Source of the DNA: Schmidtea nova | Lineage: Eukaryota | Assembly: GCA_044892505.1 (NCBI GenBank) | Contig: CM097882.1 | Span: 184,202,001 to 184,266,000, forward strand | Length of the DNA: 64,000 nt | Direction: 5' to 3' | In this document: piece after piece, positions 1 through 64,000 of the stretch | How positions within the stretch are numbered: the first letter of the stretch is position 1 | How the letters are laid out: each line of letters begins with the position of its first letter | Made by a program: the position numbers and the translations under genes | Notes under the pieces: generated by a model | Database searches by the model: none | Seen by the model: only the letters and a program-made list of their open reading frames with translations | Told to the model about the DNA's origin: nothing

Positions 1-673
1 AAATTATTTAATTATTGTGCATTAATTATTATTGTAATTATTAATTAATTATTTTATAATGACAATAATTTTAATATTAAAATACTTGACATTTATTGTG
101 CATATTTTTAATTATTTTTTATATTTAAGGTAAACTTCTCCCGAATTTTTGCCGATCATCAATTCATGATAATAAATGCATTGAATTAATGGGGAAATAT
201 TATCGATATTTGTATAAAGGAGTCACATTTTTATGTCCCGTATGTAAGACAACCCAAAATTTGACTTTTTTGAACTCTTATGATGACCATAGGGAGCATT
301 TAAAGAAATTTAGATCTTCGAAAAAAATCCATTTTTAATTTAACAATTAATAATAGTGATAGTAATAGTGATAACAATATTATTAATAATAAAAAAAAAT
401 CCTTATCGATAATCCTTTATCCACAAAAGTTAGAAAATTAAGTAATATAGACGAGGTAATGTCCGATTTGAAAATTCTTTCCGACTCTGACACAAGTTCT
501 AATAATGACATTAACACCATAGATGTTCAATATGGTGGGTCCCTTCTTCCTAACGTTAAATTTGATTTAAGAAAATCTCACGCAATTGTGAAAATGGATG
601 TTTCTCACTTGGCTTTGAAAACTTTAATTTTACCTGTATTTTAATTAATAAATTAAATAATGTTATTAATGAG

Positions 674-3362
674 ATGGGTTCAGTGAAAATACAATTTTGT
701 ATTGACGTTGAGTTTGAAAAAGATGGAGAATTTCAATTCTTCATAATTTCAAATTCTGCGAGACCTATGAGTGATACATTTTTTGACGAGGGTATCACTC
801 TTTTAAATGAAAAAATAGCATTAATTAACGATAAAGGGAGTAATTGGGTTATTAACAAAGTTAATGAAATCCATTTCGTTGCTCAAATTAGTCGATTGAG
901 TGGGCATGGTCACATTGAAACCCCTCAATCTTTACAATTAAAATATTGTACGGTAAATGTAAGAAATTCTGACGACTTGTGTTTCATTTATAGCATTTTA
1001 GCTATTTTGAAATATGATGAGGTAGATGATAATAGAAATAGAGCAAATAATTATAATATTAATGATCTTGACTTTGACCGTTCTGATTTACCGATGAGAC
1101 TTTGTAATATTCCGAAATTTGAGGTTAGAAATCCCGGACTTGCTAATAATGTTTTATCTTATGATGAAGATGCTCTTCTTGATACCTTTGAAAACCCTGA
1201 AGTTTTTAAACACCCTTGTGTCGATATAATTCATAGGTCGAAAGTTGTTGGTGGTACTCCTATTAACTTGATTTTGTTGGAAAGTGATGATGCATATCAT
1301 TATATTGCAGTCACCGATCTTGATAGGCTTTTGAATTATCGCAATCACTATTTTTCAGATACTCGCATACAAAGTATATGGTGTCATCAATGCTTGAATG
1401 GATTTAGAAAACAGGAAGCATTCAATTGTCATCAACAGTTGTGTGCTAAAAATCAATTAGGCACAACTCTTTATACTCTGCTTAGAAATGCAAATTTACA
1501 ATTTAGTAATTGGGGCAAAACAATTACCCCACCTTTTGTTGTTTACGCCGACTTTGAGGCCATTTTACCTACTGATGATAAATATTTTCAAAGACATGTC
1601 CCAATATTTGCTGGTCTGTTACTTGTAAATAACTTTACTGGAGAAAAGATTTACAAGAGTTTCTTAGGACTTTATTGTGTTTCTAAGTTTCTTTCTGAAA
1701 TTAGTGATATTTCTGAAACTATGGTTTATCCCCTTTATAAAAATAATTGTAAGAAACCACTTTTTATGACAGCGGCTAATCAACGAGCATTTTTAATGGC
1801 GGCAATTTGTTATCTTTGTAAGAAAATTTTAGTACAACTAGTCAGAGACCATGATCACTACACTGGTGAATATTTGGGTGCTGCTTGTAATTCTTGTAAT
1901 CAAACTCGTCGTTTATACAAGTTTATACCCGTTATTTTTCATAATTTAAAGGGATATGACTTGCACCATATTCTTAAATATGGTTTGGCTATTTTTAAAA
2001 CTTAGAAAATTTCTTGTACAAAATTTCTCTTCCAACAACTAGCGAAAAATTCTTAACTTTATCTGCAAGAGTTGGTGATTTAACCATTAAATTCATCGAT
2101 TCTTGTCAGTTTGTTAATTCTAGTTTAAATGACGCTGTTAAGACTTTTACTTGTTTGCCTTGACTAGATGTGAATTCACCGGGACTATTGTAGATTGTAA
2201 GGGTATTTTTCCTTATAATTTTGCAACATCTTTAGAAATTCTTAACAAATCTTATGAGTTTCCACCAAAATGTGTGCTCCGGGTTCAAAAGTTGAGAAGT
2301 TAATGCTTACGCATTATCCAAAGTTCAACTATGTTGTTCATTGGAGGCTTCTCAAGCTTTTTGTTTCTTTGGGTGTTAAAATAACACGAGTTCATCGTGC
2401 TGTTCAGTACAATCAGAAACCCATTTTAAAAAATATATAGATACAAACACTGAACTTAGGGCAGCTTCTTCTACGGCTTTAGATAAAAACTATTACAAAC
2501 TCTTGAATAATAGTCTTTATCGAAAAACGGTTGAAACTCTTAAGAAACGACTCAATTTACGACTATGTAATTCATCATCAAAACTGGTTACATATACTTC
2601 AAAACCTACCTTTAGAAAAACCTATAGGATTGATGATGACCTAGTTTCTGTCTTTCTTAATAAGGACTCTGTGTGTTTAGATAGACCCAGCTACATTAGT
2701 CAAACTGTACTGGATTTATCTAAACTTAAAATGTATCAACTCCAGTATGAAGAATTACAAAAATATCGTAATGAATTCAACTGTGAGATTGGTATAGTCG
2801 CTGGTGATACAGATTCTTTCTTCTTGGAAGTTAAGAACTGTAACTTGGATATTCTTTTGTCTGCTATGGTTAGGGAAAGGTTATTAGATACTTTGAATTA
2901 TGACGCAAATCATACCCTGTATTCGAAAAACCTAGATTACGTCATGGTAAATTCAAAGACAAGAATAAAGGATTCAAGTATGATGAGTGGGTATTTTTTA
3001 GGCCAAAGTGTTACAGTCTTTTAGGTGATGAAGAGTGCATTAAGGCTAAGTGTATAACATTGAAGGATACTAAATTAAATCATCAGTCGTATCGGGATTG
3101 TTATAATAATAATTCAATAGTTTCTGTTGATCAGTCGAGAATAGTTAGTAAGAATCATCAACTCTTTACTAATAAATATTCTAAAATTGCCTTGATTAAT
3201 CTTGATGACAAAAGACTTTGGGTGGATAAAAATGAAAGTCTTACATATGGACATTATAAAGGATTTGGCTCGTTTATAAATGAATCAAAAGATCAGTTTG
3301 GTGTTCCAGTTCCTGATCCAGCTCTCAATTCAAATTATATATCCAATTCAGATTTGTATTGA
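674..3362 (+). pseudogene. Protein-primed family B DNA polymerase (Polinton/Maverick/adintovirus type), fragmented
   Basis: ORFs 674-2005, 2503-3024 and 3060-3362 carry PFVVYADFE (ExoI), a CxxC..VRDHDH..CxxC zinc/endoVII-like insert, FHNLKGYD (ExoII), KLLNNSLYRKT (motif B), GDTDS (motif C) and the C-terminal NLDDKR. KGIFPY is read near 2200. Stops and frameshifts lie between the ORFs. Confidence 0.88.
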
Positions 3363-3869
3363 ATAAAACTTTGTTAAAAAATAATTGGTTTCATAATATC
3401 TAGTTTTATATTTATTTAGTTGATTATGTTTAATTATTTTCAAAGTTTTTATGTATTGTAATGATTTCAAACGGTTTTATCGTTCAGGGTTTTCATTTTT
3501 TGTGTGTCAATATTTTTATTTAATGTAAAAATAATTGTTTCTGTTTACAAATATTAATAAATGTCATCTGCTTTTATAGTTCCCCTCTGCTGAATAGTTT
3601 ATAAAATTTTGGCTACTCTCACAATTCTCGCATTCATTTCATCCATTTTCAAAGTTCTCACATTCGATTTTCTAAAGATCATTTTACCAAAATTATATAA
3701 TATATCAAAAGTTATCAATTAAAAAACAACTACTCGAAATGTTAGTCAGTACATTAAAACAAAAATGTCTTTCGATTAAGTAAAGACATGTTATCGTGTG
3801 TGTTACGAGTAATAATTAATGTGTTGTATGTTTTGACGTTACCAACAGTAGTCACTGCGGTTACACAAT

Positions 3870-4275
3870 GATGTATTTACCTTAGCAACAGGTTCCAAGG
3901 AGACAATACTTTAATGTGTATGTGCCTACCCTAGTAAAAGGTTCCTCGGGGATTATATATTGATGTGTGTTTACCCTGACAACAGGTTCTTCGGGGATTA
4001 TATATTGATGTGTGTATTTTCCTTGGCATCATCTTCCCCGGGGACTATATATTGATGTGTATGTATGTGGGTTTACCCAGGCAACATGTTCCTCAGGGAA
4101 GTCACCTTAATGTGTGTATTTACGTTAGCAATAAGTTCCTCGAAGAAAATACATTGGTGTGTGTTTAGCCTAGCAACATCTTCACCGAAGATTATATATT
4201 GATGTGTGTGCTTACCTTAGCAACATTTCCCCCGGGGATTGTGTTGTTGTGTGTTTTTACCTTAGCAACCATTGC
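3870..4275. repeat. Degenerate tandem repeat, about 9 copies of a 45-55 bp unit
   Basis: Recurring TGTGTG..TTACCYTRGCAACA..TTCCYCGGGGA..ATATATTGA units seen directly. Confidence 0.8.
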
Positions 4276-5761
4276 AATGTGAAAAAAACTGTGCTCGAGT
4301 CCTCACTATCTCTTACTGTAACAGGATACAATTTGTAATTATTCATCGTTCATTGATTTATTTATTTATGTATTGTCTTTTGGCTCTTGTCTTTTGGCTC
4401 TTGACGTTTTCTCTTTATACATTTAATGCATTTTCAACTACTTTTACTACTTTCTTTATACGATATATCGTTATACAATATTTACAAGACATCTATCATT
4501 TATTACATTTATGTTTCATCGAACTCAAGATGCAATTCTCGCATTCCCTATGTGGTCCATTCGTTGTTTCGTGTGTATCTGCTTCTGGTACTATCGAATT
4601 TATTACTGGTGATACCTTCATCCAACCTTTATTTGAGTGCGGTTTATTTTCATCAAATGTTTCATTTTCGTTATTATTATCTGGCTCCTGGTTGTCGTGC
4701 TTTACTTTGACGATTCCCGGTGGTTGTATTCGAGAATTTCGTTTCCTGTTTTCTGTCATTTCATGAAGTAGGACTCTTCGTTTTTGATAATTTATCATAT
4801 AACTTACATTTTTGCCATCTTTGTTCTTTCGTATATCATCGTTTTTGTCACTTGCGGTTCCTTTTGAAATGTCGTCCTCAACATTTATTATTATAATTAT
4901 TTTGTCCTCGTCATCTTCAGAATATCTTTCTATTGAACCTATCTAATCCTAACCCTAACCCATTTCTCTTCTACTTTTCGTTGTTCCCATCTCCTTTTAA
5001 TTCCACCCAGGGGTTTGCCCATGTCATTAGTTAATATTGTTGGGTTATTGGGTTGTTGGTGAAATGGTAAAAGTTACCAATCAAATATCTGACTCCAAAG
5101 CGTCCCTTTATATGACCCACAGTATAACAATTTCAATGAAACAAACCTTTATTGATTTTTACAATGAATTACACGATTCAAAATATCATGATCAATTCAA
5201 TATCTCTTTTGACAAATATAAGAGCTTATTACGACACTTCGTGAAGAATAGCTCTATTGTATAACGTCTAGAAAACTACAACTACTAACCACTGATTTTG
5301 ATTAAATATTGGTAATTGATTTCGATTGTTTCCTCGCTTGACTTTATTCCTTGCTCAATATTCTTTAGTTTTTTAACTTTTCGTCTGCTTAGCTTCCTTT
5401 GCCGTTGCAACATAATTTTTTATTTCTGCAACTGATTTAATAAAAAAAATTTCTTTTCGTATATTAAATCTTTCCTTTCGCATTTCAAATTCGTTTCATA
5501 TTTTCCACGTCAATTTTTAATTTCACTCTTGTTCAGGTTTTAATCTTTTTCTTTATCAATTTAAAATTCTCCACTAAATCTTGTCTACCACAATTTTTCT
5601 CTTACCAATTTTTAATTTCCAATAAATTTCGTCTCCACTTCTGTCTGAAACTTATATATTCTTCCCTTTTTATAACTCATCAAATTTTATGGCACAAGAA
5701 AAAATTTTTTTTGCATTTTGATTCCCAGACATCTTGTGTTTTCTCCGAATTCCCGTTTTCT

Positions 5762-7733
5762 CGGTGTTTCTCAAACTTTCTGGTACTTTGGAACCCTATC
5801 AATTTTTTCGTTTTCGTGGAACTCCTTCGGAAATTTTTATTACCAGATGAGTATTATCCACTTATATTAAATTCTCCTTTTTGATATATTTGTCAATCAA
5901 AAAGGGGGTGAATTTATTTTAAGCATTTTAAAAAGAGAAAATTTCATATTAATAAACTTTCATTGTAAATTATTTGAAAAACTGCAAGAATGAAAATAAA
6001 AATAAAGTTTTACACCAAATTGTTTCTATTTAAGTAAAAGTAGCAAAGAAATATTTTATTAAAATTAAATATATATTTTTAAAGAATACATTTTTACTAA
6101 TGTAAAATTGTTTGTTTTCGAAATGTATAACAAAACACTATTTAAATTCTATTTAGCCATAAACACATAAAGGATTCACTAAATTTACATTTTTTCATTC
6201 GTTACCGTCTAATAAACCAAATAAACAATTTAGATGGCTTTTATAACTAAAACGTAATTCATTGGTTCAAATATATAATTTACCATTTAAATAAAGAAGT
6301 TATCTAAAAAGATCCCCGCTTCATGAATATGTCTAAACAATATAATAGATATCTAATTTTCGGTTAATATGTATGCATATATGTGCAATATTTTATTAAT
6401 GAGTCAAATTTTTAAAATTGTGTGCATGCTGTTGCGTAATTATGTACTTTTTATGTTTACTTTCGTGTCATTAGCATAACAAAGAAAATTATTTTATTTT
6501 ATAAGCGTTTTAAAATATTCATTCTATAATTCATTACCCGAGTACAAACGCTCAATAATTCGAATTTCTCAAATATTCGAAATGAATTTGAACGTCCCAA
6601 AAAATTCGAATTATCGGAGTTTTACTGTATAAGTATTTAATAAAAAAATAATAATCCAAAAAAACATTTAATTAAAAAAACATTAATTTATGTATCAATG
6701 GGAAGAATGAGCTTGCAATGATTTGCATAAATCTTCAATATTTGGTGGAAGATTTGTAAATGATAATCTTACAATCGATATCAAATTTAATCTATTCCGT
6801 TGTTTAGTGTTGTTTAGTGACTGTTGAAAATCCGCTCTCACATAAATAAGTGGAAGGAAATGGGATAATACTTTGAATCACTTAAAACCTTGTACTTGCC
6901 ATTAATTTGGATCCAAAACTTAGCAAGTGATGAATTTTCTTTTACATTTTTCAATGTCACTTCTGATGAGAGATGAGCTAATAAATCTTACTCAACTATA
7001 GATTGGATATTTCTTGTATTTGTGAAATTGAATGGATCCTAAACCCATAATTTATCTGTTATCGGGTCTTGGATTACTGGAAAATATTCTTCAAATTTGA
7101 TTGATAAATTTTTTAAATGATTAACTATAATTATAATTAATTTATTGGAATTGTAATATTGGTTTCTATTTTTAGCTTCAATTATTTGATCCGTTAAGCA
7201 GCTGAACATATCGAAGTGGTTGTTTTCAACTCTCTGAATCCATAATTTAATTTTTTTCTTTTGTCTTTCTATTTTATTATAACTATCAAGCATTGTTTTG
7301 TATGTTCCTTGTAGTGCTAAGTTCAGTTCGTTCAACAGTTGAAAAATATTTGCAAGATAACATATTTTCATGTTCCACTCTATGTCCTTGAAGGACTGAA
7401 CTAGATCACTATTTTTACTTGATAGAAAGGCATTTATTTCTTCTCTTAGTTCATAAATTCTTTTTAATATCCGACCCCTGGATAACCAGCGAACTTCCGC
7501 ATGTAATAATAATGTTTTATGAGATGATCCCATTTCTTCGCACAATCTTTCTGTCAACAAATGCTTTAAACTCTAAACTTTAAAGCTTAAATTTCGAGCG
7601 AATAGTAATTTAATAATTTATAGTAATTTAATAAAATAAAAGTATTTGTTTTTAACTCTAAACTAAACTAAGTTATTAGAAATTATAGATATATTTTTAC
7701 TTACCATAACTTGTATAACAAAACATTTTAGAA

Positions 7734-7819
<86 letters not shown>

Positions 7820-8266
7820 TAAAAATTAAAATTTTCAAATGAACACGTAAATTTTTTTACGACCTGAAAATAACAAATAAAATTAATGAATTACTTAAAA
7901 TTAATATAAAAATAGCGGTGTACAATTGTATATTAATTGCCCGTTGATATATCTTATCGCGACTTATGACTGTTTTTTTATAAAACGAGTAGTTACCAAA
8001 GTAAAAATAAATTTTCAATTTTCATTAAAGATTTTTTTACATATATGTAAAGTAGGCCATGAAAAGTTTACAAATTTTTTTTCTACATTTTTTAACAGAA
8101 ATTTTTAAAAAATCCACGGAATTTTTCTAATGTTTAAAAATTTATTGAAATTCTAACTGAAACTCTCAGAAAAGAAAATCTATGGTTTCTTACATAAAAA
8201 TTCTAATTCGATTGAAATTTCACGCACAGCCCTTGGGTTCCGAGGAACAAAGTTTGAGAAATACTG
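5762..8266 (-). mobile_element. hAT (Charlie/Buster, ZBED5/FAM200-like) deletion derivative
   Basis: Inverted ends CGGTGTTTCTCAAACTTT (5762) and CAGTATTTCTCAAACTTT (reverse, ending 8266). The transposase fragment 6695-7560 has [13 protein letters not shown] and ends RNRLN...QAHSSH*. The TSD does not match. Confidence 0.75.
7737..7815. repeat. (TA)n microsatellite
   Basis: Pure TA run. Confidence 0.97.
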
Positions 8267-8480
8267 CTTTAGATCACTTTTTCTAGGGGTTATGGGGTGA
8301 GCTAGAGGGCTCTTATCTAGTGGGCTACTAACTATCTACTTACATGCATGTTGTCTCGGATGAGTCAAAGCGTGGACGTACATATTGTCGGAGCAACTGG
8401 TGGGGGAAGTCGTTTAAAGGGTAGAAAAAAAGTAGCGAATTTCTAAACGCATTTTGCTTTTTAATTTTTTTGTGCAATTA

Positions 8481-9300
8481 CACCCGGTTTCAAGCATTAA
8501 AAATAACTATGATACAAGTAGGTGTGCACACCTACTTGTTACTCATAGTTATTTTGTTTAATGTTTTATTTATTCATTTAGACATCGTTTTTCAATTAGC
8601 CATTTTTTTAAAAATGGCTGTCAGGTAATCTTATTTATCTAGATATCTTTTAATGCTTCTATTTTGATCTTACAATGATATAAGATCACTATAGAAGCTT
8701 TGAAAGTTTATCTTTATTCTTCATTGTTAATTTGATTTTATGTTTATTAGCATTTTTAGAAAATTATGAATTTTTATGAATGTTTTTGGAAATATTTCAA
8801 TAAACGTAAGTAAAAGAAAATTTTTTAACAACAGTTTATTAATTAAATCCATCAGTCTCCGAATATTTCAATTTTCTTGCAACATTTGGGGAAGAACCTC
8901 CGAATATGCTCATAATAATTCTTTAAATTTTTGTAGTCGTCCTTATCCAGCTCGTTATCAATTGCTTCTTTGATCAATAAAAATCTGTCTTGAAATGACA
9001 TTGAGCCAAATCCATTTGCTCTAGATATTACTTTTCTTATGCTGAACTTAACTTTGCTGAAGACGCTTTCAATCGGATTTAAGAAAGGGCTATATGGGGG
9101 CAAATTCACAATGAAATTATTTGGAGATAAATCATAAATTACGAAGTTCTTACCATATTATGTCTTCACATTCACGAAATGGAAGAGTTTCTGTAGAAAT
9201 TTCGGAAATATCGGAAATCCTATGAAATATTGAATTAAATATAATTTTTTAAAAAATCTTACGACGTATTTTCTCTTTCTCGAAAACTAACAGTCGATTC
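8481..9300 (-). mobile_element. Tc1/IS630-like element remnant
   Basis: ORF 8852-9109 has [12 protein letters not shown]. It is homologous in DNA and protein to the element at 55465-56470 and has a similar left end (TA-CACCCGGTTTCA). The right boundary is uncertain. Confidence 0.75.
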
Positions 9301-9759
9301 ATTTGAAGAGCATTCAAAATTCATATTTTTCACCAAAAAAAAATTTTATTATAAATATTTTAATCACGAAATGAGATGTACCCTTAAAAGTTTGCATGCA
9401 ATTTTTATTGTGTGTTGTGTTTGTGTGTATATCTTAATTTTTTTTACAGAATGTATATCACATATTAAAATTTTTAAACGACGAAATATCAAAATGCAAC
9501 ACCTACGTAAGTTTTCATTTACTATTGGTTATTTTTAATTTATATTATAGAAATTTTTAATGCATACACATCAAATCAGGTAAGAGCATATAGAAAATTA
9601 TGTATATAAATTTTAATTTTTGATGTTTTCGTTTTTGATTATTTCTAGTGGACTTATTATTCAACTATTTCGGAAGTGCGATAAACATAACATCTTTTCT
9701 AAAAACAGGTTACATTATTTAAAATTTTATAGATATTAATGATTGTAATCGTCATAAAA

Positions 9760-12633
9760 TGAGTGCTAAAAATGCGAAAAAATTACGAATGAAAATCTGG
9801 ATTTCAAAGAACGATGGGAAATTGAAAATTATGTATGTTTGCTATATGTAAAGAATATAATTTGAAGCACCATTATCAATCACAGCATGAAAAAATTATT
9901 CGCAATACACTAGTGATGCAAGAAACGTCATAACTGAAAAAAAACAATTTAAGCAGCAAACATCACTTATCACCTTCACAAGTAAGGCTAAGGATGCATA
10001 TGTGTCTGCTTCTTATGCAGTTGCAGAAGAAATTGCCAAAGCCAAAAATCCTTTTACTGATGGTGAAATTATTAAGAAGTGTGCAGTCAAAAAGGCTCAA
10101 GCATTTGAAGAAGAGAAAATGGTAAAACAATTTAGAGTTAATTTCTCTGCCTCATCAAACCATTGCGAGACTCATATTTAATATGGCCAACTTTTTAGTT
10201 GAAAAGTTAGCGGAATATAGTAAAAAATTGTATCGATCTTTTCAATTGCTCTTGATAAAATCACTGACATATTCCATACCAGTCAAATTCTGATTTTTTA
10301 CGGACAGTAGATGCAGATTTTAATGTTTCGGAGGAGTTATTGAAATTGGCTTGCATAGATTGAACAAAAGGTGTAGATATTTATGAAGAACTCAAAATTG
10401 TTATGTGCGTGTATGGTGGTTTTGAAAAATGTACTGTCATTGTAATTAAGGGAGAAATACCAATGGTTGGCAAAATTATAGGCCTCACTGGACTGATAAA
10501 ACAAAATGAGATTAATTGTCAAAGGTTGCACTGCATTATTCACCAGCAAGCTTTATGCGGAAACATTGTTAGATTAAGTTGCACGAATGCACAAAGAAAT
10601 GGAAACCGTCGTAAATTTAAAGAATTTATAAAAGAATTTTATGCCGAATATGCTGACCTACTTTTGCATATCCAAGTTCACTGGTTAAGCGCAGGAAATT
10701 CCTTTAAATGTTTTTGTCAACTTCGTAAACAAAATAAACTTTTTCTTATAAACAGTATTGGATTCATCATTTTTCGCCAGTTTTATTAGAAAAACATTTT
10801 TAATTTTATTAGAATCTTTAGCAGATATTTCCGGATATTTGAATATGTTGAACAAAAACTTTCAAGGCAAAGACCAAAACATAAGTCATCTAATAAGCCA
10901 TATCATCGGATACCGCAATAAGATACGTTTGCTTCGGTCACATTTGATCTATAACAACTTGGTGCATTTCGAGTGTCGCTATGAACTTGATCTCAAAACA
11001 CAAGAAATCGGTCATCAATAAAACTTGAAAAATTTTGCACCGTTTTTGAACAAATTAATTGAAGATTTTGATGCCATATTTTCTGATTTTGACCTAAAGC
11101 CGATTTAAAATTATTTAATAATCAGACTGCCGTCGAAGTAGAAGAAACCGATATTAAATATCAAATGGAACTATGTGAATTGCAAGCAGGCGAATCTTTT
11201 AAATCAAGGCCGGAGACTGGTGTAAATTTATTCAAAATGTTTCAAGAAAAATATCCGATATTTCGCGATTTAGGCTTAAAATTAATTTCTATGTTTGATA
11301 TTACATATATTTGTAAATGAGCTTTTCCTGACATGAAATTTATCAAATCTAAATGTAGAAATTCAATGACCGACAAACCATTAGAAGAAATTTTGAAGAA
11401 ATCTTGGATCATCCCGATTTTTTGACCCATTTCGATATCATTCCGATTTTTTGACCCAGAAATTTATTTTATAAATAAATTATAACTTATATTATTGTTT
11501 TAAATAAAATCACAATATTATAAAATCAGAAAATATCTTTTAAACATTAATAACATAACAAATTAATAACTTAGAACTTTTTAATCAAATGTAATGTTTT
11601 TTCAAAACAATCATTTTTGTTATTATCCAACCACATAAACTCCACAAGAAAATCTTCTCGGCAATTTTCTTTTATACCCCGTATTTCTTTTATCTTTAAC
11701 TTTATTTTGTTATTGTAACTTTCGATGTTCTGGGTGTGAACTCCATTTTTATAATCCACGAATTTATATTTATAACAATTGATTTGTGTTCATAAGATGC
11801 CTTTTTATCTACTTGGCTATAGATTTTGGCCTCATCTGTATAGATAATTGAACCTTTTCTCACATATTTCTCTATAATTGGTATTATAGTTTCAGCTTTC
11901 TTATCAGGAACAAGGGACATATAGCCTTTCGCTGGTGAAAAAGAGCAATCAACAATACCCGATGCCCAAATTTTTTTTTTTGGGGCTCTTCCTCTGTGTG
12001 CCTTCACCTTGTGATTTAGCATGGTTTCGTCTAACTGCGCGAGCTTTCCTGGACCTCCTAACAGAAAAGGATGCGTTTCGTAATGGTTTTTTATTGCTGA
12101 AATAAGCAATCGTCTTAGCTTTCGTATTAAATCTTCTTTAATTTTCACAAACTTCAAAATTTCAGCACTTTGCAACCCTTTCGACCAATAAAATAGAAAT
12201 TTTAAAATTTCTTTGAGAGGTATCCTCATCTTCTCAAAAAAAACTATTTTCTCTAACCGAAACATTATAATCTCGTTTTCTACACTGAGATAATCGGCAT
12301 CTCCAACACATACCATCATAATTTCTTTTTATCTTTACTAGTATCATTTCTTTTTGGCAAGAAGAGCATTTTAATTCATTCGTTAACATGCCATTGTCTT
12401 TCATAAAATATATGAGTTCTTCTTCATTCATTGTAATTATTCTATCGATATCCATTTTAAGGGGATTAATTAATATGTATTTTGCCCTGTTAAAATTTCA
12501 ATAAATATCATTTTTATTTAATTTTTATCCAACCCGGTTTTTTGACCCGATGGGTCAAAAAACAGGTTGGTCCGAAATCTTTTCAACCAAAATTGATATT
12601 AATATCGAAGCTCTTGTAGCTGACCATAAATAA
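9760..12633 (+). pseudogene. hAT transposase (SPIN/GTF2IRD2-like), decayed and interrupted by a Merlin element
   Basis: KEYNLKHHY-type N-terminus, RLHCIIHQQALC, VHWLSAG, and a C-terminal dimerisation-like segment (FIKSKCRNSMTD). The sequence resumes after 12581. Confidence 0.75.
11406..12573 (-). mobile_element. Merlin (IS1595-like) DNA transposon, full length, frameshifted
   Basis: 8-bp TSD GAAATCTT at 11398-11405 and 12574-12581. TIRs are GGATCATCCCGATTTTTTGACCCA and GGACCAACCTGTTTTTTGACCCA. ORF pieces 12234-12455 (CxxC), 11702-12319 (QLDET, IYTDE) and 11571-11759 (HTQNIES). Confidence 0.92.
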
Positions 12634-13554
12634 GCAGTTTTCTCATTAATAAATATGTTATCAAAATTATCTTTTTGTTTCACCTTTGATCTCTTTTTAT
12701 ATCAATGATTCCCATAATGGTATGACTATAGATCGAAGGTTTTTTAACAAGTACACAATATTTCGGCACAGCCTTTATTAAGAGTGTATTTCAATATGTT
12801 AATAATTTTTTTATTTAAGGTTTCTTAATTACTTGAACTAATAAAATACTAGAAAAATGTTATAAATGGCTTTTAGTTTAAAATTTTAAGCATAATGGTC
12901 CGCCAAACATATAAACAAAAAGAATGACACACACGTGCCGAGAAATTGGACAGCACTGATATAGGTGTTGGGCTAAATCTAAAATTAGTTTTGTTGAAGC
13001 GGTAACACAGCATGTAGAGAGCACGCAAGAAGTAAATTTAAAATTTGTTATGAGAAACACCAATTAAACAAAGTAATAATAGAACACATCAAAATAATTA
13101 AATGAAACACGTTTAAAGATTGAACTAAACAAATAGCATCATATACACGTTTGTAGATTTTCAATCAAAAATCAACTACAAGTAAGAAACATGCATTTAA
13201 AAGCGTGTTTTACTCGTTATTTGAATCTGAAATGAAGTGATCACATGTCATTGTGACGTTCATGTATATAAAACAAATAATGGATAATTCGGGTTCAAAT
13301 TATGAAAATTACTTTCAATGGTCAGTACAGGTATATTATTTTTATTTAATTATATTATTAATATTATTTAAGATTATTCAAAGTGAAATATGCCCCTGGG
13401 TTCAAAAAATGGACAATGGCAAAAACTAATAGACTTGGCTGAAAACAGTAAGACTTTTACGAAAACTAAAGAAAGATTTTAAAATATATTGAAGATAACA
13501 ATTGGACTCTGTAACATTTATGTTATTGTAAATTTAATTTATCGAAAATAAATG

Positions 13555-14387
13555 TGTTGGGTTATTGGTGTTAAGTCGGTAGTTTCTGACTCCGGTGTTC
13601 TCTTTCAATTACAAAATAAACAAGACCCAACACAATAACTTTCTTTATTTGTCAATTGATCACAACTCTTTTTATCACAAAAAGTTACGCCGGTTCTGCA
13701 CTCTTCGCGTGAGGGTAGAACACCCAATGGGATATCTCCCTCTCTGACACGCAATAGATTAAGTATAAACTCTACTTTTGATTTTCTTTCGACGTCTCCT
13801 TCAAATGTCTTCTAACGATTTGCTTCACGTTGCCTACTTTTATTCTTCAATCGGTTGGCCTCGAAACTTTGACTTTGACCACATGGCGATATCGGCAATT
13901 TGCTCTCCGTTTATATACTATTTTTTTGTTGTCATCCTGTCGGCTTAATTGGATCTGGAGAAAATGAGATAATTAAATTTGTTTGACCGCCGCCTAATTG
14001 AGTTTCGCCGCTAATGGTTTTTCGTCTCTTCCCGGGGCATTAAATTTATTTCGATAATTAAATGATTTTGTTGATGCCCCGGGTTTCCCATAAGCTCGGG
14101 TTTCCCATTGGCTCGGGTTTTCCATTAGACGATTAATTATTTTTTAATTAATTTGTATTTTCTTAATTTATCTTTCTGGGGGTCCCATTTCAATTTTATA
14201 TACCCATATTTGAATTCGTCTCATCATTTGGCATCTTCCCATACCAGTTTCCCCCGCTCAAACTTTATTTTAATTTTTTTAATTAATTTTAAATTAATCT
14301 TTGAACATTAATTATTTTTAAAATTTTGTATTTTTATTGATTTGTGCAATTACAAATATAGTTTCTGTGATTTTCACAACCCCAACA
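13555..14387 (-). repeat. 3' LTR of element 1
   Basis: Direct repeat of 29365-30197. I noticed only one substitution by eye (14358 vs 30168). Confidence 0.96.
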
Positions 14388-14400
14388 TATCTCCCCTTTA
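14388..14400 (-). promoter_or_regulatory. Polypurine tract of element 1
   Basis: Minus strand TAAAGGGGAGATA abuts the TG start of the 3' LTR. Confidence 0.85.
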
Positions 14401-14718
14401 TTTTAAAGATTCGTCCTCGAATCTACATATACACATATTTTGATCATACATCCTGACAAGGATCATATAAAATTAATAGTGATGAAAATATCCCCACTAA
14501 TTGTAATAATAAGGATAATAATAATAATTACAATAATACTGGTGGTAATGACAATGACGTAAGTATAATAATGATGATGATAATAGTATCAGTAGTACCC
14601 ACCATACTGATAATAATGATAGTACTGATGTTTATAATAGTGATAATAACATTAGCAATATACTGATATTAATAATGATGATGATAACAACAATCCTGAT
14701 AATAATATCAACAATAGT

Positions 14719-14719
14719 G

Positions 14720-14804
<85 letters not shown>

Positions 14805-14907
14805 CACTGATAACGATGACAGTACTAATGATAGTACTAATCTTAATAATAATAGCCATACTAATACTAACGATCAATAATAATGATTATCAATATTAAT
14901 ATTACTG

Positions 14908-14972
<65 letters not shown>
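14719..14972. repeat. (AAT)n microsatellite tracts inside element 1
   Basis: Two long AAT runs. They explain the poly-Ile pseudo-ORFs. Confidence 0.95.
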
Positions 14973-14973
<1 letters not shown>

Positions 14974-15374
14974 TTAACTCATTTAATATTTCATACTAAA
15001 ATTGTTTATTAAATCGAAAAATGTTAAAAATTATTAAATCGAAAAATATTTAAGTATATTTAAGAAAAATATTTAAGTTTTCCCAATTTACCATTTTGTC
15101 AAATTGACAATTAAAAATTTTCAGAATCAGCTTGGAAGATAATTCGATTTGGTCCAACTCAATTATCTCCCAGAATTTCCCTCCGCAAGATGAGAGAGAG
15201 CGCCGCGAATATAAGCGGCGGCGCTCCACATTTTTATCAGAAATGTCATTACTCGGTGAGCTATTTTTTTTTTATTTTTAAAATTTATTTTATATATTTA
15301 TTTATTTACATATTTATATTTTATATATATTTGCTTTATATATTTATATTTATACATTCACATATAATATATAC

Positions 15375-16909
15375 NNNNNNNNNNNNNNNNNNNNNNNNNN
15401 NNNNNNNNNNNNNNNNNNNNNNNNNNNNNNNNNNNNNNNNNNNNNNNNNNNNNNNNNNNNNNNNNNNNNNNNNNNNNNNNNNNNNNNNNNNNNNNNNNNN
15501 NNNNNAAAAATTGTGTATTATTGATTGGCTTAAATACGAATGCGCATACCAAATGAACCAATATGTCTACTTTTCTACAATTGTGAGTGTGAGTTTAATC
15601 GCATTGAAAGATAAACTAGCTAAATGAAAAATTATTTTATTTATCGAATATTGATTTAATTTCAGAAATATTTAAGTTTTGGCATTACATAATATTCAAA
15701 TTTTCCAAATGTAATGAATTTTGAAACTTAAAAATTCAAATTTACTTTGACATTCTTCAATTATTTTTTTGTAAAAGTTATTACGTTGAAAATATTCAAG
15801 TGGGTTGGCCTAGCGAGTTAGCCAACAACTGGTCAGTATTTACACCGTATACCGATGACCAACATCTCTTATATTGACAGAATAATTGATTTTTGCTGTA
15901 AATCCATTAATAATTTTTTAGAAAATCCTCTTATTTGCCTAGTTTTTAATATCAATGATACTTTAAAGATAGATAATATGTCGGTGTATGGGGAAAATTC
16001 CCATCGAAAGGCAAAAATCGTGTGTTGGTGCGTGTCGACTAAGCAGGATCTGACCTTAGACAGATTTGCCTTAACCAGCTGACTAATATATGTGCAGAGG
16101 GTCTCGATAAATCTTTAATAAACTATTATTGGAAAAATTAATTATTGAAAAATTAACAATACTATCAATTAACAACAACAATAACAATGATAATAATAAT
16201 AATAATAACTGGCAACCCTCAATCGCTGTCCAGGAGAGTATGATCCCGGTGATTAAGGGCTGTTGGTTTTTATTTAGATNNNNNNNNNNNNNNNNNNNNN
16301 NNNNNNNNNNNNNNNNNNNNNNNNNNNNNNNNNNNNNNNNNNNNNNNNNNNNNNNNNNNNNNNNNNNNNNNNNNNNNNNNNNNNNNNNNNNNNNNNNNNN
16401 NNNNNNNNNNNNNNNNNNATGATAATAGAGTGATATTCTATAATGTGATCACAATGTTGATGAATTTAATAATAACTGCCTTCGCCTTATGCTTTTATGA
16501 TATTTATGATCATTTCATTTTATTATTATTTTATTTTGTTTTATTTATTTATTTATTTATTTTTTGCCAATGTTTGTTTTATTGATTCCATCATCCCTTT
16601 GACGATATAATACCAATAATAATCTGATTAATAACTGTAATATAATAATTGACAACTTTCAATCACTGCTTAGGGAGATTGATTTTTTGTTTTTATTTCG
16701 TCCTGAATTTTAATCATTGTATATAATACTTATAAGGATCGAAATTTTCTTTTGATATCGCACTTATAGTGTTCGTANNNNNNNNNNNNNNNNNNNNNNN
16801 NNNNNNNNNNNNNNNNNNNNNNNNNNNNNNNNNNNNNNNNNNNNNNNNNNNNNNNNNNNNNNNNNNNNNNNNNNNNNNNNNNNNNNNNNNNNNNNNNNNN
16901 NNNNNNNNN
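15375..16909. other. Three assembly gaps (15375-15505, 16280-16418, 16778-16909) inside element 1
   Basis: N runs. Confidence 1.
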
Positions 16910-17127
16910 TGTCCAGGAGAGTACACCCCCGGTGATTAAAGGTTGTTGGTTTTTAATTAGCTTCCGAATTTTTATTTATTCAATTCTTTTCTTTGTGTTT
17001 TATTTATTTATTAAAAAAATTTTTTTTTTGTTGTTGTGGGGGTTTGACCGGTGGGCGCCATTTTAACGAACTGAGACAGAATTACTAAATTTATTTATAA
17101 ATAATCACATATATAATTAATATAATT

Positions 17128-18396
17128 TTAGTTCATTTTGATTTCCAGCCGCTTTGCCCCATTTCGATATCTGATAATTGTTTCTTCTTTTTCATACACC
17201 ACCCCGTTGATGGTCATTGTTTCCCCGACGTCGACGTTGGATGCTGAAGCTTTCCTTTTGCGATCTTCCTTTTGTTCCATTGGGCCATATTCCATCGATA
17301 ATTGGATTCTTGTTAATTTTGTGGATTCCATCCATTCGCAATTCTCTTCAATCTCCTCTAAATACATTTCAGTTGCCCATTTCAACTTTTGATTACTCTT
17401 TTCTGTTCCTGTATCTATTTCATCCACTTCCATGTTTGCCTCGTCTACGACCATTATCGTTCTTTCTGATCTGGGAATTTCAGATATCGATTCCATATGT
17501 TGCCTAGTTTTATACTCTTGCAATGAATACTTTTTTGATGGCCCTATCTTAGGCATTGATATATCATCGATCCAAAGGTTTTCTAGTCCCAAATATATCT
17601 TCCGAATGCTTTTGACGTCCTCTAAAGCTGAGTGAATACCCATTTGCATCTCTTCTCCATAGAGTTCCTTCATTATGGTTTTGAGCTTATACCATTCCCT
17701 TCTTCTTGTCACTCCTTTCAATTGCAACGCTTGAGCAGTAGCTAGATCCCGTATGCCATAAAGATGATTTACCCATATCCCTAGGAATTGTAATTCTGCA
17801 TGTAAGTCATGTCTTACGAGTATTTTCCCGATTGTCAGTTTTTGGATTTCCTTTATCTCTTCGTACTGGTCTTTTTGGTTTCGGCTCGCCACCTCCGTTA
17901 TTCCATGGATGTTTGAATTGAAATGTTTGAGTCTTCCTCTAGGTGTTAAGAAGACATTTTTCACAATTTTCCCGTGATAGTTCATAATGGCCACCGCCAA
18001 GGGCATCATCTTTCCAGTCATGCTGGTTCCATATTCGGCATCAATGAACAATATTTTGTTCCGAATTTCTTCTATACCCATTTCCTTCCGAATAAACGAC
18101 AATTTTCTTTTTAACATTTCCTTTGTTATTTGTAGGAGTTCAAGATTTTCTTTCTGCATTGGCTCCTCGCTGGGTACATCATCAATTTCGTTTTTGATCC
18201 TTGTTTCCACTACAATTGTGGCATCCTCGTTTGCTGCTCGTAATATTTTCCCGATTGCTGGCTCCTTGATTTTCCATGACGAAAGTTTTTTGATCTCCCA
18301 CCATATTTGATCATTTTCGTCTAGAATTTCCACCGTCCCTCTGATGACGTGGATATAGTATTCGTCTTTATCTGATATTTTTAGTTCCTTTGTCAT
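17128..18396 (-). CDS. DEDDh 3'-5' exonuclease (REX4/ISG20-like), accessory ORF of element 1, 422 aa
   Basis: ExoI ILFIDAEYG, ExoII KILVRHDLHAEL (Glu at the usual Asp position), ExoIII HSALED. Lies between the LTRs. Confidence 0.85.
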   Translation of the reverse strand: MTKELKISDKDEYYIHVIRGTVEILDENDQIWWEIKKLSSWKIKEPAIGKILRAANEDATIVVETRIKNEIDDVPSEEPMQKENLELLQITKEMLKRKLSFIRKEMGIEEIRNKILFIDAEYGTSMTGKMMPLAVAIMNYHGKIVKNVFLTPRGRLKHFNSNIHGITEVASRNQKDQYEEIKEIQKLTIGKILVRHDLHAELQFLGIWVNHLYGIRDLATAQALQLKGVTRRREWYKLKTIMKELYGEEMQMGIHSALEDVKSIRKIYLGLENLWIDDISMPKIGPSKKYSLQEYKTRQHMESISEIPRSERTIMVVDEANMEVDEIDTGTEKSNQKLKWATEMYLEEIEENCEWMESTKLTRIQLSMEYGPMEQKEDRKRKASASNVDVGETMTINGVVYEKEETIIRYRNGAKRLEIKMN

Positions 18397-18972
18397 TTAA
18401 AATTTTGATTTTCTGTCTATAGTGAATACTTGGACTTTCATTTTTCTGTCGTCCAACCTTAGATAATTTGGGATTTGCAAATTGTTGACTATCTGGAATC
18501 TTCTTTGGCCGGCATGATTTCTCATCATCTTCAGATAGCTGTCGTACGTTTCTCTGGCCCATTGTATCTGCTCCATTTCTTACTAAAACGATTATAATTT
18601 AAATTTGAATTAATTTAATTTTGACGCTAGGACTAAGATGGAGTACCCAAAGGATACTGTCTTAGTTGGTAGCGGTATAAATAAAAATATAAAATTACCG
18701 ATTTAATTGAAGTTTTCTTAGTTATTTGAAATTTTACTTTTGTTTAAGATTAATTTAAATTTTATGATGTCTAAGTTTACCTTATATACCCCCCTTTTGA
18801 TTTTTCTATCCTTTTTTCTACCCCCTCACTCTTTTAGTATTAGCCAATCAAATCATTTTCCCACTTTCCCATGCCGAAGAGTGCAGATTCACATGAAACA
18901 ATTATAAAAGAAAATGTCACTAGATACTAAACTATTAATCTACCATAATTGCATGCAAATAATTGTATCTCA

Positions 18973-21900
18973 CTATACAAACGTCTCCTCGTAATCGATC
19001 CAAGGTCTCGGGGCCTCGGATTGATTCGTAGAATGTCTTTCAGCTTTTCGAATTTCAAAGATGATGACAGATATGAGAATAATGACAAATATTGTTATAA
19101 TGATAATTGTTATTAATAATCTTACACATAGAAATTCATTTTCCGTAGGTGAAGCTGATATAGTTTTATTGCTTGGATTTAACACCTTGATGTGAGCGGT
19201 TGTGATTCGCGTTGATTGATTTAACTTCTGTGGGTAACTGTCCATCTCAGTATATGACACTCGAACAAATTTATCCTCTACCAAGGTTAATTGCCAAAGA
19301 TTGGAGTATTTGGCTCGCCGATAATACTTGATTTTTATTAGCACTATTTTAGAGTTTGATTTTGACCGTAGTTGTCGGAAAGATAAGATCTTTGATTCTT
19401 TTCTGTTCTCTAATATTCCTTGTACTTTTCCACAATAGTATAAAACAGCTCTTTGATTGGGGTACGTTTGACGGGTGACATTTATCGTCTGATTATACAC
19501 ATGAAAGATAACTCTGTTTGTTTCATTGATCAAGTTTATCGTGTGTTGACTGGAATGGATTAGAACCCACTGATCGGTGCTGTCTGTTCCATTTTCATAC
19601 AACGACTTTTCAAAATATTGTATTTGAATATTATACATCTGAAATAATTTTAAATTAACATATTTTATAAATGGTTTTCTGCTGTTCAGTGTATCGATAG
19701 CATGATTTTGAAAGACAGTTTTTACTTGCTGGGATTCATGAGAGTTCCAATATACATTAATTCCATTGATTACTGGTTCAATGGATACGCGGTCTTGTAG
19801 TCTTTTTGTCCATACATTGACACGTATTAGATCATGGACTCTTGTAAGATTATCTTTAAGATTTACTCGTGTTATTATCCAAGGGTATTTATAATTCATT
19901 GCTAATTCACGCGCGACATGTGTATTTTTGTTATAGTTTAATTTTACTGGGGGCTCGAAATAGTTCAGCAGATTATTTATCTCTATTTCTTCCGTCGCTT
20001 CGCAATAATAGATCCATACTATTTGGGTACATGTTGAATACACATCGATTTTTTCTAATAATGGGACTTTCTTCATTGCATATGCTGGGAATGTTCGTAT
20101 TGCCGACGCACACAAAATATTGATCATCATCACTGTTGTTATCAACAACGTTTTACTTAGGTAGTTTAATTGGGTGGGGTTTTTTGTAAATTTTTGTTTA
20201 ATTACTTTTTCTTTTTCGCCGTTACTTGGTTTTGACCTCAAGGGATATCTTTCTTCCAGCGGAACTTTCTTACATCGGTTTACATGAATGACAATCGTTC
20301 CCGCCTTTTTATTATTTTGTGGACGCAATTTTAAATTCGTCTCGGTTGTATCACACACCAAATAAGGTCCTTTAAATGGTCGCTGTAGTTTGGTAGACAG
20401 CCCTTTCGTTGGCTCTGGTTTATTTATGTACACCAAATCTCCAACTTTAATATCATGTGCATGCGCACGTTTATCATAGCATTCTTTATATGCTTCTTGA
20501 TTATGCCTTATTTTCAATCCCGCTTTGACCCATACTGATTGCAGTCTTTCCTGCATTACTACTTTGTAATCGGATACCTCCATGTATTGTGAGATTGGTG
20601 GTTGAAACTTTAAGTCAATCGGCATATTGTTTCGTCGTAGGTACATAAGATAAAATGGTGTTTCACCGGTGCTTTCATTCACTGCATTTCGATATGCAAA
20701 CAAACATGGCTTAATGAACAAATCCCAATCTTTTTGTTTCCTGTTTACATACGACGAAATCATGTTAATTAATGTTCCATTAAACCTTTCGACTAACCCA
20801 TCTGTTTGTGGGTGATATGGGGATGTATTAAGTTTTAGGATTCCGAATAATTCGGTTATAGATTTAAATAATTCGCTTTGAAAGTTTGTTCCTTGGTCTG
20901 TGAGCAATTTTCTTGGTGCTCCGTACCGAAATATGATGTTTTCTACAAATATTTTCGCAACAGTTTCTGCCTTTTGATTCTGCATTGCATATGCTTCCGG
21001 CCATTTTGTTAGGTAATCACAAAATACGATGATATATTTATTGCCATTGGTTGTTTCTGGTAGTGGACCAACAATATCCATTGCTGTCATTTCCATTGGT
21101 GCTACCGGCACGGTCATAGGTTTTAAAGGAACTTTTATTTTTCTTCCTGTATTTCGCCTGGTCAGACAAACTTCACAAGTGTGACACCATTGTCTGACGT
21201 CTTGCTCTATCGTATCCCAGTAATATTTCTGTTTTAATCTTGATAATGTTTTTCGAGCAGATAAATGTCCTCCCAATGCCCCATCATGATACAACAACAG
21301 TAATGCTGTTCGATGTTTTGCCGGTACTACTATTAATACGTTTTCATTTTTCACACATTTCAACAACCCCTCATGGAGGACGTATTTATGTTTTTCTTCC
21401 GCAATGTGCTTCCAGTCACTTTCTCTTTTTATTGTGACAGCATGTTTCCGCAATTGATTCAATTCAACATCGTTTTCCTGATCACCCTGTAATTCCTTCA
21501 TATTATTTGCCGTTTTAATTGCCATAAATATCGTATTTTCATAATTTACTTCATTTTGAATAATATTTTCTTCAGGGATTCTCGACATTGCGTCCGCATT
21601 TCCATTTGACTTCCCCGTACGGTACTTAATTTCGAAATCGTACTCTTGTAATGCAATTGACCACCTAATCAGCTTGCTTGCCGAATCTCGATGCTTCATT
21701 AACCATTGTAATGGGTTATGATCCGTAAATACAATAAACTTTCTCCCAACAAAATATTGTCGAAAATTAGTTTTAATTTCTTTTTCGATTGTGGAATAAT
21801 TTTTTTCATGCGGTTTTAATGAACGGCTTGCATAAGCGATTACGTGATCTTTCTCACCTTCTACTTGCTGTCCAAGTACTGCTCCTAATGCAAAATTGCT

Positions 21901-24900
21901 TGCATCAGTCATCAGTATAAATGGTTTTTTGAAGTTCGGACATCTCAATATTGGTTGTTTAATAAGACTCTCTTTTAATTTATCAAATGCTTCTTGTTGA
22001 GCTGTTGCCCATTTGAATTTAGTCTGCTTTTTTAGCAACATGTTTAAAGGTTGTGCTACATGCGAAAAATTCCTTATGAATTTCCTATAATAGCTCGCTA
22101 ATCCAAGAAATTGTCGGACTTGGTCCGCATCTTTGGGGATCGGATACTTTTTGATCTTTTCCACATTTTCTGATTTTGGTTGTAACCCTCTCCGTGAAAT
22201 TATGTGCCCTACGTAAACAACTTCTGATTTTCCCCATTCACATTTTGAAGGTTTTATTTTTAAATTGGCTTCTATTAGTCGTTTAAACACTATTTCCACA
22301 TCTTTTAAGTGTCCCTGAAAATTGTTTGAAAATATTATTATATCATCAATATAGACTAATGCATGTGGTATATCACGCAAAACAAAATTCATACCTCTCT
22401 GGAATGTAGCTGGTGCTCCCGTTAGACCGAATGGAAGCACATTAAACTCATATAGTCCTTTCCCATCTGAAAATGCCGTTTTTCTCCTGTCTTCCTCTTT
22501 GACTTTAAATTGGTTATATCCTTTGTTAAGATCGATTACTGTGAAGAATTGTACTTCTCCCATCTGATCAAACATTTCTTGAGGAACTGGTATAGGATAT
22601 GTGTCTTTTCTTGTCACTTGGTTTAATTTCCGATAATCAACACAAAATCGTAATTCACCGTCCTTCTTTTTCACTACCACTATTGACGATGAGAATGGTG
22701 ATGAACTATCTCTTATTATTTTGAATTCCTTCATGGCTTTAATTTGCCGATCGCTTTCTTCTTGATGTATATATGGAATTCTGTACGGTCGTATTTTTAT
22801 AGGAGTTTCATCAAGCAATGGTATTTCGTGTTCAATTATCTGAGTGAGTCCTAGATCATACTCATGTTTCGCGAATGCATTTTTATACCTTTTCAATAAT
22901 GCCGCAAATTCTTGTCTTTGTGCCTCTGTTAGATCATCACTTGTCACTTGTGGTTCTTTATAGATTTTGATATTTCTAGGTAGTTTTTGCACTTCTTCCC
23001 CTTTCAATTTTGACAGTTTTCCCAACTTTGTTTTGGGTTTCATCTGAACAGATTTTGTGCTACAATTAGCTATTCTTACTGGCACGGTTTTGTCTTTAAT
23101 TTTTACTATTTCGTCACACATAGGTACGTCGTACTTTTCTATTAGTTTTTGATTTGGTTCGAATATACACTCTTCTTCGGAAACATTTTCTACATTAGCG
23201 TAGTATATCACTTCGCTTTTTGGTGGTACTTCCAACGTTTGATTTAAAAAGACCTCTCCTGCTTCATGCACTACCTCATCAGTCTGCCTTTTTATTAATT
23301 TGCCCGTCTTTAAGTCCAGTGAGATTCCTTGTAATTGTTCCATGATATCCATGCCAATCAAACATTTGACAGGGCTTTTTCTCATTACTGATACCCAATG
23401 GATTACTTCCTGATTTCCTATATTCAACTTTACTTCTAGTTTTCCAATAATATTTAATACGTTATGCGTCATTGATTTAATAATTTTTGTTGTTGGCTTT
23501 ATTTTCGCTTTTTCCTGTCTCGTTAAGAAACTCTCCGATACTATACTGTGACTCGAGCCTGAATCCAATAACGCTTCCACTTTTCTTTCATTAAACTGTA
23601 TGGATATTCTAGGTTGTTTTCCTCCAATTTCTATTGTCATCAATGCGTAACTACATGGTAACTCAAGCATGTTCTTTCTTTCAATTTCGGCGCTTGATGG
23701 CTCAATCTTCTCTAGTTCGATTTTAATCTCATCAACTGGCTTCATTTCTCTCAACTTTTCACTTGGGTATATTGGAGCTGTTGGTATTAATGTCGGTGTA
23801 TACCATTTAGAAAGAGTGTCAATTCCTGTTAATTTTGGCATTGGTTCAAGCAAGAACCTGGTTTCGGGTTCTATTCTACTTTTCATTATGCTCCTTCGAA
23901 AATTATTTTGCTCTGATCTGCCGCCACCGTTCTCATTATCAGGACCATTATTTTTATCCTCATGATCGCATAGTGATTCTTCGCTTTTTTGATCATTTCT
24001 CAATTGCGCCCGTACATTTGCCATTTCTTTGTATTGATGACTTGTAATGAAGAATCTAGCCAAAAATGGAATACAACCAATTATCATTTTCCATGACCAT
24101 CCGGAAATTGTATATATCCTGTGAGTGGACAATACTTGTGATATTATCACCTTTACCGTTACTGCAATTACATAAATACCAATTAAACCTGCACAGGCTT
24201 GTCCCAAAAACATAAATTTTCCCCAAATCTTTTCCATTGTTTTGTAAGTAGCTCGTTTAAAATGATCAGGTGTCAGCAAGTATTCGTAGTTGACTTTCCC
24301 TTCTCCATTCGGCAATATGGTATCAATCATTTCTGAAATCACGCGTTCCTTTTTTGACGGAAATAACAAATTTCTTTGGGCTTCTTCGATGTCTTCGCTC
24401 GCATATAAACCCATTTGTGCCATTTTATTCATTGATGTAAAATTTATTAAGTATTCCAAATTCGTCAATTCCAATTTATCTGGTGTTCTTACTCCTCGGT
24501 AATCTGGTAGCGCTATCCATGAATCTTGTGCTAAGCGATATAATGGAGCTAATAATCGATTACATTGCAAAGTTTTTGGTTTAACTTGTTCCTCCAGCAG
24601 TATTCGGGTTATCGGTTCCATAAATCGTAGTTTCCCGCCAACACTTACTGGCAATTCATTTGTACATTTCTCATATTTTGCGATTTTCACTGTAATTTCT
24701 TTGCATCGGTAACTGTACAGCGCTTCTCCAAAGATTCTAGCAAATACACCATTTTCTGAAATTAGCATGGGTGCTACTAAATTCGGGTTTGTAACCGCCA
24801 TCGCCATTCGATTTCGAAGTATTTCTTTATTCAATTTACAATCGTTCAAGATCATTTCTCTATATATGTTCTCCATGGTATTTTGGCTAAAATGAAATAA

Positions 24901-27900
24901 ATAATCAATTTTATTATTAAAATAATGAGTTAGTTTTATATCATCCCTGTGAATTCTCGTCTTCGCTTCATGTACAGTCGTTTTTGCCACATATACTCCT
25001 TTGTAATTTGTTACATAGACTGTTTGACCACATTTGCTCGTAATCTCCTTTTTAATAAAGCGCATGCTGTCCGTTGGCAAGGTTGACATTAAAACCGTCG
25101 CTGTTTGTCTTGTCCACAGTGGAGTTGACCTTACTGTGCCATTTTGTTTATAATTCATATTAAAGTTGTCTGGTCTCTCCCTAAATTGCTCTCCGGTTAA
25201 CTCTTTGAAATTCATTGTTTTCAAATGACCCAGGTTACATATATTGGTTTTAACATCGTAAACGAGGATTGACTCTCCCGTGTGACAACTAGTTTGCTTC
25301 ATATTACAAAATGGGTGAGTTTGTAGTTTTCCGGTATCATCATCAAAAGATCCTTCGAACATTCTCAATTCGGTTAAGTATTCCTCTATTACCACTGTGT
25401 GTTTAATTATTTTCTCATTTATTTTATACGGTTCACCTTCACAGTCACCGTCTGATTTCATCACTCCCTTCACCACTAATGTTTCTCGAATTTGATGATT
25501 TAATTTCGCTTTTAATCGAATTTCAGGGCTGATTTTTAATTCCCCCGTTTGGAAGGCTGTTAAGCAATTTTCCGGCAATACATCCACCGGTCGTGGAATG
25601 GCGTGCATTTTGATTAATGACGTATGGCTCCATTTACCACAGAAGAATACAAAAGTGGTTCGTTTTACAATGCATTCTCTAACTTTGGTACGCCGTAAAT
25701 CTGACTCTTGATACACATGGTATTTTACTTCGTTTTCAATCTTTAATTTTCGAGGGTATGCGTCTGGGCACTCTGACATATCAACCACTGAGTAAATTTT
25801 CCCCATTTCGGTTTGTGAACAATCGTATGCCACCAATGACGTCGTTTGTGCAATAACTGCACATAGAATAATCATCATGAACATTATCCAAGGGAATATC
25901 ATCGTCTTCCTTAGTTTTAGACTTACTCTTCCGTTTAATTGCCTTTGCGGTGAATCATTTTCCGGTTTCTTTCTTTTCTTTATTATTGATAAATTTAATG
26001 TTTTCCACCCTCCACGCTCTCTCAGCCAATTAATTAAAGACTCATTTATTAGTCGAGCCGCAATGTCAATTAAATTATCAAGCTTGTCTGACTTTGTAAA
26101 TGCATGAATACCGATCTCTGAAACAACGTAGGTTAGAATTATTAGCACTACTTCTTTATCGATCCCATTTTCGATCAACTTTTCTATTACTTCACAGTTA
26201 CAAAAGCTATCCTCTTTGCCCAATTTCCGCACTACTCCTGGAAGTCTGATTTTCACTTCATCTACTATTCCTTTCAATTCCTCTTCCGTTTCTGTCTCTA
26301 TTTTTAGAATTGGGTATACGACTCCAACCAAATTTCTTATTACGTCACTTGTTTCTTCAACTTCCTGCTCTAATTTTACTAAGGTTTTCTTCATCTCATA
26401 CAATGTTCTAGTCTTCGTATTCGCACTTTTTATTTCACCTTTTTCGATATTCGTATCTTCAATAACTGCCATTTCTGCTGTCTGAGCATTATTATTAACC
26501 CTCTTTTCACCATTATAACCATCAGTAACTATTTCAATTTCGCTTTCCTTTATTTCTTCTGTTTGCTCATCTGTGTCTGAAAATTCAACTTTGTCAAGCA
26601 TCCTCGAATTATATTCTTTATTTGCGATTATGCGATTTATCAAATACCCCTGACTTCCATTAGTACTTAAATACCCATATTCATCCAGTTCCTGTGGCAC
26701 ACATCCGCAGTCATATAAATATTCATCGTCATCCAATTCTTCCCCTTTATATCTCAGCACTATAATTCCATCTTTACCTAACATTTCCGCAGCTCTTTTA
26801 CGCACTTTTCGAACTTTCGTACACCAGTGTTCCTCTACATACTCAGTTTTCCCAATATCTTCATATTCTATTGCAATTGTTAACGAATTTAACTCAACTC
26901 TATCTTTTCTAAGCTCTTTACCCAATTTTCTCATTATTCTCTTTAAACATTGTCTATATCCCGTTCTTCTAAACAAATAGGGTCGTATCGCATTAGCAAG
27001 TTCTAATTTTTCCTTTTGCCCAAATTCAGATTCCTCTATTAATTTTACTATTTCTTTAATTTCGTTTTCGTCACCAATACATAAAACATCATTTAGCTCC
27101 TTTACTATTTGCATCGGATCACTTCTTGTCATTTCACTGTTACTCATCATACTGGCTATTTGTAATTCATTTTTGTTCCCTGGTATAAGACCACAATCTA
27201 TTAAATATTCATCATTTTCTAAATCTCTATTTTTAAACTTTAATTCGACTACCCAGCCTTCACATTTCTCTCTTAGTCTCCTTTTTAAATCTTTTACGCG
27301 ATCATAGGCTTCACAACGACAAGTAATCACATTTTTATCATTTTCATTAACAACATCAATAGAAATAAAATCTAACCATTTATTTTCTCGAAACGCTTTC
27401 CCAAATTTTCTCATCAATTCTTTAATTTCTTCTCTATTTGTTACATTTATTTGATAATAATTAGCACACAAATTAATCGCGCCTTTCAATTTTCTCATAC
27501 TTAACGACATTTGACTCAGGCTTTTAACCGATACCAATATTTTAGATGATTCTTCCACGCTAGCTTCTAGTAATTTCTCAAGTCTTTTCATCATCATGGA
27601 AGCCTTTTCGCTTTCCAAATCGTCTTTTGTACACCCAGTTGTCGTGGCAGCTTCTGTCATGTCTTGCTGCGATCCATACATCATGTGATTATCCAATTCA
27701 TCATCAGATTCAAACTTGGACATTAAACGATCTAAACGTCGACCCATTTCTTTCACTTGGTTTTCAATCTTTTCATTGAAATCATCTGATTGAACAAAAG
27801 CCACGTTGTCTGTCTGCAGTTTATCATTTTGAAATCTTATTGATTTTTTCAATATAGGTTTCTGAAATTTGTCGACATTCCTCGGGCATGATCTAGCCAT

Positions 27901-29088
27901 GTGTCCATATCCTCTACATGAATGACATTGAATTTGACCTTGAAGGTTCACTCTATCTCTTTGTGGGGATGGCGAAGTTGATGGAGACCTCGATCTAGCA
28001 AAACAATTCCGAGAGACATGTCCTTTCCTTCCACAATTGTAACATTGCACATTATCGTTATTACGCTGATCGTTAAAATTTAGTTTATTAAAACTTTTCT
28101 CACCATTACCCTTCAACCAATCTGGCCACATTCGTTTTGGGCTTCGTTGAACGTTGTTTTTAGACCAGCATTGATTGATGTTATGTCCCATCCTTTGACA
28201 ATAATCACACTGAATTGGAGTTGGACTTTTTGGAGATCTATTTTTGAACCAACATTGATTAACATGATGTCCTATTCGTTGGCAATGGCTGCATTGAATT
28301 GGCCTCTCTTTTTCATCAATTTGAACATTTGTTGATTTATTTGGCTCAAATCTTTGTCTAAACGTTGGTGATGGACTAATTGATTGCTGAAGCCGATTGT
28401 TTCTGACTGGAGTTATGGACCGTTCTCTGGGTTCATTGATGATGGCAAACGATTCTGATTTTGGCTGTGAACTTTTCAGATTTAACTCAATTTTCATCGC
28501 CTTTTTGATTAACTCATCAAAGTTATTGAAGTCCACATAACATAATGCCTTTTTGATCTCCTTTTTGACTCCCGTTAAGAACTGGTCTTGTAGCAATTCT
28601 TTCACCTGCTTTGCCACTTCAATCTGTTCCGGCTTTACTTCGAATGCTTTCTCTGCAAGAGTAGTCAAGTGGTACGCAAATTCACTTACCGATTCCTCTG
28701 ATTTTTGCACTCGATTATAGAACTTCTGCCGCATTATCCGTTTTATATCCCCTCCAATTAGTTTCGCGGCTAAGGCATCTTTCAATTTCGTCCAGTCATT
28801 CGCAATTGTTCTTTTGTCAATTTGTTGCCAGGCTTCTCTCGCTGCTCCCTTTAGATATAGTGGCAATCTTTGCACCATTGTCGCTTGGCTCCATCCATAG
28901 GCTGTAGCGTACATGTAGTAATCCGCCATAAAATCAACGAATTCCCCTGGATCGCCTCCATACTGATTTACTGGCAGTTTCTGGCAGCTAGCATAGTCAT
29001 TGCCATTGCCGTTGCTGGTGGACATGTGCGTATCATCCTGATTGTTTGTATTACTCATTTTTGTTTCTGGTTGTTTATTACTTCTCAA
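18973..29088 (-). CDS. Single polyprotein: Gag(4 CCHC)-Ubl-Ubl-Bcl2-like-glycoprotein-PR-RT-RNaseH-IN-membrane tail (first ATG 29058)
   Basis: Uninterrupted 3371 codons. Four CX2CX4HX4C knuckles (about 27885-28295), LLDSGS, FCVDYRKLN, YIDDII, TDAS, HHCC, DIVGP/DQGTNF/ERFNGT and GPY. Internal signal peptide followed by AYDC. Confidence 0.93.
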   Translation of the reverse strand: MRSNKQPETKMSNTNNQDDTHMSTSNGNGNDYASCQKLPVNQYGGDPGEFVDFMADYYMYATAYGWSQATMVQRLPLYLKGAAREAWQQIDKRTIANDWTKLKDALAAKLIGGDIKRIMRQKFYNRVQKSEESVSEFAYHLTTLAEKAFEVKPEQIEVAKQVKELLQDQFLTGVKKEIKKALCYVDFNNFDELIKKAMKIELNLKSSQPKSESFAIINEPRERSITPVRNNRLQQSISPSPTFRQRFEPNKSTNVQIDEKERPIQCSHCQRIGHHVNQCWFKNRSPKSPTPIQCDYCQRMGHNINQCWSKNNVQRSPKRMWPDWLKGNGEKSFNKLNFNDQRNNDNVQCYNCGRKGHVSRNCFARSRSPSTSPSPQRDRVNLQGQIQCHSCRGYGHMARSCPRNVDKFQKPILKKSIRFQNDKLQTDNVAFVQSDDFNEKIENQVKEMGRRLDRLMSKFESDDELDNHMMYGSQQDMTEAATTTGCTKDDLESEKASMMMKRLEKLLEASVEESSKILVSVKSLSQMSLSMRKLKGAINLCANYYQINVTNREEIKELMRKFGKAFRENKWLDFISIDVVNENDKNVITCRCEAYDRVKDLKRRLREKCEGWVVELKFKNRDLENDEYLIDCGLIPGNKNELQIASMMSNSEMTRSDPMQIVKELNDVLCIGDENEIKEIVKLIEESEFGQKEKLELANAIRPYLFRRTGYRQCLKRIMRKLGKELRKDRVELNSLTIAIEYEDIGKTEYVEEHWCTKVRKVRKRAAEMLGKDGIIVLRYKGEELDDDEYLYDCGCVPQELDEYGYLSTNGSQGYLINRIIANKEYNSRMLDKVEFSDTDEQTEEIKESEIEIVTDGYNGEKRVNNNAQTAEMAVIEDTNIEKGEIKSANTKTRTLYEMKKTLVKLEQEVEETSDVIRNLVGVVYPILKIETETEEELKGIVDEVKIRLPGVVRKLGKEDSFCNCEVIEKLIENGIDKEVVLIILTYVVSEIGIHAFTKSDKLDNLIDIAARLINESLINWLRERGGWKTLNLSIIKKRKKPENDSPQRQLNGRVSLKLRKTMIFPWIMFMMIILCAVIAQTTSLVAYDCSQTEMGKIYSVVDMSECPDAYPRKLKIENEVKYHVYQESDLRRTKVRECIVKRTTFVFFCGKWSHTSLIKMHAIPRPVDVLPENCLTAFQTGELKISPEIRLKAKLNHQIRETLVVKGVMKSDGDCEGEPYKINEKIIKHTVVIEEYLTELRMFEGSFDDDTGKLQTHPFCNMKQTSCHTGESILVYDVKTNICNLGHLKTMNFKELTGEQFRERPDNFNMNYKQNGTVRSTPLWTRQTATVLMSTLPTDSMRFIKKEITSKCGQTVYVTNYKGVYVAKTTVHEAKTRIHRDDIKLTHYFNNKIDYLFHFSQNTMENIYREMILNDCKLNKEILRNRMAMAVTNPNLVAPMLISENGVFARIFGEALYSYRCKEITVKIAKYEKCTNELPVSVGGKLRFMEPITRILLEEQVKPKTLQCNRLLAPLYRLAQDSWIALPDYRGVRTPDKLELTNLEYLINFTSMNKMAQMGLYASEDIEEAQRNLLFPSKKERVISEMIDTILPNGEGKVNYEYLLTPDHFKRATYKTMEKIWGKFMFLGQACAGLIGIYVIAVTVKVIISQVLSTHRIYTISGWSWKMIIGCIPFLARFFITSHQYKEMANVRAQLRNDQKSEESLCDHEDKNNGPDNENGGGRSEQNNFRRSIMKSRIEPETRFLLEPMPKLTGIDTLSKWYTPTLIPTAPIYPSEKLREMKPVDEIKIELEKIEPSSAEIERKNMLELPCSYALMTIEIGGKQPRISIQFNERKVEALLDSGSSHSIVSESFLTRQEKAKIKPTTKIIKSMTHNVLNIIGKLEVKLNIGNQEVIHWVSVMRKSPVKCLIGMDIMEQLQGISLDLKTGKLIKRQTDEVVHEAGEVFLNQTLEVPPKSEVIYYANVENVSEEECIFEPNQKLIEKYDVPMCDEIVKIKDKTVPVRIANCSTKSVQMKPKTKLGKLSKLKGEEVQKLPRNIKIYKEPQVTSDDLTEAQRQEFAALLKRYKNAFAKHEYDLGLTQIIEHEIPLLDETPIKIRPYRIPYIHQEESDRQIKAMKEFKIIRDSSSPFSSSIVVVKKKDGELRFCVDYRKLNQVTRKDTYPIPVPQEMFDQMGEVQFFTVIDLNKGYNQFKVKEEDRRKTAFSDGKGLYEFNVLPFGLTGAPATFQRGMNFVLRDIPHALVYIDDIIIFSNNFQGHLKDVEIVFKRLIEANLKIKPSKCEWGKSEVVYVGHIISRRGLQPKSENVEKIKKYPIPKDADQVRQFLGLASYYRKFIRNFSHVAQPLNMLLKKQTKFKWATAQQEAFDKLKESLIKQPILRCPNFKKPFILMTDASNFALGAVLGQQVEGEKDHVIAYASRSLKPHEKNYSTIEKEIKTNFRQYFVGRKFIVFTDHNPLQWLMKHRDSASKLIRWSIALQEYDFEIKYRTGKSNGNADAMSRIPEENIIQNEVNYENTIFMAIKTANNMKELQGDQENDVELNQLRKHAVTIKRESDWKHIAEEKHKYVLHEGLLKCVKNENVLIVVPAKHRTALLLLYHDGALGGHLSARKTLSRLKQKYYWDTIEQDVRQWCHTCEVCLTRRNTGRKIKVPLKPMTVPVAPMEMTAMDIVGPLPETTNGNKYIIVFCDYLTKWPEAYAMQNQKAETVAKIFVENIIFRYGAPRKLLTDQGTNFQSELFKSITELFGILKLNTSPYHPQTDGLVERFNGTLINMISSYVNRKQKDWDLFIKPCLFAYRNAVNESTGETPFYLMYLRRNNMPIDLKFQPPISQYMEVSDYKVVMQERLQSVWVKAGLKIRHNQEAYKECYDKRAHAHDIKVGDLVYINKPEPTKGLSTKLQRPFKGPYLVCDTTETNLKLRPQNNKKAGTIVIHVNRCKKVPLEERYPLRSKPSNGEKEKVIKQKFTKNPTQLNYLSKTLLITTVMMINILCASAIRTFPAYAMKKVPLLEKIDVYSTCTQIVWIYYCEATEEIEINNLLNYFEPPVKLNYNKNTHVARELAMNYKYPWIITRVNLKDNLTRVHDLIRVNVWTKRLQDRVSIEPVINGINVYWNSHESQQVKTVFQNHAIDTLNSRKPFIKYVNLKLFQMYNIQIQYFEKSLYENGTDSTDQWVLIHSSQHTINLINETNRVIFHVYNQTINVTRQTYPNQRAVLYYCGKVQGILENRKESKILSFRQLRSKSNSKIVLIKIKYYRRAKYSNLWQLTLVEDKFVRVSYTEMDSYPQKLNQSTRITTAHIKVLNPSNKTISASPTENEFLCVRLLITIIIITIFVIILISVIIFEIRKAERHSTNQSEAPRPWIDYEETFV

Positions 29089-29340
29089 TTCGTAATATGT
29101 TCGGTTTGGTACAACTTTTTCTCTTCTAAATTTTAATATATCAATTATAAATTTTACCTTTTATTTTAATTTCAACAGTATAAATCTTTCCACAATTATC
29201 AACAAACTTTTATCAATCCTTGATTCGATTTACTGACTTTTTTCTTTTAATCAATTTCACAATTTCCAAACTTTTTAGCAACTTTTAATTTCTTTTTGCC
29301 AATAAATATTCGATTTCTTTTTGCAACGCTTCACCGACTT

Positions 29341-29360
29341 TGATCTCGTCGGGCTCACCA
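29341..29360 (-). promoter_or_regulatory. Primer binding site of element 1 (tRNA-Trp-like)
   Basis: TGGTGAGCCCGACGAGATCA, 4 nt inside the 5' LTR. It is complementary to a tRNA 3' end; the Trp identity is inferred. Confidence 0.75.
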
Positions 29361-29364
29361 AATA

Positions 29365-30197
29365 TGTTGGGTTATTGGTGTTAAGTCGGTAGTTTCTGAC
29401 TCCGGTGTTCTCTTTCAATTACAAAATAAACAAGACCCAACACAATAACTTTCTTTATTTGTCAATTGATCACAACTCTTTTTATCACAAAAAGTTACGC
29501 CGGTTCTGCACTCTTCGCGTGAGGGTAGAACACCCAATGGGATATCTCCCTCTCTGACACGCAATAGATTAAGTATAAACTCTACTTTTGATTTTCTTTC
29601 GACGTCTCCTTCAAATGTCTTCTAACGATTTGCTTCACGTTGCCTACTTTTATTCTTCAATCGGTTGGCCTCGAAACTTTGACTTTGACCACATGGCGAT
29701 ATCGGCAATTTGCTCTCCGTTTATATACTATTTTTTTGTTGTCATCCTGTCGGCTTAATTGGATCTGGAGAAAATGAGATAATTAAATTTGTTTGACCGC
29801 CGCCTAATTGAGTTTCGCCGCTAATGGTTTTTCGTCTCTTCCCGGGGCATTAAATTTATTTCGATAATTAAATGATTTTGTTGATGCCCCGGGTTTCCCA
29901 TAAGCTCGGGTTTCCCATTGGCTCGGGTTTTCCATTAGACGATTAATTATTTTTTAATTAATTTGTATTTTCTTAATTTATCTTTCTGGGGGTCCCATTT
30001 CAATTTTATATACCCATATTTGAATTCGTCTCATCATTTGGCATCTTCCCATACCAGTTTCCCCCGCTCAAACTTTATTTTAATTTTTTTAATTAATTTT
30101 AAATTAATCTTTGAACATTAATTATTTTTAAAATTTTGTATTTTTATTGATTTGTGCAATTACAAATTTAGTTTCTGTGATTTTCACAACCCCAACA
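29365..30197 (-). repeat. 5' LTR of element 1
   Basis: Near-identical to 13555-14387. Confidence 0.96.
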
Positions 30198-30667
30198 AAT
30201 GTATTTTTGTTTGATATTAATTTTAATTTTACTGATTATTTAAAGATTTTAACTGATTAATATAGATTTTATTGTAAAACTAGTTAAACACATGTTACTT
30301 TAGTTAGGTCACGAGTGTAAAATTTATTTGAATTTAAATTCTTGTTTTGGTGAAATTAAATAGTTTTTAGATTTATGTGAATAAAATCAATTTTTAACAC
30401 AATAAGACTGTAAACATTATAAGATTGATCAAAATAATGACAAGAGTTACAAAAAAATCAATAAAAGTTTGCTATATTGATGGGTTTATTTTAAAACAAA
30501 ATAGATAAATTCGGGTTAAAAAGTAATGATTAACATGTGTAAAATGACCTGTGTGTATGATTCATGTTATGCGTGTGTCATGTATTGCGATTATATTGAG
30601 CTTATATTATTCTTGCGCTTATATTGAACGAAATGTTTTTTCAAAAGTAAATACTATAAAATACATG

Positions 30668-31461
30668 TGTTGGGGTTGTTAAAATTTACAAAAAATAAAT
30701 TTAAATTGCACAAATCAATTAAATTACAAAAATTGAAAAAAAATAATTATTGCGCAAACATTAATTTAAAATTGATAAAAATTCAAAATACAGATTGGGA
30801 GAGTGAGACTGGTATGGGAGGATGCCAAATGATGAGACGAATTCGAAAATTGGTATATACAAAAAAGGGGGTCCCCAGAAAGAAATATTTAGAAAATACA
30901 AATTAATTAAAATAATTAATTACTCTATAGGAAACCCGTGCTAATGAGAAACCCGAGCTAGTAGGAAACCATAGTCGATGTGGGGAACCTGGGTCATCAA
31001 CAAAACGATTAATTAAAGTAAATGGAATAATTGAAGGGTTCTCCGGGGAAACCTACTTAGCGGCAACTCCCAATTAATTTTGTAATTGACAGATCCATTA
31101 AGGTGTGACAGGAACAATCAAAAAAACACTATAAAAGGCAAGTCAAAATTGCAGTACTCGCCAGTTGGTCGAAGAAAAATCTAAAAGAGTTTAACGAGGA
31201 ATCTGCAAGTGGAAAAGGAAGCAGAAACGGTAATAAGTTATAAAATATCGATCGTTCAATTTCCTGCGTACCAGAAAGGGAGATATCCCATTTGGTGTTC
31301 TACCCTCACGCAGAAGAGTGCAGACACTATTGGAACTTTCTGTGATTTATATTGTTGTGATATTGTTGAAAATAAAGATTACTCAGTTGGGTCTAATTTG
31401 TTTTGTGAACGAAAGAACACCAGAGTCAGATACCAACCAAATTCTCATTAATAACCCAACT
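30668..31461 (+). mobile_element. Solo LTR, diverged relative of element 1, opposite orientation
   Basis: Starts TGTTGGGGTTGT and ends AATAACCCAAC. Colinear similarity throughout. Flanks CATG/TATG (near-TSD). Confidence 0.85.
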
Positions 31462-32379
31462 TATGTAATTAAAAATCAAATTAAAAAACAAATTAAACAT
31501 TTATTATTTATCAATAATGAATGAACAGTTTTCAGCAATAGTTGAACAGTTATCAAAAATGTTTGACATTTTATCTACAATAATTGCAAATGATATTTTC
31601 TCAACTCATTTTTTAGAATCCAACCGATCAACGCAACTTTCACATCGATATATACAAGGTTCATGATATATTACTACCAATAGTTCCTGACATTGGCGTA
31701 CCTAAAGGGGGCGCGGTGGATGCGGTCCGCATCGGGCGGCATTTTTTATGTTTATTAAACTTTAGATTATACACTTTAGACTGTAGAACTATTAGTTATA
31801 TTATTTAAATATAAACATAATATAAATTGCTCAATCTTTATTACGTTCTTATTAATTACTATTAATGAATTGTATTTTACTTGTGAATTAATATATAAAA
31901 TATATATATAAACCTATTGTTATTAGTATTATAGCATTAATAACGGGGCCTATTATAGTTTTCCAAGTATCTTATAGAAAACTGTTCCCGCCCGAATCAT
32001 AGAAAACGGTATACAATTAGTTGTTTACATGTGATATGACCTCGGATTTGATTTGTTTCTAAATATGTTACTATATTTTTTCTATATCAAATGTACTATT
32101 AAAGTGAACTGTATATAATTTTTTTATTATTTAAAATAATATTAAAATTAATAATATAAATAATCGTTTAAATTTAAAAATTAAATTCAAATTTCTATTT
32201 ATAAATATAGAATAAAAAAAATTTAATGCAATTTATTTGTAAATTAGGTGTATATTTGTTTTCATAAGTTGCCTCCATAAGTTTTTTACTTATTTTTCGA
32301 TGCATTGAAACAAAAAATTAATTTTACTTCTACCAGTCCATTAATAATTTAAGGAAATTTAAGAAGATTCATATATATA

Positions 32380-33407
32380 TTATTAATGTCTATGCGCTGT
32401 TCAAATTGAGTTTAGTTGTTTGTGTATATGAACGTTTACGAATGGGAAGAAGAGTTGTAGGACCCGAGAGAGTCAGCCCGATTGTTGTGGGGACACTCGG
32501 GGTGTATGCTGTGTATTGGTAGATTATAAGTGACACAATAAAATAATAAACAATGTGATAAATTAATTATTAACTATAACCAGATATTGTCAAATATACA
32601 ATTTTACAGAAGTTACTTTATAGAGTTTCGGAGATAATTAGGTAGTCGTCGACGAGGGAGATTGTAAGTTGGAAAACTATATGAACTTTGATAAATCTTC
32701 TGTATAAATAAAATTGGCTTGAATTTACAAAATATTTCAGAATAGGAAATTCAATGTCTTGGCTTTCTCTTTTCAGACTTCGTTTACAAAATATTTCAGA
32801 ATAGGAAATTCAATGTCTTGGCTTTCTCTTTTCAGACTTCGTTTACAAAATATTTCAGAATCGGAAATTCAATATCTTGGCTTTCTCTTCTCAGACTTCG
32901 TTTACAAAATATTTCAGAATAGGAAATTCAATATCTTGGCTTTCTCTTTTCAGTCTTCGTTTACAAAATATTTCAGAATAGGAAATTCAATATCTTGGCT
33001 TTCTCTTTTCAGTCTTCGTCTACAAAATATTTCAGAATCGGAAATTCAATATCTTGGCTTTCTCTTTTCAGTCTTCGTCTACAAAATATTTCAGAATCGG
33101 AAATTCAATGACTTGGCTTTCTCTTTTCAGTCTTCAGATGAATTATATTATTATTGCATAATTTTTTTAAAATCAATTTTTTATTAATTCTGAATTCAGC
33201 TTACTATAGTTTCCTATAGTAAGCTATTTGAATTCAGAATTTAAATTTTATAGTTTAAATTATTTAATTATTTAATTATTTTACAATAAATAAAAATAAA
33301 AAGGGGGGTTCCTGGTGACCGCGAGGGCACCGTCCATAGTAATGACGGCGCTTACAAACTCTTAAAAGAATAATTACATAAAATAAACATAAAACAAGAC
33401 ATCCACA
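32380..33407 (-). repeat. 3' LTR of element 2 (seven 59-bp units, 32724-33135)
   Basis: Direct repeat of 38162-39129. The 59-bp period was measured from coordinates. Confidence 0.92.
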
Positions 33408-33410
33408 TAA

Positions 33411-33420
33411 CTTCCCCCTT
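33411..33420 (-). promoter_or_regulatory. Polypurine tract of element 2
   Basis: AAGGGGGAAG just before the LTR start TGTGGATG. Confidence 0.85.
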
Positions 33421-33720
33421 TAAATCCGGAGGTTAACAAGAACATAAAAAAATAACATTAATATTTGCCTCGCATTTACAAATTACTTAAATTTTACCTA
33501 TTTACACAACCGGTAACTTAAAACTTTTTATTCTTTTTTTTTTTTTTTATTATGTTTTGTTTTTTTTGTTTTGTTTTGTTGGGTTACAATTTAACAACAT
33601 AAATTACATAATTACATAGAACATAAAAATCTGTAACTTTTACATCTTTACACAAAAAATAAAAACTGTACATTTCGCTGTGTTGTGCTTGTGTTTTGCT
33701 CGTGTATGTTTGAGTATTTT

Positions 33721-36700
33721 TTATTTGAGGCAATCGCTATAGCGTTTTTTGTAAAGGGGTGTGATTATGGTGTCCTTGTCGAACAGTTTTATTGAGTTTT
33801 TGGAGTTGAATGTGATGTGTTTGTGTTTTGTTTGAGTTTTTATTTCTGCCGGGGCTTTTTCTTTTGTTGGGTTGTTTGGGGTGTTTTGGTTGTTGTGGTA
33901 TGGCTTAATTCTTCTCAGATTGATTCTTATTTTGGTGTTATCTTTTATTATTGTTGCGACATTTTTATTAATTTCGAGCAATCTGAAAGGGCCTTCGTAT
34001 TTTGGTTCGAAACCTTTGGTGAAGGGCTTTTTTACTAATACGTAGTCTGTTGTCAGCACTACTTTTCCATCCATTTCAGAGTTAGCTCTTTTTTTAAGGA
34101 TTCCTTTTAATTTTTTTCCAGTTTTTTCGTTGTTTGTGTTGGTTTCCGCGTTTTCGGTTGTATTGTTTTTGATTGTTGGGAGATTTGCTTCTCTGCCGAA
34201 TACTTTGTATGCTGGGCTTTCGTTGTCAGTTGAGTTTGGCGTGTTTCTTAGCCCCAGTAAGATTGTCGGGAGTTGACTTAGCCAATTTCTGTCGTCTGCT
34301 TTGGTTCGGATACTTTCCTTTAGTGTTCTGTGCAATCTCTCGATTTTTCCATTTGCTTGAGGGTTGTAAGCTGTTGTGCGGTTTCTTTTGATGTTGTATT
34401 TGTTGCACAGAGTACTGAACAATTCTGATTCGAACTGTCTCCCTTGGTCTGTTATCAATACTTTTGGTTGACCGTAGCGAGCTATCCAATTTAGTTCGAG
34501 CTTGTTGCATATGTTCTGGGCTGATGTTTCCTTTAGCGGGATGATTTCGAACCAGTTAGTCTTCCTGTCGATGATTGTGAGTAGGTAGTTGTACCCGTTG
34601 TTTGGTGGTAACGGTCCTACTATGTCGATGTGAATCATCTCGAAAGGTTGACTGCTTGGAAAGTTTACTTTTTGTGTTGTTGGTTTCTTTGATATTTTGT
34701 TGATTTGGCAATCTTTGCATGTTTTTACGAAACTTTTGATTTCCTTTCTCATATTTGGCCATATGTATCTGTTGTGAATTATTTCGAAAGTGGCTTTGTT
34801 ACCTGGATGGCTGATGTCATGAATTTTCGAAATACACGATTTCCTAAACTCTTTTGGTAAGAGTATTCTTGGTGGGTTTTCGTTGCTGACGTCGTATCAA
34901 ACTTCATTGATTTTTTCTAATTTCAGGCTGTGTTTTAGCGGAAGTTCTTTTAAAGTTTCTGGTTGTTTGTTTTTAATTTTTTCGATTTCGAATAGTTCGC
35001 CAAATTCTAGTGCGTTTATGTCTGTTTCTATTCTTGACAGAGTGTCTGCTGCTATGTTTGCGGCGCCAGCGACATAGTTGATTGTGCAATTAAATTGTGA
35101 TATGTAATTTAATTGTCTTATTTGTCGTGGCGATGGGTTTTTCATTTGTATCGCGTTTGTTAACGGTTTGTGGTCCGTATATATTTTGAAATTTCTTGCT
35201 TCCAGTAAGTGTTGGAAGTGTTTGATGGCTTCATGTATCGCGAGTAGTTCTCGATCAAAAGTTGAGTATCGTGTTTGATGTATCTTTAGTTTTTTTGAGA
35301 AAAACCCGATTGGCTGTTTGCCGTATTCATTCTCTTGGTATAAGGTTGCGCCCATTGCATATCCAGAGCAGTCTGTTGCTAAGTTGTAGTCAAGTTCTGG
35401 ATTTGGATATCCGAGTAATGTTGCTCGGGATAAGCTTGTTTTTGCTTTTTCGAACTGTTTGGTAGTTTGTTCGGTCCAGTTTATTTTAATGTTTCTTCTT
35501 GTCTTGATCAGGTCGTTTAATGGAGCTAACAATTCACTACAGTTAGGGATGTACGCATGGTAAAAGTTTACCATCCCTAAGAATCGTCTTAGCTCTCTGT
35601 TTGTGTTCGGTAATCTGAACTCTTGTATCGTGCTTATTTTCTTGTCTATTGGTTTCGTGCCTTTTTCGTCCAGAGTGTGTCCCAGAAAATTAATCTCTTT
35701 TTTCAAAAATTCGCATTTTTGAATGTTTATTTTGAGATTTGCGGAGTTCAGCGTTTCAAACACCTTTTCGATGTCTTTTAAGTGAGTAGTTTTGTTTGGG
35801 CTTGCTATGAGGATGTCGTCCAAATATGCTATTGTGTTCTGGTTGTTTTTCAGCGTTTTGTCCATAAATCGTTGAAATGTTGCAGCTGCGTTTCGCAAAC
35901 CAAATGGCATTCTGTTGTACTCGAACATGCCGATTGGTGTTACGATTGGTGTTTTTTTTATATCCTCGTTCCTGATGGGTATTTGGTGGTAAGCCTTCTG
36001 TAAATCAATTTTCGAGAAGAGTTTGGCTCCTTTTAATCTGTTTATTATATCTCTGATGATAGGCAGTGGATAGTTGTCTGGTTCCGTGATTTTGTTGAGC
36101 ATTCGGTAGTCTCCACAAGCTCTCCATTCTCCGTTTGCCTTTTGTTTGAGCATGAGTGTTGAGGACCAATCAGAGTTCGAGTGAGTTACTATTTTGTTTT
36201 CTAGTAACTCCTTGAAAATTTCGTTCGTAATTTTTGTTTTTTGTGGATCTAGTTGTCTCACCTTTGCATGCACCGGGTTTCCGTTTGTTATGATTGCATG
36301 TTCGGTGGAGTGATCCGCGTTTTTGTCGAAAGTTACTGGTTCGGTGAGTTTTTCGAATTTTTCCAGTAGTTTATTTATTTCTGGGTCGTGATTCAGTTTT
36401 TGTTTTTGTCTATTGTTAGGTGTATCCGTTTGGATCACACCGATGTCTATTTTTGGCTTTCCTCCATTGTTTGTGGTGTGCTGTGGTGTTGTAGTATTAG
36501 TATTATTTTCTATTATTTGTTTGTTTTTACAATCCACTAGGAGGTTGTAATTTGTTAGGAAGTCTGCTCCTATTATCGCTTGTTGGACCTCAGCTATTGT
36601 GAATGTCCAGTTGTAAATTTTTTTGTTTATGTTTATATTTATTTTTTGTTGCCCGAAGGTTTTGATGTTTGTGCCGTTAGCTGCTGTTAATGGTTTTTCT

Positions 36701-36789
36701 GTTTTGTTGGCACTTTTATACATAGAATGGGGCAGTAGTGAGATCACCGAGCCGGTGTCTATTAAAAATTCTATGTTGTTGCTGTGCAC
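33721..36789 (-). pseudogene. pol (PR-RT-RH-IN) of element 2 with one in-frame TGA at 34897-34899
   Basis: LIDTGS, CGDYRMLN, YLDDIL, TDCS, HDISHPG..CKDC, HIDIVGP, TDQGRQFES, GPF. The reading frame continues past the TGA. Confidence 0.9.
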
Positions 36790-36839
36790 CCAAAATGTGT
36801 TGTTTTTGTCACCTGATGTGGGTGCTATAATTGGTGACT

Positions 36840-37970
36840 TTATTGGTTTCCCTGCTCTGTTTTATTGAATTCGCAGGGTTGTGTGCATTTGAATGCTTTT
36901 TCACCAAATTTGTTGTGGAAATAGCAAAGGTTTTTGTTTAGGTAATTGTTTCTTGGGTCTCTTTCTGGGCTTCTGTTTCGGTAATTGTTGCCTCGATTAG
37001 GGGAGTTTGACCGGTTTCTGTAATTGTTGTTCGGTGATTGACTGCGGCTGTAGTTTTGTCTGTTTTGACCGTCTGATGGCAGGTCTCTGTTGTAGTTATA
37101 TCTGTTGTAATTGTCGTATGATTGTGTTGAGTTGAAAGTCTGTTTATTACAACGTTCTTTTATTTCGGCTAATTCTGTTTTAATTTGTCTGTTTTCGACT
37201 ATGATTTCGTCGAATTTGCCAATTAGGGTGTTTAATAATTTGTTCATGTTGTCGTTTGTTTCGTTGTTTTTGTTGTATGCGGGATTATTGTAGTGCGGTT
37301 TGTTTTTGTTGTTGTTTTGGGTGCTGAATATAGTCGGATAGATTTCCTCGTTGATCTTATCCGCTATGTCGGCAAGCGTTTCCACGTCAGCGTTGTTGCT
37401 GGCTGCCAAAATCCTCCTGATTTCTGGTGGCATTGCTCGCATGAAAAATTCTTTGACCAGTTCGTTGGAGCCTGAATTTGTGATATTGGGTTGGAGGTAT
37501 TCTAATTTTTGCTTAAGTTGTCGGAGAAAATCTGTTGGTTTATTGTCGCCTAGTTGCGTGTTATTGAGGCATGACTCTAGCATTTGTCTCCTATTTATTT
37601 TGTTTTTATTCGTAAGGATGTTACACAGTTTGTTAAAGGGGTCCTCATCCTTAGAAATTTCTTCGATCTGATCCGCTATTTCATTTAGTTTGTTGCTGGG
37701 GAGTGCGGCTATAATGTTTGAGCATAGGGTTTTTGTGGATTTTATTCCTGACAATGTTAATGTTAATTTAGCAAATTCCAGCCATTTTTGTGGAGTGCCA
37801 TTTTCATCGGTGAAGTAGTTTGGTAGGTTGGGTTTCGGGTTGATTACAGAGTTTATGGTGTGTGTGTTTTCGGGGTTGTAATAGTAGTTGTTGTTTTGGT
37901 GTTGGGATTGTGCATTTTCGTTATCAATGGGTGTTTGTGAAATGTTTGGGTTTGCTTGGTTCGATGCCAT
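36840..37970 (-). CDS. Gag of element 2, 376 aa
   Basis: Open ORF upstream of pol with a C-terminal CHCC box. Confidence 0.9.
   Translation of the reverse strand: MASNQANPNISQTPIDNENAQSQHQNNNYYYNPENTHTINSVINPKPNLPNYFTDENGTPQKWLEFAKLTLTLSGIKSTKTLCSNIIAALPSNKLNEIADQIEEISKDEDPFNKLCNILTNKNKINRRQMLESCLNNTQLGDNKPTDFLRQLKQKLEYLQPNITNSGSNELVKEFFMRAMPPEIRRILAASNNADVETLADIADKINEEIYPTIFSTQNNNKNKPHYNNPAYNKNNETNDNMNKLLNTLIGKFDEIIVENRQIKTELAEIKERCNKQTFNSTQSYDNYNRYNYNRDLPSDGQNRQNYSRSQSPNNNYRNRSNSPNRGNNYRNRSPERDPRNNYLNKNLCYFHNKFGEKAFKCTQPCEFNKTEQGNQ
36846..36852 (-). promoter_or_regulatory. -1 ribosomal frameshift slippery site GGGAAAC
   Basis: G GGA AAC in the gag frame, two codons before the stop. The -1 frame is open into the protease (GKPIKSP...LIDTG). 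Confidence 0.8.
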
Positions 37971-38147
37971 TTAGTTTTGTTATTGTCGTTTGTTATGTTA
38001 CTTTTTTTTATGTTAAAAAAAATGAGCTTGACAAAAGGATATAGCCTACTGTGTTCGGCTAAAAGTAACGTTAATCCTTATACCTCTATAATAGGTATTC
38101 TAAAGGCGTTAACGCTTGAAAAAAACGGCGAGTGTGTGTGTGTGTTG

Positions 38148-38160
38148 ACTTCTGACACCA
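38148..38160 (-). promoter_or_regulatory. Primer binding site of element 2 (tRNA-Leu-like)
   Basis: TGGTGTCAGAAGT next to the 5' LTR. Confidence 0.8.
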
Positions 38161-38161
38161 G

Positions 38162-39125
38162 TTATTAATGTCTATGCGCTGTTCAAATTGAGTTTAGTTG
38201 TTTGTGTATATGAACGTTTACGAATGGGAAGAAGAGTTGTAGGACCCGAGAGAGTCAGCCCGATTGTTGTGGGGACACTCGGGGTGTATGCTGTGTATTG
38301 GTAGATTATAAGTGACACAATAAAATAATAAACAATGTGATAAATTAATTATTAACTATAACCAGATATTGTCAAATATACAATTTTACAAAAGTTACTT
38401 TATAGAGTTTCGGAGATAATTAGGTAGTCGTCGACGAGGGAGATTGTAAGTTGGAAAACTATATGAACTTTGATAAATCTTCTGTATAAATAAAATTGGC
38501 TTGAATTTACAAAATATTTCAGAATAGGAAATTCAATGTCTTGGCTTTCTCTTTTCAGACTTCGTTTACAAAATATTTCAGAATCGGAAATTCAATGTCT
38601 TGGCTTTCTCTTCTCAGACTTCGTTTACAAAATATTTCAGAATAGGAAATTCAATATCTTGGCTTTCTCTTTTCAGTCTTCGTTTACAAAATATTTCAGA
38701 ATAGGAAATTCAATATCTTGGCTTTCTCTTTTCAGTCTTCGTCTACAAAATATTTCAGAATCGGAAATTCAATATCTTGGCTTTCTCTTTTCAGTCTTCG
38801 TCTACAAAATATTTCAGAATCGGAAATTCAATGACTTGGCTTTCTCTTTTCAGTCTTCAGATGAATTATATTATTATTGCATAATTTTTTTAAAATCAAT
38901 TTTTTATTAATTCTGAATTCAGCTTACTATAGTTTCCTATAGTAAGCTATTTGAATTCAGAATTTAAATTTTATAGTTTAAATTATTTAATTATTTAATT
39001 ATTTTACAATAAATAAAAATAAAAAGGGGGTTCCTGGTGACCGCGAGGGCACCGTCCATAGTAATGACGGCGCTTACAAACTCTTAAAAGAATAATTACA
39101 TAAAATAAACATAAAACAAGACATC

Positions 39126-39129
<4 letters not shown>
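38162..39129 (-). repeat. 5' LTR of element 2 (six 59-bp units)
   Basis: Differs from the 3' LTR by one unit, one G in a G run and at least one substitution. Confidence 0.92.
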
Positions 39130-39156
<27 letters not shown>

Positions 39157-39405
39157 AGATACATAAAGATACATAAATATACACAAATATACATAAAGAT
39201 ACAAGCTAAAAACGTACATAACCACACTTGAATTAATTATATGGAAAAAAAATTACAATAATAATTCCAATTTTATTATCAATTATTATCATTATACATT
39301 ATAATGTTGTTTTATCAATTCATTTAATTATATATTGCATATTTAAATTTTAATATTTAAAAACTTTATTTTTATAATTCAATTAAAAAAATATTGATTA
39401 TTAAT

Positions 39406-39703
39406 ATGGAAACAAATGAGCAATTAGAAATTTATAAAACAATGTGCAAACAACAAATATTAGTATGAATTATGCATATTTGCTTTCCTCAATTAAAACA
39501 TCTACTTTCATGTGTAGATTAATGAAATCTTAAAAAATGAAATCAAAAAACTCAATGAACGACTAACAGAAGCAAGCAAAGATAAAATGTAAGTCAATTT
39601 ATTAATTTTTTTGTTATACTTTTTTTACAGGTTTCTAATAGAACAAATTATGAAATTAGATCCAAGTTTATTAACTCAAGACCCAAAAATTGAAAATAAA
39701 TAA
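39406..39703 (+). CDS. Small 3-exon host gene, 66 aa, INO80E/TFPT N-terminal coiled-coil-like
   Basis: Exons 39406-39462, 39518-39588 and 39631-39703, with GT-AG introns of 55 and 42 bp. They splice in frame to METNEQLEIYKTMCKQQILINEILKNEIKKLNERLTEASKDKMFLIEQIMKLD..., resembling the INO80E ..KVSRDKSFLLDRL motif. Confidence 0.65.
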
Positions 39704-41066
39704 ATAATTACAGCTGTCTTGTTTTCTTAATTTTATAATAATTTTAATATTTGTTTGATTATTTTTTTTCAACAATTTATTAATTATTAAAATTTGATAT
39801 TATTTAGCACTTTAAAGAAGTAAGAATTTTTTAAAATTCATTTTGCAATTGAAACTGCGCTCAGATAAAGGGTCCACTTGAACAGAATTTGCTTTATAAG
39901 TTGACAGACCTGTTTAAGGTAATCTTATTAGTTTGATTTTTGTTTTAGTTTACTTTGGAAATTGACTACATTATTATATATTTAGTTGCATCTAAATAAT
40001 CCCAATATATTTGAAGGATTTTTACACGTTTATTGTACAATCATATCTTACAACTGACAAAACATTAGAATTTCTATCATGTTATTTTTATTAATATAAA
40101 TTATTTAGTTCCTTGCTCGTCGCATTTTGACGGGTAAATACATATGTTGAATTTATTTTCAGGATGACGAAATTCCCTATACAAATATATGAAGATTTTC
40201 CAACTTGACCTATTTCAATCATCTAACATCAGCTCAAGACTGTGGCAATTAATAAGTAATATATTATCTGAATGAGAATTGTTACTACACACTTGATGAT
40301 GTCATTGTTATGTTCAAGATAATAGAATTGTTTCATTTGTTTAATATCACAAATGTTACCGCTACAACTGCTTAATAAAAGGATTTTCTCCGAATTTGTA
40401 CAGGGCAGGTTATCGTTAAAGAACTGGTAGACTGTGGAAACATTTCCTGAAGTTGAAATTATGTAGAATGCAATAATTCAGAGAATTACACAATTGTTTT
40501 TTGGGAAAAGATTACCAGAGAGCGGCATGGAAATGACGAAAAACGTGAAATCTAATTACTAAAGAAAAAGCGCAAATCAAACAGGTTAGAGTTACAAAAG
40601 ATAATAAATGGACATAATGAAAATGAATTATTTGCATTTATTAATTTTTTTGCAATTCTAATGTCTGATTTACGCTTTTTCATTAGTAAATATTCTTCAT
40701 ATTTTTCGTCACTATATAACAATCCGTTGAAATATTACAATCAAATTGACTGGTCTGTTAGTTTTAGTGTTATTAAACCACGTCGCCTGCTGTTTTGTAA
40801 GCTGAATAATTTAAAAATTATATTTTTAAAATTAAGTTAAAATAATTAAAGTTCGATAATTTTTTTAGAGAAAATGTGTTTGAGCTCATGAATTATTTTC
40901 AAACTCAATATTTTCACACAATTCAGTTCTTGAAGTTGATATCTTAATATACGTTGATGAAAATACCGTTAATTACGCTATTCTTGATAAATTTTACCTT
41001 CCCTTTCCAGTCACAAATATCGAACCCCTGAAGTACATCACACTTTCGAACTAAAAAATAAGTAAC

Positions 41067-41872
41067 TGCTGGGGTTTGTCTGAACAGGCACGAAATAAAA
41101 AATGCACAGAAATTGTGAAAATCAATAAAAACATTAAAATTTAATAAGTAATAATTAAAGTACAAAAATTAATTAAAAATTTGGAAAATTAAAAAAATTA
41201 AGATTTACTGAACGAAACTGGTATGGAAGGATGCCAAATGATGAGACAAATTCAAATATGGTAATATAAAATCAAAAAGTGGTCCCCAGAAAGAAATATT
41301 AAGAAAAAAACAAATTTATTAAAGAAATTAATTACCTAATGGAAAACCAGTAGGTATTGGAAACCCGAGTCATCAACAAAATTATTTAATTACCAGGGAA
41401 AATTGGAAGATGTCAAGGAATCCCGGGTGAGTAGCGGTTAAATCAACTACCTTGAACAAATTGATTACCCGGAAGCCCTTGGGGGAATGGAAAAAACCCA
41501 AGCAGTAAAGGAAACCCGAATCTAAATTGTTTTTCAGAATAATTCACGAAGAGGTGCTGACCAAAAATTCAATAAAAAATACTATAAAAAGAGAAGTGAA
41601 TTTAGTATTCTTGCCAGTGGGTCGCAGACAGTTTTGTGAGTTATTTAGAAGGTTAGATACAGAGTTTCACTTCATATCAATTATTGCGTATCAGAAAGGG
41701 GAGATCTTCCGTTAAAAGACCTACATCTATCGTTGAAAAGTGCAGTTTATTAACAAGTATTAACAATATTGTATTTGTGTATTGAAATTAAATAAAATTA
41801 TTGTGTTGGGTGATTTATTTTGAAAAAGGAGCACGAGGAGTCAGAGATTTGTACCGACTTAATAACCCAACA
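41067..41872 (+). mobile_element. Solo LTR, more diverged relative of element 1
   Basis: TGCTGGGG...AATAACCCAACA. Shared blocks GGATGCCAAATGATGAGAC and GGTCCCCAGAAAG. Flanks TAAC/AAAC. Confidence 0.8.
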
Positions 41873-42299
41873 AAACTAATTAAAATTTAATCTAAAACAC
41901 ACTTCATTTATGCTTCGTTAAATTTATAAAATTGTAACTTAAAAGAAATATCACATTATTAAGATGTTAGTCTTATTTATCTGTTGCTTTTCCATATACA
42001 GCCGTTGGATTAGATAATAAAAAAGGAAATAAATTATAGAATGACTAGACTGCCAGTTATGTGGCATACTTTTATGTTATATTAATTCTGTATGTTTTGG
42101 AACTATGCATGATGTTATGAAGACATTTATCCATAGGGAGGTTGATCCATATTGATTTTGTAAGGATAAAAATTAATTGAGATTTAAAATTCCATGTTGT
42201 ATTATAATTATCCTACAGCTGACGAAAAATCAATATTGATATTTTTGTAAATAGGAAGAAGTAAGGTAGAACCACCACACTAGAAATAAATCAAACTAA

Positions 42300-42828
42300 G
42301 TTACATAATAATTATTCAAAAAAGAGGAGTTTATACAAAAATTACTTTAAAATGTATGTTACGCAGAAAATTAGTAAAAAATACTTAATATATAAAATCT
42401 TTGTATTTTTTAAAGCCGAAATCATATTTACAGTAACGTAATCACATTTCCCATTACGAATTTTCTTTCCTCTGGCGTCTTTCATTCGAGAGCATAGTGC
42501 ACACTGGCGTGTAGGGTTTGCTCGTTTTTCAGTAGGGCGAATAAATTCAGGGAAATGTTTGTCGGATAAACGGCGGGGTAACATTGCATTTTCTGAACTT
42601 GGTCGACCAGACTTTGGCGTGTCTTCACTGGTAAAATATTTTTCAATAAGTTCTGTAATTAGTGCCATCCTAAACTGTAAACGAGTATACTCTGGTGGAA
42701 ACTAGATGAAACGGACAGCACAGAACTCCATTATATTTAATATGCAGTTTGCCCGAGTATTCTCGGGGTATACCAAATTTGCTTTTTTATTGCCCTAGTA
42801 TACTCGGGTGAGACCGTTAAGGGGTTAA
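42300..42828 (-). mobile_element. piggyBac deletion derivative (PGBD4-like C-terminus)
   Basis: TTAA-CCCCTTAACGG terminus at 42824. ORF 42342-42668 has RLSDKHFP...RQCALC. Confidence 0.8.
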
Positions 42829-43464
42829 TAATCAAATTTATTATTATAAAAAAATTATTTTTGTATTATTTTATATTAAATATTCTTAAATAATGTTTCA
42901 ACTATTAATATGAAAATATTATTATGTATTTTTTATTATTGGAATAATACTTTAAAAACATTTATTTCGTTTGTGTAACTAAAAAATACCTTTTAACTAA
43001 AAAGTTACCTTTTAAATTTTGGAATCTAAAAAATTTAAATATTTAAAAAAACTTGCGAACAACTGATTAAATTTCTAAAACAATAAAATATAAATTAATT
43101 TTTTATAATAAAAATATTTTCAACTTACGATTTTGAAAATTTGAAAAGTAATTGTTCTATCAATTGTGTTTTGTTTAAAACATGATTTCTTTGACCTGAT
43201 TGTACTCGTTTGGTTATTTTCATATACGTTTGTTAATATTTTTCAAAAGATATTTCACGTGATTGAAATAATAAATAATACTAAGGCAGTCGGGCGTGCT
43301 TGCAAACAGGTTCTGTTGAAAACTTTTAGTGCAGAGGCGAATATGATTTTCATACGCCATGTTTGCAAGTTACAGATTATCCATAAAATACCTAGAATTT
43401 TCAAGTGATGTGATATCCGGGGTACCAAGAACAATATTTAACAAAGTTGTTTCGGCTTTGTTTT

Positions 43465-43570
43465 ATACTTACCTGGCGCAAAGTGCAATTTTCGCGTCTC
43501 CTGCATAGCACTGATGAGAGCCAAAAGCGCGAAACTAGTCTGTTATTAGGGTTTTGCACTGGGTATCACA
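43465..43570 (+). ncRNA. U1-headed type I hammerhead ribozyme, diverged copy A
   Basis: ATACTTACCTGGCGCA...ATAGCA CTGATGA GAGC CAAAA GCGC GAAAC TA GTC TGTTAT, with one stem II mismatch. Upstream sequence 43240-43464 is homologous to the 382-bp unit. Confidence 0.75.
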
Positions 43571-45046
43571 AAGCTTTACACTTTATTATAATTATTATTA
43601 TTTAGATATTTTTATTAAAATAAATTATATTAAAAAAATTTAATATTAGTAAAATATAATTATGTTATATTAATTATTTGAATATAGGTTTTAAACAGAA
43701 TTATTAAGGAACATTTCTAATTATTTTAGTTGATATGGAGTTTTCTCATATATTTAAGTATACTTCTTGCCCGATCTCTACATAATATGTCCACGCTCAG
43801 TTCCAAATTAATTGGATTTAGTTTTTGCCTAACAATTTTAACCATAGTATTTTATTTAGAAATTTGATGAAGAATAATGATACGATAGTTGGTACAGGTG
43901 TGGGGGTTTGTGGAGATTGTGTAATTGTTTATTTTATGAAGTTATTAAAGAATTTGCTATTCGTGTGTTGATTGCTGAAATGGATTGTGCTTATTGCTAA
44001 TGCTAAGTTCCAGAACATGGAAAGTATATTAATAAATACTTGAAATAATATTTTTTTATTTTCGATAATCTGCTATGCACATGGAAATTTTAAAGTAATT
44101 AAAAAAATTGTGCTAAATTTATCATTTATAAATTGTCAACTTGATGATTATTTCGAATCAAACAACTTATAGTTATTAAATTTTATCAAGTGTGTAGCGG
44201 GCTCACATCTATCTACTTTTGACATAACATATGACCTTGTCATTTCCCCAGTCTCAGGCTGTTACACTTTCTTAGAACCCCGGGACGTGATTTATTTTAT
44301 AAAAGTCCATTTTGGTTTTGAAAAATCTTTATTTCTTCAAGCATGTTTTAAAATAAAATTTATATAATTTATAACTACAAAACATACAAAAGTTGTTTAT
44401 TAGTCTTTAAGTATCTTATTATAACAAAAATAAACTATCCCAACTTATAAATAAACTGCTCAAATAATAGTTTGTTTAGTGTCTTAAATATATTTATTTC
44501 TTATTATTTATAAAGTAGTTTTATTATTATGCTTCTAATTAAATAATTATCGAATTTCAGCCTGATTATATCGAACTTATCAATCAAAGCACTAAGTATA
44601 ATAACCCAAAAGGTGCTGCTATTGTTTTCGAATTCAAAAATTAAGCTTTAAATTTTAGGTTATGAAACTCATTTTAAAATCATTATCGTATCCAATAAAT
44701 TTATCAAACGATCTCTCTCTGAAGTTTGTATTTTTTGAATTTAATGTTTTAATTTCTATTATTGATAATATCACTTATAATTATCGATATATTTACGTCG
44801 ATTAGTTACTTATAAATATATATAACTACTCTCAAATTGCAAATAAGTAATAATAATCTCAATACAATTTACCCTTTATAAACACATGTAAAATAAAATG
44901 CAAAATTAAATTAATGTTGAGGTTCCGAGAATCTCAACTTGATGGTTCGTATATAAATAAAAACACAGTCTGTTTACTAACTTTTATTTATATATTACAA
45001 TATTTTACAAGCTGATAAAAATTACCTTTTGATTAAATGAAATTTT

Positions 45047-45125
<79 letters not shown>

Positions 45126-45389
45126 AGTTCGTTCAATAATGTCTCGGACTAACTAAGAAAGAAACACAACACAAAAATTGAAACAACTTTTATTGAACTA
45201 CATCAAATACTTGTTCGAAAAAAACATTTAAATATTTTTCTATATAATTACCATTACAATTTGTTTTTTAATTACATTTTTATAAATTAAACATATTTTG
45301 ATCTAGTCTAAAAGAATGAAAATAAATTAAATCGTAAAAATGTCAGAGGAAGAAGATAAAAGATGTCTTTTATGTGTTGGTTGTGCGTG

Positions 45390-45940
45390 CTAATTTTATT
45401 AAAGGTTTTAAATCTAGTTTAATTCAGCCTCTAATAATCTAGGGTCACGGCACAACACAAAAAGATTTCTGTCCGTATGCCCATAAATATCATGTGTACT
45501 TACGTTGGTAATACATACGTCAGGCGACTGAATCACCAGGTGAGCATCTGTATTAATACTACTCCCGAATCTACCATTCTCGCGGGTTTTGTCTTATGTT
45601 AATAAAAAACAAATGGGTGTAATAAGGTTTGATTTCTACGGTTAAAATAAATTTTGTTATTAAAAACCGGAATTTAGCGAGGGAACAGTGACAAAGGGTG
45701 AGAAAGAGAAAGATAAAGTGACCTTCTATCGGTCGTAAGGAACCCACGAGAATGGTAGAATCGGGAGTAGTTTTTGTCAAGAAGCTCATCTGCCGATTCA
45801 CATTCGCTTGTCATGTGCATTACCAACGTAAATAAATAGGGTATTTACGGGCACATGGACAGTAATCATTTTATGTGCTGTGAAGTAACCCTAGAAAATC
45901 ATAGGTTAATTAAAATCAGATTACAATTTTTATAAAATAA
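45390..45940. mobile_element. Foldback/MITE-like element with long imperfect inverted repeats
   Basis: About 200-bp arms. The innermost 32 bp (ACTACTCCCGAATCTACCATTCTCGCGGGTT) is near perfect; the outer parts are diverged. Confidence 0.7.
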
Positions 45941-46560
45941 ACCCGTTCAACAAACACTATCATGAAAAATATAGAAATTTTAGACAGATAAAAGTAAAAT
46001 TTGGGATATTGTCCTTCGTGTCTTAAAGGATTTCATTATGTTAAACATTAGCATCTAAATTTTTTTTAGAGAAATCGAATGGTCCATGAAGCATTACGAG
46101 AAGAATTTCTTGGTGAATTAAAGGCTATAACTTTAACGGTATATCTAAATATAAAGTTTAATAATATCTTTCTGTTTAGACAAAAACAATTAAAGAGTGG
46201 GAAGAGAATATATAATTGTACTACATTTATATTGTATTAATTTCATTAAAATGTAATTTCCGTGTTTTGTTTTTAATATTAGATTTTAATAATAATAATC
46301 TCGGTACTTCTATACTTTCCCCCCACCTTTGATTATTATTAATATTAATATTATTATTAATAATATTATTATTATAATTATTATTGTTATTATTATTATT
46401 GTTATTATTATTATTATTAATATTATTATTATTATTAATATTTATATTATTAATAATATTATTATTATAATTATGTTTTATCCAGTGTACCAGGTATAGT
46501 ATATAACAAAATCTTTCGACTTTGTTTTATACTTATCTGGCGCGGAGAGAAATTTTCGCG

Positions 46561-46616
46561 TCTCCTGCATAGCACTGATGAGAGCCAAAAGCTCGAAACT
46601 AGTCTGCTATTGGGGA
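46561..46616 (+). ncRNA. Type I hammerhead ribozyme, copy B (predicted cleavage after 46604)
   Basis: Intact CTGATGA and GAAA core, 4-bp stem II with a CAAAA loop, GTC triplet. Stem I is ATAGCA/TGCTAT, extended by TCTCC/GGGGA across a bulge. Confidence 0.9.
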
Positions 46617-46942
46617 TTTGCACTGGGTATCACAAAAAAAATCACAAGCTTTTTTTTGTTTAAAACAAAGAAGTCATCCGACAAATGTTTTTTTCAAAAG
46701 ATATTTCAAGAAATTGAAATAATGAAGCTAAGGCAGTCGGGTGCGCTTGCAAACAGTTTCTGTTGAACACTTTTAGTGCGCAGAGGTGAAAATGAAATTC
46801 ATACGCCATGTTTGCAAGTTACAGATTATCTGTAGGACCTTGCATATTCAAGTGATGTTTTATCCAGTGTACCAGGTATAGTATATAACAAAATCTTTCG
46901 ACTTTTTTTTATACTTACCTGGCGCGGAGAGAAATTTTCGCG

Positions 46943-46998
46943 TCTCCTGCATAGCACTGATGAGAGCCAAAAGCTCGAAACTAGTCTGCTATTGGGGA
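46943..46998 (+). ncRNA. Type I hammerhead ribozyme, copy C (predicted cleavage after 46986)
   Basis: Identical to copy B. Preceded by a perfect ATACTTACCTGG at 46911. Confidence 0.9.
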
Positions 46999-47614
46999 TT
47001 TGCACTGGGTATCACAAAAAAAATCANNNNNNNNNNNNNNNNNNNNNNNNNNNNNNNNNNNNNNNNNNNNNNNNNNNNNNNNNNNNNNNNNNNNNNNNNN
47101 NNNNNNNNNNNNNNNNNNNNNNNNNNNNNNNNNNNNNNNNNNNNNNNNNNNNNNNNNNNNNNNNNNNNNNNNNNNNNNNNNNNNNNNNNNNNNNNNNNNN
47201 NNNNNNNNNNNNNNNNNNNNNNNNNNNNNNNNNNNNNNNNNNNNNNNNNNNNNNNNNNNNNNNNNNNNNNNNAGGTGGGGGGAAGTATAGAAGTACCATA
47301 ATCTCAATATCAAACACAATTAATGTGCCCAGATATATTCATATTGCCAATTTCAGTTGATCTTTGTGATTAAATTAGATTTTGATTCACGGATAAAAAT
47401 CGCTTTACCATTGATTACTTATTTAAGACTCTAAAAATAAAAATATCTGATGAACGTAAGTAGGCACGCATGCGGAAATTTCCTTAGACCAAATCGGTTT
47501 CTATGCTGATTTTTGATACTTTAAAACAGTGTTGCACAAATACTAGGTTCCAACCACTTGGAATTTTGCTGGAAAATTATTGAGGATCACCGAAATTTCA
47601 AGTGATTTATATTA

Positions 47615-48700
47615 CAGTGAGCACTTGAATTACACAAAGTCTCGAATAACATATTGAAATGCGAGAACCCTCAAATAACGCGGTGATAATTTGAAATAAC
47701 CCTTGATTTACACTAAATATCTTTGGGAACACAGTAATTGTAGTAATATGTTAAACTTTTATTTTAATTGCAGTTTCTATTATTGAATTAATTGTAAATT
47801 ATAGAATACTTTCAATTTAGGTAAGCTTCTCGTAAAATATTTAGCTATTTATCATATTTTTTTTGAAAATGGATATTAAACCATAGATTTGAAATACCTA
47901 AAGAAAAATAAAAATTTACAAGACACGTAATTACTATTCATGAAAAAATAGTGTGTTTTATTATTGAAGTTGAAATCTATTTGAAAGAAAAAACTTAAAT
48001 TTCAAAGTTTTATTTGTGTTAGATAATGCCACACGTCATCCAATAGATCTTCAACATCCAAATGTCAAAATTATATTCCTCCCTTCAAATTTAACATCAC
48101 TAATTCAACCGTTAGATCAAGGTGTTATCACTACATTTAAAACACATTTTATACGGAAATCTTTTAAACGAATTTTAGATAAAATAGAGAAGATGAAAAT
48201 ATGACTCTTTCTAAAGCACAATATCATATGCCCAAAACAATATGAAACATTCAACAATTAAAGCAGGGTGGAATTCCATATTTCCACAGTTTGCCGATAA
48301 CCGCAATCAGATACTCAATATTGCGCACACTCTAGGTGGTGAGGGATTTGAGGATATGACCATCCAAGATCTTAATGAGTTATATCACGAGCCAACTTTG
48401 GATGAATTAGTGATTACACAGCCGTGAAAACACAGGCAGTTCTTTCGATGAGTTTTTTTATTAAAGAACGCTTACAGGCATTAATAAATTAGATTCACTT
48501 TTCTTGGAAAAGGATCCTTCATTGTCGCTCAGAAGAACCTTTAAAAACATTTTGCTAGCTCCATACGAGAAAATTTTAAAAATTTAATATTCATTAATAT
48601 TTTCCAATAGCAATTCCATTACAAATAAAACTATTTCTAGCGATGAGGACCTTCTCCTCATTAAGAGAAAAATAATTCGACCTTTAGAAGACAATAGTGA
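47615..48700 (+). mobile_element. pogo/Tigger-like remnant
   Basis: TA-CAGT start. ORF 48016-48204 reads LDNATRHP..FLPSNLTSLIQPLDQGVI (DDE_1 type). The end is uncertain. Confidence 0.8.
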
Positions 48701-49379
48701 TTAACTCTGACTTTTTCCACAAAGGTAACAACCGTAAATAATGCGAGTAGCCATATTCTAAGAAAATGACAATCCTTCATTAACATTACTCACTGTTATC
48801 ATTGTTGTGTGTCTAGTGTGAGTAGTCATATTCTGTGTGCGTGCGTGTGTACATGTGAGCATGCAGCATGTTGAAGGTGTTGGTGGTCTTTTTTCCCATT
48901 GCTGTTCATATTTGCATTGCAGACGTTCATTATAAACTGCAATATGTAAATAACTGCCTGACTGGAGACTTTTAGTAGGCTGGGGTACAATCGAAATATA
49001 TCGCGTTTATGTTGAATTTACTTAGTTGGCGTTTTTTTAAAGATTAATCTTTTAGTCTTTGATTGGCTGAGACACTACTGCCCGCAAATAAAATTGGTAT
49101 ACAAGTAAGTTTTAACAGTCACTTTTGACTCGTTACCCAATTACGGTATTTTATTCAACAGCTAATAGACTTTGATTTATTTATTTGCGATCGAACTTCG
49201 AAGAATGTGTGCAGCGGTGTTGTGATTTACAAAATATACATCGTAGCAAGATTTAGTGATTGTTTAAAATTTATTAATGCAATATATTTCAACAGCTTAG
49301 CTGTCATCATCAGGCTTTCACAATCTCAATAAAATAAAAAATTGATCTTAATTAAACGTACCTTAGGGTAGTTTGTTAA

Positions 49380-49950
49380 TTAGAAAGACAACATAATTGA
49401 TATAAAGTAATATGGTTTTTCGTTCTTCGACCAATCGGCAACTTGATAAAAAATACCATTTCTTATATAAGGTTTTCTAAAAATTAAAATAATTAAATTT
49501 GGAATTTTCCGGAACTCTCCTGAAAATAAATCTAATAATCACAGACAATTTTGATCATTGTTTTTGACCGTCGTCTTTGCCTAAAATAAATATTTTATTT
49601 TCTATGCTGATTTCAGCTGCTAAGCCCATTGGCTCCACAAAGTAATTTAATTAATTTATTAATTTTGTTTACCGCTCGGGGTTTCCATTACTTTGGGTTT
49701 CTCATTAGCTCAGGTTACCCATTAGCCAAATAAGTTTATTTATTATGTTTAATTTATTTGTGTTCTCTTAATATCTTTTTCAATGGAGACCCATTGATAT
49801 TTTATAATTAATTTCGTATTTGTATCACTATTTTTTCCCCACAAGGTATTGATTTTCAATTGATTTTGTATCTTTTATTAATTTATAAATTTTGCCCTTT
49901 TTATTGATTTGTACCCAGTTTTCTGGGCATTTAATTTTATTTTCACACCA
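49380..49950 (-). mobile_element. Highly decayed LTR related to the element 1 family
   Basis: GGGTTTCCATT/GGGTTTCTCATTAGCTC motif cluster followed by colinear similarity to the right part of LTR1. Confidence 0.6.
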
Positions 49951-50629
49951 ATTTAGATAACTAAACAACCACTTTTAAAAAACCATAAATGAATTATTAC
50001 TTTAGAGCAAAATCAACGAATTAAGTTATCCGTCAAAATTTTCTGTTTTACAATTAACATGAATAGTGAAATGGTCACATGTAATTTGTTTAAAATGTTT
50101 AACAAAATTTTAAATAACTAACAGTTATCTTTCGAATGCCGAATGTGTGTTGTTCAGTTTTTTTTAGAAAAAAAATTTAGATGTTTGTTAGTACCATAGC
50201 AGGATATTATTTTATGGTGACCAAAATAATTGTTGATTTTACCAGTAGTTACCCGTTGCAAGAAACGTTGGTGCTTTAGCTAATGGACGAAAATACTCGC
50301 AAAAAGTGAGCGTTGTTTGCTAAACTTTAATATTAGTTAATTCAAATTGTAAGGAGAAGCAAAATATATTTACTGACGAAGAATGGTAAGAGCCATAATT
50401 GACATATAATAAAATGCAAGGTAGACCGAGTACAACTCTTGAAATTCAGGTCATAAAATGAAATGTTTGTTAGATACGTGAACAAGAGTTAATGTGAATA
50501 AATTATAAAATATTGAAATAATAAGGAGAAACGAGAAATCAAGATGTGCAAACTGAGAGCAAACTGGAAACAGTAGGAAAGATACAAATTTATGTTAGAA
50601 TTGGTAATGTAGAAAGAAATGTAACAAGA

Positions 50630-52230
50630 ACCTTAGAAAGTATATGTGGAAATAGCATTGAAAAAAATTATTTGGACTGTGGAATGTGAAAAAGCCTTTG
50701 AAGAAATGAAAATAGCATTAACAACTGCACCGGTTCTTGTATTCCCAGATTTCAGGAAGGAATTTATATTAGATACAGACGCAAGTTTTGATACGATTGG
50801 GGCCGTTTTATCGCAAACTGATGAATTGGGGTACGAGCATGTTGTAGCATTTATTATTTTTGCCGTCATTTCAATCATTATTTATATGGTAAACGATTTG
50901 TCTTACGCAATGACCATAAAGCGATTACGACAACAAAGCCAATAACAGCACAATTCCAAACATGGATAAATTATTTAAGTAATTTGGACATAAAAATGGA
51001 GTTCAGAAAAGGTAATGCGCATACTAATGCAGATATGCTTTCTAGAAATATCTGTGGAAAATGTGTACAATGTGCGATGGAGCATGAAAATCCCAAATCA
51101 GGAAAATTAAAAACTAGGTTGTTAACTTTGATCACAGAAAATAATGGAGATGAATGGCAAAAGGATAATGCAGAGATACAAAATATAAAATATAGAATTA
51201 ATAGAAATGGAAAGGATAAATTTTATTTAAAAAATAATATAGTCTATACGAATAAAGACAAGATATGGATACCGGAAATTAAAAGACGAGAAATGATAAA
51301 GAAAACACATTTGCTATTATGCCATGCAGTGGTAGAAAAAGTAATGAAATACATTCTTAACAACTTTGATATGCAGGACTTGGCAAAGGAAATTAAGGCG
51401 ACTATCTCTACATGTTAATCATGCCAGAAAAACAAAAAGTTATGACCACAAAGTCTAAAGAAGAAACCAAAGTAATTCAAGCTTCTGAACCTCTCGAAGA
51501 AACATTAAGAAAAACATTCAAGGGAAATAAATATATTTGAGCTATAATTGATCATTACATTAAATATATTTCACTAACTGCTATTAGTAAACAGGATAAA
51601 AAAACAATAGGAAAAGTTTTGTTACAAAAATGGATACGTAAATATTGGGCACCTAAAGAATTACATGTAGATTGCGGAAAGAATTTTGAAGCAAATAGCA
51701 TTAAAAACTGGGGAAAACAGTAGGTATAGAGTTAATATTTTAAAGTCCGTATCAGCACTATATCAATGGTTTAGTTGAAAGACAGTTTCGAACTATTAGA
51801 TATTATATTAGCACATCATTAAATGATGGAATGAAGAAAAATTGGGCAGAATTATTACCTTATATATAATACACTTTAAATGCGACAGCTCAGAGAACTA
51901 CTGGAGTTAGCCCAACTGAAATTACTTTTGGAAGAAAGAATAATAGATTGCAGTGGTATAGTAATAATAAAATAAATAGAGAAGACATTATGCAGAGATT
52001 AAAGGATAAAAGACAGGAAGAGGAAGTCAAAACAAAAAGAGAATTAGAAGTTGGAGAAAGAGTGTTAGTAATAAAGAAAATTCGAAATAAAGACCACGAG
52101 GTGTATGAAGGTTCATATACAGTAAAAAACAAATTCATGAAAGAAGTTACTTATTAAAAGACAAGAATGGGAAGATTAATCAGAAATATCGAAAGGATAA
52201 AATATTTTAAAGAATGGGTATGTAAGGAGT
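50630..52230 (+). pseudogene. Decayed Gypsy pol fragment (connection-RNaseH-integrase)
   Basis: ALTTAPVLVFPDF..FILDTDAS..IGAVLSQ, RKGNAHTNADMLSR, HAVVEK..STC, PKELHVDCGKNF. Many stops. Confidence 0.85.
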
Positions 52231-53015
52231 TTCAAAACTCCTTTTAAATTAAAAATAATTTAATTGATTAATTTAACAATAAACATTTTACATATCCTAC
52301 ATTAATATAATTTTAAATATATATGGCCAATATCATCATTAATATTAGAATTACAAATGCCTCAGTTGTTCGGACGCGCTTCGTATAAATATTGCCTTAT
52401 GGAATTATTATTATTCAACAATTTCGTAAATTCTGGAAACTGTTTTTTATATTCTCATAATTTACTTATTATTTATGAATTATGAAAAAAATGAAACTGA
52501 ATGAACAATTTAAAATAAAAATATCCTATATCACGAAAATAAAATAATTATTAATTCACTAAAGCCTTAGATTAAAATGTCTAAATACAACCTAAATACA
52601 ATACTAACCATCTAACTTAGCTTTAGGGATTTTTGAATATAGGAAGCAATATCTAATTTTTGCAAGTATTTCAATATTGGAAAATATGTTCGAATTCCGG
52701 ATTAATCGAGAGAAAAAATTAAAGACAGTGATATCTTGACAATTATTAAATTCAAATAACCTATACCTTTGTTTTTATTATTCAGTACGTGATATTTTTA
52801 GAAAAATTTAACCATTCTCAATTCAACAAATAACAAAATTACCATTTACAGTGAAGTATCTCATCAATTTCATTTATACAAGCCTTTTTTAAATAATAAA
52901 AATTCTTAAAAATGAAGTTAGCTTTAATAAAAACAAAGACGAATCTAATTCAATAAAAAGCCAAATTCAACAAATAAAGCAAACGACATATATTGATCAG
53001 CTTCATAAAACGATA

Positions 53016-56000
53016 TTAATTCTCATTCATATTTCCTCTATTTCCTCCGACAGATATAAGACGCTTATTGTTGGAACTACTTACTTGACCATGACCTCGC
53101 ATGTCTCCCCTATTTAGGTAGTTTCCTCGCCTTAAAAATCCTGCAGAACTGCCACGACTATAATTTCCACGAAATTGGCCCCTCCGATTTCCCCAGCGAT
53201 TTCCTCGAGTATTTCTATTGTAATTTGAATCACCAAACGTTTCGGTATTGCTCCTTCTTTCATTTCTCCTTTCACTTAAAAACATTTGAATTTATGTAAT
53301 GAAGTAAAAGATTTGAAAAAACTAAATTCATACGAAAAATAATTAAACTTATACCAAAAATCACAGCATTAACAAACTGCATGGGACCAGAAGTATTATT
53401 GTTCGAGAATGAAAAAAAATTAATTAATTTTCATAAAAATCTTTGATTTTCATTCTTGTTAGAATATATGTGACTTATATTAGGTTGTCCGGAATGAAAT
53501 GTCCGCTAATTGGATTATAATTCAAAATACGTGCAAATATATTTAAACATTTATCATTTAATCAAAATATTATCCATCAGCATTAATACACTCTTGCCAT
53601 CGTTGCGGCAGCTTTTCTATACCTTAAATAAGTCTCATGTCTTAAGTCCAAGAAAGTGATAACTGTCGATTTTATCTCCTCCAAATCTTTGAACTTCCTG
53701 TCCTTGATAAAAAGACTTAAATGTCTAAATAAGTGAAATCAGCTAGTGATAGATCGGGTGAGTAAGACGGATGCGGTAAAATTTCAAATCCTAAGTCGTG
53801 AAATTTTTTTACAGTGACTTTCGATACGCGAGGCCCGGCGTTATCATGCAGGATAATTGGACTTTTCTATTAACAATTGCACGCATTTTTTCTAGTGCTA
53901 TCCAGTATCGTTCAGAATTGATTGTTGTACCCATTTTCAGAAAACAATAATGCATTACACCATTCTTAGGCCACCAGACTGAGAGCATGACTTTCTTTTG
54001 GTGCAGTTCCAGTTTTGGAATGTTATTTGGGCATTGACGTTTATCCAATCTTTCTCCTGACCACTTACGATTACCATATCGAATCCATTTTCATCGTAGA
54101 TAATATTATTAAGAAAAGATGACTTTCGATGTCGTGCTTGAAGGGATAAGCAAATTTGTAATCTGTTTAAGTTTTGCAATTCATTTAATTCATGTGGGAC
54201 CCATTTTGAAGCGCTGTGACCATAACAATTGTCTTTAAATTGTCATGAACGGTTGTTTTTAGGCAGACAGATCTATAGCAAGTTCTCGAACAGATTTTGT
54301 TGAATTTTGAGCAACAGCTTCACGTAAATCTTCCTCCGACTGCTTGATATTGGGTCTACCGCGAGGCATATTTTCAATATCAATTTCTCCGTCATCAAAT
54401 CATTTAATCCAACGCCTAATAGTTCTTTTATTAACTGTATTGCTCCCAAACGCATTATTAATATTCCTCTCCGCCTCAACTGAATTGTTCTTCGATTTCC
54501 ACTCATTATTATATGTAATCATATAATAATATGGTAACAATAGTAAGCCTTCTCCTCAATGTTTATTAAATGAAATATTTCGATCTTGAAAAGATCCTGA
54601 TCACTCCAATACGAAATTCTTTCCAATTGACTTCCCACTTCTTTCTGGATATTTTCTTTTTCCTGAATTCTGATTTAATGTTGATTATCAAAACAATTTA
54701 AGATTTATTCTTGGCATAAATTAAATTATTAATATTAATAATTTTCATAATGATATGACTATAGATCAAAATTTTTTTAAGCAAGTACACAATATTTCGG
54801 CACAGCCTTTATCAATACACGCTTGATAAAGGCTGTGTCGAAATATTGTGTACTTGCTTAAAGAAATTTTGATATTTAGTCATATCATTATGAAAATTAT
54901 TAATATTAATACTAAAAAATCAAAGATGAAACAAAAAAATAATTATGATAAATTAATATTTTTATATTTTTTAATTTTTAATAATTAGAGCGTTCTTTGT
55001 TAAAAAATTTTTAAAAACTCAGAGAATCAGTCTTTTTTTAATTAGAGCATTTAAAAAAATTAAAAACTACTATACACAAAATAAAAATAATTCTTTCAAT
55101 AAAAAGCTCTTTTTTTATGAATTTCTCAAAGACAAATTTTACTTTTAATTTTTAAAATCTTTCTCCGTATTTAATCACTAATTAACGCTAAATAGGATCA
55201 ATATTTATTTTAATGAATTTGATTGTTGCAAAAATATTTATATGGATTTTTTTCCTTTTATTTTCTTCTGTTTTGTTAACTTTCTTTTAATTTATATCGA
55301 GTTAATTTTTCGAAAAATGAATTAAACATATTTTGTTTTTAAATACGTTTTTCTTATTTTGTTGATAACTTTAACTATCGCTGACTTGAATGAAATGAGG
55401 TTTTTTTGTCTACCGAAAATACCGGCAATGGTATCAATAACGGTTTTAAAGAAACTCTTCAGTACACCGTGTTTCACTGACGTTTCTCGCCTATAATACA
55501 CGTGAGTGAAATGGTCCAGGGTAATTACTCACGGTTATTATTCATTTTTAAAAATTTTGATGCATTAGTCATTTTAAAATGGCTTTCAGGTAATTTTATT
55601 TATTAGGATAACTATTAAGGCTTTTATTTTGATTTCATAACAGTATGAGATCATTTTAAAAGCTTTAAAAGGTTGTCTTTTATCAATAATTTTCATTTAA
55701 TTTAATTTCTAATTACATTTAGTAAATTTTTATGATTTTTTTGGAATTATTCACATCCAAGGCAAGTAAAAAATCATTAATTACATTAATCTCCAAGGAT
55801 TTCAATTTTTTGAAAACATTTTGAAAAAAATCTGCGAATATGAATGAAAAAATTTCTAAATCTTAATAGTCATCTTTATTTAATTCCTTCTCAAGAGCAT
55901 TTTTCACCAAACAAAATTTGTCTTGAAAAGACATTGTTGATAAGCCATTTGATCGTGAGATAGTCTTCCGTAAAGTGCATTAGATTTTGCTAAATACACT

Positions 56001-57520
56001 TTCAATGGGGTTAAAAAAGGGCTATACGGTGGTAGACTATCAACGAAATTGTTTTCGGATATTGCTCCACCATGTATCGAAGCATTATCATGTATTAAAT
56101 GATATCATATATCATCCAATTTGGAAGTTAATTCTTGGATGAAAATTCTGGGAAAATATAAATTTATTCTAACTTAAATTATATTACTTACGATGTTATT
56201 TCATCACTTTCACGAAATCACATTTCATTTAAAAAATTTTTAATTTTTAATTTATGATTTTTCTGATGATTAAAATCTTGTGTGATATTATAGAATGAAA
56301 CAAAAAGCGCATCTGAAAGTTTACATCTGTTTTTTTCTATCTCTGTCTACGACATAATAAATGATACGATTCAGTTAAACAGCAATGGATAAGGTACAGG
56401 TAGATGTGTATTTTTCTATATTATAAGTTTACTGATTATTATAGGTAAGAAACGTCAGTGAAACACGGTGTACTATACATTCTAGTTACATGTAAAATTG
56501 ATTATAATAAATAAAAAATGAGTTCAACGGTCGATGTCGGGTAAATAAAATAAAATTTCAATGTCAACGGGTCTCGGTAATGGATTATCGAACACAGGGA
56601 GTCAGATAAATAAGTTTCTACCGAAAATTATTAAATTCAGCAATAGTTTATGAATAAGATTAATGAAGAAGCTATTAATAAACCTGTTTGTTCGCTCAGA
56701 TGTTTCTGAACTGATATTATCAAAGAATGATTTTGATTTGTCATAATAAAGTTTGTCTTCTGCGTAATCAGGCAAATTTTGATCGGATACTTCCTTAGAT
56801 TCAGACAGGTTTCTCACACGATTTTCGTCATTTGAAACATTTATATTTGCCAATTCTTCAGCTAGAATAGCATTTGAAGATTCAAAGTCAAAATCATCTT
56901 TAATAGGTTCGATTGTGACTTCTCGGTTGTTCCGATAGCCTCGGTTATTTGGTATTCCATTTCCATTGTTGCCACTAAATTGTGACCCTCGTCTAGAGTC
57001 TTGATTTCTCATTCCTCGTTGTCTTTGACTGCCTCGTCGATAATTAGAATTTTCTCGGAATTCATCATTGAGATAAGTGTCATATTTAAAATTTTGATCA
57101 CGCTTCAGAAAATTATGATAATCATTTGCAGCAATTTTATCCATATCAAATTTTTCATCTTTTTCTTTATTTAATTCAGATTTATCTTGAGTTCGTGGAG
57201 TCTGAATAGGTTTATTTTCCGACAGACCTAATGTTTCACGATCTAATGATTTGGAATTAAGCAAATGAGTGTTCATTATTCTATTATCATTTTGATTTGG
57301 CTTTGAATGAAATCCCGATGGGGATCTTTCCTGATTTTGTGAATGAATATCGGGTACACCAACGTCAATTCCTAGATAAATTGATTGACAATTATCTAAA
57401 TAAAAATTACTCATAATACCAACCATGTTGAGCGATTGAAACATGAGGCGATTGATTGGTGAAGTTGGGTGACATCTAATAAATAATGTAATGTAAAACA
57501 CTATATTTCTGATTATTTTC

Positions 57521-57608
<88 letters not shown>

Positions 57609-60075
57609 CGTGGGGAGCTTTACTAAAAGTTATTTAGAAACAAGGTAATTTTACTATTAAAAGTAGAATTTATTTGAACTACTTTAATTTTACTACGTTT
57701 ACATGTGACCTACTTAACTTTATAAAATTTAAATTAACCTACATAAATTTGGACCTAAACCCACCCTTAAGATCTCCTTAAAGTAACTGTGATTCGACAT
57801 TAAAGCGACATACTGTTTGGTTTCCCTGGCAAAAAAACAACCACTTGGTTACCATGGAAACCCATGGCTTACTTTCTAAGAGAAGTATGTTGTAATTCTA
57901 ACGTCTAACAACTATTTTATTTATTATCGAAGACAACTTAAATATAAACTAAATATTCAAATTATTATTTAAAAAATTAATCAAAGTAACTATTTAAGTA
58001 AAATATAATAATTGAACTCAATTGTATTAATATCAAAATTTAAAATGTTTATATTGTTTTAATCTTAAAAGAATTTTTTTTTAAATGGATGATCTAATCT
58101 AATTGTTTTTAACAACCATGAATCATAGAACTTGCGCATTATTTAACTGACTTTTATCACAGAAATATAAGAATTAAGCTGTTTTCGAACTTGCTTATTC
58201 ATCCAAATATTACTTTATAGACTATATTATTGTAAAGTTAATAGACTGGACAAAATAAAGGAAATATTTTTCCCGAAGTCACGCAAATAAATGCAAAATT
58301 ATGTAAAATTTATTCTGAAATTTTCCTTTATTTTTTAAAAATCTAAATAAAAAATTAAAAAACTTGGTACTATATAATAAAATGAAAATTTACAAAATAG
58401 AAAAGAATAGATCGAATGTGAACAAAATAAAATTTTTTTATTTTATAACATTAAGTTTTAACGAAGTTAATTTTTTCTAAATTGTCCAACCACAAAATAC
58501 TATTGAAGTCAATTATTTTTAGAACCCAAATTTTAATTGATAAAATTCGCTAACATTGATTAAAGCTAGTAAAAAATACGCTAATTTTTTAGGATGTAAA
58601 ATACTTATTTCCCATTTATCTAAAATATTTAATTATGATAAAATTTGACTCAATTCTACTTAGTTTTGTAACAGTAGCCTCACATATGTTTATGTCTAAT
58701 ATATAAAATGCTAAGTAATGAAGATGAAAAAATGACAGCATGAAAAGGAATCTGTAAATTGAAAAAACATTAAGTAAAATTTTTCAAAATAAAATTATTA
58801 GTGTAAAAAAATAAATATTTGTATTGTTTTTAATTTTTTTTAATTTCAACATTTTTCGAAGGCTGTCAAAAAAATCGTAAACCAGTTATTATATTGACTA
58901 ACCTAAAGATCTTGAATAATGGATTAGCAATTTATGAGTATATGGTGTATTTGAGTGATCAATATAACTTCAAAATGAAGATTAAAATTAATATTTATTT
59001 TGATTTTTATGAAAAAAAATATTCTTATTTAGTTAAAATATTTGCTAATCTACTGAATCATATCAGATGCTCCTTTCTATGCTGAAGAACATGCCTAACA
59101 AAAATAAGGACGCAGCTGCGGCTGCGATAAAATTGAAAAAAAAAATCCTCTGATTATTTTAATTAATTAATCTTGTTTCTGTTGTACCGAGGTTCCGTGA
59201 TGTTAGGTATTTAGAATTTTATCAAACAACAAATCTATCGATGATATGAGTGACTCTTCGTAACAAAATGATTTATCTTAAAAATGGGTCTTTCAGAACA
59301 GAGATAATTCATAATCAGTATCCAATTACATTACCAACAGCCAAATCAAGAAAAATATATAATGAGTAGACTACACCTACAACAGACGTAATTATAATTT
59401 GTATTCATTATGTTTTTATATGCAATGTTTACAATCGTTATATTTAATTAAGTATATACCAAACCATTACTATGCGTTTCATTAAAATTTTGGTTGACAT
59501 TCAATGGTTTTGAACGATGAAAAATAAATTTATGTGCAACGAATGTTCATCAGATAGTAATTATAAGAAAATTTTAAAGTTCCAAGCTTGAAAATTTGAC
59601 AAGCGTATTTCAGTGTTCAAATTATAACCGCACATTGATTATCTTTATTGCCTTACATTTTATTAATAATAATTACACGAAAATAATTAATTTTCTTCTT
59701 GATTAATTCTGTTTGAAACAGTACGTGGTGGTAGTGGAACCAATTAATCTCACTAAAATAAGTATTTTTATTCTGAAAAAAGTGAAAAATTTGGAAAAAT
59801 AGATTACGTAATTACTATAATGGAATTTTTACTAATCTTAATTTTCGAAAATGTAATAGTTAAAAATAAATAATCAATTTTTAAGGCTAAATAAAACATT
59901 TGAAAAATGCAAAATCCAGATATTTAGTTAGTAACTTAACATCTAATAACGGATCATTAACATCGTTATTTTTATCCACATTTGATCTTTATTTTTGATA
60001 AATTTCAGTTATTTTCATATTTTTTTTAAAAAACTAGCCCAAAATTCTTATTATTGATAGACGAATTTATATTTG

Positions 60076-60115
<40 letters not shown>

Positions 60116-60927
60116 ACTGAGTTTAAAAATTACTTCCAACTTAAAATTGATTTTGACCACTACAAATTTAAATGCCTTTGAATATTTTTGTTAACTAAAT
60201 TTTCAAAATTAACTATTCATTAAATGAACCTTTTACATTTAAGCTAAAATCAATTGAAATCCTTTATCTAAAACCGTATAGTAAACTTAAGATATTTACA
60301 AAAGTGATAAGATAATTTCTATAAATATTAGACTATTGTAATTTATTAAGTGAAAATCAAAATCATTTTCTAAGATAATTATATTTAAAATTTAGAAACA
60401 TATTTATAAAAACACTATCTGTAAAATTAAAATTGTATCGCTTAGTCCAAATAATGGCAGTAAAATTTATTTAAATAACGGTTATTTTAAAATTTAAAAC
60501 GTGTTGTTTTATATGGTAATTAATTGTTCGGAAAACAGTTTAAACATGTCATTATTTAATAATTAGCATCACTGAAATTATACGCATTGGATAATTATAA
60601 AATTTTAAACTTATTACTATTTTTACAATGGCAGAGTCCTCAGAATAGAGACTATTTTCACATACATGCAAATCTCTTATATCGCTTCCCCTAAATATTA
60701 TATATTCATAAACTTCGTCTCTAGGAGATATAAATCTGTCAGAAGGTCTGTCCTCGGTTCCAAATGATTTAACTTAAATCAGTATTAAACACAATTAAGA
60801 GTAAATCTATCAAACCTTTAGACAAAGCAACTGTAGACTCAGTTGGATCAATTGTATAAAGAATACCTTCATAACGGATTCCTGCTTTAGAAATAAGGCT
60901 TATTTTTTTCCCAAGAAAATTAGCCAT
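53016..60927 (-). CDS. LSM14: LSM14/Scd6/RAP55/Trailer hitch P-body protein, multi-exon
   Basis: Exons 60927-60816 and 60772-60618 (43-bp intron) encode [54 protein letters not shown]. The exon ending at 56684 has the FDF (DFDFESSNA) and FFD ([15 protein letters not shown]) boxes. The exon from 53274 has the TFG box (NTETFG) and an RG-rich tail, and the splice phase matches. Middle exon boundaries are uncertain. Confidence 0.93.
53480..54500 (-). mobile_element. mariner (DD34D) remnant in an LSM14 intron
   Basis: [26 protein letters not shown](R)P and HPSYSPDLS-type motifs across frames. One TIR (TTAGGTTGTCCGG) at 53480. Confidence 0.85.
54728..54910. repeat. Near-perfect 183-bp palindrome (about 88-bp arms, 7-nt loop)
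   Basis: ...CACAGCCTTTATCAA TACACGC TTGATAAAGGCTGTG... Confidence 0.9.
55465..56470 (-). mobile_element. Tc1/IS630-like non-autonomous element in an LSM14 intron
   Basis: About 34-bp TIRs CACCGTGTTTCACTGACGTTTCT flanked by TA. Decayed HDNASIH..LPPYSPFFNPIE. Confidence 0.9.
57526..57606. repeat. (TA)n microsatellite
   Basis: Pure TA run. Confidence 0.95.
57848..57861. promoter_or_regulatory. Candidate RFX X-box GTTACCATGGAAAC
   Basis: Matches the GTTNCCATGGNAAC consensus. A weaker GTTTCCCTGGCAAA lies about 30 bp upstream. Confidence 0.4.
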
Positions 60928-63900
60928 GCAAAATATTGTAAAATATATTAATCCACAGTTAATTGAAAAATATCATAACAAAGCTATATTTTAAACAAAA
61001 ACTATTTAAAAGCAAAAAGTTATTCGAAAATATTGTAACCTTTAAATTTGATAAATCATGTTTTAAATAAATGTTTAGTTTAATAGTTTTAAATTTTTTA
61101 ATTTTATATGAAAAATATATTAATCATTTGAAAAGTGGTGGATAAAGTGTATTTTTATTGCATGATTTTTATGTGTAAATTTGACTTGCCAAGGAGAGTT
61201 GTTCGTCTAAAGAAAAAGGAAAAACAGTATAAAAATTCCCACAAACCTTTTTCTAATCAAACTTCATTTTTAATCATAAAGCGATCAAAGATTTCTAAAA
61301 GTTTTCTTTTTATAAATGCTGTTGTATGCGTTTTAAAACAATATTGTTGCTAGGGACTACCGTAACCCACACCTTAGTGAAAATGATAAATCAACCACAC
61401 TCATGTACCAATAGTTATTTTCTGGTAATCTGTGTTGGTAATGTACACGGTAGTGTGAGAATTCAGTGAGCAAGTGAGCTTTGTTGCCAAGACTACTCCT
61501 CATTGTATTCTGTCTTTCTGGTTCATATTGCCAATAGAAGGTCTTCGGGCATAATTACTTTCTCTTTCATATGTCCCCTTGAACTTATTAATTTGAAAAT
61601 TCGTTCTTAAACAATTTGTTAAAATGCACTAACGAAAACAACTGAAGAAAATATGTATATATACCGCCATAAATTTCAGTTTAAACCGGGCACAAACTTT
61701 AAAGGCGAACCCCTCGAAAAAAATTACTTCAAAGCAAAAATTTGTTACCAACTCTCAAAACACTGAAAATTCTAATTTTCAAGCTAGCGCTAGAGCAGAA
61801 TCCTCGATTTCCAAAACTCGAAAGTCCAGTTGAATCAAAGAACTCTTGCCAGGACCCGAAATCAAACTCGGTGTTACGAAATCTTGCGAGGGCCATCCAA
61901 TTAAACGTTAGTGATGTTTTCTAGTTTGGTATGTGATTTTCTGGATTATGCCCCCAGTGGTCCCATACCAGGTATCTTTATTTATTTATGATTCATTGTT
62001 TTACTGATTTCGTTATATTCAATGCATAACTAAAATTTGCCTCAAAAATTAAATTGAAATTATATTTTTACTTTTAAATAATTTTTTTGTTATTGCTTTA
62101 TTCAAAATCATTTATGCTAATTAATAATATGCGATAAGAATAAAGGGGGAAATCCTGACCCACCTACCCATCGACCGAATTATAAAATCAGCATTAACAA
62201 TATATTTGGTGGGTTGTTGATTGTCAATATGACCTTGACGTTGCTATGGCTCACATCAACAACTCAACACATAAAACATTAGAATAATCATCTTGTTGCC
62301 CGTCACATTGTAACGTTGGTAATGCAACAAATGGGTGGGTATTCGCAATCAGTGAGCGTCGAAAATTCGAAACTATGATTGACCGAATAACTCCTGGGTC
62401 CAAGGGCTACCGATAGAAGGTTTAATGCCCATTTTGTCCCTTCAACAAAATTTTATCGGCAATTCAACATAAATATTCCACATAACTATAAATTTATTAT
62501 TGCATCCAAATAAATTATTCCGAGCATCAAAAACACTAACATAACCTTAAATTTTTCGAACATCGAAACCAATGATAATTAACAAATAAAAATTCTTTAA
62601 AATAATTTTTCAATTTATATTTGAAATTTTAAGACCTCAATTTTCATTCTATACACGAAAATTTTATTGATAAACTAAATCAAAGAAAAATTCTTTTGTT
62701 TAAAATCATTAATATGCATCCTCAAGAAAAAAACAAAATTCAAAAATTATCAAGAGTAAGTTAAATAACACGAATTATGTTATTCTAAAACCAATTTAAC
62801 GTTAAGATAAACAACAGGCTGGCACCGTCGGGGGGATGCGGAAGCAGAAGCAGAACCTCCCATCGAAAATAAACCAAAAGAAACTGTAATCCCATCCCAT
62901 GCAAAGCACAACTGCCAATTCTATCGAAAAGTTAGTATTTATAATTATTTAAGAATTATCATTTATCTAATTAATTTTAAATTTAGAAGTTTTGAAGAGA
63001 AAATGAGTCGAGATTGGGAATTGTAAGAGTTGCAAGAAAATCCTCACTGGAAACACTCATATTCACACTACCACAGCCGCAACGAAACTCTAGACGCTTT
63101 GATGAAGACCGTCAATTCTGATTTTGGAAACTTTGGAATGTGATTAATTTGTCTTCTTTTTAATGATATTTATAAAAAATATTTTTCTTTTTGTTGTGGT
63201 ATTATCAATTTCCTTTTATGATAGTGGAATTGTAAGAGCTTTTATTTAACGGGTATTAGAATAATAAAAACTGACTGGAGGGATGCGTGCTTTTATTGTT
63301 AATTTGAAACATCCCGGTATGCTTGAAAATGGATCCGGTATGGCTCCTAGGAATATTGATCGACGGGGAATTTTCCATAGGAAGTTGATGAGGGAAACTA
63401 CTAGTTTAAATTTGAATGTATATGGATGGTAATTTTGGTAAAACGTTTGACTACAGTATGCTGTATTTTGTAATGTGATTTCGGTATAGGATGTAGATTG
63501 TTGATTTTCAAGTTTGTGTGTATGTATACTATTATAGATTTGGGATCTATTTTCTATTGTCATGATTATTTGTGATTGTATGTTGGGGGAAATAAGTGAT
63601 TCAGTGAATGGATATGAATGATTGTGCAGTTTCTGGATGTATGATGCAGACAACTGTTGTGAATGAATTTCTTGTGTGAATGTTTTGGATGTGTGATGCT
63701 GCTAGATGTTAAAGAGTGAAATGATGTTGTGTGTGTATTGTATTTAATTAACTGTAGCATGTGATATTATATATGGATGGTGTTAATGAATGATATGGAT
63801 GTATTGATTTGCAAATAGGGATGTATTATAGTTTTTTCAATACCATGGGGGGTATTTATAAAATAATATATATTTATATATAAAATGATTTTAGAATTAA

Positions 63901-64000
63901 AATAAAAATAATAATTTTTATAATTCTTTTTACAAGATTATAAAGCTACAATTTTATAAAAGTTATACAATGAAATTTCTAATTTCTTATTTTTATAATA

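What the first reader, a model, noticed from the sequence alone, without database searches (positions are those of the whole stretch)
13555..30197. Giant, apparently intact Gypsy-type element with a virus-like cargo set
Seen: 16.6 kb, near-identical LTRs, 4-bp TSD, PBS and PPT, one unbroken 3371-codon ORF, and a second 422-aa ORF. Besides Gag and Pol it appears to carry a fusion glycoprotein, a Bcl-2-like segment, two ubiquitin-like segments, a second membrane protein and an exonuclease. Known env-bearing LTR elements (errantiviruses, Cer, Tas, BEL/Pao with chuvirus G) normally place env after pol, and I know of none with this set. Inference: a possibly undescribed infectious metavirus lineage with entry, anti-apoptosis and nucleic-acid-trimming modules.
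Basis: partly seen in the sequence, partly recalled or inferred. Interest (0 to 1): 0.93.

Follow-up and report, generated by a model that had tools for sequence, protein, structure and literature searches.

The report
Compact Burro-like gypsy endogenous retrovirus
This is a young, almost undamaged 16.6-kb retrovirus-like mobile element that packs a viral entry protein and several host-like add-ons into one giant gene, but the same design is already published for the 'Burro' elements of planarian flatworms, so it is a new member of a known kind.

Summary
On the minus strand lie two 833-bp LTRs that differ at 2 positions, with TG..CA ends, a 4-bp duplication (AATG), a PBS and a PPT. There is one unbroken 3371-codon ORF (3361 aa from the first ATG) and a 422-aa second ORF. 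The three N gaps sit in the non-coding stretch between ORF2 and the 3' LTR, so they break no gene.

Most modules are supported:
- Monjiviricetes-type fusion glycoprotein between gag and pol: Pfam E 8e-88.
- Two ubiquitin-fold domains: AlphaFold model plus Foldseek.
- ISG20-like DEDDh exonuclease ORF, conserved downstream of pol in 6 of 6 relatives.
- A second signal-plus-anchor membrane protein after integrase.
- The Bcl-2-like domain is probable, not proven: profile E about 5e-4, below Pfam's cut-off, and no confident fold.

The 'undescribed lineage' reading fails. Arkhipova & Yushenova 2019 (PMC6431247) describe the planarian Burro/GYPSM1 polyprotein as Gag, SUMO-like, BCL2-like, in-frame mononegavirus-like env, then PR-RT-RH-IN. 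Gag-env-pol gypsy elements are also reported from nematodes, flatworms and bryozoans (PMC13524379).

This is therefore a compact Burro-like element, probably from a dugesiid planarian (28% GC). The exonuclease ORF and the second membrane protein may be unreported details. Infectivity and anti-apoptotic activity are not shown.

The parts
13551..13554 (.). Target-site duplication, left copy (AATG)
   Evidence: Same 4 bases at 30198-30201, directly outside the LTR ends.
13555..14387 (-). 3' LTR, 833 bp, TG..CA
   Evidence: Self-BLAST: 2 mismatches against 29365-30197; ends read.
14388..17127 (-). 3' non-coding stretch. It holds the PPT (14390-14399), an (AAT)n array (14666-14977) and the three N gaps (15375-15505, 16280-16418, 16778-16909).
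   Evidence: No ORF of 150 aa or more. Tandem repeats. No protein similarity to relatives' ORFs. GC 0.23.
17128..18396 (-). ORF2, 422 aa: DEDDh 3'-5' exonuclease of the RNase T / ISG20 kind
   Evidence: Pfam PF00929, 30.1 bits against a cut-off of 24. Best PDB matches are ISG20L2 (E 1.5e-6) and ISG20. Homologous ORFs follow pol in L001-L005 and L009. Catalytic columns read D-E-E-H-D.
18973..29058 (-). ORF1, one unbroken polyprotein: 3361 aa from the first ATG, 3371 codons from the TTG at 29088
   Evidence: domain hits. It has one in-frame 6-residue deletion in the RNase H domain relative to relatives and no stops or frameshifts.
27679..29058 (-). Gag: capsid-like domain (28624-28863) and four CCHC zinc knuckles (27886-28293)
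   Evidence: PF03732, E 7e-7, and PF00098. The pattern scan found 4 knuckles.
27133..27372 (-). Ubiquitin-like domain 1
   Evidence: Internal repeat of UBL2. Weak Pfam hit to Rad60-SLD/SUMO-like PF11976, E 0.0015.
26650..26886 (-). Ubiquitin-like domain 2
   Evidence: Module conserved in P0001-P0007. AlphaFold model on alignment A1 has pLDDT 67.8. Foldseek PDB top 50 are all ubiquitin-fold entries (natural ubiquitin, ISG15, SUMO, NEDD8, UBL domains and engineered ubiquitin variants), prob 1.0, target-normalised TM 0.73-0.86 for single-domain entries. There is no C-terminal Gly-Gly.
25984..26316 (-). Bcl-2-like helical domain (probable)
   Evidence: PF00452, E 3e-4 to 6e-3, covering 93-94 of 100 model positions but below the cut-off. 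Single-sequence PDB hits: Bax 0.003-0.007, then Bok, Bak, Bcl-xL. The same module sits before the glycoprotein signal in P0027, P0028 and P0031. A 3-sequence profile gives Bcl-xL/Bax/Bcl-2 at E 5e-4 to 1e-3. The fold is not confirmed: pLDDT 47.
23947..25908 (-). Fusion glycoprotein: signal-like hydrophobic segment 25825-25908, ectodomain 24217-25824 (14 Cys), membrane anchor 24127-24216, conserved start of the tail
   Evidence: PF24664 Monjiviricetes_fusion, E 8.2e-88, model positions 5-632 of 653. Hydrophobic segments. 36-42% identical to the relatives' glycoproteins, with 100+ invariant columns.
23326..23619 (-). Aspartic protease
   Evidence: PF00077 and PF13975; D-S-G motif present.
22198..22674 (-). 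Reverse transcriptase
   Evidence: PF00078, E 3.6e-31; Y-I-D-D present.
21640..22011 (-). RNase H domain, with one private in-frame 6-residue deletion
   Evidence: PF17917 and PF17919; deletion counted against 11 relatives.
20314..21327 (-). Integrase: H2C2 zinc finger, DDE core, GPY/F tail
   Evidence: PF17921 and PF00665; motifs.
18976..20154 (-). C-terminal type-I-like membrane protein fused after integrase: signal-like segment 20089-20154, ectodomain 19129-20088 with 7 N-x-S/T sites, anchor 19054-19128, 26-aa tail
   Evidence: Hydropathy and sequon scan. No homologue in Pfam, PDB, the relatives or 5.8 billion proteins. Nine of 10 relatives have the same signal-plus-anchor pair after pol.
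29342..29360 (-). Primer-binding site (TGG plus 16 nt), 4 nt after the 5' LTR
   Evidence: Read. No tRNA gene in the window to match it against.
29365..30197 (-). 5' LTR, 833 bp
30198..30201 (.). Target-site duplication, right copy (AATG)

Best explanation
This is a recently inserted, coding-competent-looking copy of a Ty3/gypsy (Metaviridae-type) endogenous retrovirus. It belongs to the 'gag-env-pol in one frame' lineage whose published type is Burro/GYPSM1 of dugesiid planarians. It is a compact version: 16.6 kb and a 3361-aa polyprotein, against more than 30 kb and 4873 aa for Burro1.

Shown by sequence:
- The LTR, TSD, PBS and PPT set.
- One ORF reading Gag (capsid-like domain plus 4 zinc knuckles), two ubiquitin-fold domains, a Bcl-2-like domain, a signal segment, a Monjiviricetes-type fusion glycoprotein, a membrane anchor, PR, RT, RNase H, IN, a second signal segment, a glycosylated ectodomain and a second anchor.
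- A separate ISG20-like DEDDh exonuclease ORF.

Inferred from established LTR-retroelement biology: transcription from the 5' LTR, tRNA-primed minus-strand synthesis at the PBS, plus-strand priming at the PPT, and integration that makes the 4-bp duplication.

Inferred from hydropathy only: the polyprotein is threaded through the ER membrane.
- Gag, the UBL domains and the Bcl-2-like domain stay cytosolic.
- The hydrophobic segment about 35 residues after the Bcl-2-like domain serves as an internal signal for the glycoprotein. After signal-peptidase cleavage it would also serve as a Bcl-2-style tail anchor.
- PR-RT-RH-IN return to the cytosol, and the last roughly 390 residues form a second surface glycoprotein.
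- Cleavage would be shared between the host signal peptidase and the element's protease.

Most likely roles, all with low confidence. The glycoprotein mediates membrane fusion for cell-to-cell or animal-to-animal transfer. The UBL and Bcl-2-like domains interfere with host ubiquitin and cell-death control. The exonuclease trims RNA or DNA 3' ends, either during replication or to blunt host nucleic-acid-based defence.
For: Structure. Domains.

Independent assemblies show the same module order, so it is not an assembly accident. P0001-P0010, P0012 and P0014 (2.1-4.0 kaa) carry PF24664 together with PR-like domains, RT, RH and IN. BLAST maps their glycoprotein upstream of pol, and most also show a Gag N-terminus. 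P0011, P0013 and P0015 match pol only.

Module evidence:
- UBL fold.
- Bcl-2-like domain.
- Exonuclease ORF in 6 of 6 relatives whose contig runs past pol, with catalytic residues kept.
- Signal-plus-anchor pair after pol in 9 of 10 relatives.

Older related LTR copies at 30665-31464 and 41111-41872 (75-81% identity) show the family has been resident in this genome.

Published Burro architecture with the same order SUMO-like, BCL2, in-frame env, PR: PMC6431247. The Burro host genome is more than 70% A/T (PMC11410931), and the window is 23-39% GC in 2-kb windows, about 0.30 overall.
Against: - No Burro, GYPSM1 or other Repbase sequence could be fetched, so kinship to Burro rests on architecture and on one shared weak Pfam family (PF11976), not on a direct alignment or an RT tree.
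- The MATH, BIR, ankyrin and dUTPase motifs reported for Burro were not found in this copy, and it is half Burro's size.
- The host species was not identified.
- The Bcl-2 hits are all below Pfam's curated cut-off. An exhaustive phmmer search of 1.84 billion representatives found no significant homologue. The single-sequence model was too poor to test the fold.
- The membrane topology, the processing scheme and every proposed function are untested.
- RNase H carries a private 6-residue deletion, so this copy may not be fully competent.
Confidence: 0.8

Rival explanations
1. One reading: an undescribed, infectious metavirus lineage with a cargo set and gene order unknown among LTR elements.
For: The glycoprotein is complete (PF24664 positions 5-632 of 653). 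The LTRs are nearly identical and both ORFs are open. None of the relatives found carries a name from any source. In the literature I could search, the exonuclease ORF and the post-integrase membrane protein are not mentioned for Burro.
Against: The same order (Gag, SUMO-like, BCL2-like, in-frame env, PR-RT-RH-IN) is published for Burro/GYPSM1. GAG-ENV-POL gypsy elements are published for three phyla. No relative was found in 2.9 million IMG/VR viral contigs, so nothing points to free virions. Diverged LTR copies nearby show long residence in the genome.
Confidence: 0.08
2. This is a purely germline or stem-cell intracellular retrotransposon. The glycoprotein, the second membrane protein and the host-like domains are inherited baggage that no longer serves transmission between cells.
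For: There is no evidence of virions. The C-terminal membrane protein has no detectable homologue and evolves very fast. The RNase H deletion suggests this copy may already be decaying.
Against: The glycoprotein keeps more than 100 invariant columns, including a conserved cysteine set, across relatives only 36-42% identical. The exonuclease keeps its catalytic residues at about 30% identity. The signal-plus-anchor pair after pol persists in 9 of 10 relatives despite sequence turnover. This pattern fits purifying selection on membrane functions.
Confidence: 0.25
3. The 'Bcl-2-like' segment is only a generic helical region whose resemblance to Bcl-2 proteins is chance.
For: All Pfam scores are below the curated cut-off. 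The top PDB hits are designed helical repeat proteins. No homologues appeared in the exhaustive search. The model has pLDDT 47 and the fold search was meaningless. Six relatives show no Bcl-2 hit before the glycoprotein.
Against: Three related sequences (this element, P0027 and P0031) each hit PF00452. A 3-sequence profile lifts Bcl-xL, Bax and Bcl-2 to E 5e-4 to 1e-3; 57 of the 60 PDB sequences listed (131 matched at E<=1) belong to that family. HMMER aligns an 8-of-10 identical stretch to the C-terminal (BH2) end of Bax. A hydrophobic anchor follows at the distance typical of Bcl-2 proteins. A BCL2-like motif is reported at this position in Burro.
Confidence: 0.15
4. The giant ORF is an assembly chimera.
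For: The assembly has gaps inside the element.
Against: All gaps lie outside both ORFs. The LTR pair and the TSD bracket the whole unit. The same module order recurs in independent ENA and JGI contigs.
Confidence: 0.02

Closest known systems
Burro / GYPSM1 giant gypsy-like LTR retrotransposons of dugesiid planarians (Jurka 2007; Grohme et al. 2018; annotated in Arkhipova & Yushenova 2019, PMC6431247)
   Same: One giant ORF. It has an N-terminal Gag with retrotrans_gag and several CCHC knuckles, a SUMO/ubiquitin-like domain (PF11976), a BCL2-like motif, and an in-frame env between gag and pol with hits to mononegavirus fusion glycoproteins. PR-RT-RH-IN and accessory ORFs follow. The host genome is AT-rich.
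   Different: This element is half the size: 16.6 kb and 3361 aa against more than 30 kb and 4873 aa. No MATH_TRAF_C, BIR, ankyrin, AIR1, Smc or dUTPase hit was found in this copy. It has two UBL domains. The ISG20-like exonuclease ORF and the post-integrase membrane protein are not mentioned in the Burro description I could read. No direct sequence comparison was possible.
Non-canonical GAG-ENV-POL Ty3/gypsy 'errantiviruses' of Nematoda, Platyhelminthes and Bryozoa (Sacco et al. 2022, J Gen Virol 103:001739; Chary & Hayashi 2026, PMC13524379)
   Same: A Ty3/gypsy pol, with env placed between gag and pol. The env is an RNA-virus-derived, class III (gB-like) type glycoprotein. Multi-copy and recently active elements are reported.
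   Different: Those reports do not mention UBL, Bcl-2-like or exonuclease modules, or a single all-in-one ORF: term searches of PMC13524379 gave 0 hits. Whether this family is in their data set could not be checked, because no supplements are held.
Mosquito BEL/Pao elements with a Chuviridae-like glycoprotein (Dezordi et al. 2020, PMC7642597)
   Same: Capture of a Monjiviricetes-type glycoprotein by an LTR retroelement.
   Different: Those elements have a BEL/Pao pol and env after pol. Here the Pfam hits are the Ty3/gypsy-type set (RT_RNaseH_2, Integrase_H2C2, GPY/F), and env comes before pol.
Bdelloid rotifer Juno/Vesta LTR elements with an exonuclease ORF3 (Rodriguez, Kenefick & Arkhipova 2017, PMC5408684)
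   Same: An extra ORF downstream of pol encoding a DnaQ-superfamily 3'-5' exonuclease with catalytic residues kept.
   Different: The rotifer ORF3 is the DEDDy, RNase D-like type. Here it is the DEDDh, RNase T/ISG20-like type.
Insect errantiviruses (gypsy, ZAM, Idefix)
   Same: Ty3/gypsy elements with an envelope gene, LTRs, a PBS and a 4-bp TSD.
   Different: Their env is a separate ORF after pol and is F-type, related to baculovirus F. They carry no host-like cargo domains.

Membership tests
Ty3/gypsy LTR retroelement (Metaviridae) | Long terminal repeats with TG..CA ends, and a 4-6 bp target-site duplication | tested here: met
   833-bp LTRs with 2 mismatches; TG..CA ends; AATG duplication.
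Ty3/gypsy LTR retroelement (Metaviridae) | PBS next to the 5' LTR and a polypurine tract next to the 3' LTR | tested here: met
   TGG-initiated 19-nt PBS 4 nt after the LTR; AAAGGGGAGA ending 2 nt before the 3' LTR. The matching tRNA was not identified.
Ty3/gypsy LTR retroelement (Metaviridae) | Pol domain order PR-RT-RNase H-IN, with integrase last | tested here: met
   Pfam hits, in ORF1 residues numbered from the TTG: PR 1824-1921, RT 2139-2297, RH 2360-2483, IN 2588-2774.
Ty3/gypsy LTR retroelement (Metaviridae) | RT/IN phylogeny places it inside Ty3/gypsy | not testable with these tools
   No GyDB or Repbase reference sequences can be fetched. The only indirect support is the gypsy-type Pfam families RT_RNaseH_2 and Integrase_H2C2, a GPY motif, and the absence of BEL/Pao families.
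Burro / GYPSM1-like planarian elements | Single polyprotein with the order Gag, SUMO-like, BCL2-like, in-frame mononegavirus-like env, PR-RT-RH-IN | tested here: met
   Order read; published order in PMC6431247.
Burro / GYPSM1-like planarian elements | Giant size: internal region up to 25 kb, total above 30 kb | tested here: not met
   16.6 kb in total and 15.0 kb internal, although three gaps of estimated length lie inside.
Burro / GYPSM1-like planarian elements | MATH_TRAF_C, BIR, ankyrin and dUTPase-like motifs | tested here: not met
   None at E <= 0.1 in this copy. Ankyrin repeats do occur in relatives P0011, P0013, L006 and L007.
Burro / GYPSM1-like planarian elements | Sequence homology to Burro1-4 / GYPSM1, and a dugesiid planarian host | not testable with these tools
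   No reference sequence is available and the host is unidentified. The window's GC of 23-39% fits the more than 70% A/T of Schmidtea.
Gag-env-pol 'non-canonical' gypsy ERVs | Env-like glycoprotein gene between gag and pol | tested here: met
   PF24664 at ORF1 residues 1069-1714, between Gag (up to about 470) and PR (from 1824).
Insect errantivirus | Separate env ORF downstream of pol, of the F type | tested here: not met
   Env is upstream of pol, in frame, and of the Monjiviricetes type.
BEL/Pao element with chuvirus G | BEL/Pao-type pol (Pfam Peptidase_A17, DUF1758/1759) | tested here: not met
   No such family among the significant hits. DUF1759 appears only as noise at E 0.034, inside the Bcl-2-like piece.
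Monjiviricetes fusion glycoprotein (PF24664) | Full-length match above the curated cut-off, with a signal segment and a C-terminal anchor | tested here: met
   295 bits against a cut-off of 27, model positions 5-632 of 653. Hydrophobic segments at residues 1061-1088 and 1625-1654. No solved structure matches by sequence, so the fold class rests on the literature (PMC13524379).
Ubiquitin-like (beta-grasp) domain | Beta-grasp fold | tested here: met
   Model pLDDT 67.8. The Foldseek PDB top 50 are all ubiquitin-fold entries: natural ubiquitin, ISG15, SUMO, NEDD8, UBL domains and engineered ubiquitin variants. Prob 1.0, query-normalised TM 0.64-0.75.
Ubiquitin-like (beta-grasp) domain | C-terminal Gly-Gly for conjugation or cleavage by deubiquitinases | tested here: not met
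   No Gly-Gly after either domain, in this element or in the relatives.
Bcl-2 family | Significant match to the Bcl-2 domain, including the BH1-BH2 region | tested here: inconclusive
   PF00452 at 17.5-21.8 bits against a cut-off of 31.4. Profile against PDB: E 5e-4 for Bcl-xL and 5.9e-4 for Bax. Strong local match to the BH2 end of Bax.
Bcl-2 family | Helical-bundle fold around a central hydrophobic hairpin | tested here: inconclusive
   The single-sequence model is all-helical with 7 helices, but pLDDT is 47 and Foldseek found nothing at E < 0.2.
DEDDh exonuclease (RNase T / ISG20 kind) | Pfam match above the cut-off, and the five catalytic residues | tested here: met
   PF00929 at 30.1 bits against 24. 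ISG20L2 and ISG20 are the best PDB hits. The catalytic columns read D, E, E (Asp in most relatives), H, D.

The most novel reading that the evidence does not exclude
The Burro-like lineage is a still-circulating flatworm retrovirus group. Its whole proteome is made as one ER-threaded polyprotein, topologically like a flavivirus polyprotein. It carries two surface glycoproteins and a tail-anchored Bcl-2-like regulator that shares its anchor with the glycoprotein signal. It also has a conserved ISG20-like exonuclease gene, in some members paired with a catalytically dead copy, that acts against host nucleic-acid-based defence. On this reading the compact 16.6-kb form would be the minimal, near-complete gene set of the group, and the exonuclease and the second glycoprotein would be previously unreported core genes.
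Probability: 0.2. Interest if true: 0.65.

Novelty: new member of a known kind. Interest (0 to 1): 0.33.

Why it matters
The main value is as a correction. The striking gene order and the apoptosis and ubiquitin cargo are genuine, but they are already on record for planarian Burro elements, so the finding should not be ranked as a new virus lineage.

Three things are still of use:
- This is a compact, nearly undamaged copy that shows which modules are the constant core of the lineage.
- The DEDDh exonuclease ORF follows pol in 6 of 6 relatives examined, and a second signal-plus-anchor membrane protein follows integrase in 9 of 10. Neither appears in the Burro description I could read.
- The layout predicts a membrane-threaded retroelement polyprotein, which expression and proteome data could check.

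Tried and rejected
Host and exact-copy look-ups. ORF1, ORF2 and a neighbouring ORF are not on record, so the host was not identified. There are no tRNA or Rfam hits in the window.

Bcl-2-like segment:
- The exhaustive phmmer search gave only one hit at E 4.8e-4 to a repetitive protein, which I judge spurious.
- The single-sequence AlphaFold model had pLDDT 47, and its Foldseek search was meaningless, as the tool warns.
- Scans of IMG/VR and JGI metagenomes with this segment found nothing.
- Six relatives show no Bcl-2 hit upstream of the glycoprotein.

C-terminal membrane protein: nothing in Pfam, PDB, the relatives or the 5.8-billion-protein search.

Glycoprotein: no PDB sequence match. The alignment-based IMG/VR scan found none. 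The JGI scan found only two loci, both in one sample.

Families considered and rejected:
- Troyka (PMC12440569): it has CG..CG ends and a 3-bp TSD, which this element lacks.
- BEL/Pao with chuvirus G, and insect errantiviruses: see the membership test.

Papers that could not be read: Grohme et al. 2018 and Sacco et al. 2022 are not held, and the supplements of PMC13524379 are not held.

An LTR or R-repeat test on relatives' contigs gave only a 34-nt repeat in L002, which I left uninterpreted.

Its place is not given in my notes, my script output or this report. The consensus lines that the alignment tool printed by itself were not used.


Full report
OBSERVATION. The element lies on the minus strand. 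Self-comparison gives two terminal repeats, 13555-14387 and 29365-30197, of 833 bp with 2 mismatches and no indels. Both start TG and end CA, and the four bases AATG flank the unit on both sides at 13551-13554 and 30198-30201. Read in the element's sense, a TGG-initiated 19-nt primer-binding site (29342-29360) starts 4 nt after the 5' LTR. The purine run AAAGGGGAGA (14390-14399) ends 2 nt before the 3' LTR. Only two ORFs of 150 aa or more exist in the interval. One is 18973-29088(-), 3371 codons from a TTG; the first ATG at 29058 gives 3361 aa. The other is 17128-18396(-), 422 aa.

The three N gaps the scan flagged (15375-15505, 16280-16418, 16778-16909) were checked first. All lie in the 2.74-kb AT-rich, microsatellite-rich stretch between the ORF2 stop and the PPT. 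That stretch has no long ORF and no protein similarity to the relatives' ORFs. The gaps therefore interrupt no gene and the in-frame question does not arise. They do make the element's length, and the content of its 3' region, an estimate. I did not fill them.

WHAT THE POLYPROTEIN HOLDS. Residues here are numbered from the TTG. Pfam gives:
- Retrotrans_gag at 76-155, with four CCHC knuckles at 266-401.
- Monjiviricetes_fusion (PF24664) at 1069-1714, E 8.2e-88, covering 5-632 of 653 model positions.
- Aspartic protease at 1824-1921, RT at 2139-2297, RNase H at 2360-2483, and integrase zinc finger plus core at 2588-2774.
- A GPY motif further on.

Hydropathy shows a signal-like segment at 1061-1088 just before the glycoprotein and a membrane anchor at 1625-1654. 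A moderately hydrophobic segment lies at about 2979-3000, and a very hydrophobic anchor lies within 3316-3349 (core about 3321-3345), 26 residues before the C-terminus. The stretch between the last two carries 7 of the protein's 25 N-x-S/T sites.

UBIQUITIN-LIKE SEGMENTS. The two segments are internal repeats of each other. They form a module of about 55 residues present once or twice in seven relatives. An AlphaFold model built on an 8-sequence alignment of the module (A1) has pLDDT 67.8 and a beta-beta-alpha-beta pattern. Every one of the top 50 Foldseek PDB hits is a ubiquitin-fold entry: natural ubiquitin, ISG15, SUMO, NEDD8, UBL domains or an engineered ubiquitin variant, at probability 1.0. 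Pfam gives weak hits to Rad60-SLD/SUMO-like (PF11976, E 0.0015) and to ubiquitin (E 0.1). Neither domain ends in Gly-Gly.

BCL-2-LIKE SEGMENT. This is the weakest claim.
- Pfam PF00452 matches 93-94 of 100 model positions, but at 17.5-21.8 bits against a cut-off of 31.4.
- Against PDB sequences the natural-protein hits are Bax (E 0.003-0.007), Bok, Bak, Bcl-xL and Bcl-2. All align on the same part of the query, and HMMER aligns an 8-of-10 identical run to the C-terminal BH2 end of Bax. The top-ranked hits, however, are designed helical repeats.
- An exhaustive search of 1.84 billion representatives found no real homologue. The single-sequence model was too poor (pLDDT 47) for a fold test.
- Support came from relatives found through the glycoprotein search. 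P0027, P0028 and P0031 carry an alignable module directly upstream of their glycoprotein signal segment. P0027 and P0031 each hit PF00452 on their own (E 1e-3 and 0.055).
- A 3-sequence profile (A2) raises Bcl-xL, Bax and Bcl-2 to E 5e-4 to 1e-3. Of the 60 PDB sequences listed (131 matched at E<=1), 57 belong to that family.

I rate the domain as probably real, at about 0.8. It gives no indication whether it promotes or inhibits cell death.

EXONUCLEASE. ORF2 passes Pfam's cut-off for RNase_T and is closest to ISG20L2 and ISG20 among solved structures. A homologous ORF follows pol in all six relatives whose contig extends far enough: L001, L002, L003, L004, L005 and L009. In an alignment the catalytic columns read D-E-D/E-H-D in the main copies. 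L002 and L005 carry a second, tandem paralogue that has lost these residues.

C-TERMINAL MEMBRANE PROTEIN. It has no homologue anywhere I could search. Even so, 9 of 10 relatives also end in a signal-like segment plus an anchor after pol. The feature is thus an architectural constant with very fast sequence turnover.

INTEGRITY. Neither ORF has a stop or a frameshift. The PR (D-S-G), RT (Y-I-D-D) and IN (HHCC, DDE) motifs are present. Against 11 relatives the only private indel of 4 residues or more between PR and IN is one in-frame 6-residue deletion in the RNase H domain. 'Apparently intact' is therefore right, with one caveat. Two differences in 833 bp between the LTRs mean a young insertion. 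The absolute age depends on a substitution rate I do not know.

RELATIVES AND CONTEXT. Twelve unnamed polyproteins of 2.1-4.0 kaa from ENA and JGI assemblies (P0001-P0010, P0012, P0014) carry PF24664 together with PR-like domains, RT, RH and IN. Three more (P0011, P0013, P0015) match pol only. BLAST places the glycoprotein upstream of pol in these relatives, and most also show a Gag N-terminus. Identity is 47-51% in pol for the closest ten and 26-40% in the glycoprotein. Some have two or three protease-like copies or ankyrin repeats. This recurrence, together with the LTR/TSD frame and the gap positions, rules out an assembly chimera. In the window, diverged copies of the same LTR family (75-81% identity) lie at 30665-31464 and 41111-41872. 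No relative was found in IMG/VR, and only two were found in JGI metagenomes, both in one sample.

COMPARISON WITH WHAT IS KNOWN. Arkhipova & Yushenova 2019 (PMC6431247) describe the planarian Burro1/GYPSM1 polyprotein. It has Gag with retrotrans_gag and three CCHC knuckles and a MATH_TRAF_C motif. [quoted passage not shown] A BCL2-like motif follows, and 'between BCL2 and PR' there is an env region with multiple hits to mononegavirus fusion glycoproteins. [quoted passage not shown] The polyprotein also has dUTPase, BIR and ankyrin motifs, and the element carries accessory ORFs. The order UBL, Bcl-2-like, env, PR is exactly what is seen here.

Chary & Hayashi 2026 (PMC13524379) report GAG-ENV-POL gypsy elements with class III-type env in Nematoda, Platyhelminthes and Bryozoa. 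They cite Sacco et al. 2022 for capture of an RNA-virus glycoprotein by a nematode metavirus. Exonuclease ORFs downstream of pol are known from rotifer Juno/Vesta, but of the DEDDy type (PMC5408684). The Schmidtea genome is more than 70% A/T (PMC11410931), and the window is 23-39% GC in 2-kb windows.

I could not fetch any Burro sequence, the Grohme 2018 paper or Repbase. Kinship to Burro therefore rests on architecture, not on alignment. The element fails the 'giant' criterion and lacks several Burro motifs.

MECHANISM (inference). The replication cycle is that of any LTR retroelement. The unusual part is expression. With no stop or frameshift between gag, env and pol, and with two internal signal-like segments each followed by an anchor, the simplest reading is a polyprotein threaded through the ER membrane. 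Gag, the UBLs and the Bcl-2-like domain would lie on the cytosolic side. The glycoprotein ectodomain would be luminal and PR-RT-RH-IN cytosolic again. A second luminal glycoprotein would come at the end. The hydrophobic segment about 35 residues after the Bcl-2-like domain could then serve both as the glycoprotein's signal and as a Bcl-2-style tail anchor. Spliced subgenomic RNAs are an untested alternative. The functions of the UBLs, the Bcl-2-like domain and the exonuclease are not shown. Their conservation argues for use, not for a particular role.

VERDICT. This is a new, compact member of the known Burro-like gag-env-pol gypsy lineage, not a new lineage. Possibly unreported details are the conserved DEDDh exonuclease ORF (with a dead paralogue in some members), the constant post-integrase membrane protein and the implied membrane-threaded polyprotein.

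Noticed in passing
window 30665-31464 and 41111-41872: Diverged copies (75-81% identity) of the same LTR family, in the opposite orientation. The first lies only about 470 bp from the element's 5' LTR. They are probably solo LTRs or remnants of older relatives.
   Followed up: partly
window 33721-37970 (-): A second, different Ty3/gypsy element, 31% identical in pol. It is split into three ORFs: a gag-like ORF of 376 aa with DUF7041, a PR-RT-RH ORF of 630 aa, and an IN ORF of 343 aa. Its gag-pol region is therefore interrupted at least twice.
   Followed up: partly
window 50664-51944 (+): Fragments of another gypsy-type pol (RNase H and integrase pieces, 25-43% identity).
   Followed up: no
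window 674-2005 (+) and 11702-12319 (-): A 443-aa ORF with a weak Endonuclease VII domain, and a 205-aa ORF with an IS1595/ISXO2-like DDE transposase domain. The window is transposon-rich, and no clear host gene was seen.
   Followed up: no
L002 12408-13970 and L005 13786-14979: Two relatives carry a second, tandem exonuclease-like ORF that has lost all the catalytic residues (A, R, Q and W/E in their place), next to an intact copy.
   Followed up: partly
P0002, P0006, L009 and others: Relatives carry two or three retropepsin-like domains: after the glycoprotein, before RT and after integrase. The window element has only one.
   Followed up: partly
L006 17034-24564: The contig holding relative P0004 also carries bacterial-looking genes (Bac_luciferase, NAD_binding, MnhB) at 45% GC. 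It may be a chimeric metagenome contig.
   Followed up: no
P0030 (370 aa, metaclust): A gene model fuses a mitochondrial ribosomal protein L47 domain to a glycoprotein N-terminus that is 75% identical to this element's. It is the closest relative seen and is probably a mis-joined gene model from the same or a sister species.
   Followed up: partly
L002 5-38 and 16744-16777: A 34-nt exact repeat containing a TATA-like string lies near both ends of a 16.8-kb contig named NODE_1, presumably the longest contig of its assembly. It may be an LTR or R boundary, or an assembly artefact.
   Followed up: partly
window 25954-26301 (-): The top PDB sequence hits of the Bcl-2-like segment are de novo designed helical repeat proteins (E down to 1e-9, summed over repeats). 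This is a reminder that idealised helices can outscore true relatives.
   Followed up: yes
window 22675-23325 (-): The roughly 200-residue stretch between PR and RT has no Pfam hit here. Burro is reported to have a dUTPase-like motif at this position.
   Followed up: no
window 47027-47272: A fourth assembly gap of 246 N lies outside the element.
   Followed up: no

Follow-up and report, generated by a model that had tools for sequence, protein, structure and literature searches.

The window (the whole stretch of 64,000 nucleotides that was analysed) held a young, high-copy Ty3/gypsy retrotransposon on the minus strand, 16,643 bp from LTR to LTR. When its two LTRs were compared with each other, 832 of 833 positions were identical (one mismatch), and the 4-bp target duplication AATG was present on both flanks. 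LTRs differing at a single base, together with the target duplication, indicate a recent insertion of 16.6 kb. No tRNA genes were found in the window. The features recognized in the element were:

29365..30197 (-), 5' LTR, 833 bp, with TG..CA ends
29343..29360 (-), putative primer-binding-site-like stretch, read from the sequence, starting with TGG, 4 nt inside the 5' LTR
18973..29058 (-), single polyprotein ORF, 3,361 aa from the first ATG (18973-29160 from stop to stop, 3,395 codons)
28624..28863 (-), Gag capsid part (Retrotrans_gag, PF03732, E=7e-7)
after the Gag capsid part (-), four CCHC knuckles (PF00098, E=6e-6; knuckles read off the translation)
27160..27399 (-), candidate ubiquitin-like domain 1 (PF11976, E=0.015)
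26677..26916 (-), candidate ubiquitin-like domain 2 (alignment and profile of six element stretches)
26371..26409 (-), predicted additional helix a0 in front of the Bcl-2 fold (model 2, helix 2-14, pLDDT about 45)
about 25993..26355 (-), predicted Bcl-2-fold core, helices a1-a8 (Pfam, profile, models and structural searches)
26242..26280 (-), helix a2, the degenerate BH3-equivalent position (start of the PF00452 match; helix in model 2)
26128..26181 (-), degenerate BH1, KLIENGIDKEVVLIILTY, with DKEV replacing NWGR (aa 994-1011, stop-to-stop numbering)
26005..26028 (-), BH2 motif WLRERGGW (aa 1045-1052, stop-to-stop numbering)
25849..25905 (-), internal Env signal peptide and predicted tail anchor of the Bcl-2 domain (hydropathy 2.45)
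23947..25884 (-), Env, a Monjiviricetes-type fusion glycoprotein (PF24664, E=8e-88, aa 1093-1738)
24142-24198 (-), Env membrane stretch
23326..23619 (-), aspartic protease (PF00077, E=2e-6)
22948..23268 (-), conserved segment between PR and RT, where Burro has a dUTPase-like motif
20809..22674 (-), RT, RNase H and integrase in Ty3/gypsy order (PF00078, PF17917, PF17921, PF00665)
18973..20154 (-), C-terminal second membrane protein (signal-like stretch, seven N-glycosylation sequons, membrane stretch 19060-19116)
17128..18396 (-), ORF2, RNase T/DEDD-type exonuclease-like (PF00929, E=8e-7)
~14388-14402 (-), polypurine tract, preceding the 3' LTR
13555..14387 (-), 3' LTR, 833 bp

A second, ordinary gypsy-type element lay at 32380-39131 (-) of the window, its terminal repeats holding arrays of a 59-bp unit.

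The genome of the host (1.25 Gb) was searched with the Bcl-2-like domain of the element. The best 150 of 1,771 candidates were scored and had 62-100% identity to this domain, and 19 of these 150 copies (counted by eye) lay in stop-free frames of 3,401 codons. The window ORF, with 3,395 codons, is six codons shorter than this, the commonest open-frame length of the family.

The polyprotein is ordered as Gag, two ubiquitin-like domains, the Bcl-2-like domain, a signal peptide, a mononegavirus-type fusion glycoprotein and PR-RT-RH-IN. The second membrane protein follows the integrase in the same polyprotein, and the exonuclease-like ORF2 lies downstream. The ubiquitin-like assignment is weakly to moderately indicated by the sequence. 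A profile of the six element stretches matched FAT10, ISG15 and ubiquitin (best E=8e-5); domain 2 by itself gave no Pfam ubiquitin match, and a C-terminal di-glycine was not seen. The segment between PR and RT was 30-32% identical across four families and had no PDB or Pfam match, including for dUTPase. The second membrane protein, predicted to be type I, had no Pfam family at E<0.01.

Four further families with the same domain order, named B, C, D and E, were recovered by genome searches with PF00452, one family-C domain and PF24664. Family E is the sister of the window's family A. One ubiquitin-like domain was recognized in B, C and D, and two in A and E. A shorter counterpart of the second membrane protein occurred in B, C and D. 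These three families also had a downstream ORF resembling ORF2 by eye (L071, L072, L106, L107); the PF00929 match was absent from the two such ORFs scanned.

The segment between the ubiquitin-like domains and Env is almost certainly a divergent Bcl-2-family homologue with a Bcl-2 fold. A preliminary description of the window had read WLRERGGW as a BH2 motif, and this held: the motif is on the minus strand, in frame, and aligned with the host Bcl-2 stretches. A loose form of it (W-x4-GGW, a pattern picked post hoc, once the motif was known) turned up a single time when all six frames of the window were scanned; of 20,000 shuffled versions of the polyprotein, 4 contained it. The proposal of a degenerate BH1, KLIENGIDKEVVLIILTY, at a suitable spacing was borne out as well, with D-K-E-V sitting on N-W-G-R both in an alignment with 11 host Bcl-2 stretches and in a profile alignment to solved Bcl-2. 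As had also been described, these motifs lie just before the glycoprotein signal, here the hydrophobic stretch at 25849-25905, after which the PF24664 glycoprotein follows.

The PF00452 profile gave a divided answer for the window copy. The match extended over nearly the whole profile (positions 7-100 of 100), with E=2.5e-4 and 1.2e-4; the score, 22-22.9 bits, stayed under the curated cut-off (31.4). Scores above it, 33.6-34.9 bits, were reached by copies from families B and C, and seven of eight aligned element domains were matched (best E=2e-8). Of the 60 rows listed for a profile built from these eight domains, 58 were matches to Bcl-2, Bcl-xL and Bax (E 7e-8 to 1e-6); the top two were designed helical repeat proteins. 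With the single sequence as PDB query, the best Bcl-2-family matches were Bax (E=0.005) and Bok (E=0.058). The top ESM Atlas matches were BCL2L15/BID (0.92) and, for family C, Bcl-2 (0.92), a weak recognition under the mark set by the tool. Public protein searches found no relatives; a search of representatives gave one repeat protein, which was unrelated. This is weak evidence of absence.

The preliminary description would have been contradicted by an unrelated fold, and structure prediction with structural search gave a Bcl-2 fold. Model 1, built from 14 element sequences only, had a pLDDT of 44; ranks 1-27 of 48,161 chains in its structural search were Bcl-2 folds, with Z up to 8.5. Model 2 is partly circular, having 11 host Bcl-2 rows added to its alignment, and reached a pLDDT of 66 and a pTM of 0.59; its ranks 1-30 of 48,161 were Bcl-2 folds (Z up to 10.3, rmsd 2.7 over 107 residues). 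The Z values of both models are below the caution level of the tool for helical bundles. With Foldseek the best E was 0.19 for model 1 and 0.021 for model 2, neither reaching 0.001, and every row listed for model 1 was of the Bcl-2 family, none significant. The structural match covered about aa 936-1056, leaving helix a0 mostly outside the alignments. We thus predict, with moderate confidence, a Bcl-2 fold in which a helical bundle surrounds a central hydrophobic a5.

The description had further proposed that the module was captured. In a tree, one branch (support 93/94, not starred) split 15 element rows from 11 host rows, in keeping with this proposal, and a single capture from a host gene is likely on the sequence comparisons. 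Among host paralogs, the L036/L038/L050 type gave the best profile score, by small margins; L042, L056 and L059 were not covered by this scoring. These six loci form an expanded, divergent host-type Bcl-2 group, some of them with stops. An intron donor lay right behind GGW in 6 of 11 host stretches and not in the other five. The elements read through this site, which fits capture from an mRNA without proving it.

None of the five families kept the canonical BH1, NWGR, in the copies examined. Family A had DKEV in 29 of 30 copies (one unmatched), family B DKDK (15/15), family C NRDR (23/30), NQDR (5/30), NRVR (1/30) or NWDR (1/30), family D DENR or DKNR (5/5), and family E NREV (seven stretches). 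We rejected the family-C NWDR (L068) as a bridge to NWGR or a remnant of an ancestral Trp, since it occurred in one copy of 30 and is one base away from the common NRDR. BH2 was kept as WLRERGGW in 30/30 near-identical family-A copies, picked for likeness in this domain. In one family-A subfamily (L061-L063), the first Trp of BH2, equivalent to W188, was replaced by Arg or Gly in all three copies read, with the frame open.

According to the passage on these mutants in PMC6825947 (citing PMID 8183370), each of W144A, G145E, R146A and W188A abolishes binding of Bax by Bcl-2. At the places of W144, G145 and R146, the window domain carries Lys, Glu and Val. With these residues replaced, canonical BH3 sequestration is unlikely. 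The suggestion that the groove had been altered thus gained weight, from BH1 loss in all five families and from Glu at the G145 place. When a complex between the domain and a host Bak-like BH3 stretch was predicted (L148, assumed to belong to the L035 gene), the score was 0.01, which speaks neither for nor against binding. The anti-apoptotic function that the preliminary description gave the module is plausible at most, and would call for a remodelled groove. A pro-survival role is still compatible with BH1 loss, given the precedent of M11L, N1L and F1L: in the part of PMC3847314 that treats them, these proteins are without BH motifs, and M11L binds the Bak BH3 without the Asp-Arg salt bridge. 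Helix a2 of the window copy, at the BH3 position, kept the hydrophobic spacing and the Asp, with the Gly replaced; the Asp was absent from most related copies. Helix a0 was BH3-like in families B, C and D, without the BH3 Asp, and 23 of 30 family-C copies shared one common form of it.

Between the families, the Bcl-2 domain diverged faster than the other folded domains compared. From C to D its identity was 46%, against 90% for Env, 95% for RT and 75% for the ubiquitin-like domain. From A to E, with synonymous sites saturated, it was 49%, against 36-42% for the linkers, 85% for Env and 94% for RT. Conservation over six non-independent copies was lowest in the groove helices a3/a4 (54-56%) and highest in a5 (80%). 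Across families only 19-46% identical, the domain kept its length and helix pattern, as well as GGW and the Gly-Ile that precedes BH1.

We estimated dN/dS by simple pairwise counts, in which the copies are non-independent and decayed copies inflate the ratio. Against two diverged A subfamilies the domain had 0.18 (0.09-0.31) and 0.36 (0.19-0.62), both intervals excluding 1. Against the three closest diverged copies it had 0.57-0.78, with intervals including 1 and values not below those of the acidic linker. Four family-C comparisons gave 0.25-0.33. Env had 0.04-0.32. Among variants common to several of 30 family-C copies, the core had 14 non-synonymous and 12 synonymous, and Env 9 and 40. By these counts, selection on the domain is purifying but weak. 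Its fast divergence fits either host-driven change or relaxed constraint.

Cellular Bcl-2 proteins are tail-anchored and face the cytosol. In the element, a hydrophobic stretch lies 33 residues past BH2, and an equivalent one precedes the start of Env in all five families. As the signal peptide of Env, this stretch would thread Env into the ER, and signal peptidase would cut behind it. After cleavage, the Gag-Ubl-Bcl2 part would stay anchored in the ER by its C-terminus with the N-terminus in the cytosol, like cellular Bcl-2 proteins, and the Env membrane stretch would bring PR-RT-IN back to the cytosol. An ER-anchored Bcl-2 piece might then be released by the element protease, or might line the particle envelope. 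By damping the death signals that fusion, integration or the load of folding Env set off, it could keep element-making cells alive, and it might act by a remodelled groove, as in divergent poxviral Bcl-2 proteins. As a whole, this mechanism, by which a captured, tail-anchored Bcl-2 domain would serve as a pro-survival host modulator via a remodelled groove, is our tentative best explanation, plausible by analogy. An extended form of it is quite unlikely in our judgement: Burro-like elements would be endogenous viruses with an envelope, one hydrophobic stretch would be Env signal peptide, Gag tether and Bcl-2 tail anchor at once, the Bcl-2 mimic, fast-evolving and with a non-canonical groove, would be packed in the particle and delivered to the next cell, and the BH3-like helix a0 would be a protease-released switch.

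Alternatively, though this seems somewhat doubtful, the Bcl-2 fold may have a closed groove and bind other host proteins, in innate-immune or stress signalling, autophagy or ER calcium, as vaccinia A52 and B14 might suggest. In the relevant part of PMC3847314, these two have a Bcl-2 fold with a closed groove, inhibit NF-kB and are without a membrane anchor. Several observations agree with such a modulator that does not bind BH3: the BH1 W, G and mostly R are gone in all five families, the groove glycine is replaced by an acidic or bulky residue, the domain diverges fast with dN/dS below 1, its neighbours are tandem ubiquitin-like domains, and BCL2L15 was the top ESM Atlas match. The A52/B14 precedent, as far as that part of PMC3847314 describes it, also speaks for it. 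However, the element domain precedes a membrane anchor, A52 and B14 were low among the fold matches (Z 5-6, model 2), and BH2 is well kept.

We regard it as unlikely that the domain has no host-directed function and is a matrix-like structural spacer, holding Gag at the membrane beside Env, or a slowly decaying relic. It is placed between Gag and the only membrane anchor of Gag, several comparisons put its constraint near the level of the flanking linkers, the BH2 Trp was lost in one A subfamily, and the family-C variants (14/12 in the core, 9/40 in Env) point the same way. Against this, its length, helix pattern, Gly-Ile and GGW persisted across families of 19-46% identity, the core helix a5 was best conserved, and the deeper dN/dS intervals exclude 1.

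A pro-apoptotic or membrane-permeabilising domain, Bok/Bax-like or acting via helix a0 and aiding particle exit, is improbable. Bax and Bok were its best single-sequence matches within the Bcl-2 family in the PDB, helix a0 is conserved as a BH3-like helix in B, C and D, and the predicted ER anchor recalls Bok, which is ER-anchored. Yet helix a0 is without the BH3 Asp, the effectors Bax and Bak need BH1 too, and an integrating element gains little by killing its carrier cell. A chance likeness of an amphipathic helical stretch to Bcl-2 is highly improbable: the Pfam score of the window copy was sub-threshold and designed helical repeats outranked Bcl-2 in sequence searches, but sister families scored above the Pfam cut-off, the fold searches were concordant, and Burro has been given the same assignment in print (PMC6431247).

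The domain arrangement itself is already known from Burro, so the statement in the preliminary description that no Bcl-2 mimic was known in LTR elements does not stand: in this planarian element, a BCL2-like motif has been described immediately ahead of a mononegavirus-like env that is in frame (PMC6431247). The name Burro, or GYPSM1, covers giant planarian elements of the Ty3/gypsy type (Jurka 2007; Grohme 2018; Arkhipova and Yushenova 2019, PMC6431247). They encode Gag, a Ubi2/SUMO-like and a BCL2-like motif, env in frame between gag and pol, and PR-RT-RH-IN; the env matches mononegavirus fusion glycoproteins, and a dUTPase-like motif lies between PR and RT (PMC6431247). The BCL2-like motif was credited there to Grohme 2018 and its role left as an open question (PMC6431247). 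Burro transcripts are under PIWI control according to the portion of PMC8532177 consulted, and Burro is also named in a passage of PMC13238120.

The window element shares with Burro the LTRs, the PR-RT-RH-IN order, the ubiquitin-like and then BCL2-like domain ahead of an in-frame env, and a very high copy number. It differs in size (16.6 kb and 3,361 aa, against >30 kb and 4,873-5,140 aa in Burro) and has two ubiquitin-like domains, four zinc knuckles and the exonuclease-like ORF2. MATH, BIR and ankyrin, the Burro cargo, gave no Pfam match in the polyprotein, ORF2 or families B, C and D. With the Burro architecture present, and the size and the BIR/MATH/ankyrin features absent, we consider the element a compact Burro-like family and not Burro1. 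By its architecture, the host would be a planarian. This comparison with Burro1-4 is by architecture and published descriptions, not by sequence; no Burro sequences turned up in the public protein searches.

In a separate high-copy element of the same genome (L139-L142, L143-L145), direct repeats enclosed about 24 kb, with ORFs for protease+ankyrin, TRAF-zinc+MATH and BIR. Neither of the two copies read had an RT, Env or Bcl-2 match. This is Burro1-type cargo on a seemingly non-autonomous element. In a BIR search of the genome, the best 150 of 1,295 candidates were scored, most in 399-aa frames. Among two BIR neighbourhoods and seven loci of the Env search, all from the best-scoring candidates, none was an autonomous giant element that combined BIR with Bcl-2.

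Like cellular Bcl-2, Bcl-xL, Bax, Bak and Bok, the element domain has a helical bundle, BH2, the BH1-BH2 spacing and a predicted C-terminal anchor. Unlike them, it is part of a polyprotein, with no NWGR, a degenerate BH3, an extra BH3-like helix, and the Env signal peptide as its predicted anchor. With viral Bcl-2 proteins (M11L, F1L, N1L; A52, B14; GIV66, KsBcl-2, A179L) it shares a captured fold and eroded BH motifs. KsBcl-2, GIV66 and A179L were the top structural matches of model 2 (Z 10.1-10.3), tied with cellular ones. Each of the viral proteins has a gene of its own in a large DNA virus, and its function has been tested, whereas here we have a predicted domain of a retroelement polyprotein. 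The captured BIR/RING region of Burro1 protects planarian stem cells from apoptosis (Lee et al. 2026, as cited in the section of PMC13465017 on it). This B-IAP is, by that account, likewise apoptosis-regulator cargo in a planarian LTR element; it is a BIR/RING region acting at caspases, not a Bcl-2 fold, and is absent from the window element.

In the literature searched, which lay outside Grohme 2018, Lee 2026 and the supplements, we found no functional test of the Burro BCL2-like domain, and no report of BH1 loss in all families, of the fast evolution, of the signal-peptide-as-anchor topology or of the extra BH3-like helix.

Apoptosis-regulator cargo is rare in retroelements. As five compact, recently active families carry the Bcl-2 domain and have no BIR, MATH or ankyrin, the role of this domain can be studied in isolation. 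How far a Bcl-2 groove can drift is illustrated by the natural BH1 series, NRDR, DENR, DKDK, NREV and DKEV. A pro-survival domain would mean that planarian retroelements use two captured brakes on cell death, each independent of the other; otherwise, the domain would represent reuse of the Bcl-2 fold outside large DNA viruses.

What the first reader, a model, noticed from the sequence alone, without database searches (positions are those of the whole stretch)
46474..47026. U1 snRNA-headed hammerhead ribozyme in a 382-bp tandem repeat
Seen: each unit has ATACTTA(C/T)CTGGCGCG, then a CGCGGAGA-GAAA-TTTTCGCG hairpin, then a complete type I hammerhead, then ATTTGCAC. Established: ATACTTACCTGG is the U1 5' end that pairs with splice donors, AUUGCAC is the U1A loop, and animal retrozymes are short tandem units punctuated by type I hammerheads. 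Inference: self-cleavage would release 382-nt monomers that could circularise, or a 76-nt RNA from the U1-like start carrying an intact splice-site-recognition end but no clear Sm site. I know of no described U1-hammerhead fusion.
Basis: partly seen in the sequence, partly recalled or inferred. Interest (0 to 1): 0.9.

Follow-up and report, generated by a model that had tools for sequence, protein, structure and literature searches.

The report
Hammerhead retrozyme carrying a U1 fragment
This is one insertion of a very abundant 382-base mobile repeat that encodes a self-cleaving hammerhead RNA (an animal "retrozyme"); it carries the first 19 bases of U1 splicing RNA but nothing else of U1, and those bases are predicted to be locked in a hairpin, so it is a curiosity on a known kind of element, not a new U1-ribozyme system.

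Summary
Units lie 382 bp apart and are 98.8% identical over the 172 nt they share. Each has a complete type I hammerhead, with cuts predicted after 46604 and 46986. It is preceded by a GAAA-capped hairpin and by ATACTTA(C/T)CTGGC. A third, decayed copy lies at about 43169-43579.

It is a metazoan non-LTR retrozyme. The unit has low GC and no ORF, and helix III is a palindromic minimal stem, so cleavage is expected in dimers. Thousands of contigs in public runs of the same organism carry the family.

The U1 match is real but short. The 19-mer ATACTTACCTGGCGCGGAG equals the start of genuine U1 genes recovered from metagenomes. Rfam U1 finds nothing in the stretch, and a purpose-built model of U1 nt 1-95 scores only 15-19 bits, all from nt 1-17. 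There is no Sm site, no AUUGCAC loop and no U1-70K loop. In the 382-nt monomer the 13-mer is fully paired with a splice-donor-like arm.

The locus is a 5'-truncated partial tandem sitting in an (ATT)n tract, inside a 25/26-nt TIR plus 8-bp TSD element, and it runs into an assembly gap. Expression and cleavage were not testable. This scan had already found the same family at other sites of this genome.

The parts
46474..46604 (+). 5'-truncated first unit (unit positions about 251-382), abutting the (ATT)n tract; ends at the first predicted hammerhead cut
   Evidence: BLAST of the unit against the window: 46473-46604 = unit 251-382 at 98.5%; sequence
46605..46986 (+). One complete 382-nt unit, from cleavage site to cleavage site. 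GC 36.9%, longest ATG ORF in a dimer 62 aa.
   Evidence: The fold gives -115.9 kcal/mol, z -5.5 against shuffles
46987..47026 (+). Start of a third unit, cut off by the assembly gap 47027-47272
   Evidence: 100% identical to unit 1-40; gap listed
46569..46610 (+). Type I hammerhead, copy 1. Helix I AUAGCA/UGCUAU, helix II GAGC/GCUC with loop CAAAA, helix III A-U closing the palindromic CUAG. Cut after C46604. Distal helix I UCUCC (46561-46565) / GGGGA (46612-46616).
   Evidence: RF00163 27.6 bits, E 1.9e-4, model 1-45; sequence
46951..46992 (+). Type I hammerhead, copy 2; cut after C46986
   Evidence: RF00163 27.6 bits
46529..46547 (+). U1-derived 19-mer, copy 1 (ATACTTATCTGGCGCGGAG). The T at 46536 is private to this copy.
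   Evidence: At 46536 nearly all family depth reads C: 157004 of 158214 in X1
46911..46929 (+). U1-derived 19-mer, copy 2 (ATACTTACCTGGCGCGGAG). Identical to nt 1-19 of genuine U1 genes. Its first 12 bases (46911-46922) belong to the 3' arm of hairpin A (46909-46922).
46872..46885 (+). 5' arm of hairpin A (CCAGGUAUAGUAUA), a splice-donor-like sequence that pairs with the U1-like arm. Copy 1 is at 46490-46503.
   Evidence: Folds
46923..46942 (+). Hairpin B: 8-bp stem CGCGGAGA/UUUUCGCG with a GAAA tetraloop. Copy 1 is at 46541-46560.
   Evidence: Sequence; folds
46852..46870 (+). 5' strand of the closing helix (GUGAU..AUCCAGUGU). It pairs with GCACUGGGUAUCAC at 47002-47015 (copy 1 at 46620-46633) and encloses hairpin A, hairpin B and the hammerhead in one junction.
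Evidence: Folds.
43169..43579 (+). Solitary, decayed copy of the same family. 84.5% identical over 43239-43540. Keeps ATACTTACCTGGC and the hammerhead core. Helix II has an A-G mismatch and hairpins A and B are broken.
   Evidence: fold z 0.24
46332..46474 (.). (ATT)n microsatellite in which the truncated array starts
   Evidence: TRF: period 3, 47.7 copies
46303..46328 (+). Left terminal inverted repeat GGTACTTCTATACTTTCCCCCCACCT, preceded by the 8-bp duplication ATAATCTC (46295-46302)
47273..47297 (-). Right terminal inverted repeat (25 of 26 positions, one base missing), followed by ATAATCTC (47298-47305)

Best explanation
The stretch is one insertion of a high-copy, non-coding, non-autonomous retroelement of the metazoan non-LTR retrozyme kind.

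**How it most likely works (inferred from the family).** Multimeric + strand transcripts fold so that two neighbouring hammerheads pair through their palindromic ACUAGU helix III and cut after GUC. This releases 382-nt monomers with 5'-OH and 2',3'-cyclic phosphate ends. Helix I and a 14-bp closing helix hold those ends together, so a tRNA ligase of the RtcB type can circularise the RNA. Copies return to DNA through the reverse transcriptase of Penelope-like elements. That gives 5'-truncated partial tandems, solitary copies and inverted copies, often in microsatellites.

**This locus.** Here such a partial tandem landed in the (ATT)n tract of a small TIR/TSD DNA transposon.

**The U1 head.** It is a 19-nt fragment of U1 snRNA (nt 1-19). 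It was most likely captured once at the RNA level, either by template switching to the 5' end of U1 or by read-through from a U1 gene. It is now kept as the 3' arm of a structural hairpin next to the ribozyme. It is not a working U1.

**Shown here:** the anatomy, the family's abundance, the extent of the U1 identity and the predicted pairing. **Inferred:** cleavage, circularisation, the Penelope partner and the capture route.
For: - **Hammerhead.** Intact core and full-length RF00163 alignment in both units.
- **Architecture.** Helix I has 6 bp plus a bulge plus 5 bp, helix II has 4 bp, and helix III is a single A-U closing the palindromic CUAG. PMC4209133 and PMC7229834 describe this as the canonical metazoan type I hammerhead that works as a dimer.
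- **Unit.** 382 bp, 36.9% GC, no ORF. PMC7229834 gives tandem units of about 170-400 nt with GC under 45-50%.
- **Family.** 2998 and 7975 contigs of two runs of one organism lie on the stretch. There are tandem, solitary, deleted and opposite-strand joints. A diverged solitary copy lies 3 kb away.
- **Structure.** The monomer folds far better than shuffles, z -5.5.
- **U1 fragment.** 19 of 19 bases equal the start of loci that Rfam scores as U1 at 136-167 bits. Only 21 different 8-mers occupy U1 nt 12-19 in that panel.
- **Family consensus.** It keeps the exact 13-mer (46536 T>C in over 97% of depth). In subfamily forms the partner arm varies while the U1-like arm stays the same.
- **Pairing.** The 13-mer is paired in the monomer, unpaired probability 0-0.14.
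- **Insertion context.** Truncated start in (ATT)n. PMC8557442 reports microsatellite bias, 5' truncation, partial tandems and adjacent inverted copies for Penelope-like elements. A 2026 preprint derives animal retrozymes from Penelope pLTRs.
Against: - The hammerhead score is below Rfam's gathering threshold (27.6 against 34).
- No RNA run is on record for the holders, and all runs were contigs, so transcription, cleavage ends and circles are unseen.
- No Penelope-like reverse transcriptase was found among window ORFs of 150 aa or more. Its presence in this genome rests on unchecked notes of the scan.
- The host's own U1 gene was not available to me. The 19-nt identity is to U1 genes of unknown environmental eukaryotes.
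- Only 1.45 units are visible, and the right junction is hidden in the gap.
- The conservation of the 13-mer in the solitary copy is not significant on its own (0.845^13 is about 0.11).
Confidence: 0.75

Rival explanations
1. A working U1-headed small RNA. Some copies are transcribed from the ATAC as +1. The hammerhead trims the 3' end and gives a 76-nt RNA whose free U1 5' end binds splice donors in trans, as a decoy or competitor of U1.
For: Folded alone, the hypothetical 76-mer has nt 1-10 free (unpaired probability at least 0.95), followed directly by a 10-bp hairpin. This layout is like the start of U1. The U1-like arm is invariant across subfamilies while its partner varies.
Against: Nothing marks a promoter or a start at that base. 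There is no Sm site, no U1-70K or U1A loop and no 3' box, so snRNP assembly and stability are not expected. In any longer transcript the 13-mer is fully paired. The window's first copy carries a T in the donor-pairing stretch.
Confidence: 0.06
2. The U1 likeness is only the mirror image of a splice donor. The functional element would be the donor-like CAG|GUAUAGU on the + strand, or the perfect CAG|GTAAGTAT on the - strand. The pairing arm then looks like U1 by necessity. This would echo the intron that ends at helix I of the Drosophila virilis Penelope hammerhead.
For: Hairpin A pairs a donor-like arm with the 13-mer. The - strand reads CCAGGTAAGTAT. PMC4209133 reports an intron abutting the hammerhead in D. 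virilis Penelope. A pyrimidine-rich tract followed by UAG lies just before CACUGAUGA, about 78 nt downstream of the + strand GU.
Against: The identity to U1 continues 8 nt (GCGCGGAG) past the part that can pair with a donor. In abundant subfamily forms the + strand arm reads CCAGGAACAG or CAGGAAAAG, without GU, while the U1-like arm is unchanged.
Confidence: 0.1
3. Chance: a structural hairpin arm that happens to spell the U1 5' end.
For: Across a scan of many gigabases exact 13-mers arise by chance, and family amplification then multiplies the sightings. Three hits in the window are matched by 3 of 100 shuffles. All three belong to one family, so they count as one event.
Against: A 19-nt identity that starts exactly at U1 nt 1 is very unlikely within one 382-nt consensus. 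Given the 11-nt donor-pairing part, the next 8 nt match one of only 21 panel variants out of 65536 possible 8-mers.
Confidence: 0.07

Closest known systems
Metazoan non-LTR retrozymes (Cervera and de la Pena 2020, PMC7229834), including newt satellite 2 and the schistosome Sm-alpha repeats
   Same: Non-coding AT-rich units of a few hundred bp in tandem, with one type I hammerhead per unit. Helix I of 6 bp with a bulge, helix II of 4 bp, and a minimal palindromic helix III that calls for dimers. High copy number, with solitary and tandem copies.
   Different: This family carries a 19-nt U1 snRNA 5' fragment in a hairpin beside the ribozyme. None of the papers I found mentions this. RNA circles are not shown for this family.
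Penelope-like elements and their pLTR hammerheads (PMC4209133, PMC8557442, preprint 10.64898/2026.07.22.740005)
   Same: Hammerhead-bearing repeats; 5'-truncated partial tandems; inverted neighbours; insertion into microsatellites.
   Different: There is no RT or GIY-YIG ORF here. The hammerhead is the canonical form with loops, not the minimal PLE form.
SINEU, SINEs with U1- or U2-derived heads (Kojima 2015, PMC4494074)
   Same: A retroposon that has taken up U1 snRNA sequence beginning at the snRNA's 5' end. Copies are often found inside a DNA transposon family.
   Different: In SINEU the snRNA-derived sequence forms the element's 5' head. Here only 19 nt are present, they are internal to the linear solitary copy, and the element is a ribozyme repeat without a LINE-type tail.
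U1 snRNA (RF00003)
   Same: Nt 1-19 are identical to some genuine U1 genes.
   Different: No four-way junction, no stem-loops I-IV, no U1-70K or U1A loops, no Sm site. No Rfam hit at E<=10.

Membership tests
Hammerhead ribozyme type I (RF00163) | Conserved core CUGANGA ... GAAA ... NUH cut site in the type I order | tested here: met
   CUGAUGA, GAAA and GUC are aligned to the model over positions 1-45 in both units
Hammerhead ribozyme type I (RF00163) | Helices I and II base-paired, with loops placed for tertiary contact | tested here: met
   Helix I is 6 bp, then a UGC/U bulge, then 5 bp. Helix II is 4 bp with loop CAAAA. The tertiary contact itself is inferred.
Hammerhead ribozyme type I (RF00163) | Score at or above Rfam's gathering threshold | tested here: not met
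   27.6 bits against 34. The loss comes from the minimal helix III, which is the usual metazoan form (PMC4209133).
Hammerhead ribozyme type I (RF00163) | Self-cleavage | not testable with these tools
   Needs in vitro transcription of a monomer and a dimer
Metazoan non-LTR retrozyme | Short tandem units (about 170-400 bp), low GC, non-coding, one type I hammerhead each | tested here: met
   Spacing 382; GC 36.9% and longest ORF 62 aa; one hammerhead per unit. Only 1.45 units are visible before the gap.
Metazoan non-LTR retrozyme | Multi-copy family in the genome | tested here: met
   2998 and 7975 contigs laid in two runs; a solitary copy in the window
Metazoan non-LTR retrozyme | Expressed as linear and circular monomer RNAs | not testable with these tools
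   No holder is on record as RNA, and all runs were contigs
Metazoan non-LTR retrozyme | Penelope-like elements present in the same genome | not tested
   None among window ORFs of 150 aa or more. Only unchecked notes of the scan say so.
U1 snRNA (RF00003) | 5' end AUACUUACCUG | tested here: met
   Exact at 46911 and 43465, one mismatch at 46529
U1 snRNA (RF00003) | Stem-loops I-IV and overall covariance-model match | tested here: not met
   No U1 hit at E<=10. Model R1 of U1 nt 1-95 gives 15.4-18.7 bits, from nt 1-17 only, and aligns the rest differently in different copies.
U1 snRNA (RF00003) | U1A loop AUUGCAC and U1-70K loop | tested here: not met
   No ATTGCAC and no GATCA in the unit. 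ATTTGCAC lies in a predicted helix.
U1 snRNA (RF00003) | Sm site RAU3-6GR | tested here: not met
   The regex finds none in the unit
SINEU-type snRNA-headed SINE | snRNA-derived head at the 5' end of the element, joined to a LINE-derived tail | tested here: not met
   The 19-mer lies about 300 nt inside the solitary copy, and no LINE-like tail is seen
TIR DNA transposon (non-autonomous; 8-bp TSD as in Merlin or hAT) | Terminal inverted repeats flanked by a direct target duplication | tested here: met
   25/26-nt TIRs at 46303-46328 and 47273-47297. ATAATCTC lies on both sides. The superfamily is not decided, because the element has no transposase inside.

The most novel reading that the evidence does not exclude
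The retrozyme family arose by insertion into, or read-through from, a U1 snRNA gene. Some copies may still use a U1-type start. Their transcripts would begin with a capped, free U1 5' end and be trimmed by the hammerhead to a 76-nt RNA that competes with U1 for splice donors. That would make it a selfish element tampering with splice-site recognition or with U1-dependent suppression of premature polyadenylation.
Probability: 0.05. Interest if true: 0.85.

Novelty: new variant of a known kind. Interest (0 to 1): 0.33.

Why it matters
Retrozymes are a recently recognised source of abundant small circular RNAs in animals, and their origin and transcription are still unclear. A family that carries an exact U1 snRNA 5' fragment gives a datable mark of contact between a ribozyme retroelement and a host snRNA. 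That contact could have been template switching by the mobilising reverse transcriptase, or transcription from a snRNA gene, which would parallel the SINEU elements of crocodilians. If the fragment turned out to be exposed in any RNA species, it would link a selfish circular RNA to splice-site recognition. As it stands, the locus is an ordinary retrozyme insertion with an unusual passenger. This scan has already reported the same family at other places in this genome.

Tried and rejected
- **Whole-window Rfam scan at gathering thresholds:** blank.
- **Tandem Repeats Finder:** missed the array, because fewer than two units are visible.
- **First hammerhead pattern:** I miscounted the helix II spacer, so it found nothing.
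- **U1-head-plus-hammerhead pattern:** no hit in JGI metagenome contigs or in IMG/VR. The arrangement was not found outside this organism's own data.
- **U1 identity beyond nt 17-19:** tested with Rfam and with my own model, and rejected.
- **'U1A loop' and Sm site:** rejected.
- **tRNA-like Pol III head, as in SINE-type hammerhead repeats:** ARAGORN found none.
- **Penelope partner in the window:** not found. The ORFs are gypsy-type RT/RNase H/integrase, a Merlin-type DDE fragment and others.
- **Covariation analysis:** not possible. The window has two near-identical copies and one decayed copy, and the runs gave summaries, not sequences.
- **Thermodynamic dimer test:** uninformative, -36.8 against 2 x -17.0 kcal/mol, and the nearest-neighbour fold mispairs the catalytic core.
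- **Organism name:** coded in the run table, and I did not pursue it.

Full report
**Observation**

A direct repeat joins 46463-46644 and 46845-47026 at a spacing of 382 bp. Over the 172 nt of true homology the two copies differ at two positions, 46524 G/T and 46536 T/C. The array starts inside a unit, at 46473/46474, which is unit position 251. It runs into the assembly gap at 47027-47272, so only about 1.45 units can be seen. That is why Tandem Repeats Finder reported only the neighbouring (ATT)n tract at 46332-46474.

**The ribozyme**

With permissive thresholds, Rfam's Hammerhead_1 model aligns over its full length to 46569-46610 and 46951-46992 on the + strand. The score is 27.6 bits and E is 1.9e-4 for that stretch. 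This is below the gathering score of 34, which explains the blank whole-window scan.

- All core boxes are present: CUGAUGA, GAAA and GUC.
- Helix I is AUAGCA/UGCUAU. After a UGC/U bulge it is extended by UCUCC/GGGGA.
- Helix II is GAGC/GCUC with loop CAAAA.
- Helix III is only an A-U pair around the palindromic CUAG.

PMC4209133 describes this as the canonical metazoan type I hammerhead: helix I of 6 bp, helix II of 4 bp, and helix III of 1-2 bp with a small palindromic loop. Such a motif is unstable as a monomer and active as a dimer in tandem transcripts. PMC7229834 says the same of the amphibian motifs.

**The unit and the family**

The unit is 382 nt, has 36.9% GC and has no ORF longer than 62 aa. 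As RNA it folds much better than shuffled controls (-115.9 kcal/mol, z -5.5).

About 165 nt of the unit form one compact junction. A closing helix (GUGAU..AUCCAGUGU at 46852-46870 with GCACUGGGUAUCAC at 47002-47015) encloses hairpin A, hairpin B and the hammerhead.

A third copy lies 3 kb upstream, at about 43169-43579. It is 84.5% identical, and it stands alone rather than in tandem. Its hammerhead core is intact, but helix II has a mismatch. Hairpins A and B are broken, and its fold is no better than chance (z 0.24). It is a decayed copy.

I laid the contigs of four public runs on the stretch.

- 2998 and 7975 contigs of two runs of one (coded) organism lie on it, with very high summed depth.
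- A soil metagenome holds a 385-nt contig with three differences.
- A run labelled as another organism holds a near-identical 233-nt contig.
- Many copies leave the tandem form at 46636 and continue GCTTTACC.., as the window's solitary copy does.
- There are deleted forms and opposite-strand joints.

All of this fits the definition of metazoan non-LTR retrozymes in PMC7229834: tandem units of a few hundred bp, low GC, one type I hammerhead each, from dimers to large multimers.

**How much U1 is there?**

ATACTTACCTGGC is exact at 46911 and in the solitary copy at 43465, and has one mismatch at 46529. The family consensus at 46536 is C. In run X1, 157004 of 158214 depth units read C, so the T is private to this copy.

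To judge the extent of the match from sequences given by a tool, I fetched metagenome loci that carry ATACTTACCTGGCG ... ATTGCAC. The seven loci I checked are U1 genes by Rfam, at 136-167 bits. Nine of the 123 matches begin with ATACTTACCTGGCGCGGAG, the same 19 bases as the retrozyme.

The donor-pairing part of U1 is nt 1-11. The identity therefore continues 8 nt into U1-specific sequence. In my panel only 21 different 8-mers occupy nt 12-19, out of 65536 possible. This argues that the piece derives from U1 itself. It argues against a mere complement of a splice donor, and against chance.

Beyond nt 17-19 nothing is U1-like.

- Rfam U1 gives no hit at E<=10 in the 831-nt stretch.
- A covariance model that I built from U1 nt 1-95 of 22 of these genes scores the three window copies at 15.4-18.7 bits. 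Only nt 1-17 match, and the rest aligns differently from copy to copy.
- The unit has no Sm site, no AUUGCAC and no GAUCA loop.

An earlier follow-up of this scan (s1-399578) states that the host's own U1 shares the first 17-19 bases. I could not check the host gene.

**Is the U1 end free?**

In the 382-nt monomer the 13-mer is the 3' arm of hairpin A. It pairs with CCAGGUAUAGUAUA (46872-46885), which is a splice-donor-like sequence. Its unpaired probability is 0-0.14.

I rebuilt subfamily forms from the loose-end consensus letters. These are approximate, with agreement of 0.64-0.70. They keep the hairpin, but the partner arm changes to CCAGGAACAGUAU or CAGGAAAAGUAU, which loses the GU. The U1-like arm stays the same. 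This speaks against a functional + strand donor. It hints at sequence constraint on the U1-like arm, but it is not a covariation test.

A hypothetical 76-nt RNA from the ATAC to the cut site would have nt 1-10 free, followed by a 10-bp hairpin. It would need a transcription start at exactly that base, and nothing here supports one.

**The locus**

The array lies inside a small DNA-transposon-like element.

- The terminal inverted repeat GGTACTTCTATACTT(T)CCCCCCACCT is at 46303-46328, and its reverse complement is at 47273-47297, matching at 25 of 26 positions.
- Each repeat is flanked by ATAATCTC, at 46295-46302 and 47298-47305.
- Another reader of this scan flagged the same frame (s1-429263).
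- Inside, the order is TIR, (ATT)n, the truncated retrozyme array, the gap, and the other TIR.

PMC8557442 reports that Penelope-like elements insert preferentially into microsatellites, are often 5'-truncated, form partial tandems and have inverted neighbours. A 2026 preprint derives animal retrozymes from Penelope pLTRs. The simplest reading is that a retrozyme partial tandem inserted into the (ATT)n tract of a resident TIR element. I could not test whether other copies of that element carry the array.

No Penelope-like RT is among the window's ORFs of 150 aa or more. Those ORFs are gypsy RT/RNase H/integrase, a Merlin-type DDE fragment and others. Penelope-like elements elsewhere in this genome are known to me only from unchecked notes.

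**Mechanism and rivals**

Best explanation (0.75): a retrozyme insertion whose RNA would be cut by dimeric hammerheads, circularised by a tRNA ligase and copied back by a Penelope-type RT. The U1 19-mer would be a captured passenger, held in a structural hairpin.

Rivals:
- a working U1-headed 76-nt RNA (0.06);
- a splice-donor element whose mirror image looks like U1 (0.10);
- chance (0.07).

Cleavage, circles, expression and the partner RT are all inferred. No holder of the sequence is on record as RNA, and only contigs were available.

**Known or new**

Three literature searches found no paper that links a hammerhead repeat with U1 sequence. The U1-head-plus-hammerhead pattern is absent from JGI metagenome contigs and from IMG/VR.

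The nearest precedent for snRNA sequence on a retroposon is SINEU (PMC4494074). It differs in having a long 5' head and a LINE partner.

The element is a new variant of a known kind. This scan had already found the same family on other DNA of this genome (s1-399578, s1-388934, s1-403482). My tests agree with those follow-ups.

Noticed in passing
window 46295-47305: The whole array sits in a TIR element: 25/26-nt inverted ends and the 8-bp duplication ATAATCTC. Its interior is almost only (ATT)n plus retrozyme plus an assembly gap. It could be a carrier of the array or merely its landing site.
   Followed up: partly
window 11702-12319 (-): A 205-aa ORF matches the ISXO2-like/IS1595 DDE transposase domain (PF12762, E 1.7e-9), the type found in Merlin transposons. 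Its ends are not related to the TIRs at 46303/47273 (no further match to the TIR in the window).
   Followed up: no
window 33721-37970 (-): A second LTR-retrotransposon-like block, apart from the large gypsy element at 13.5-30 kb: ORFs with integrase (rve), RVT_1 plus RNase H, and a weak DUF7041 match.
   Followed up: no
window 674-2005 (+): A 443-aa ORF with a borderline Endonuclease_7 (PF02945) match at residues 378-411 (23.7 bits, cut-off 23.6).
   Followed up: no
window 45455-45876: A long imperfect palindrome: arms 45455-45588 and 45741-45876, 78-82% complementary, about 150 nt between them. It looks like a fold-back or MITE-like repeat 0.6 kb upstream of the array.
   Followed up: no
L100 (metagenome contig), 925-9257: One environmental eukaryote has U1, U2 and U5 snRNA genes linked directly to its rDNA unit (SSU, 5.8S, LSU). 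L009 and L063 show U1-U2-U4-U5-5S clusters.
   Followed up: no
runs X5 and X6: A soil metagenome holds a 385-nt contig with 3 differences, and a run labelled as another organism holds a 233-nt contig with 1 difference. The host or a very close relative is therefore present in soil samples or as a contaminant.
   Followed up: no
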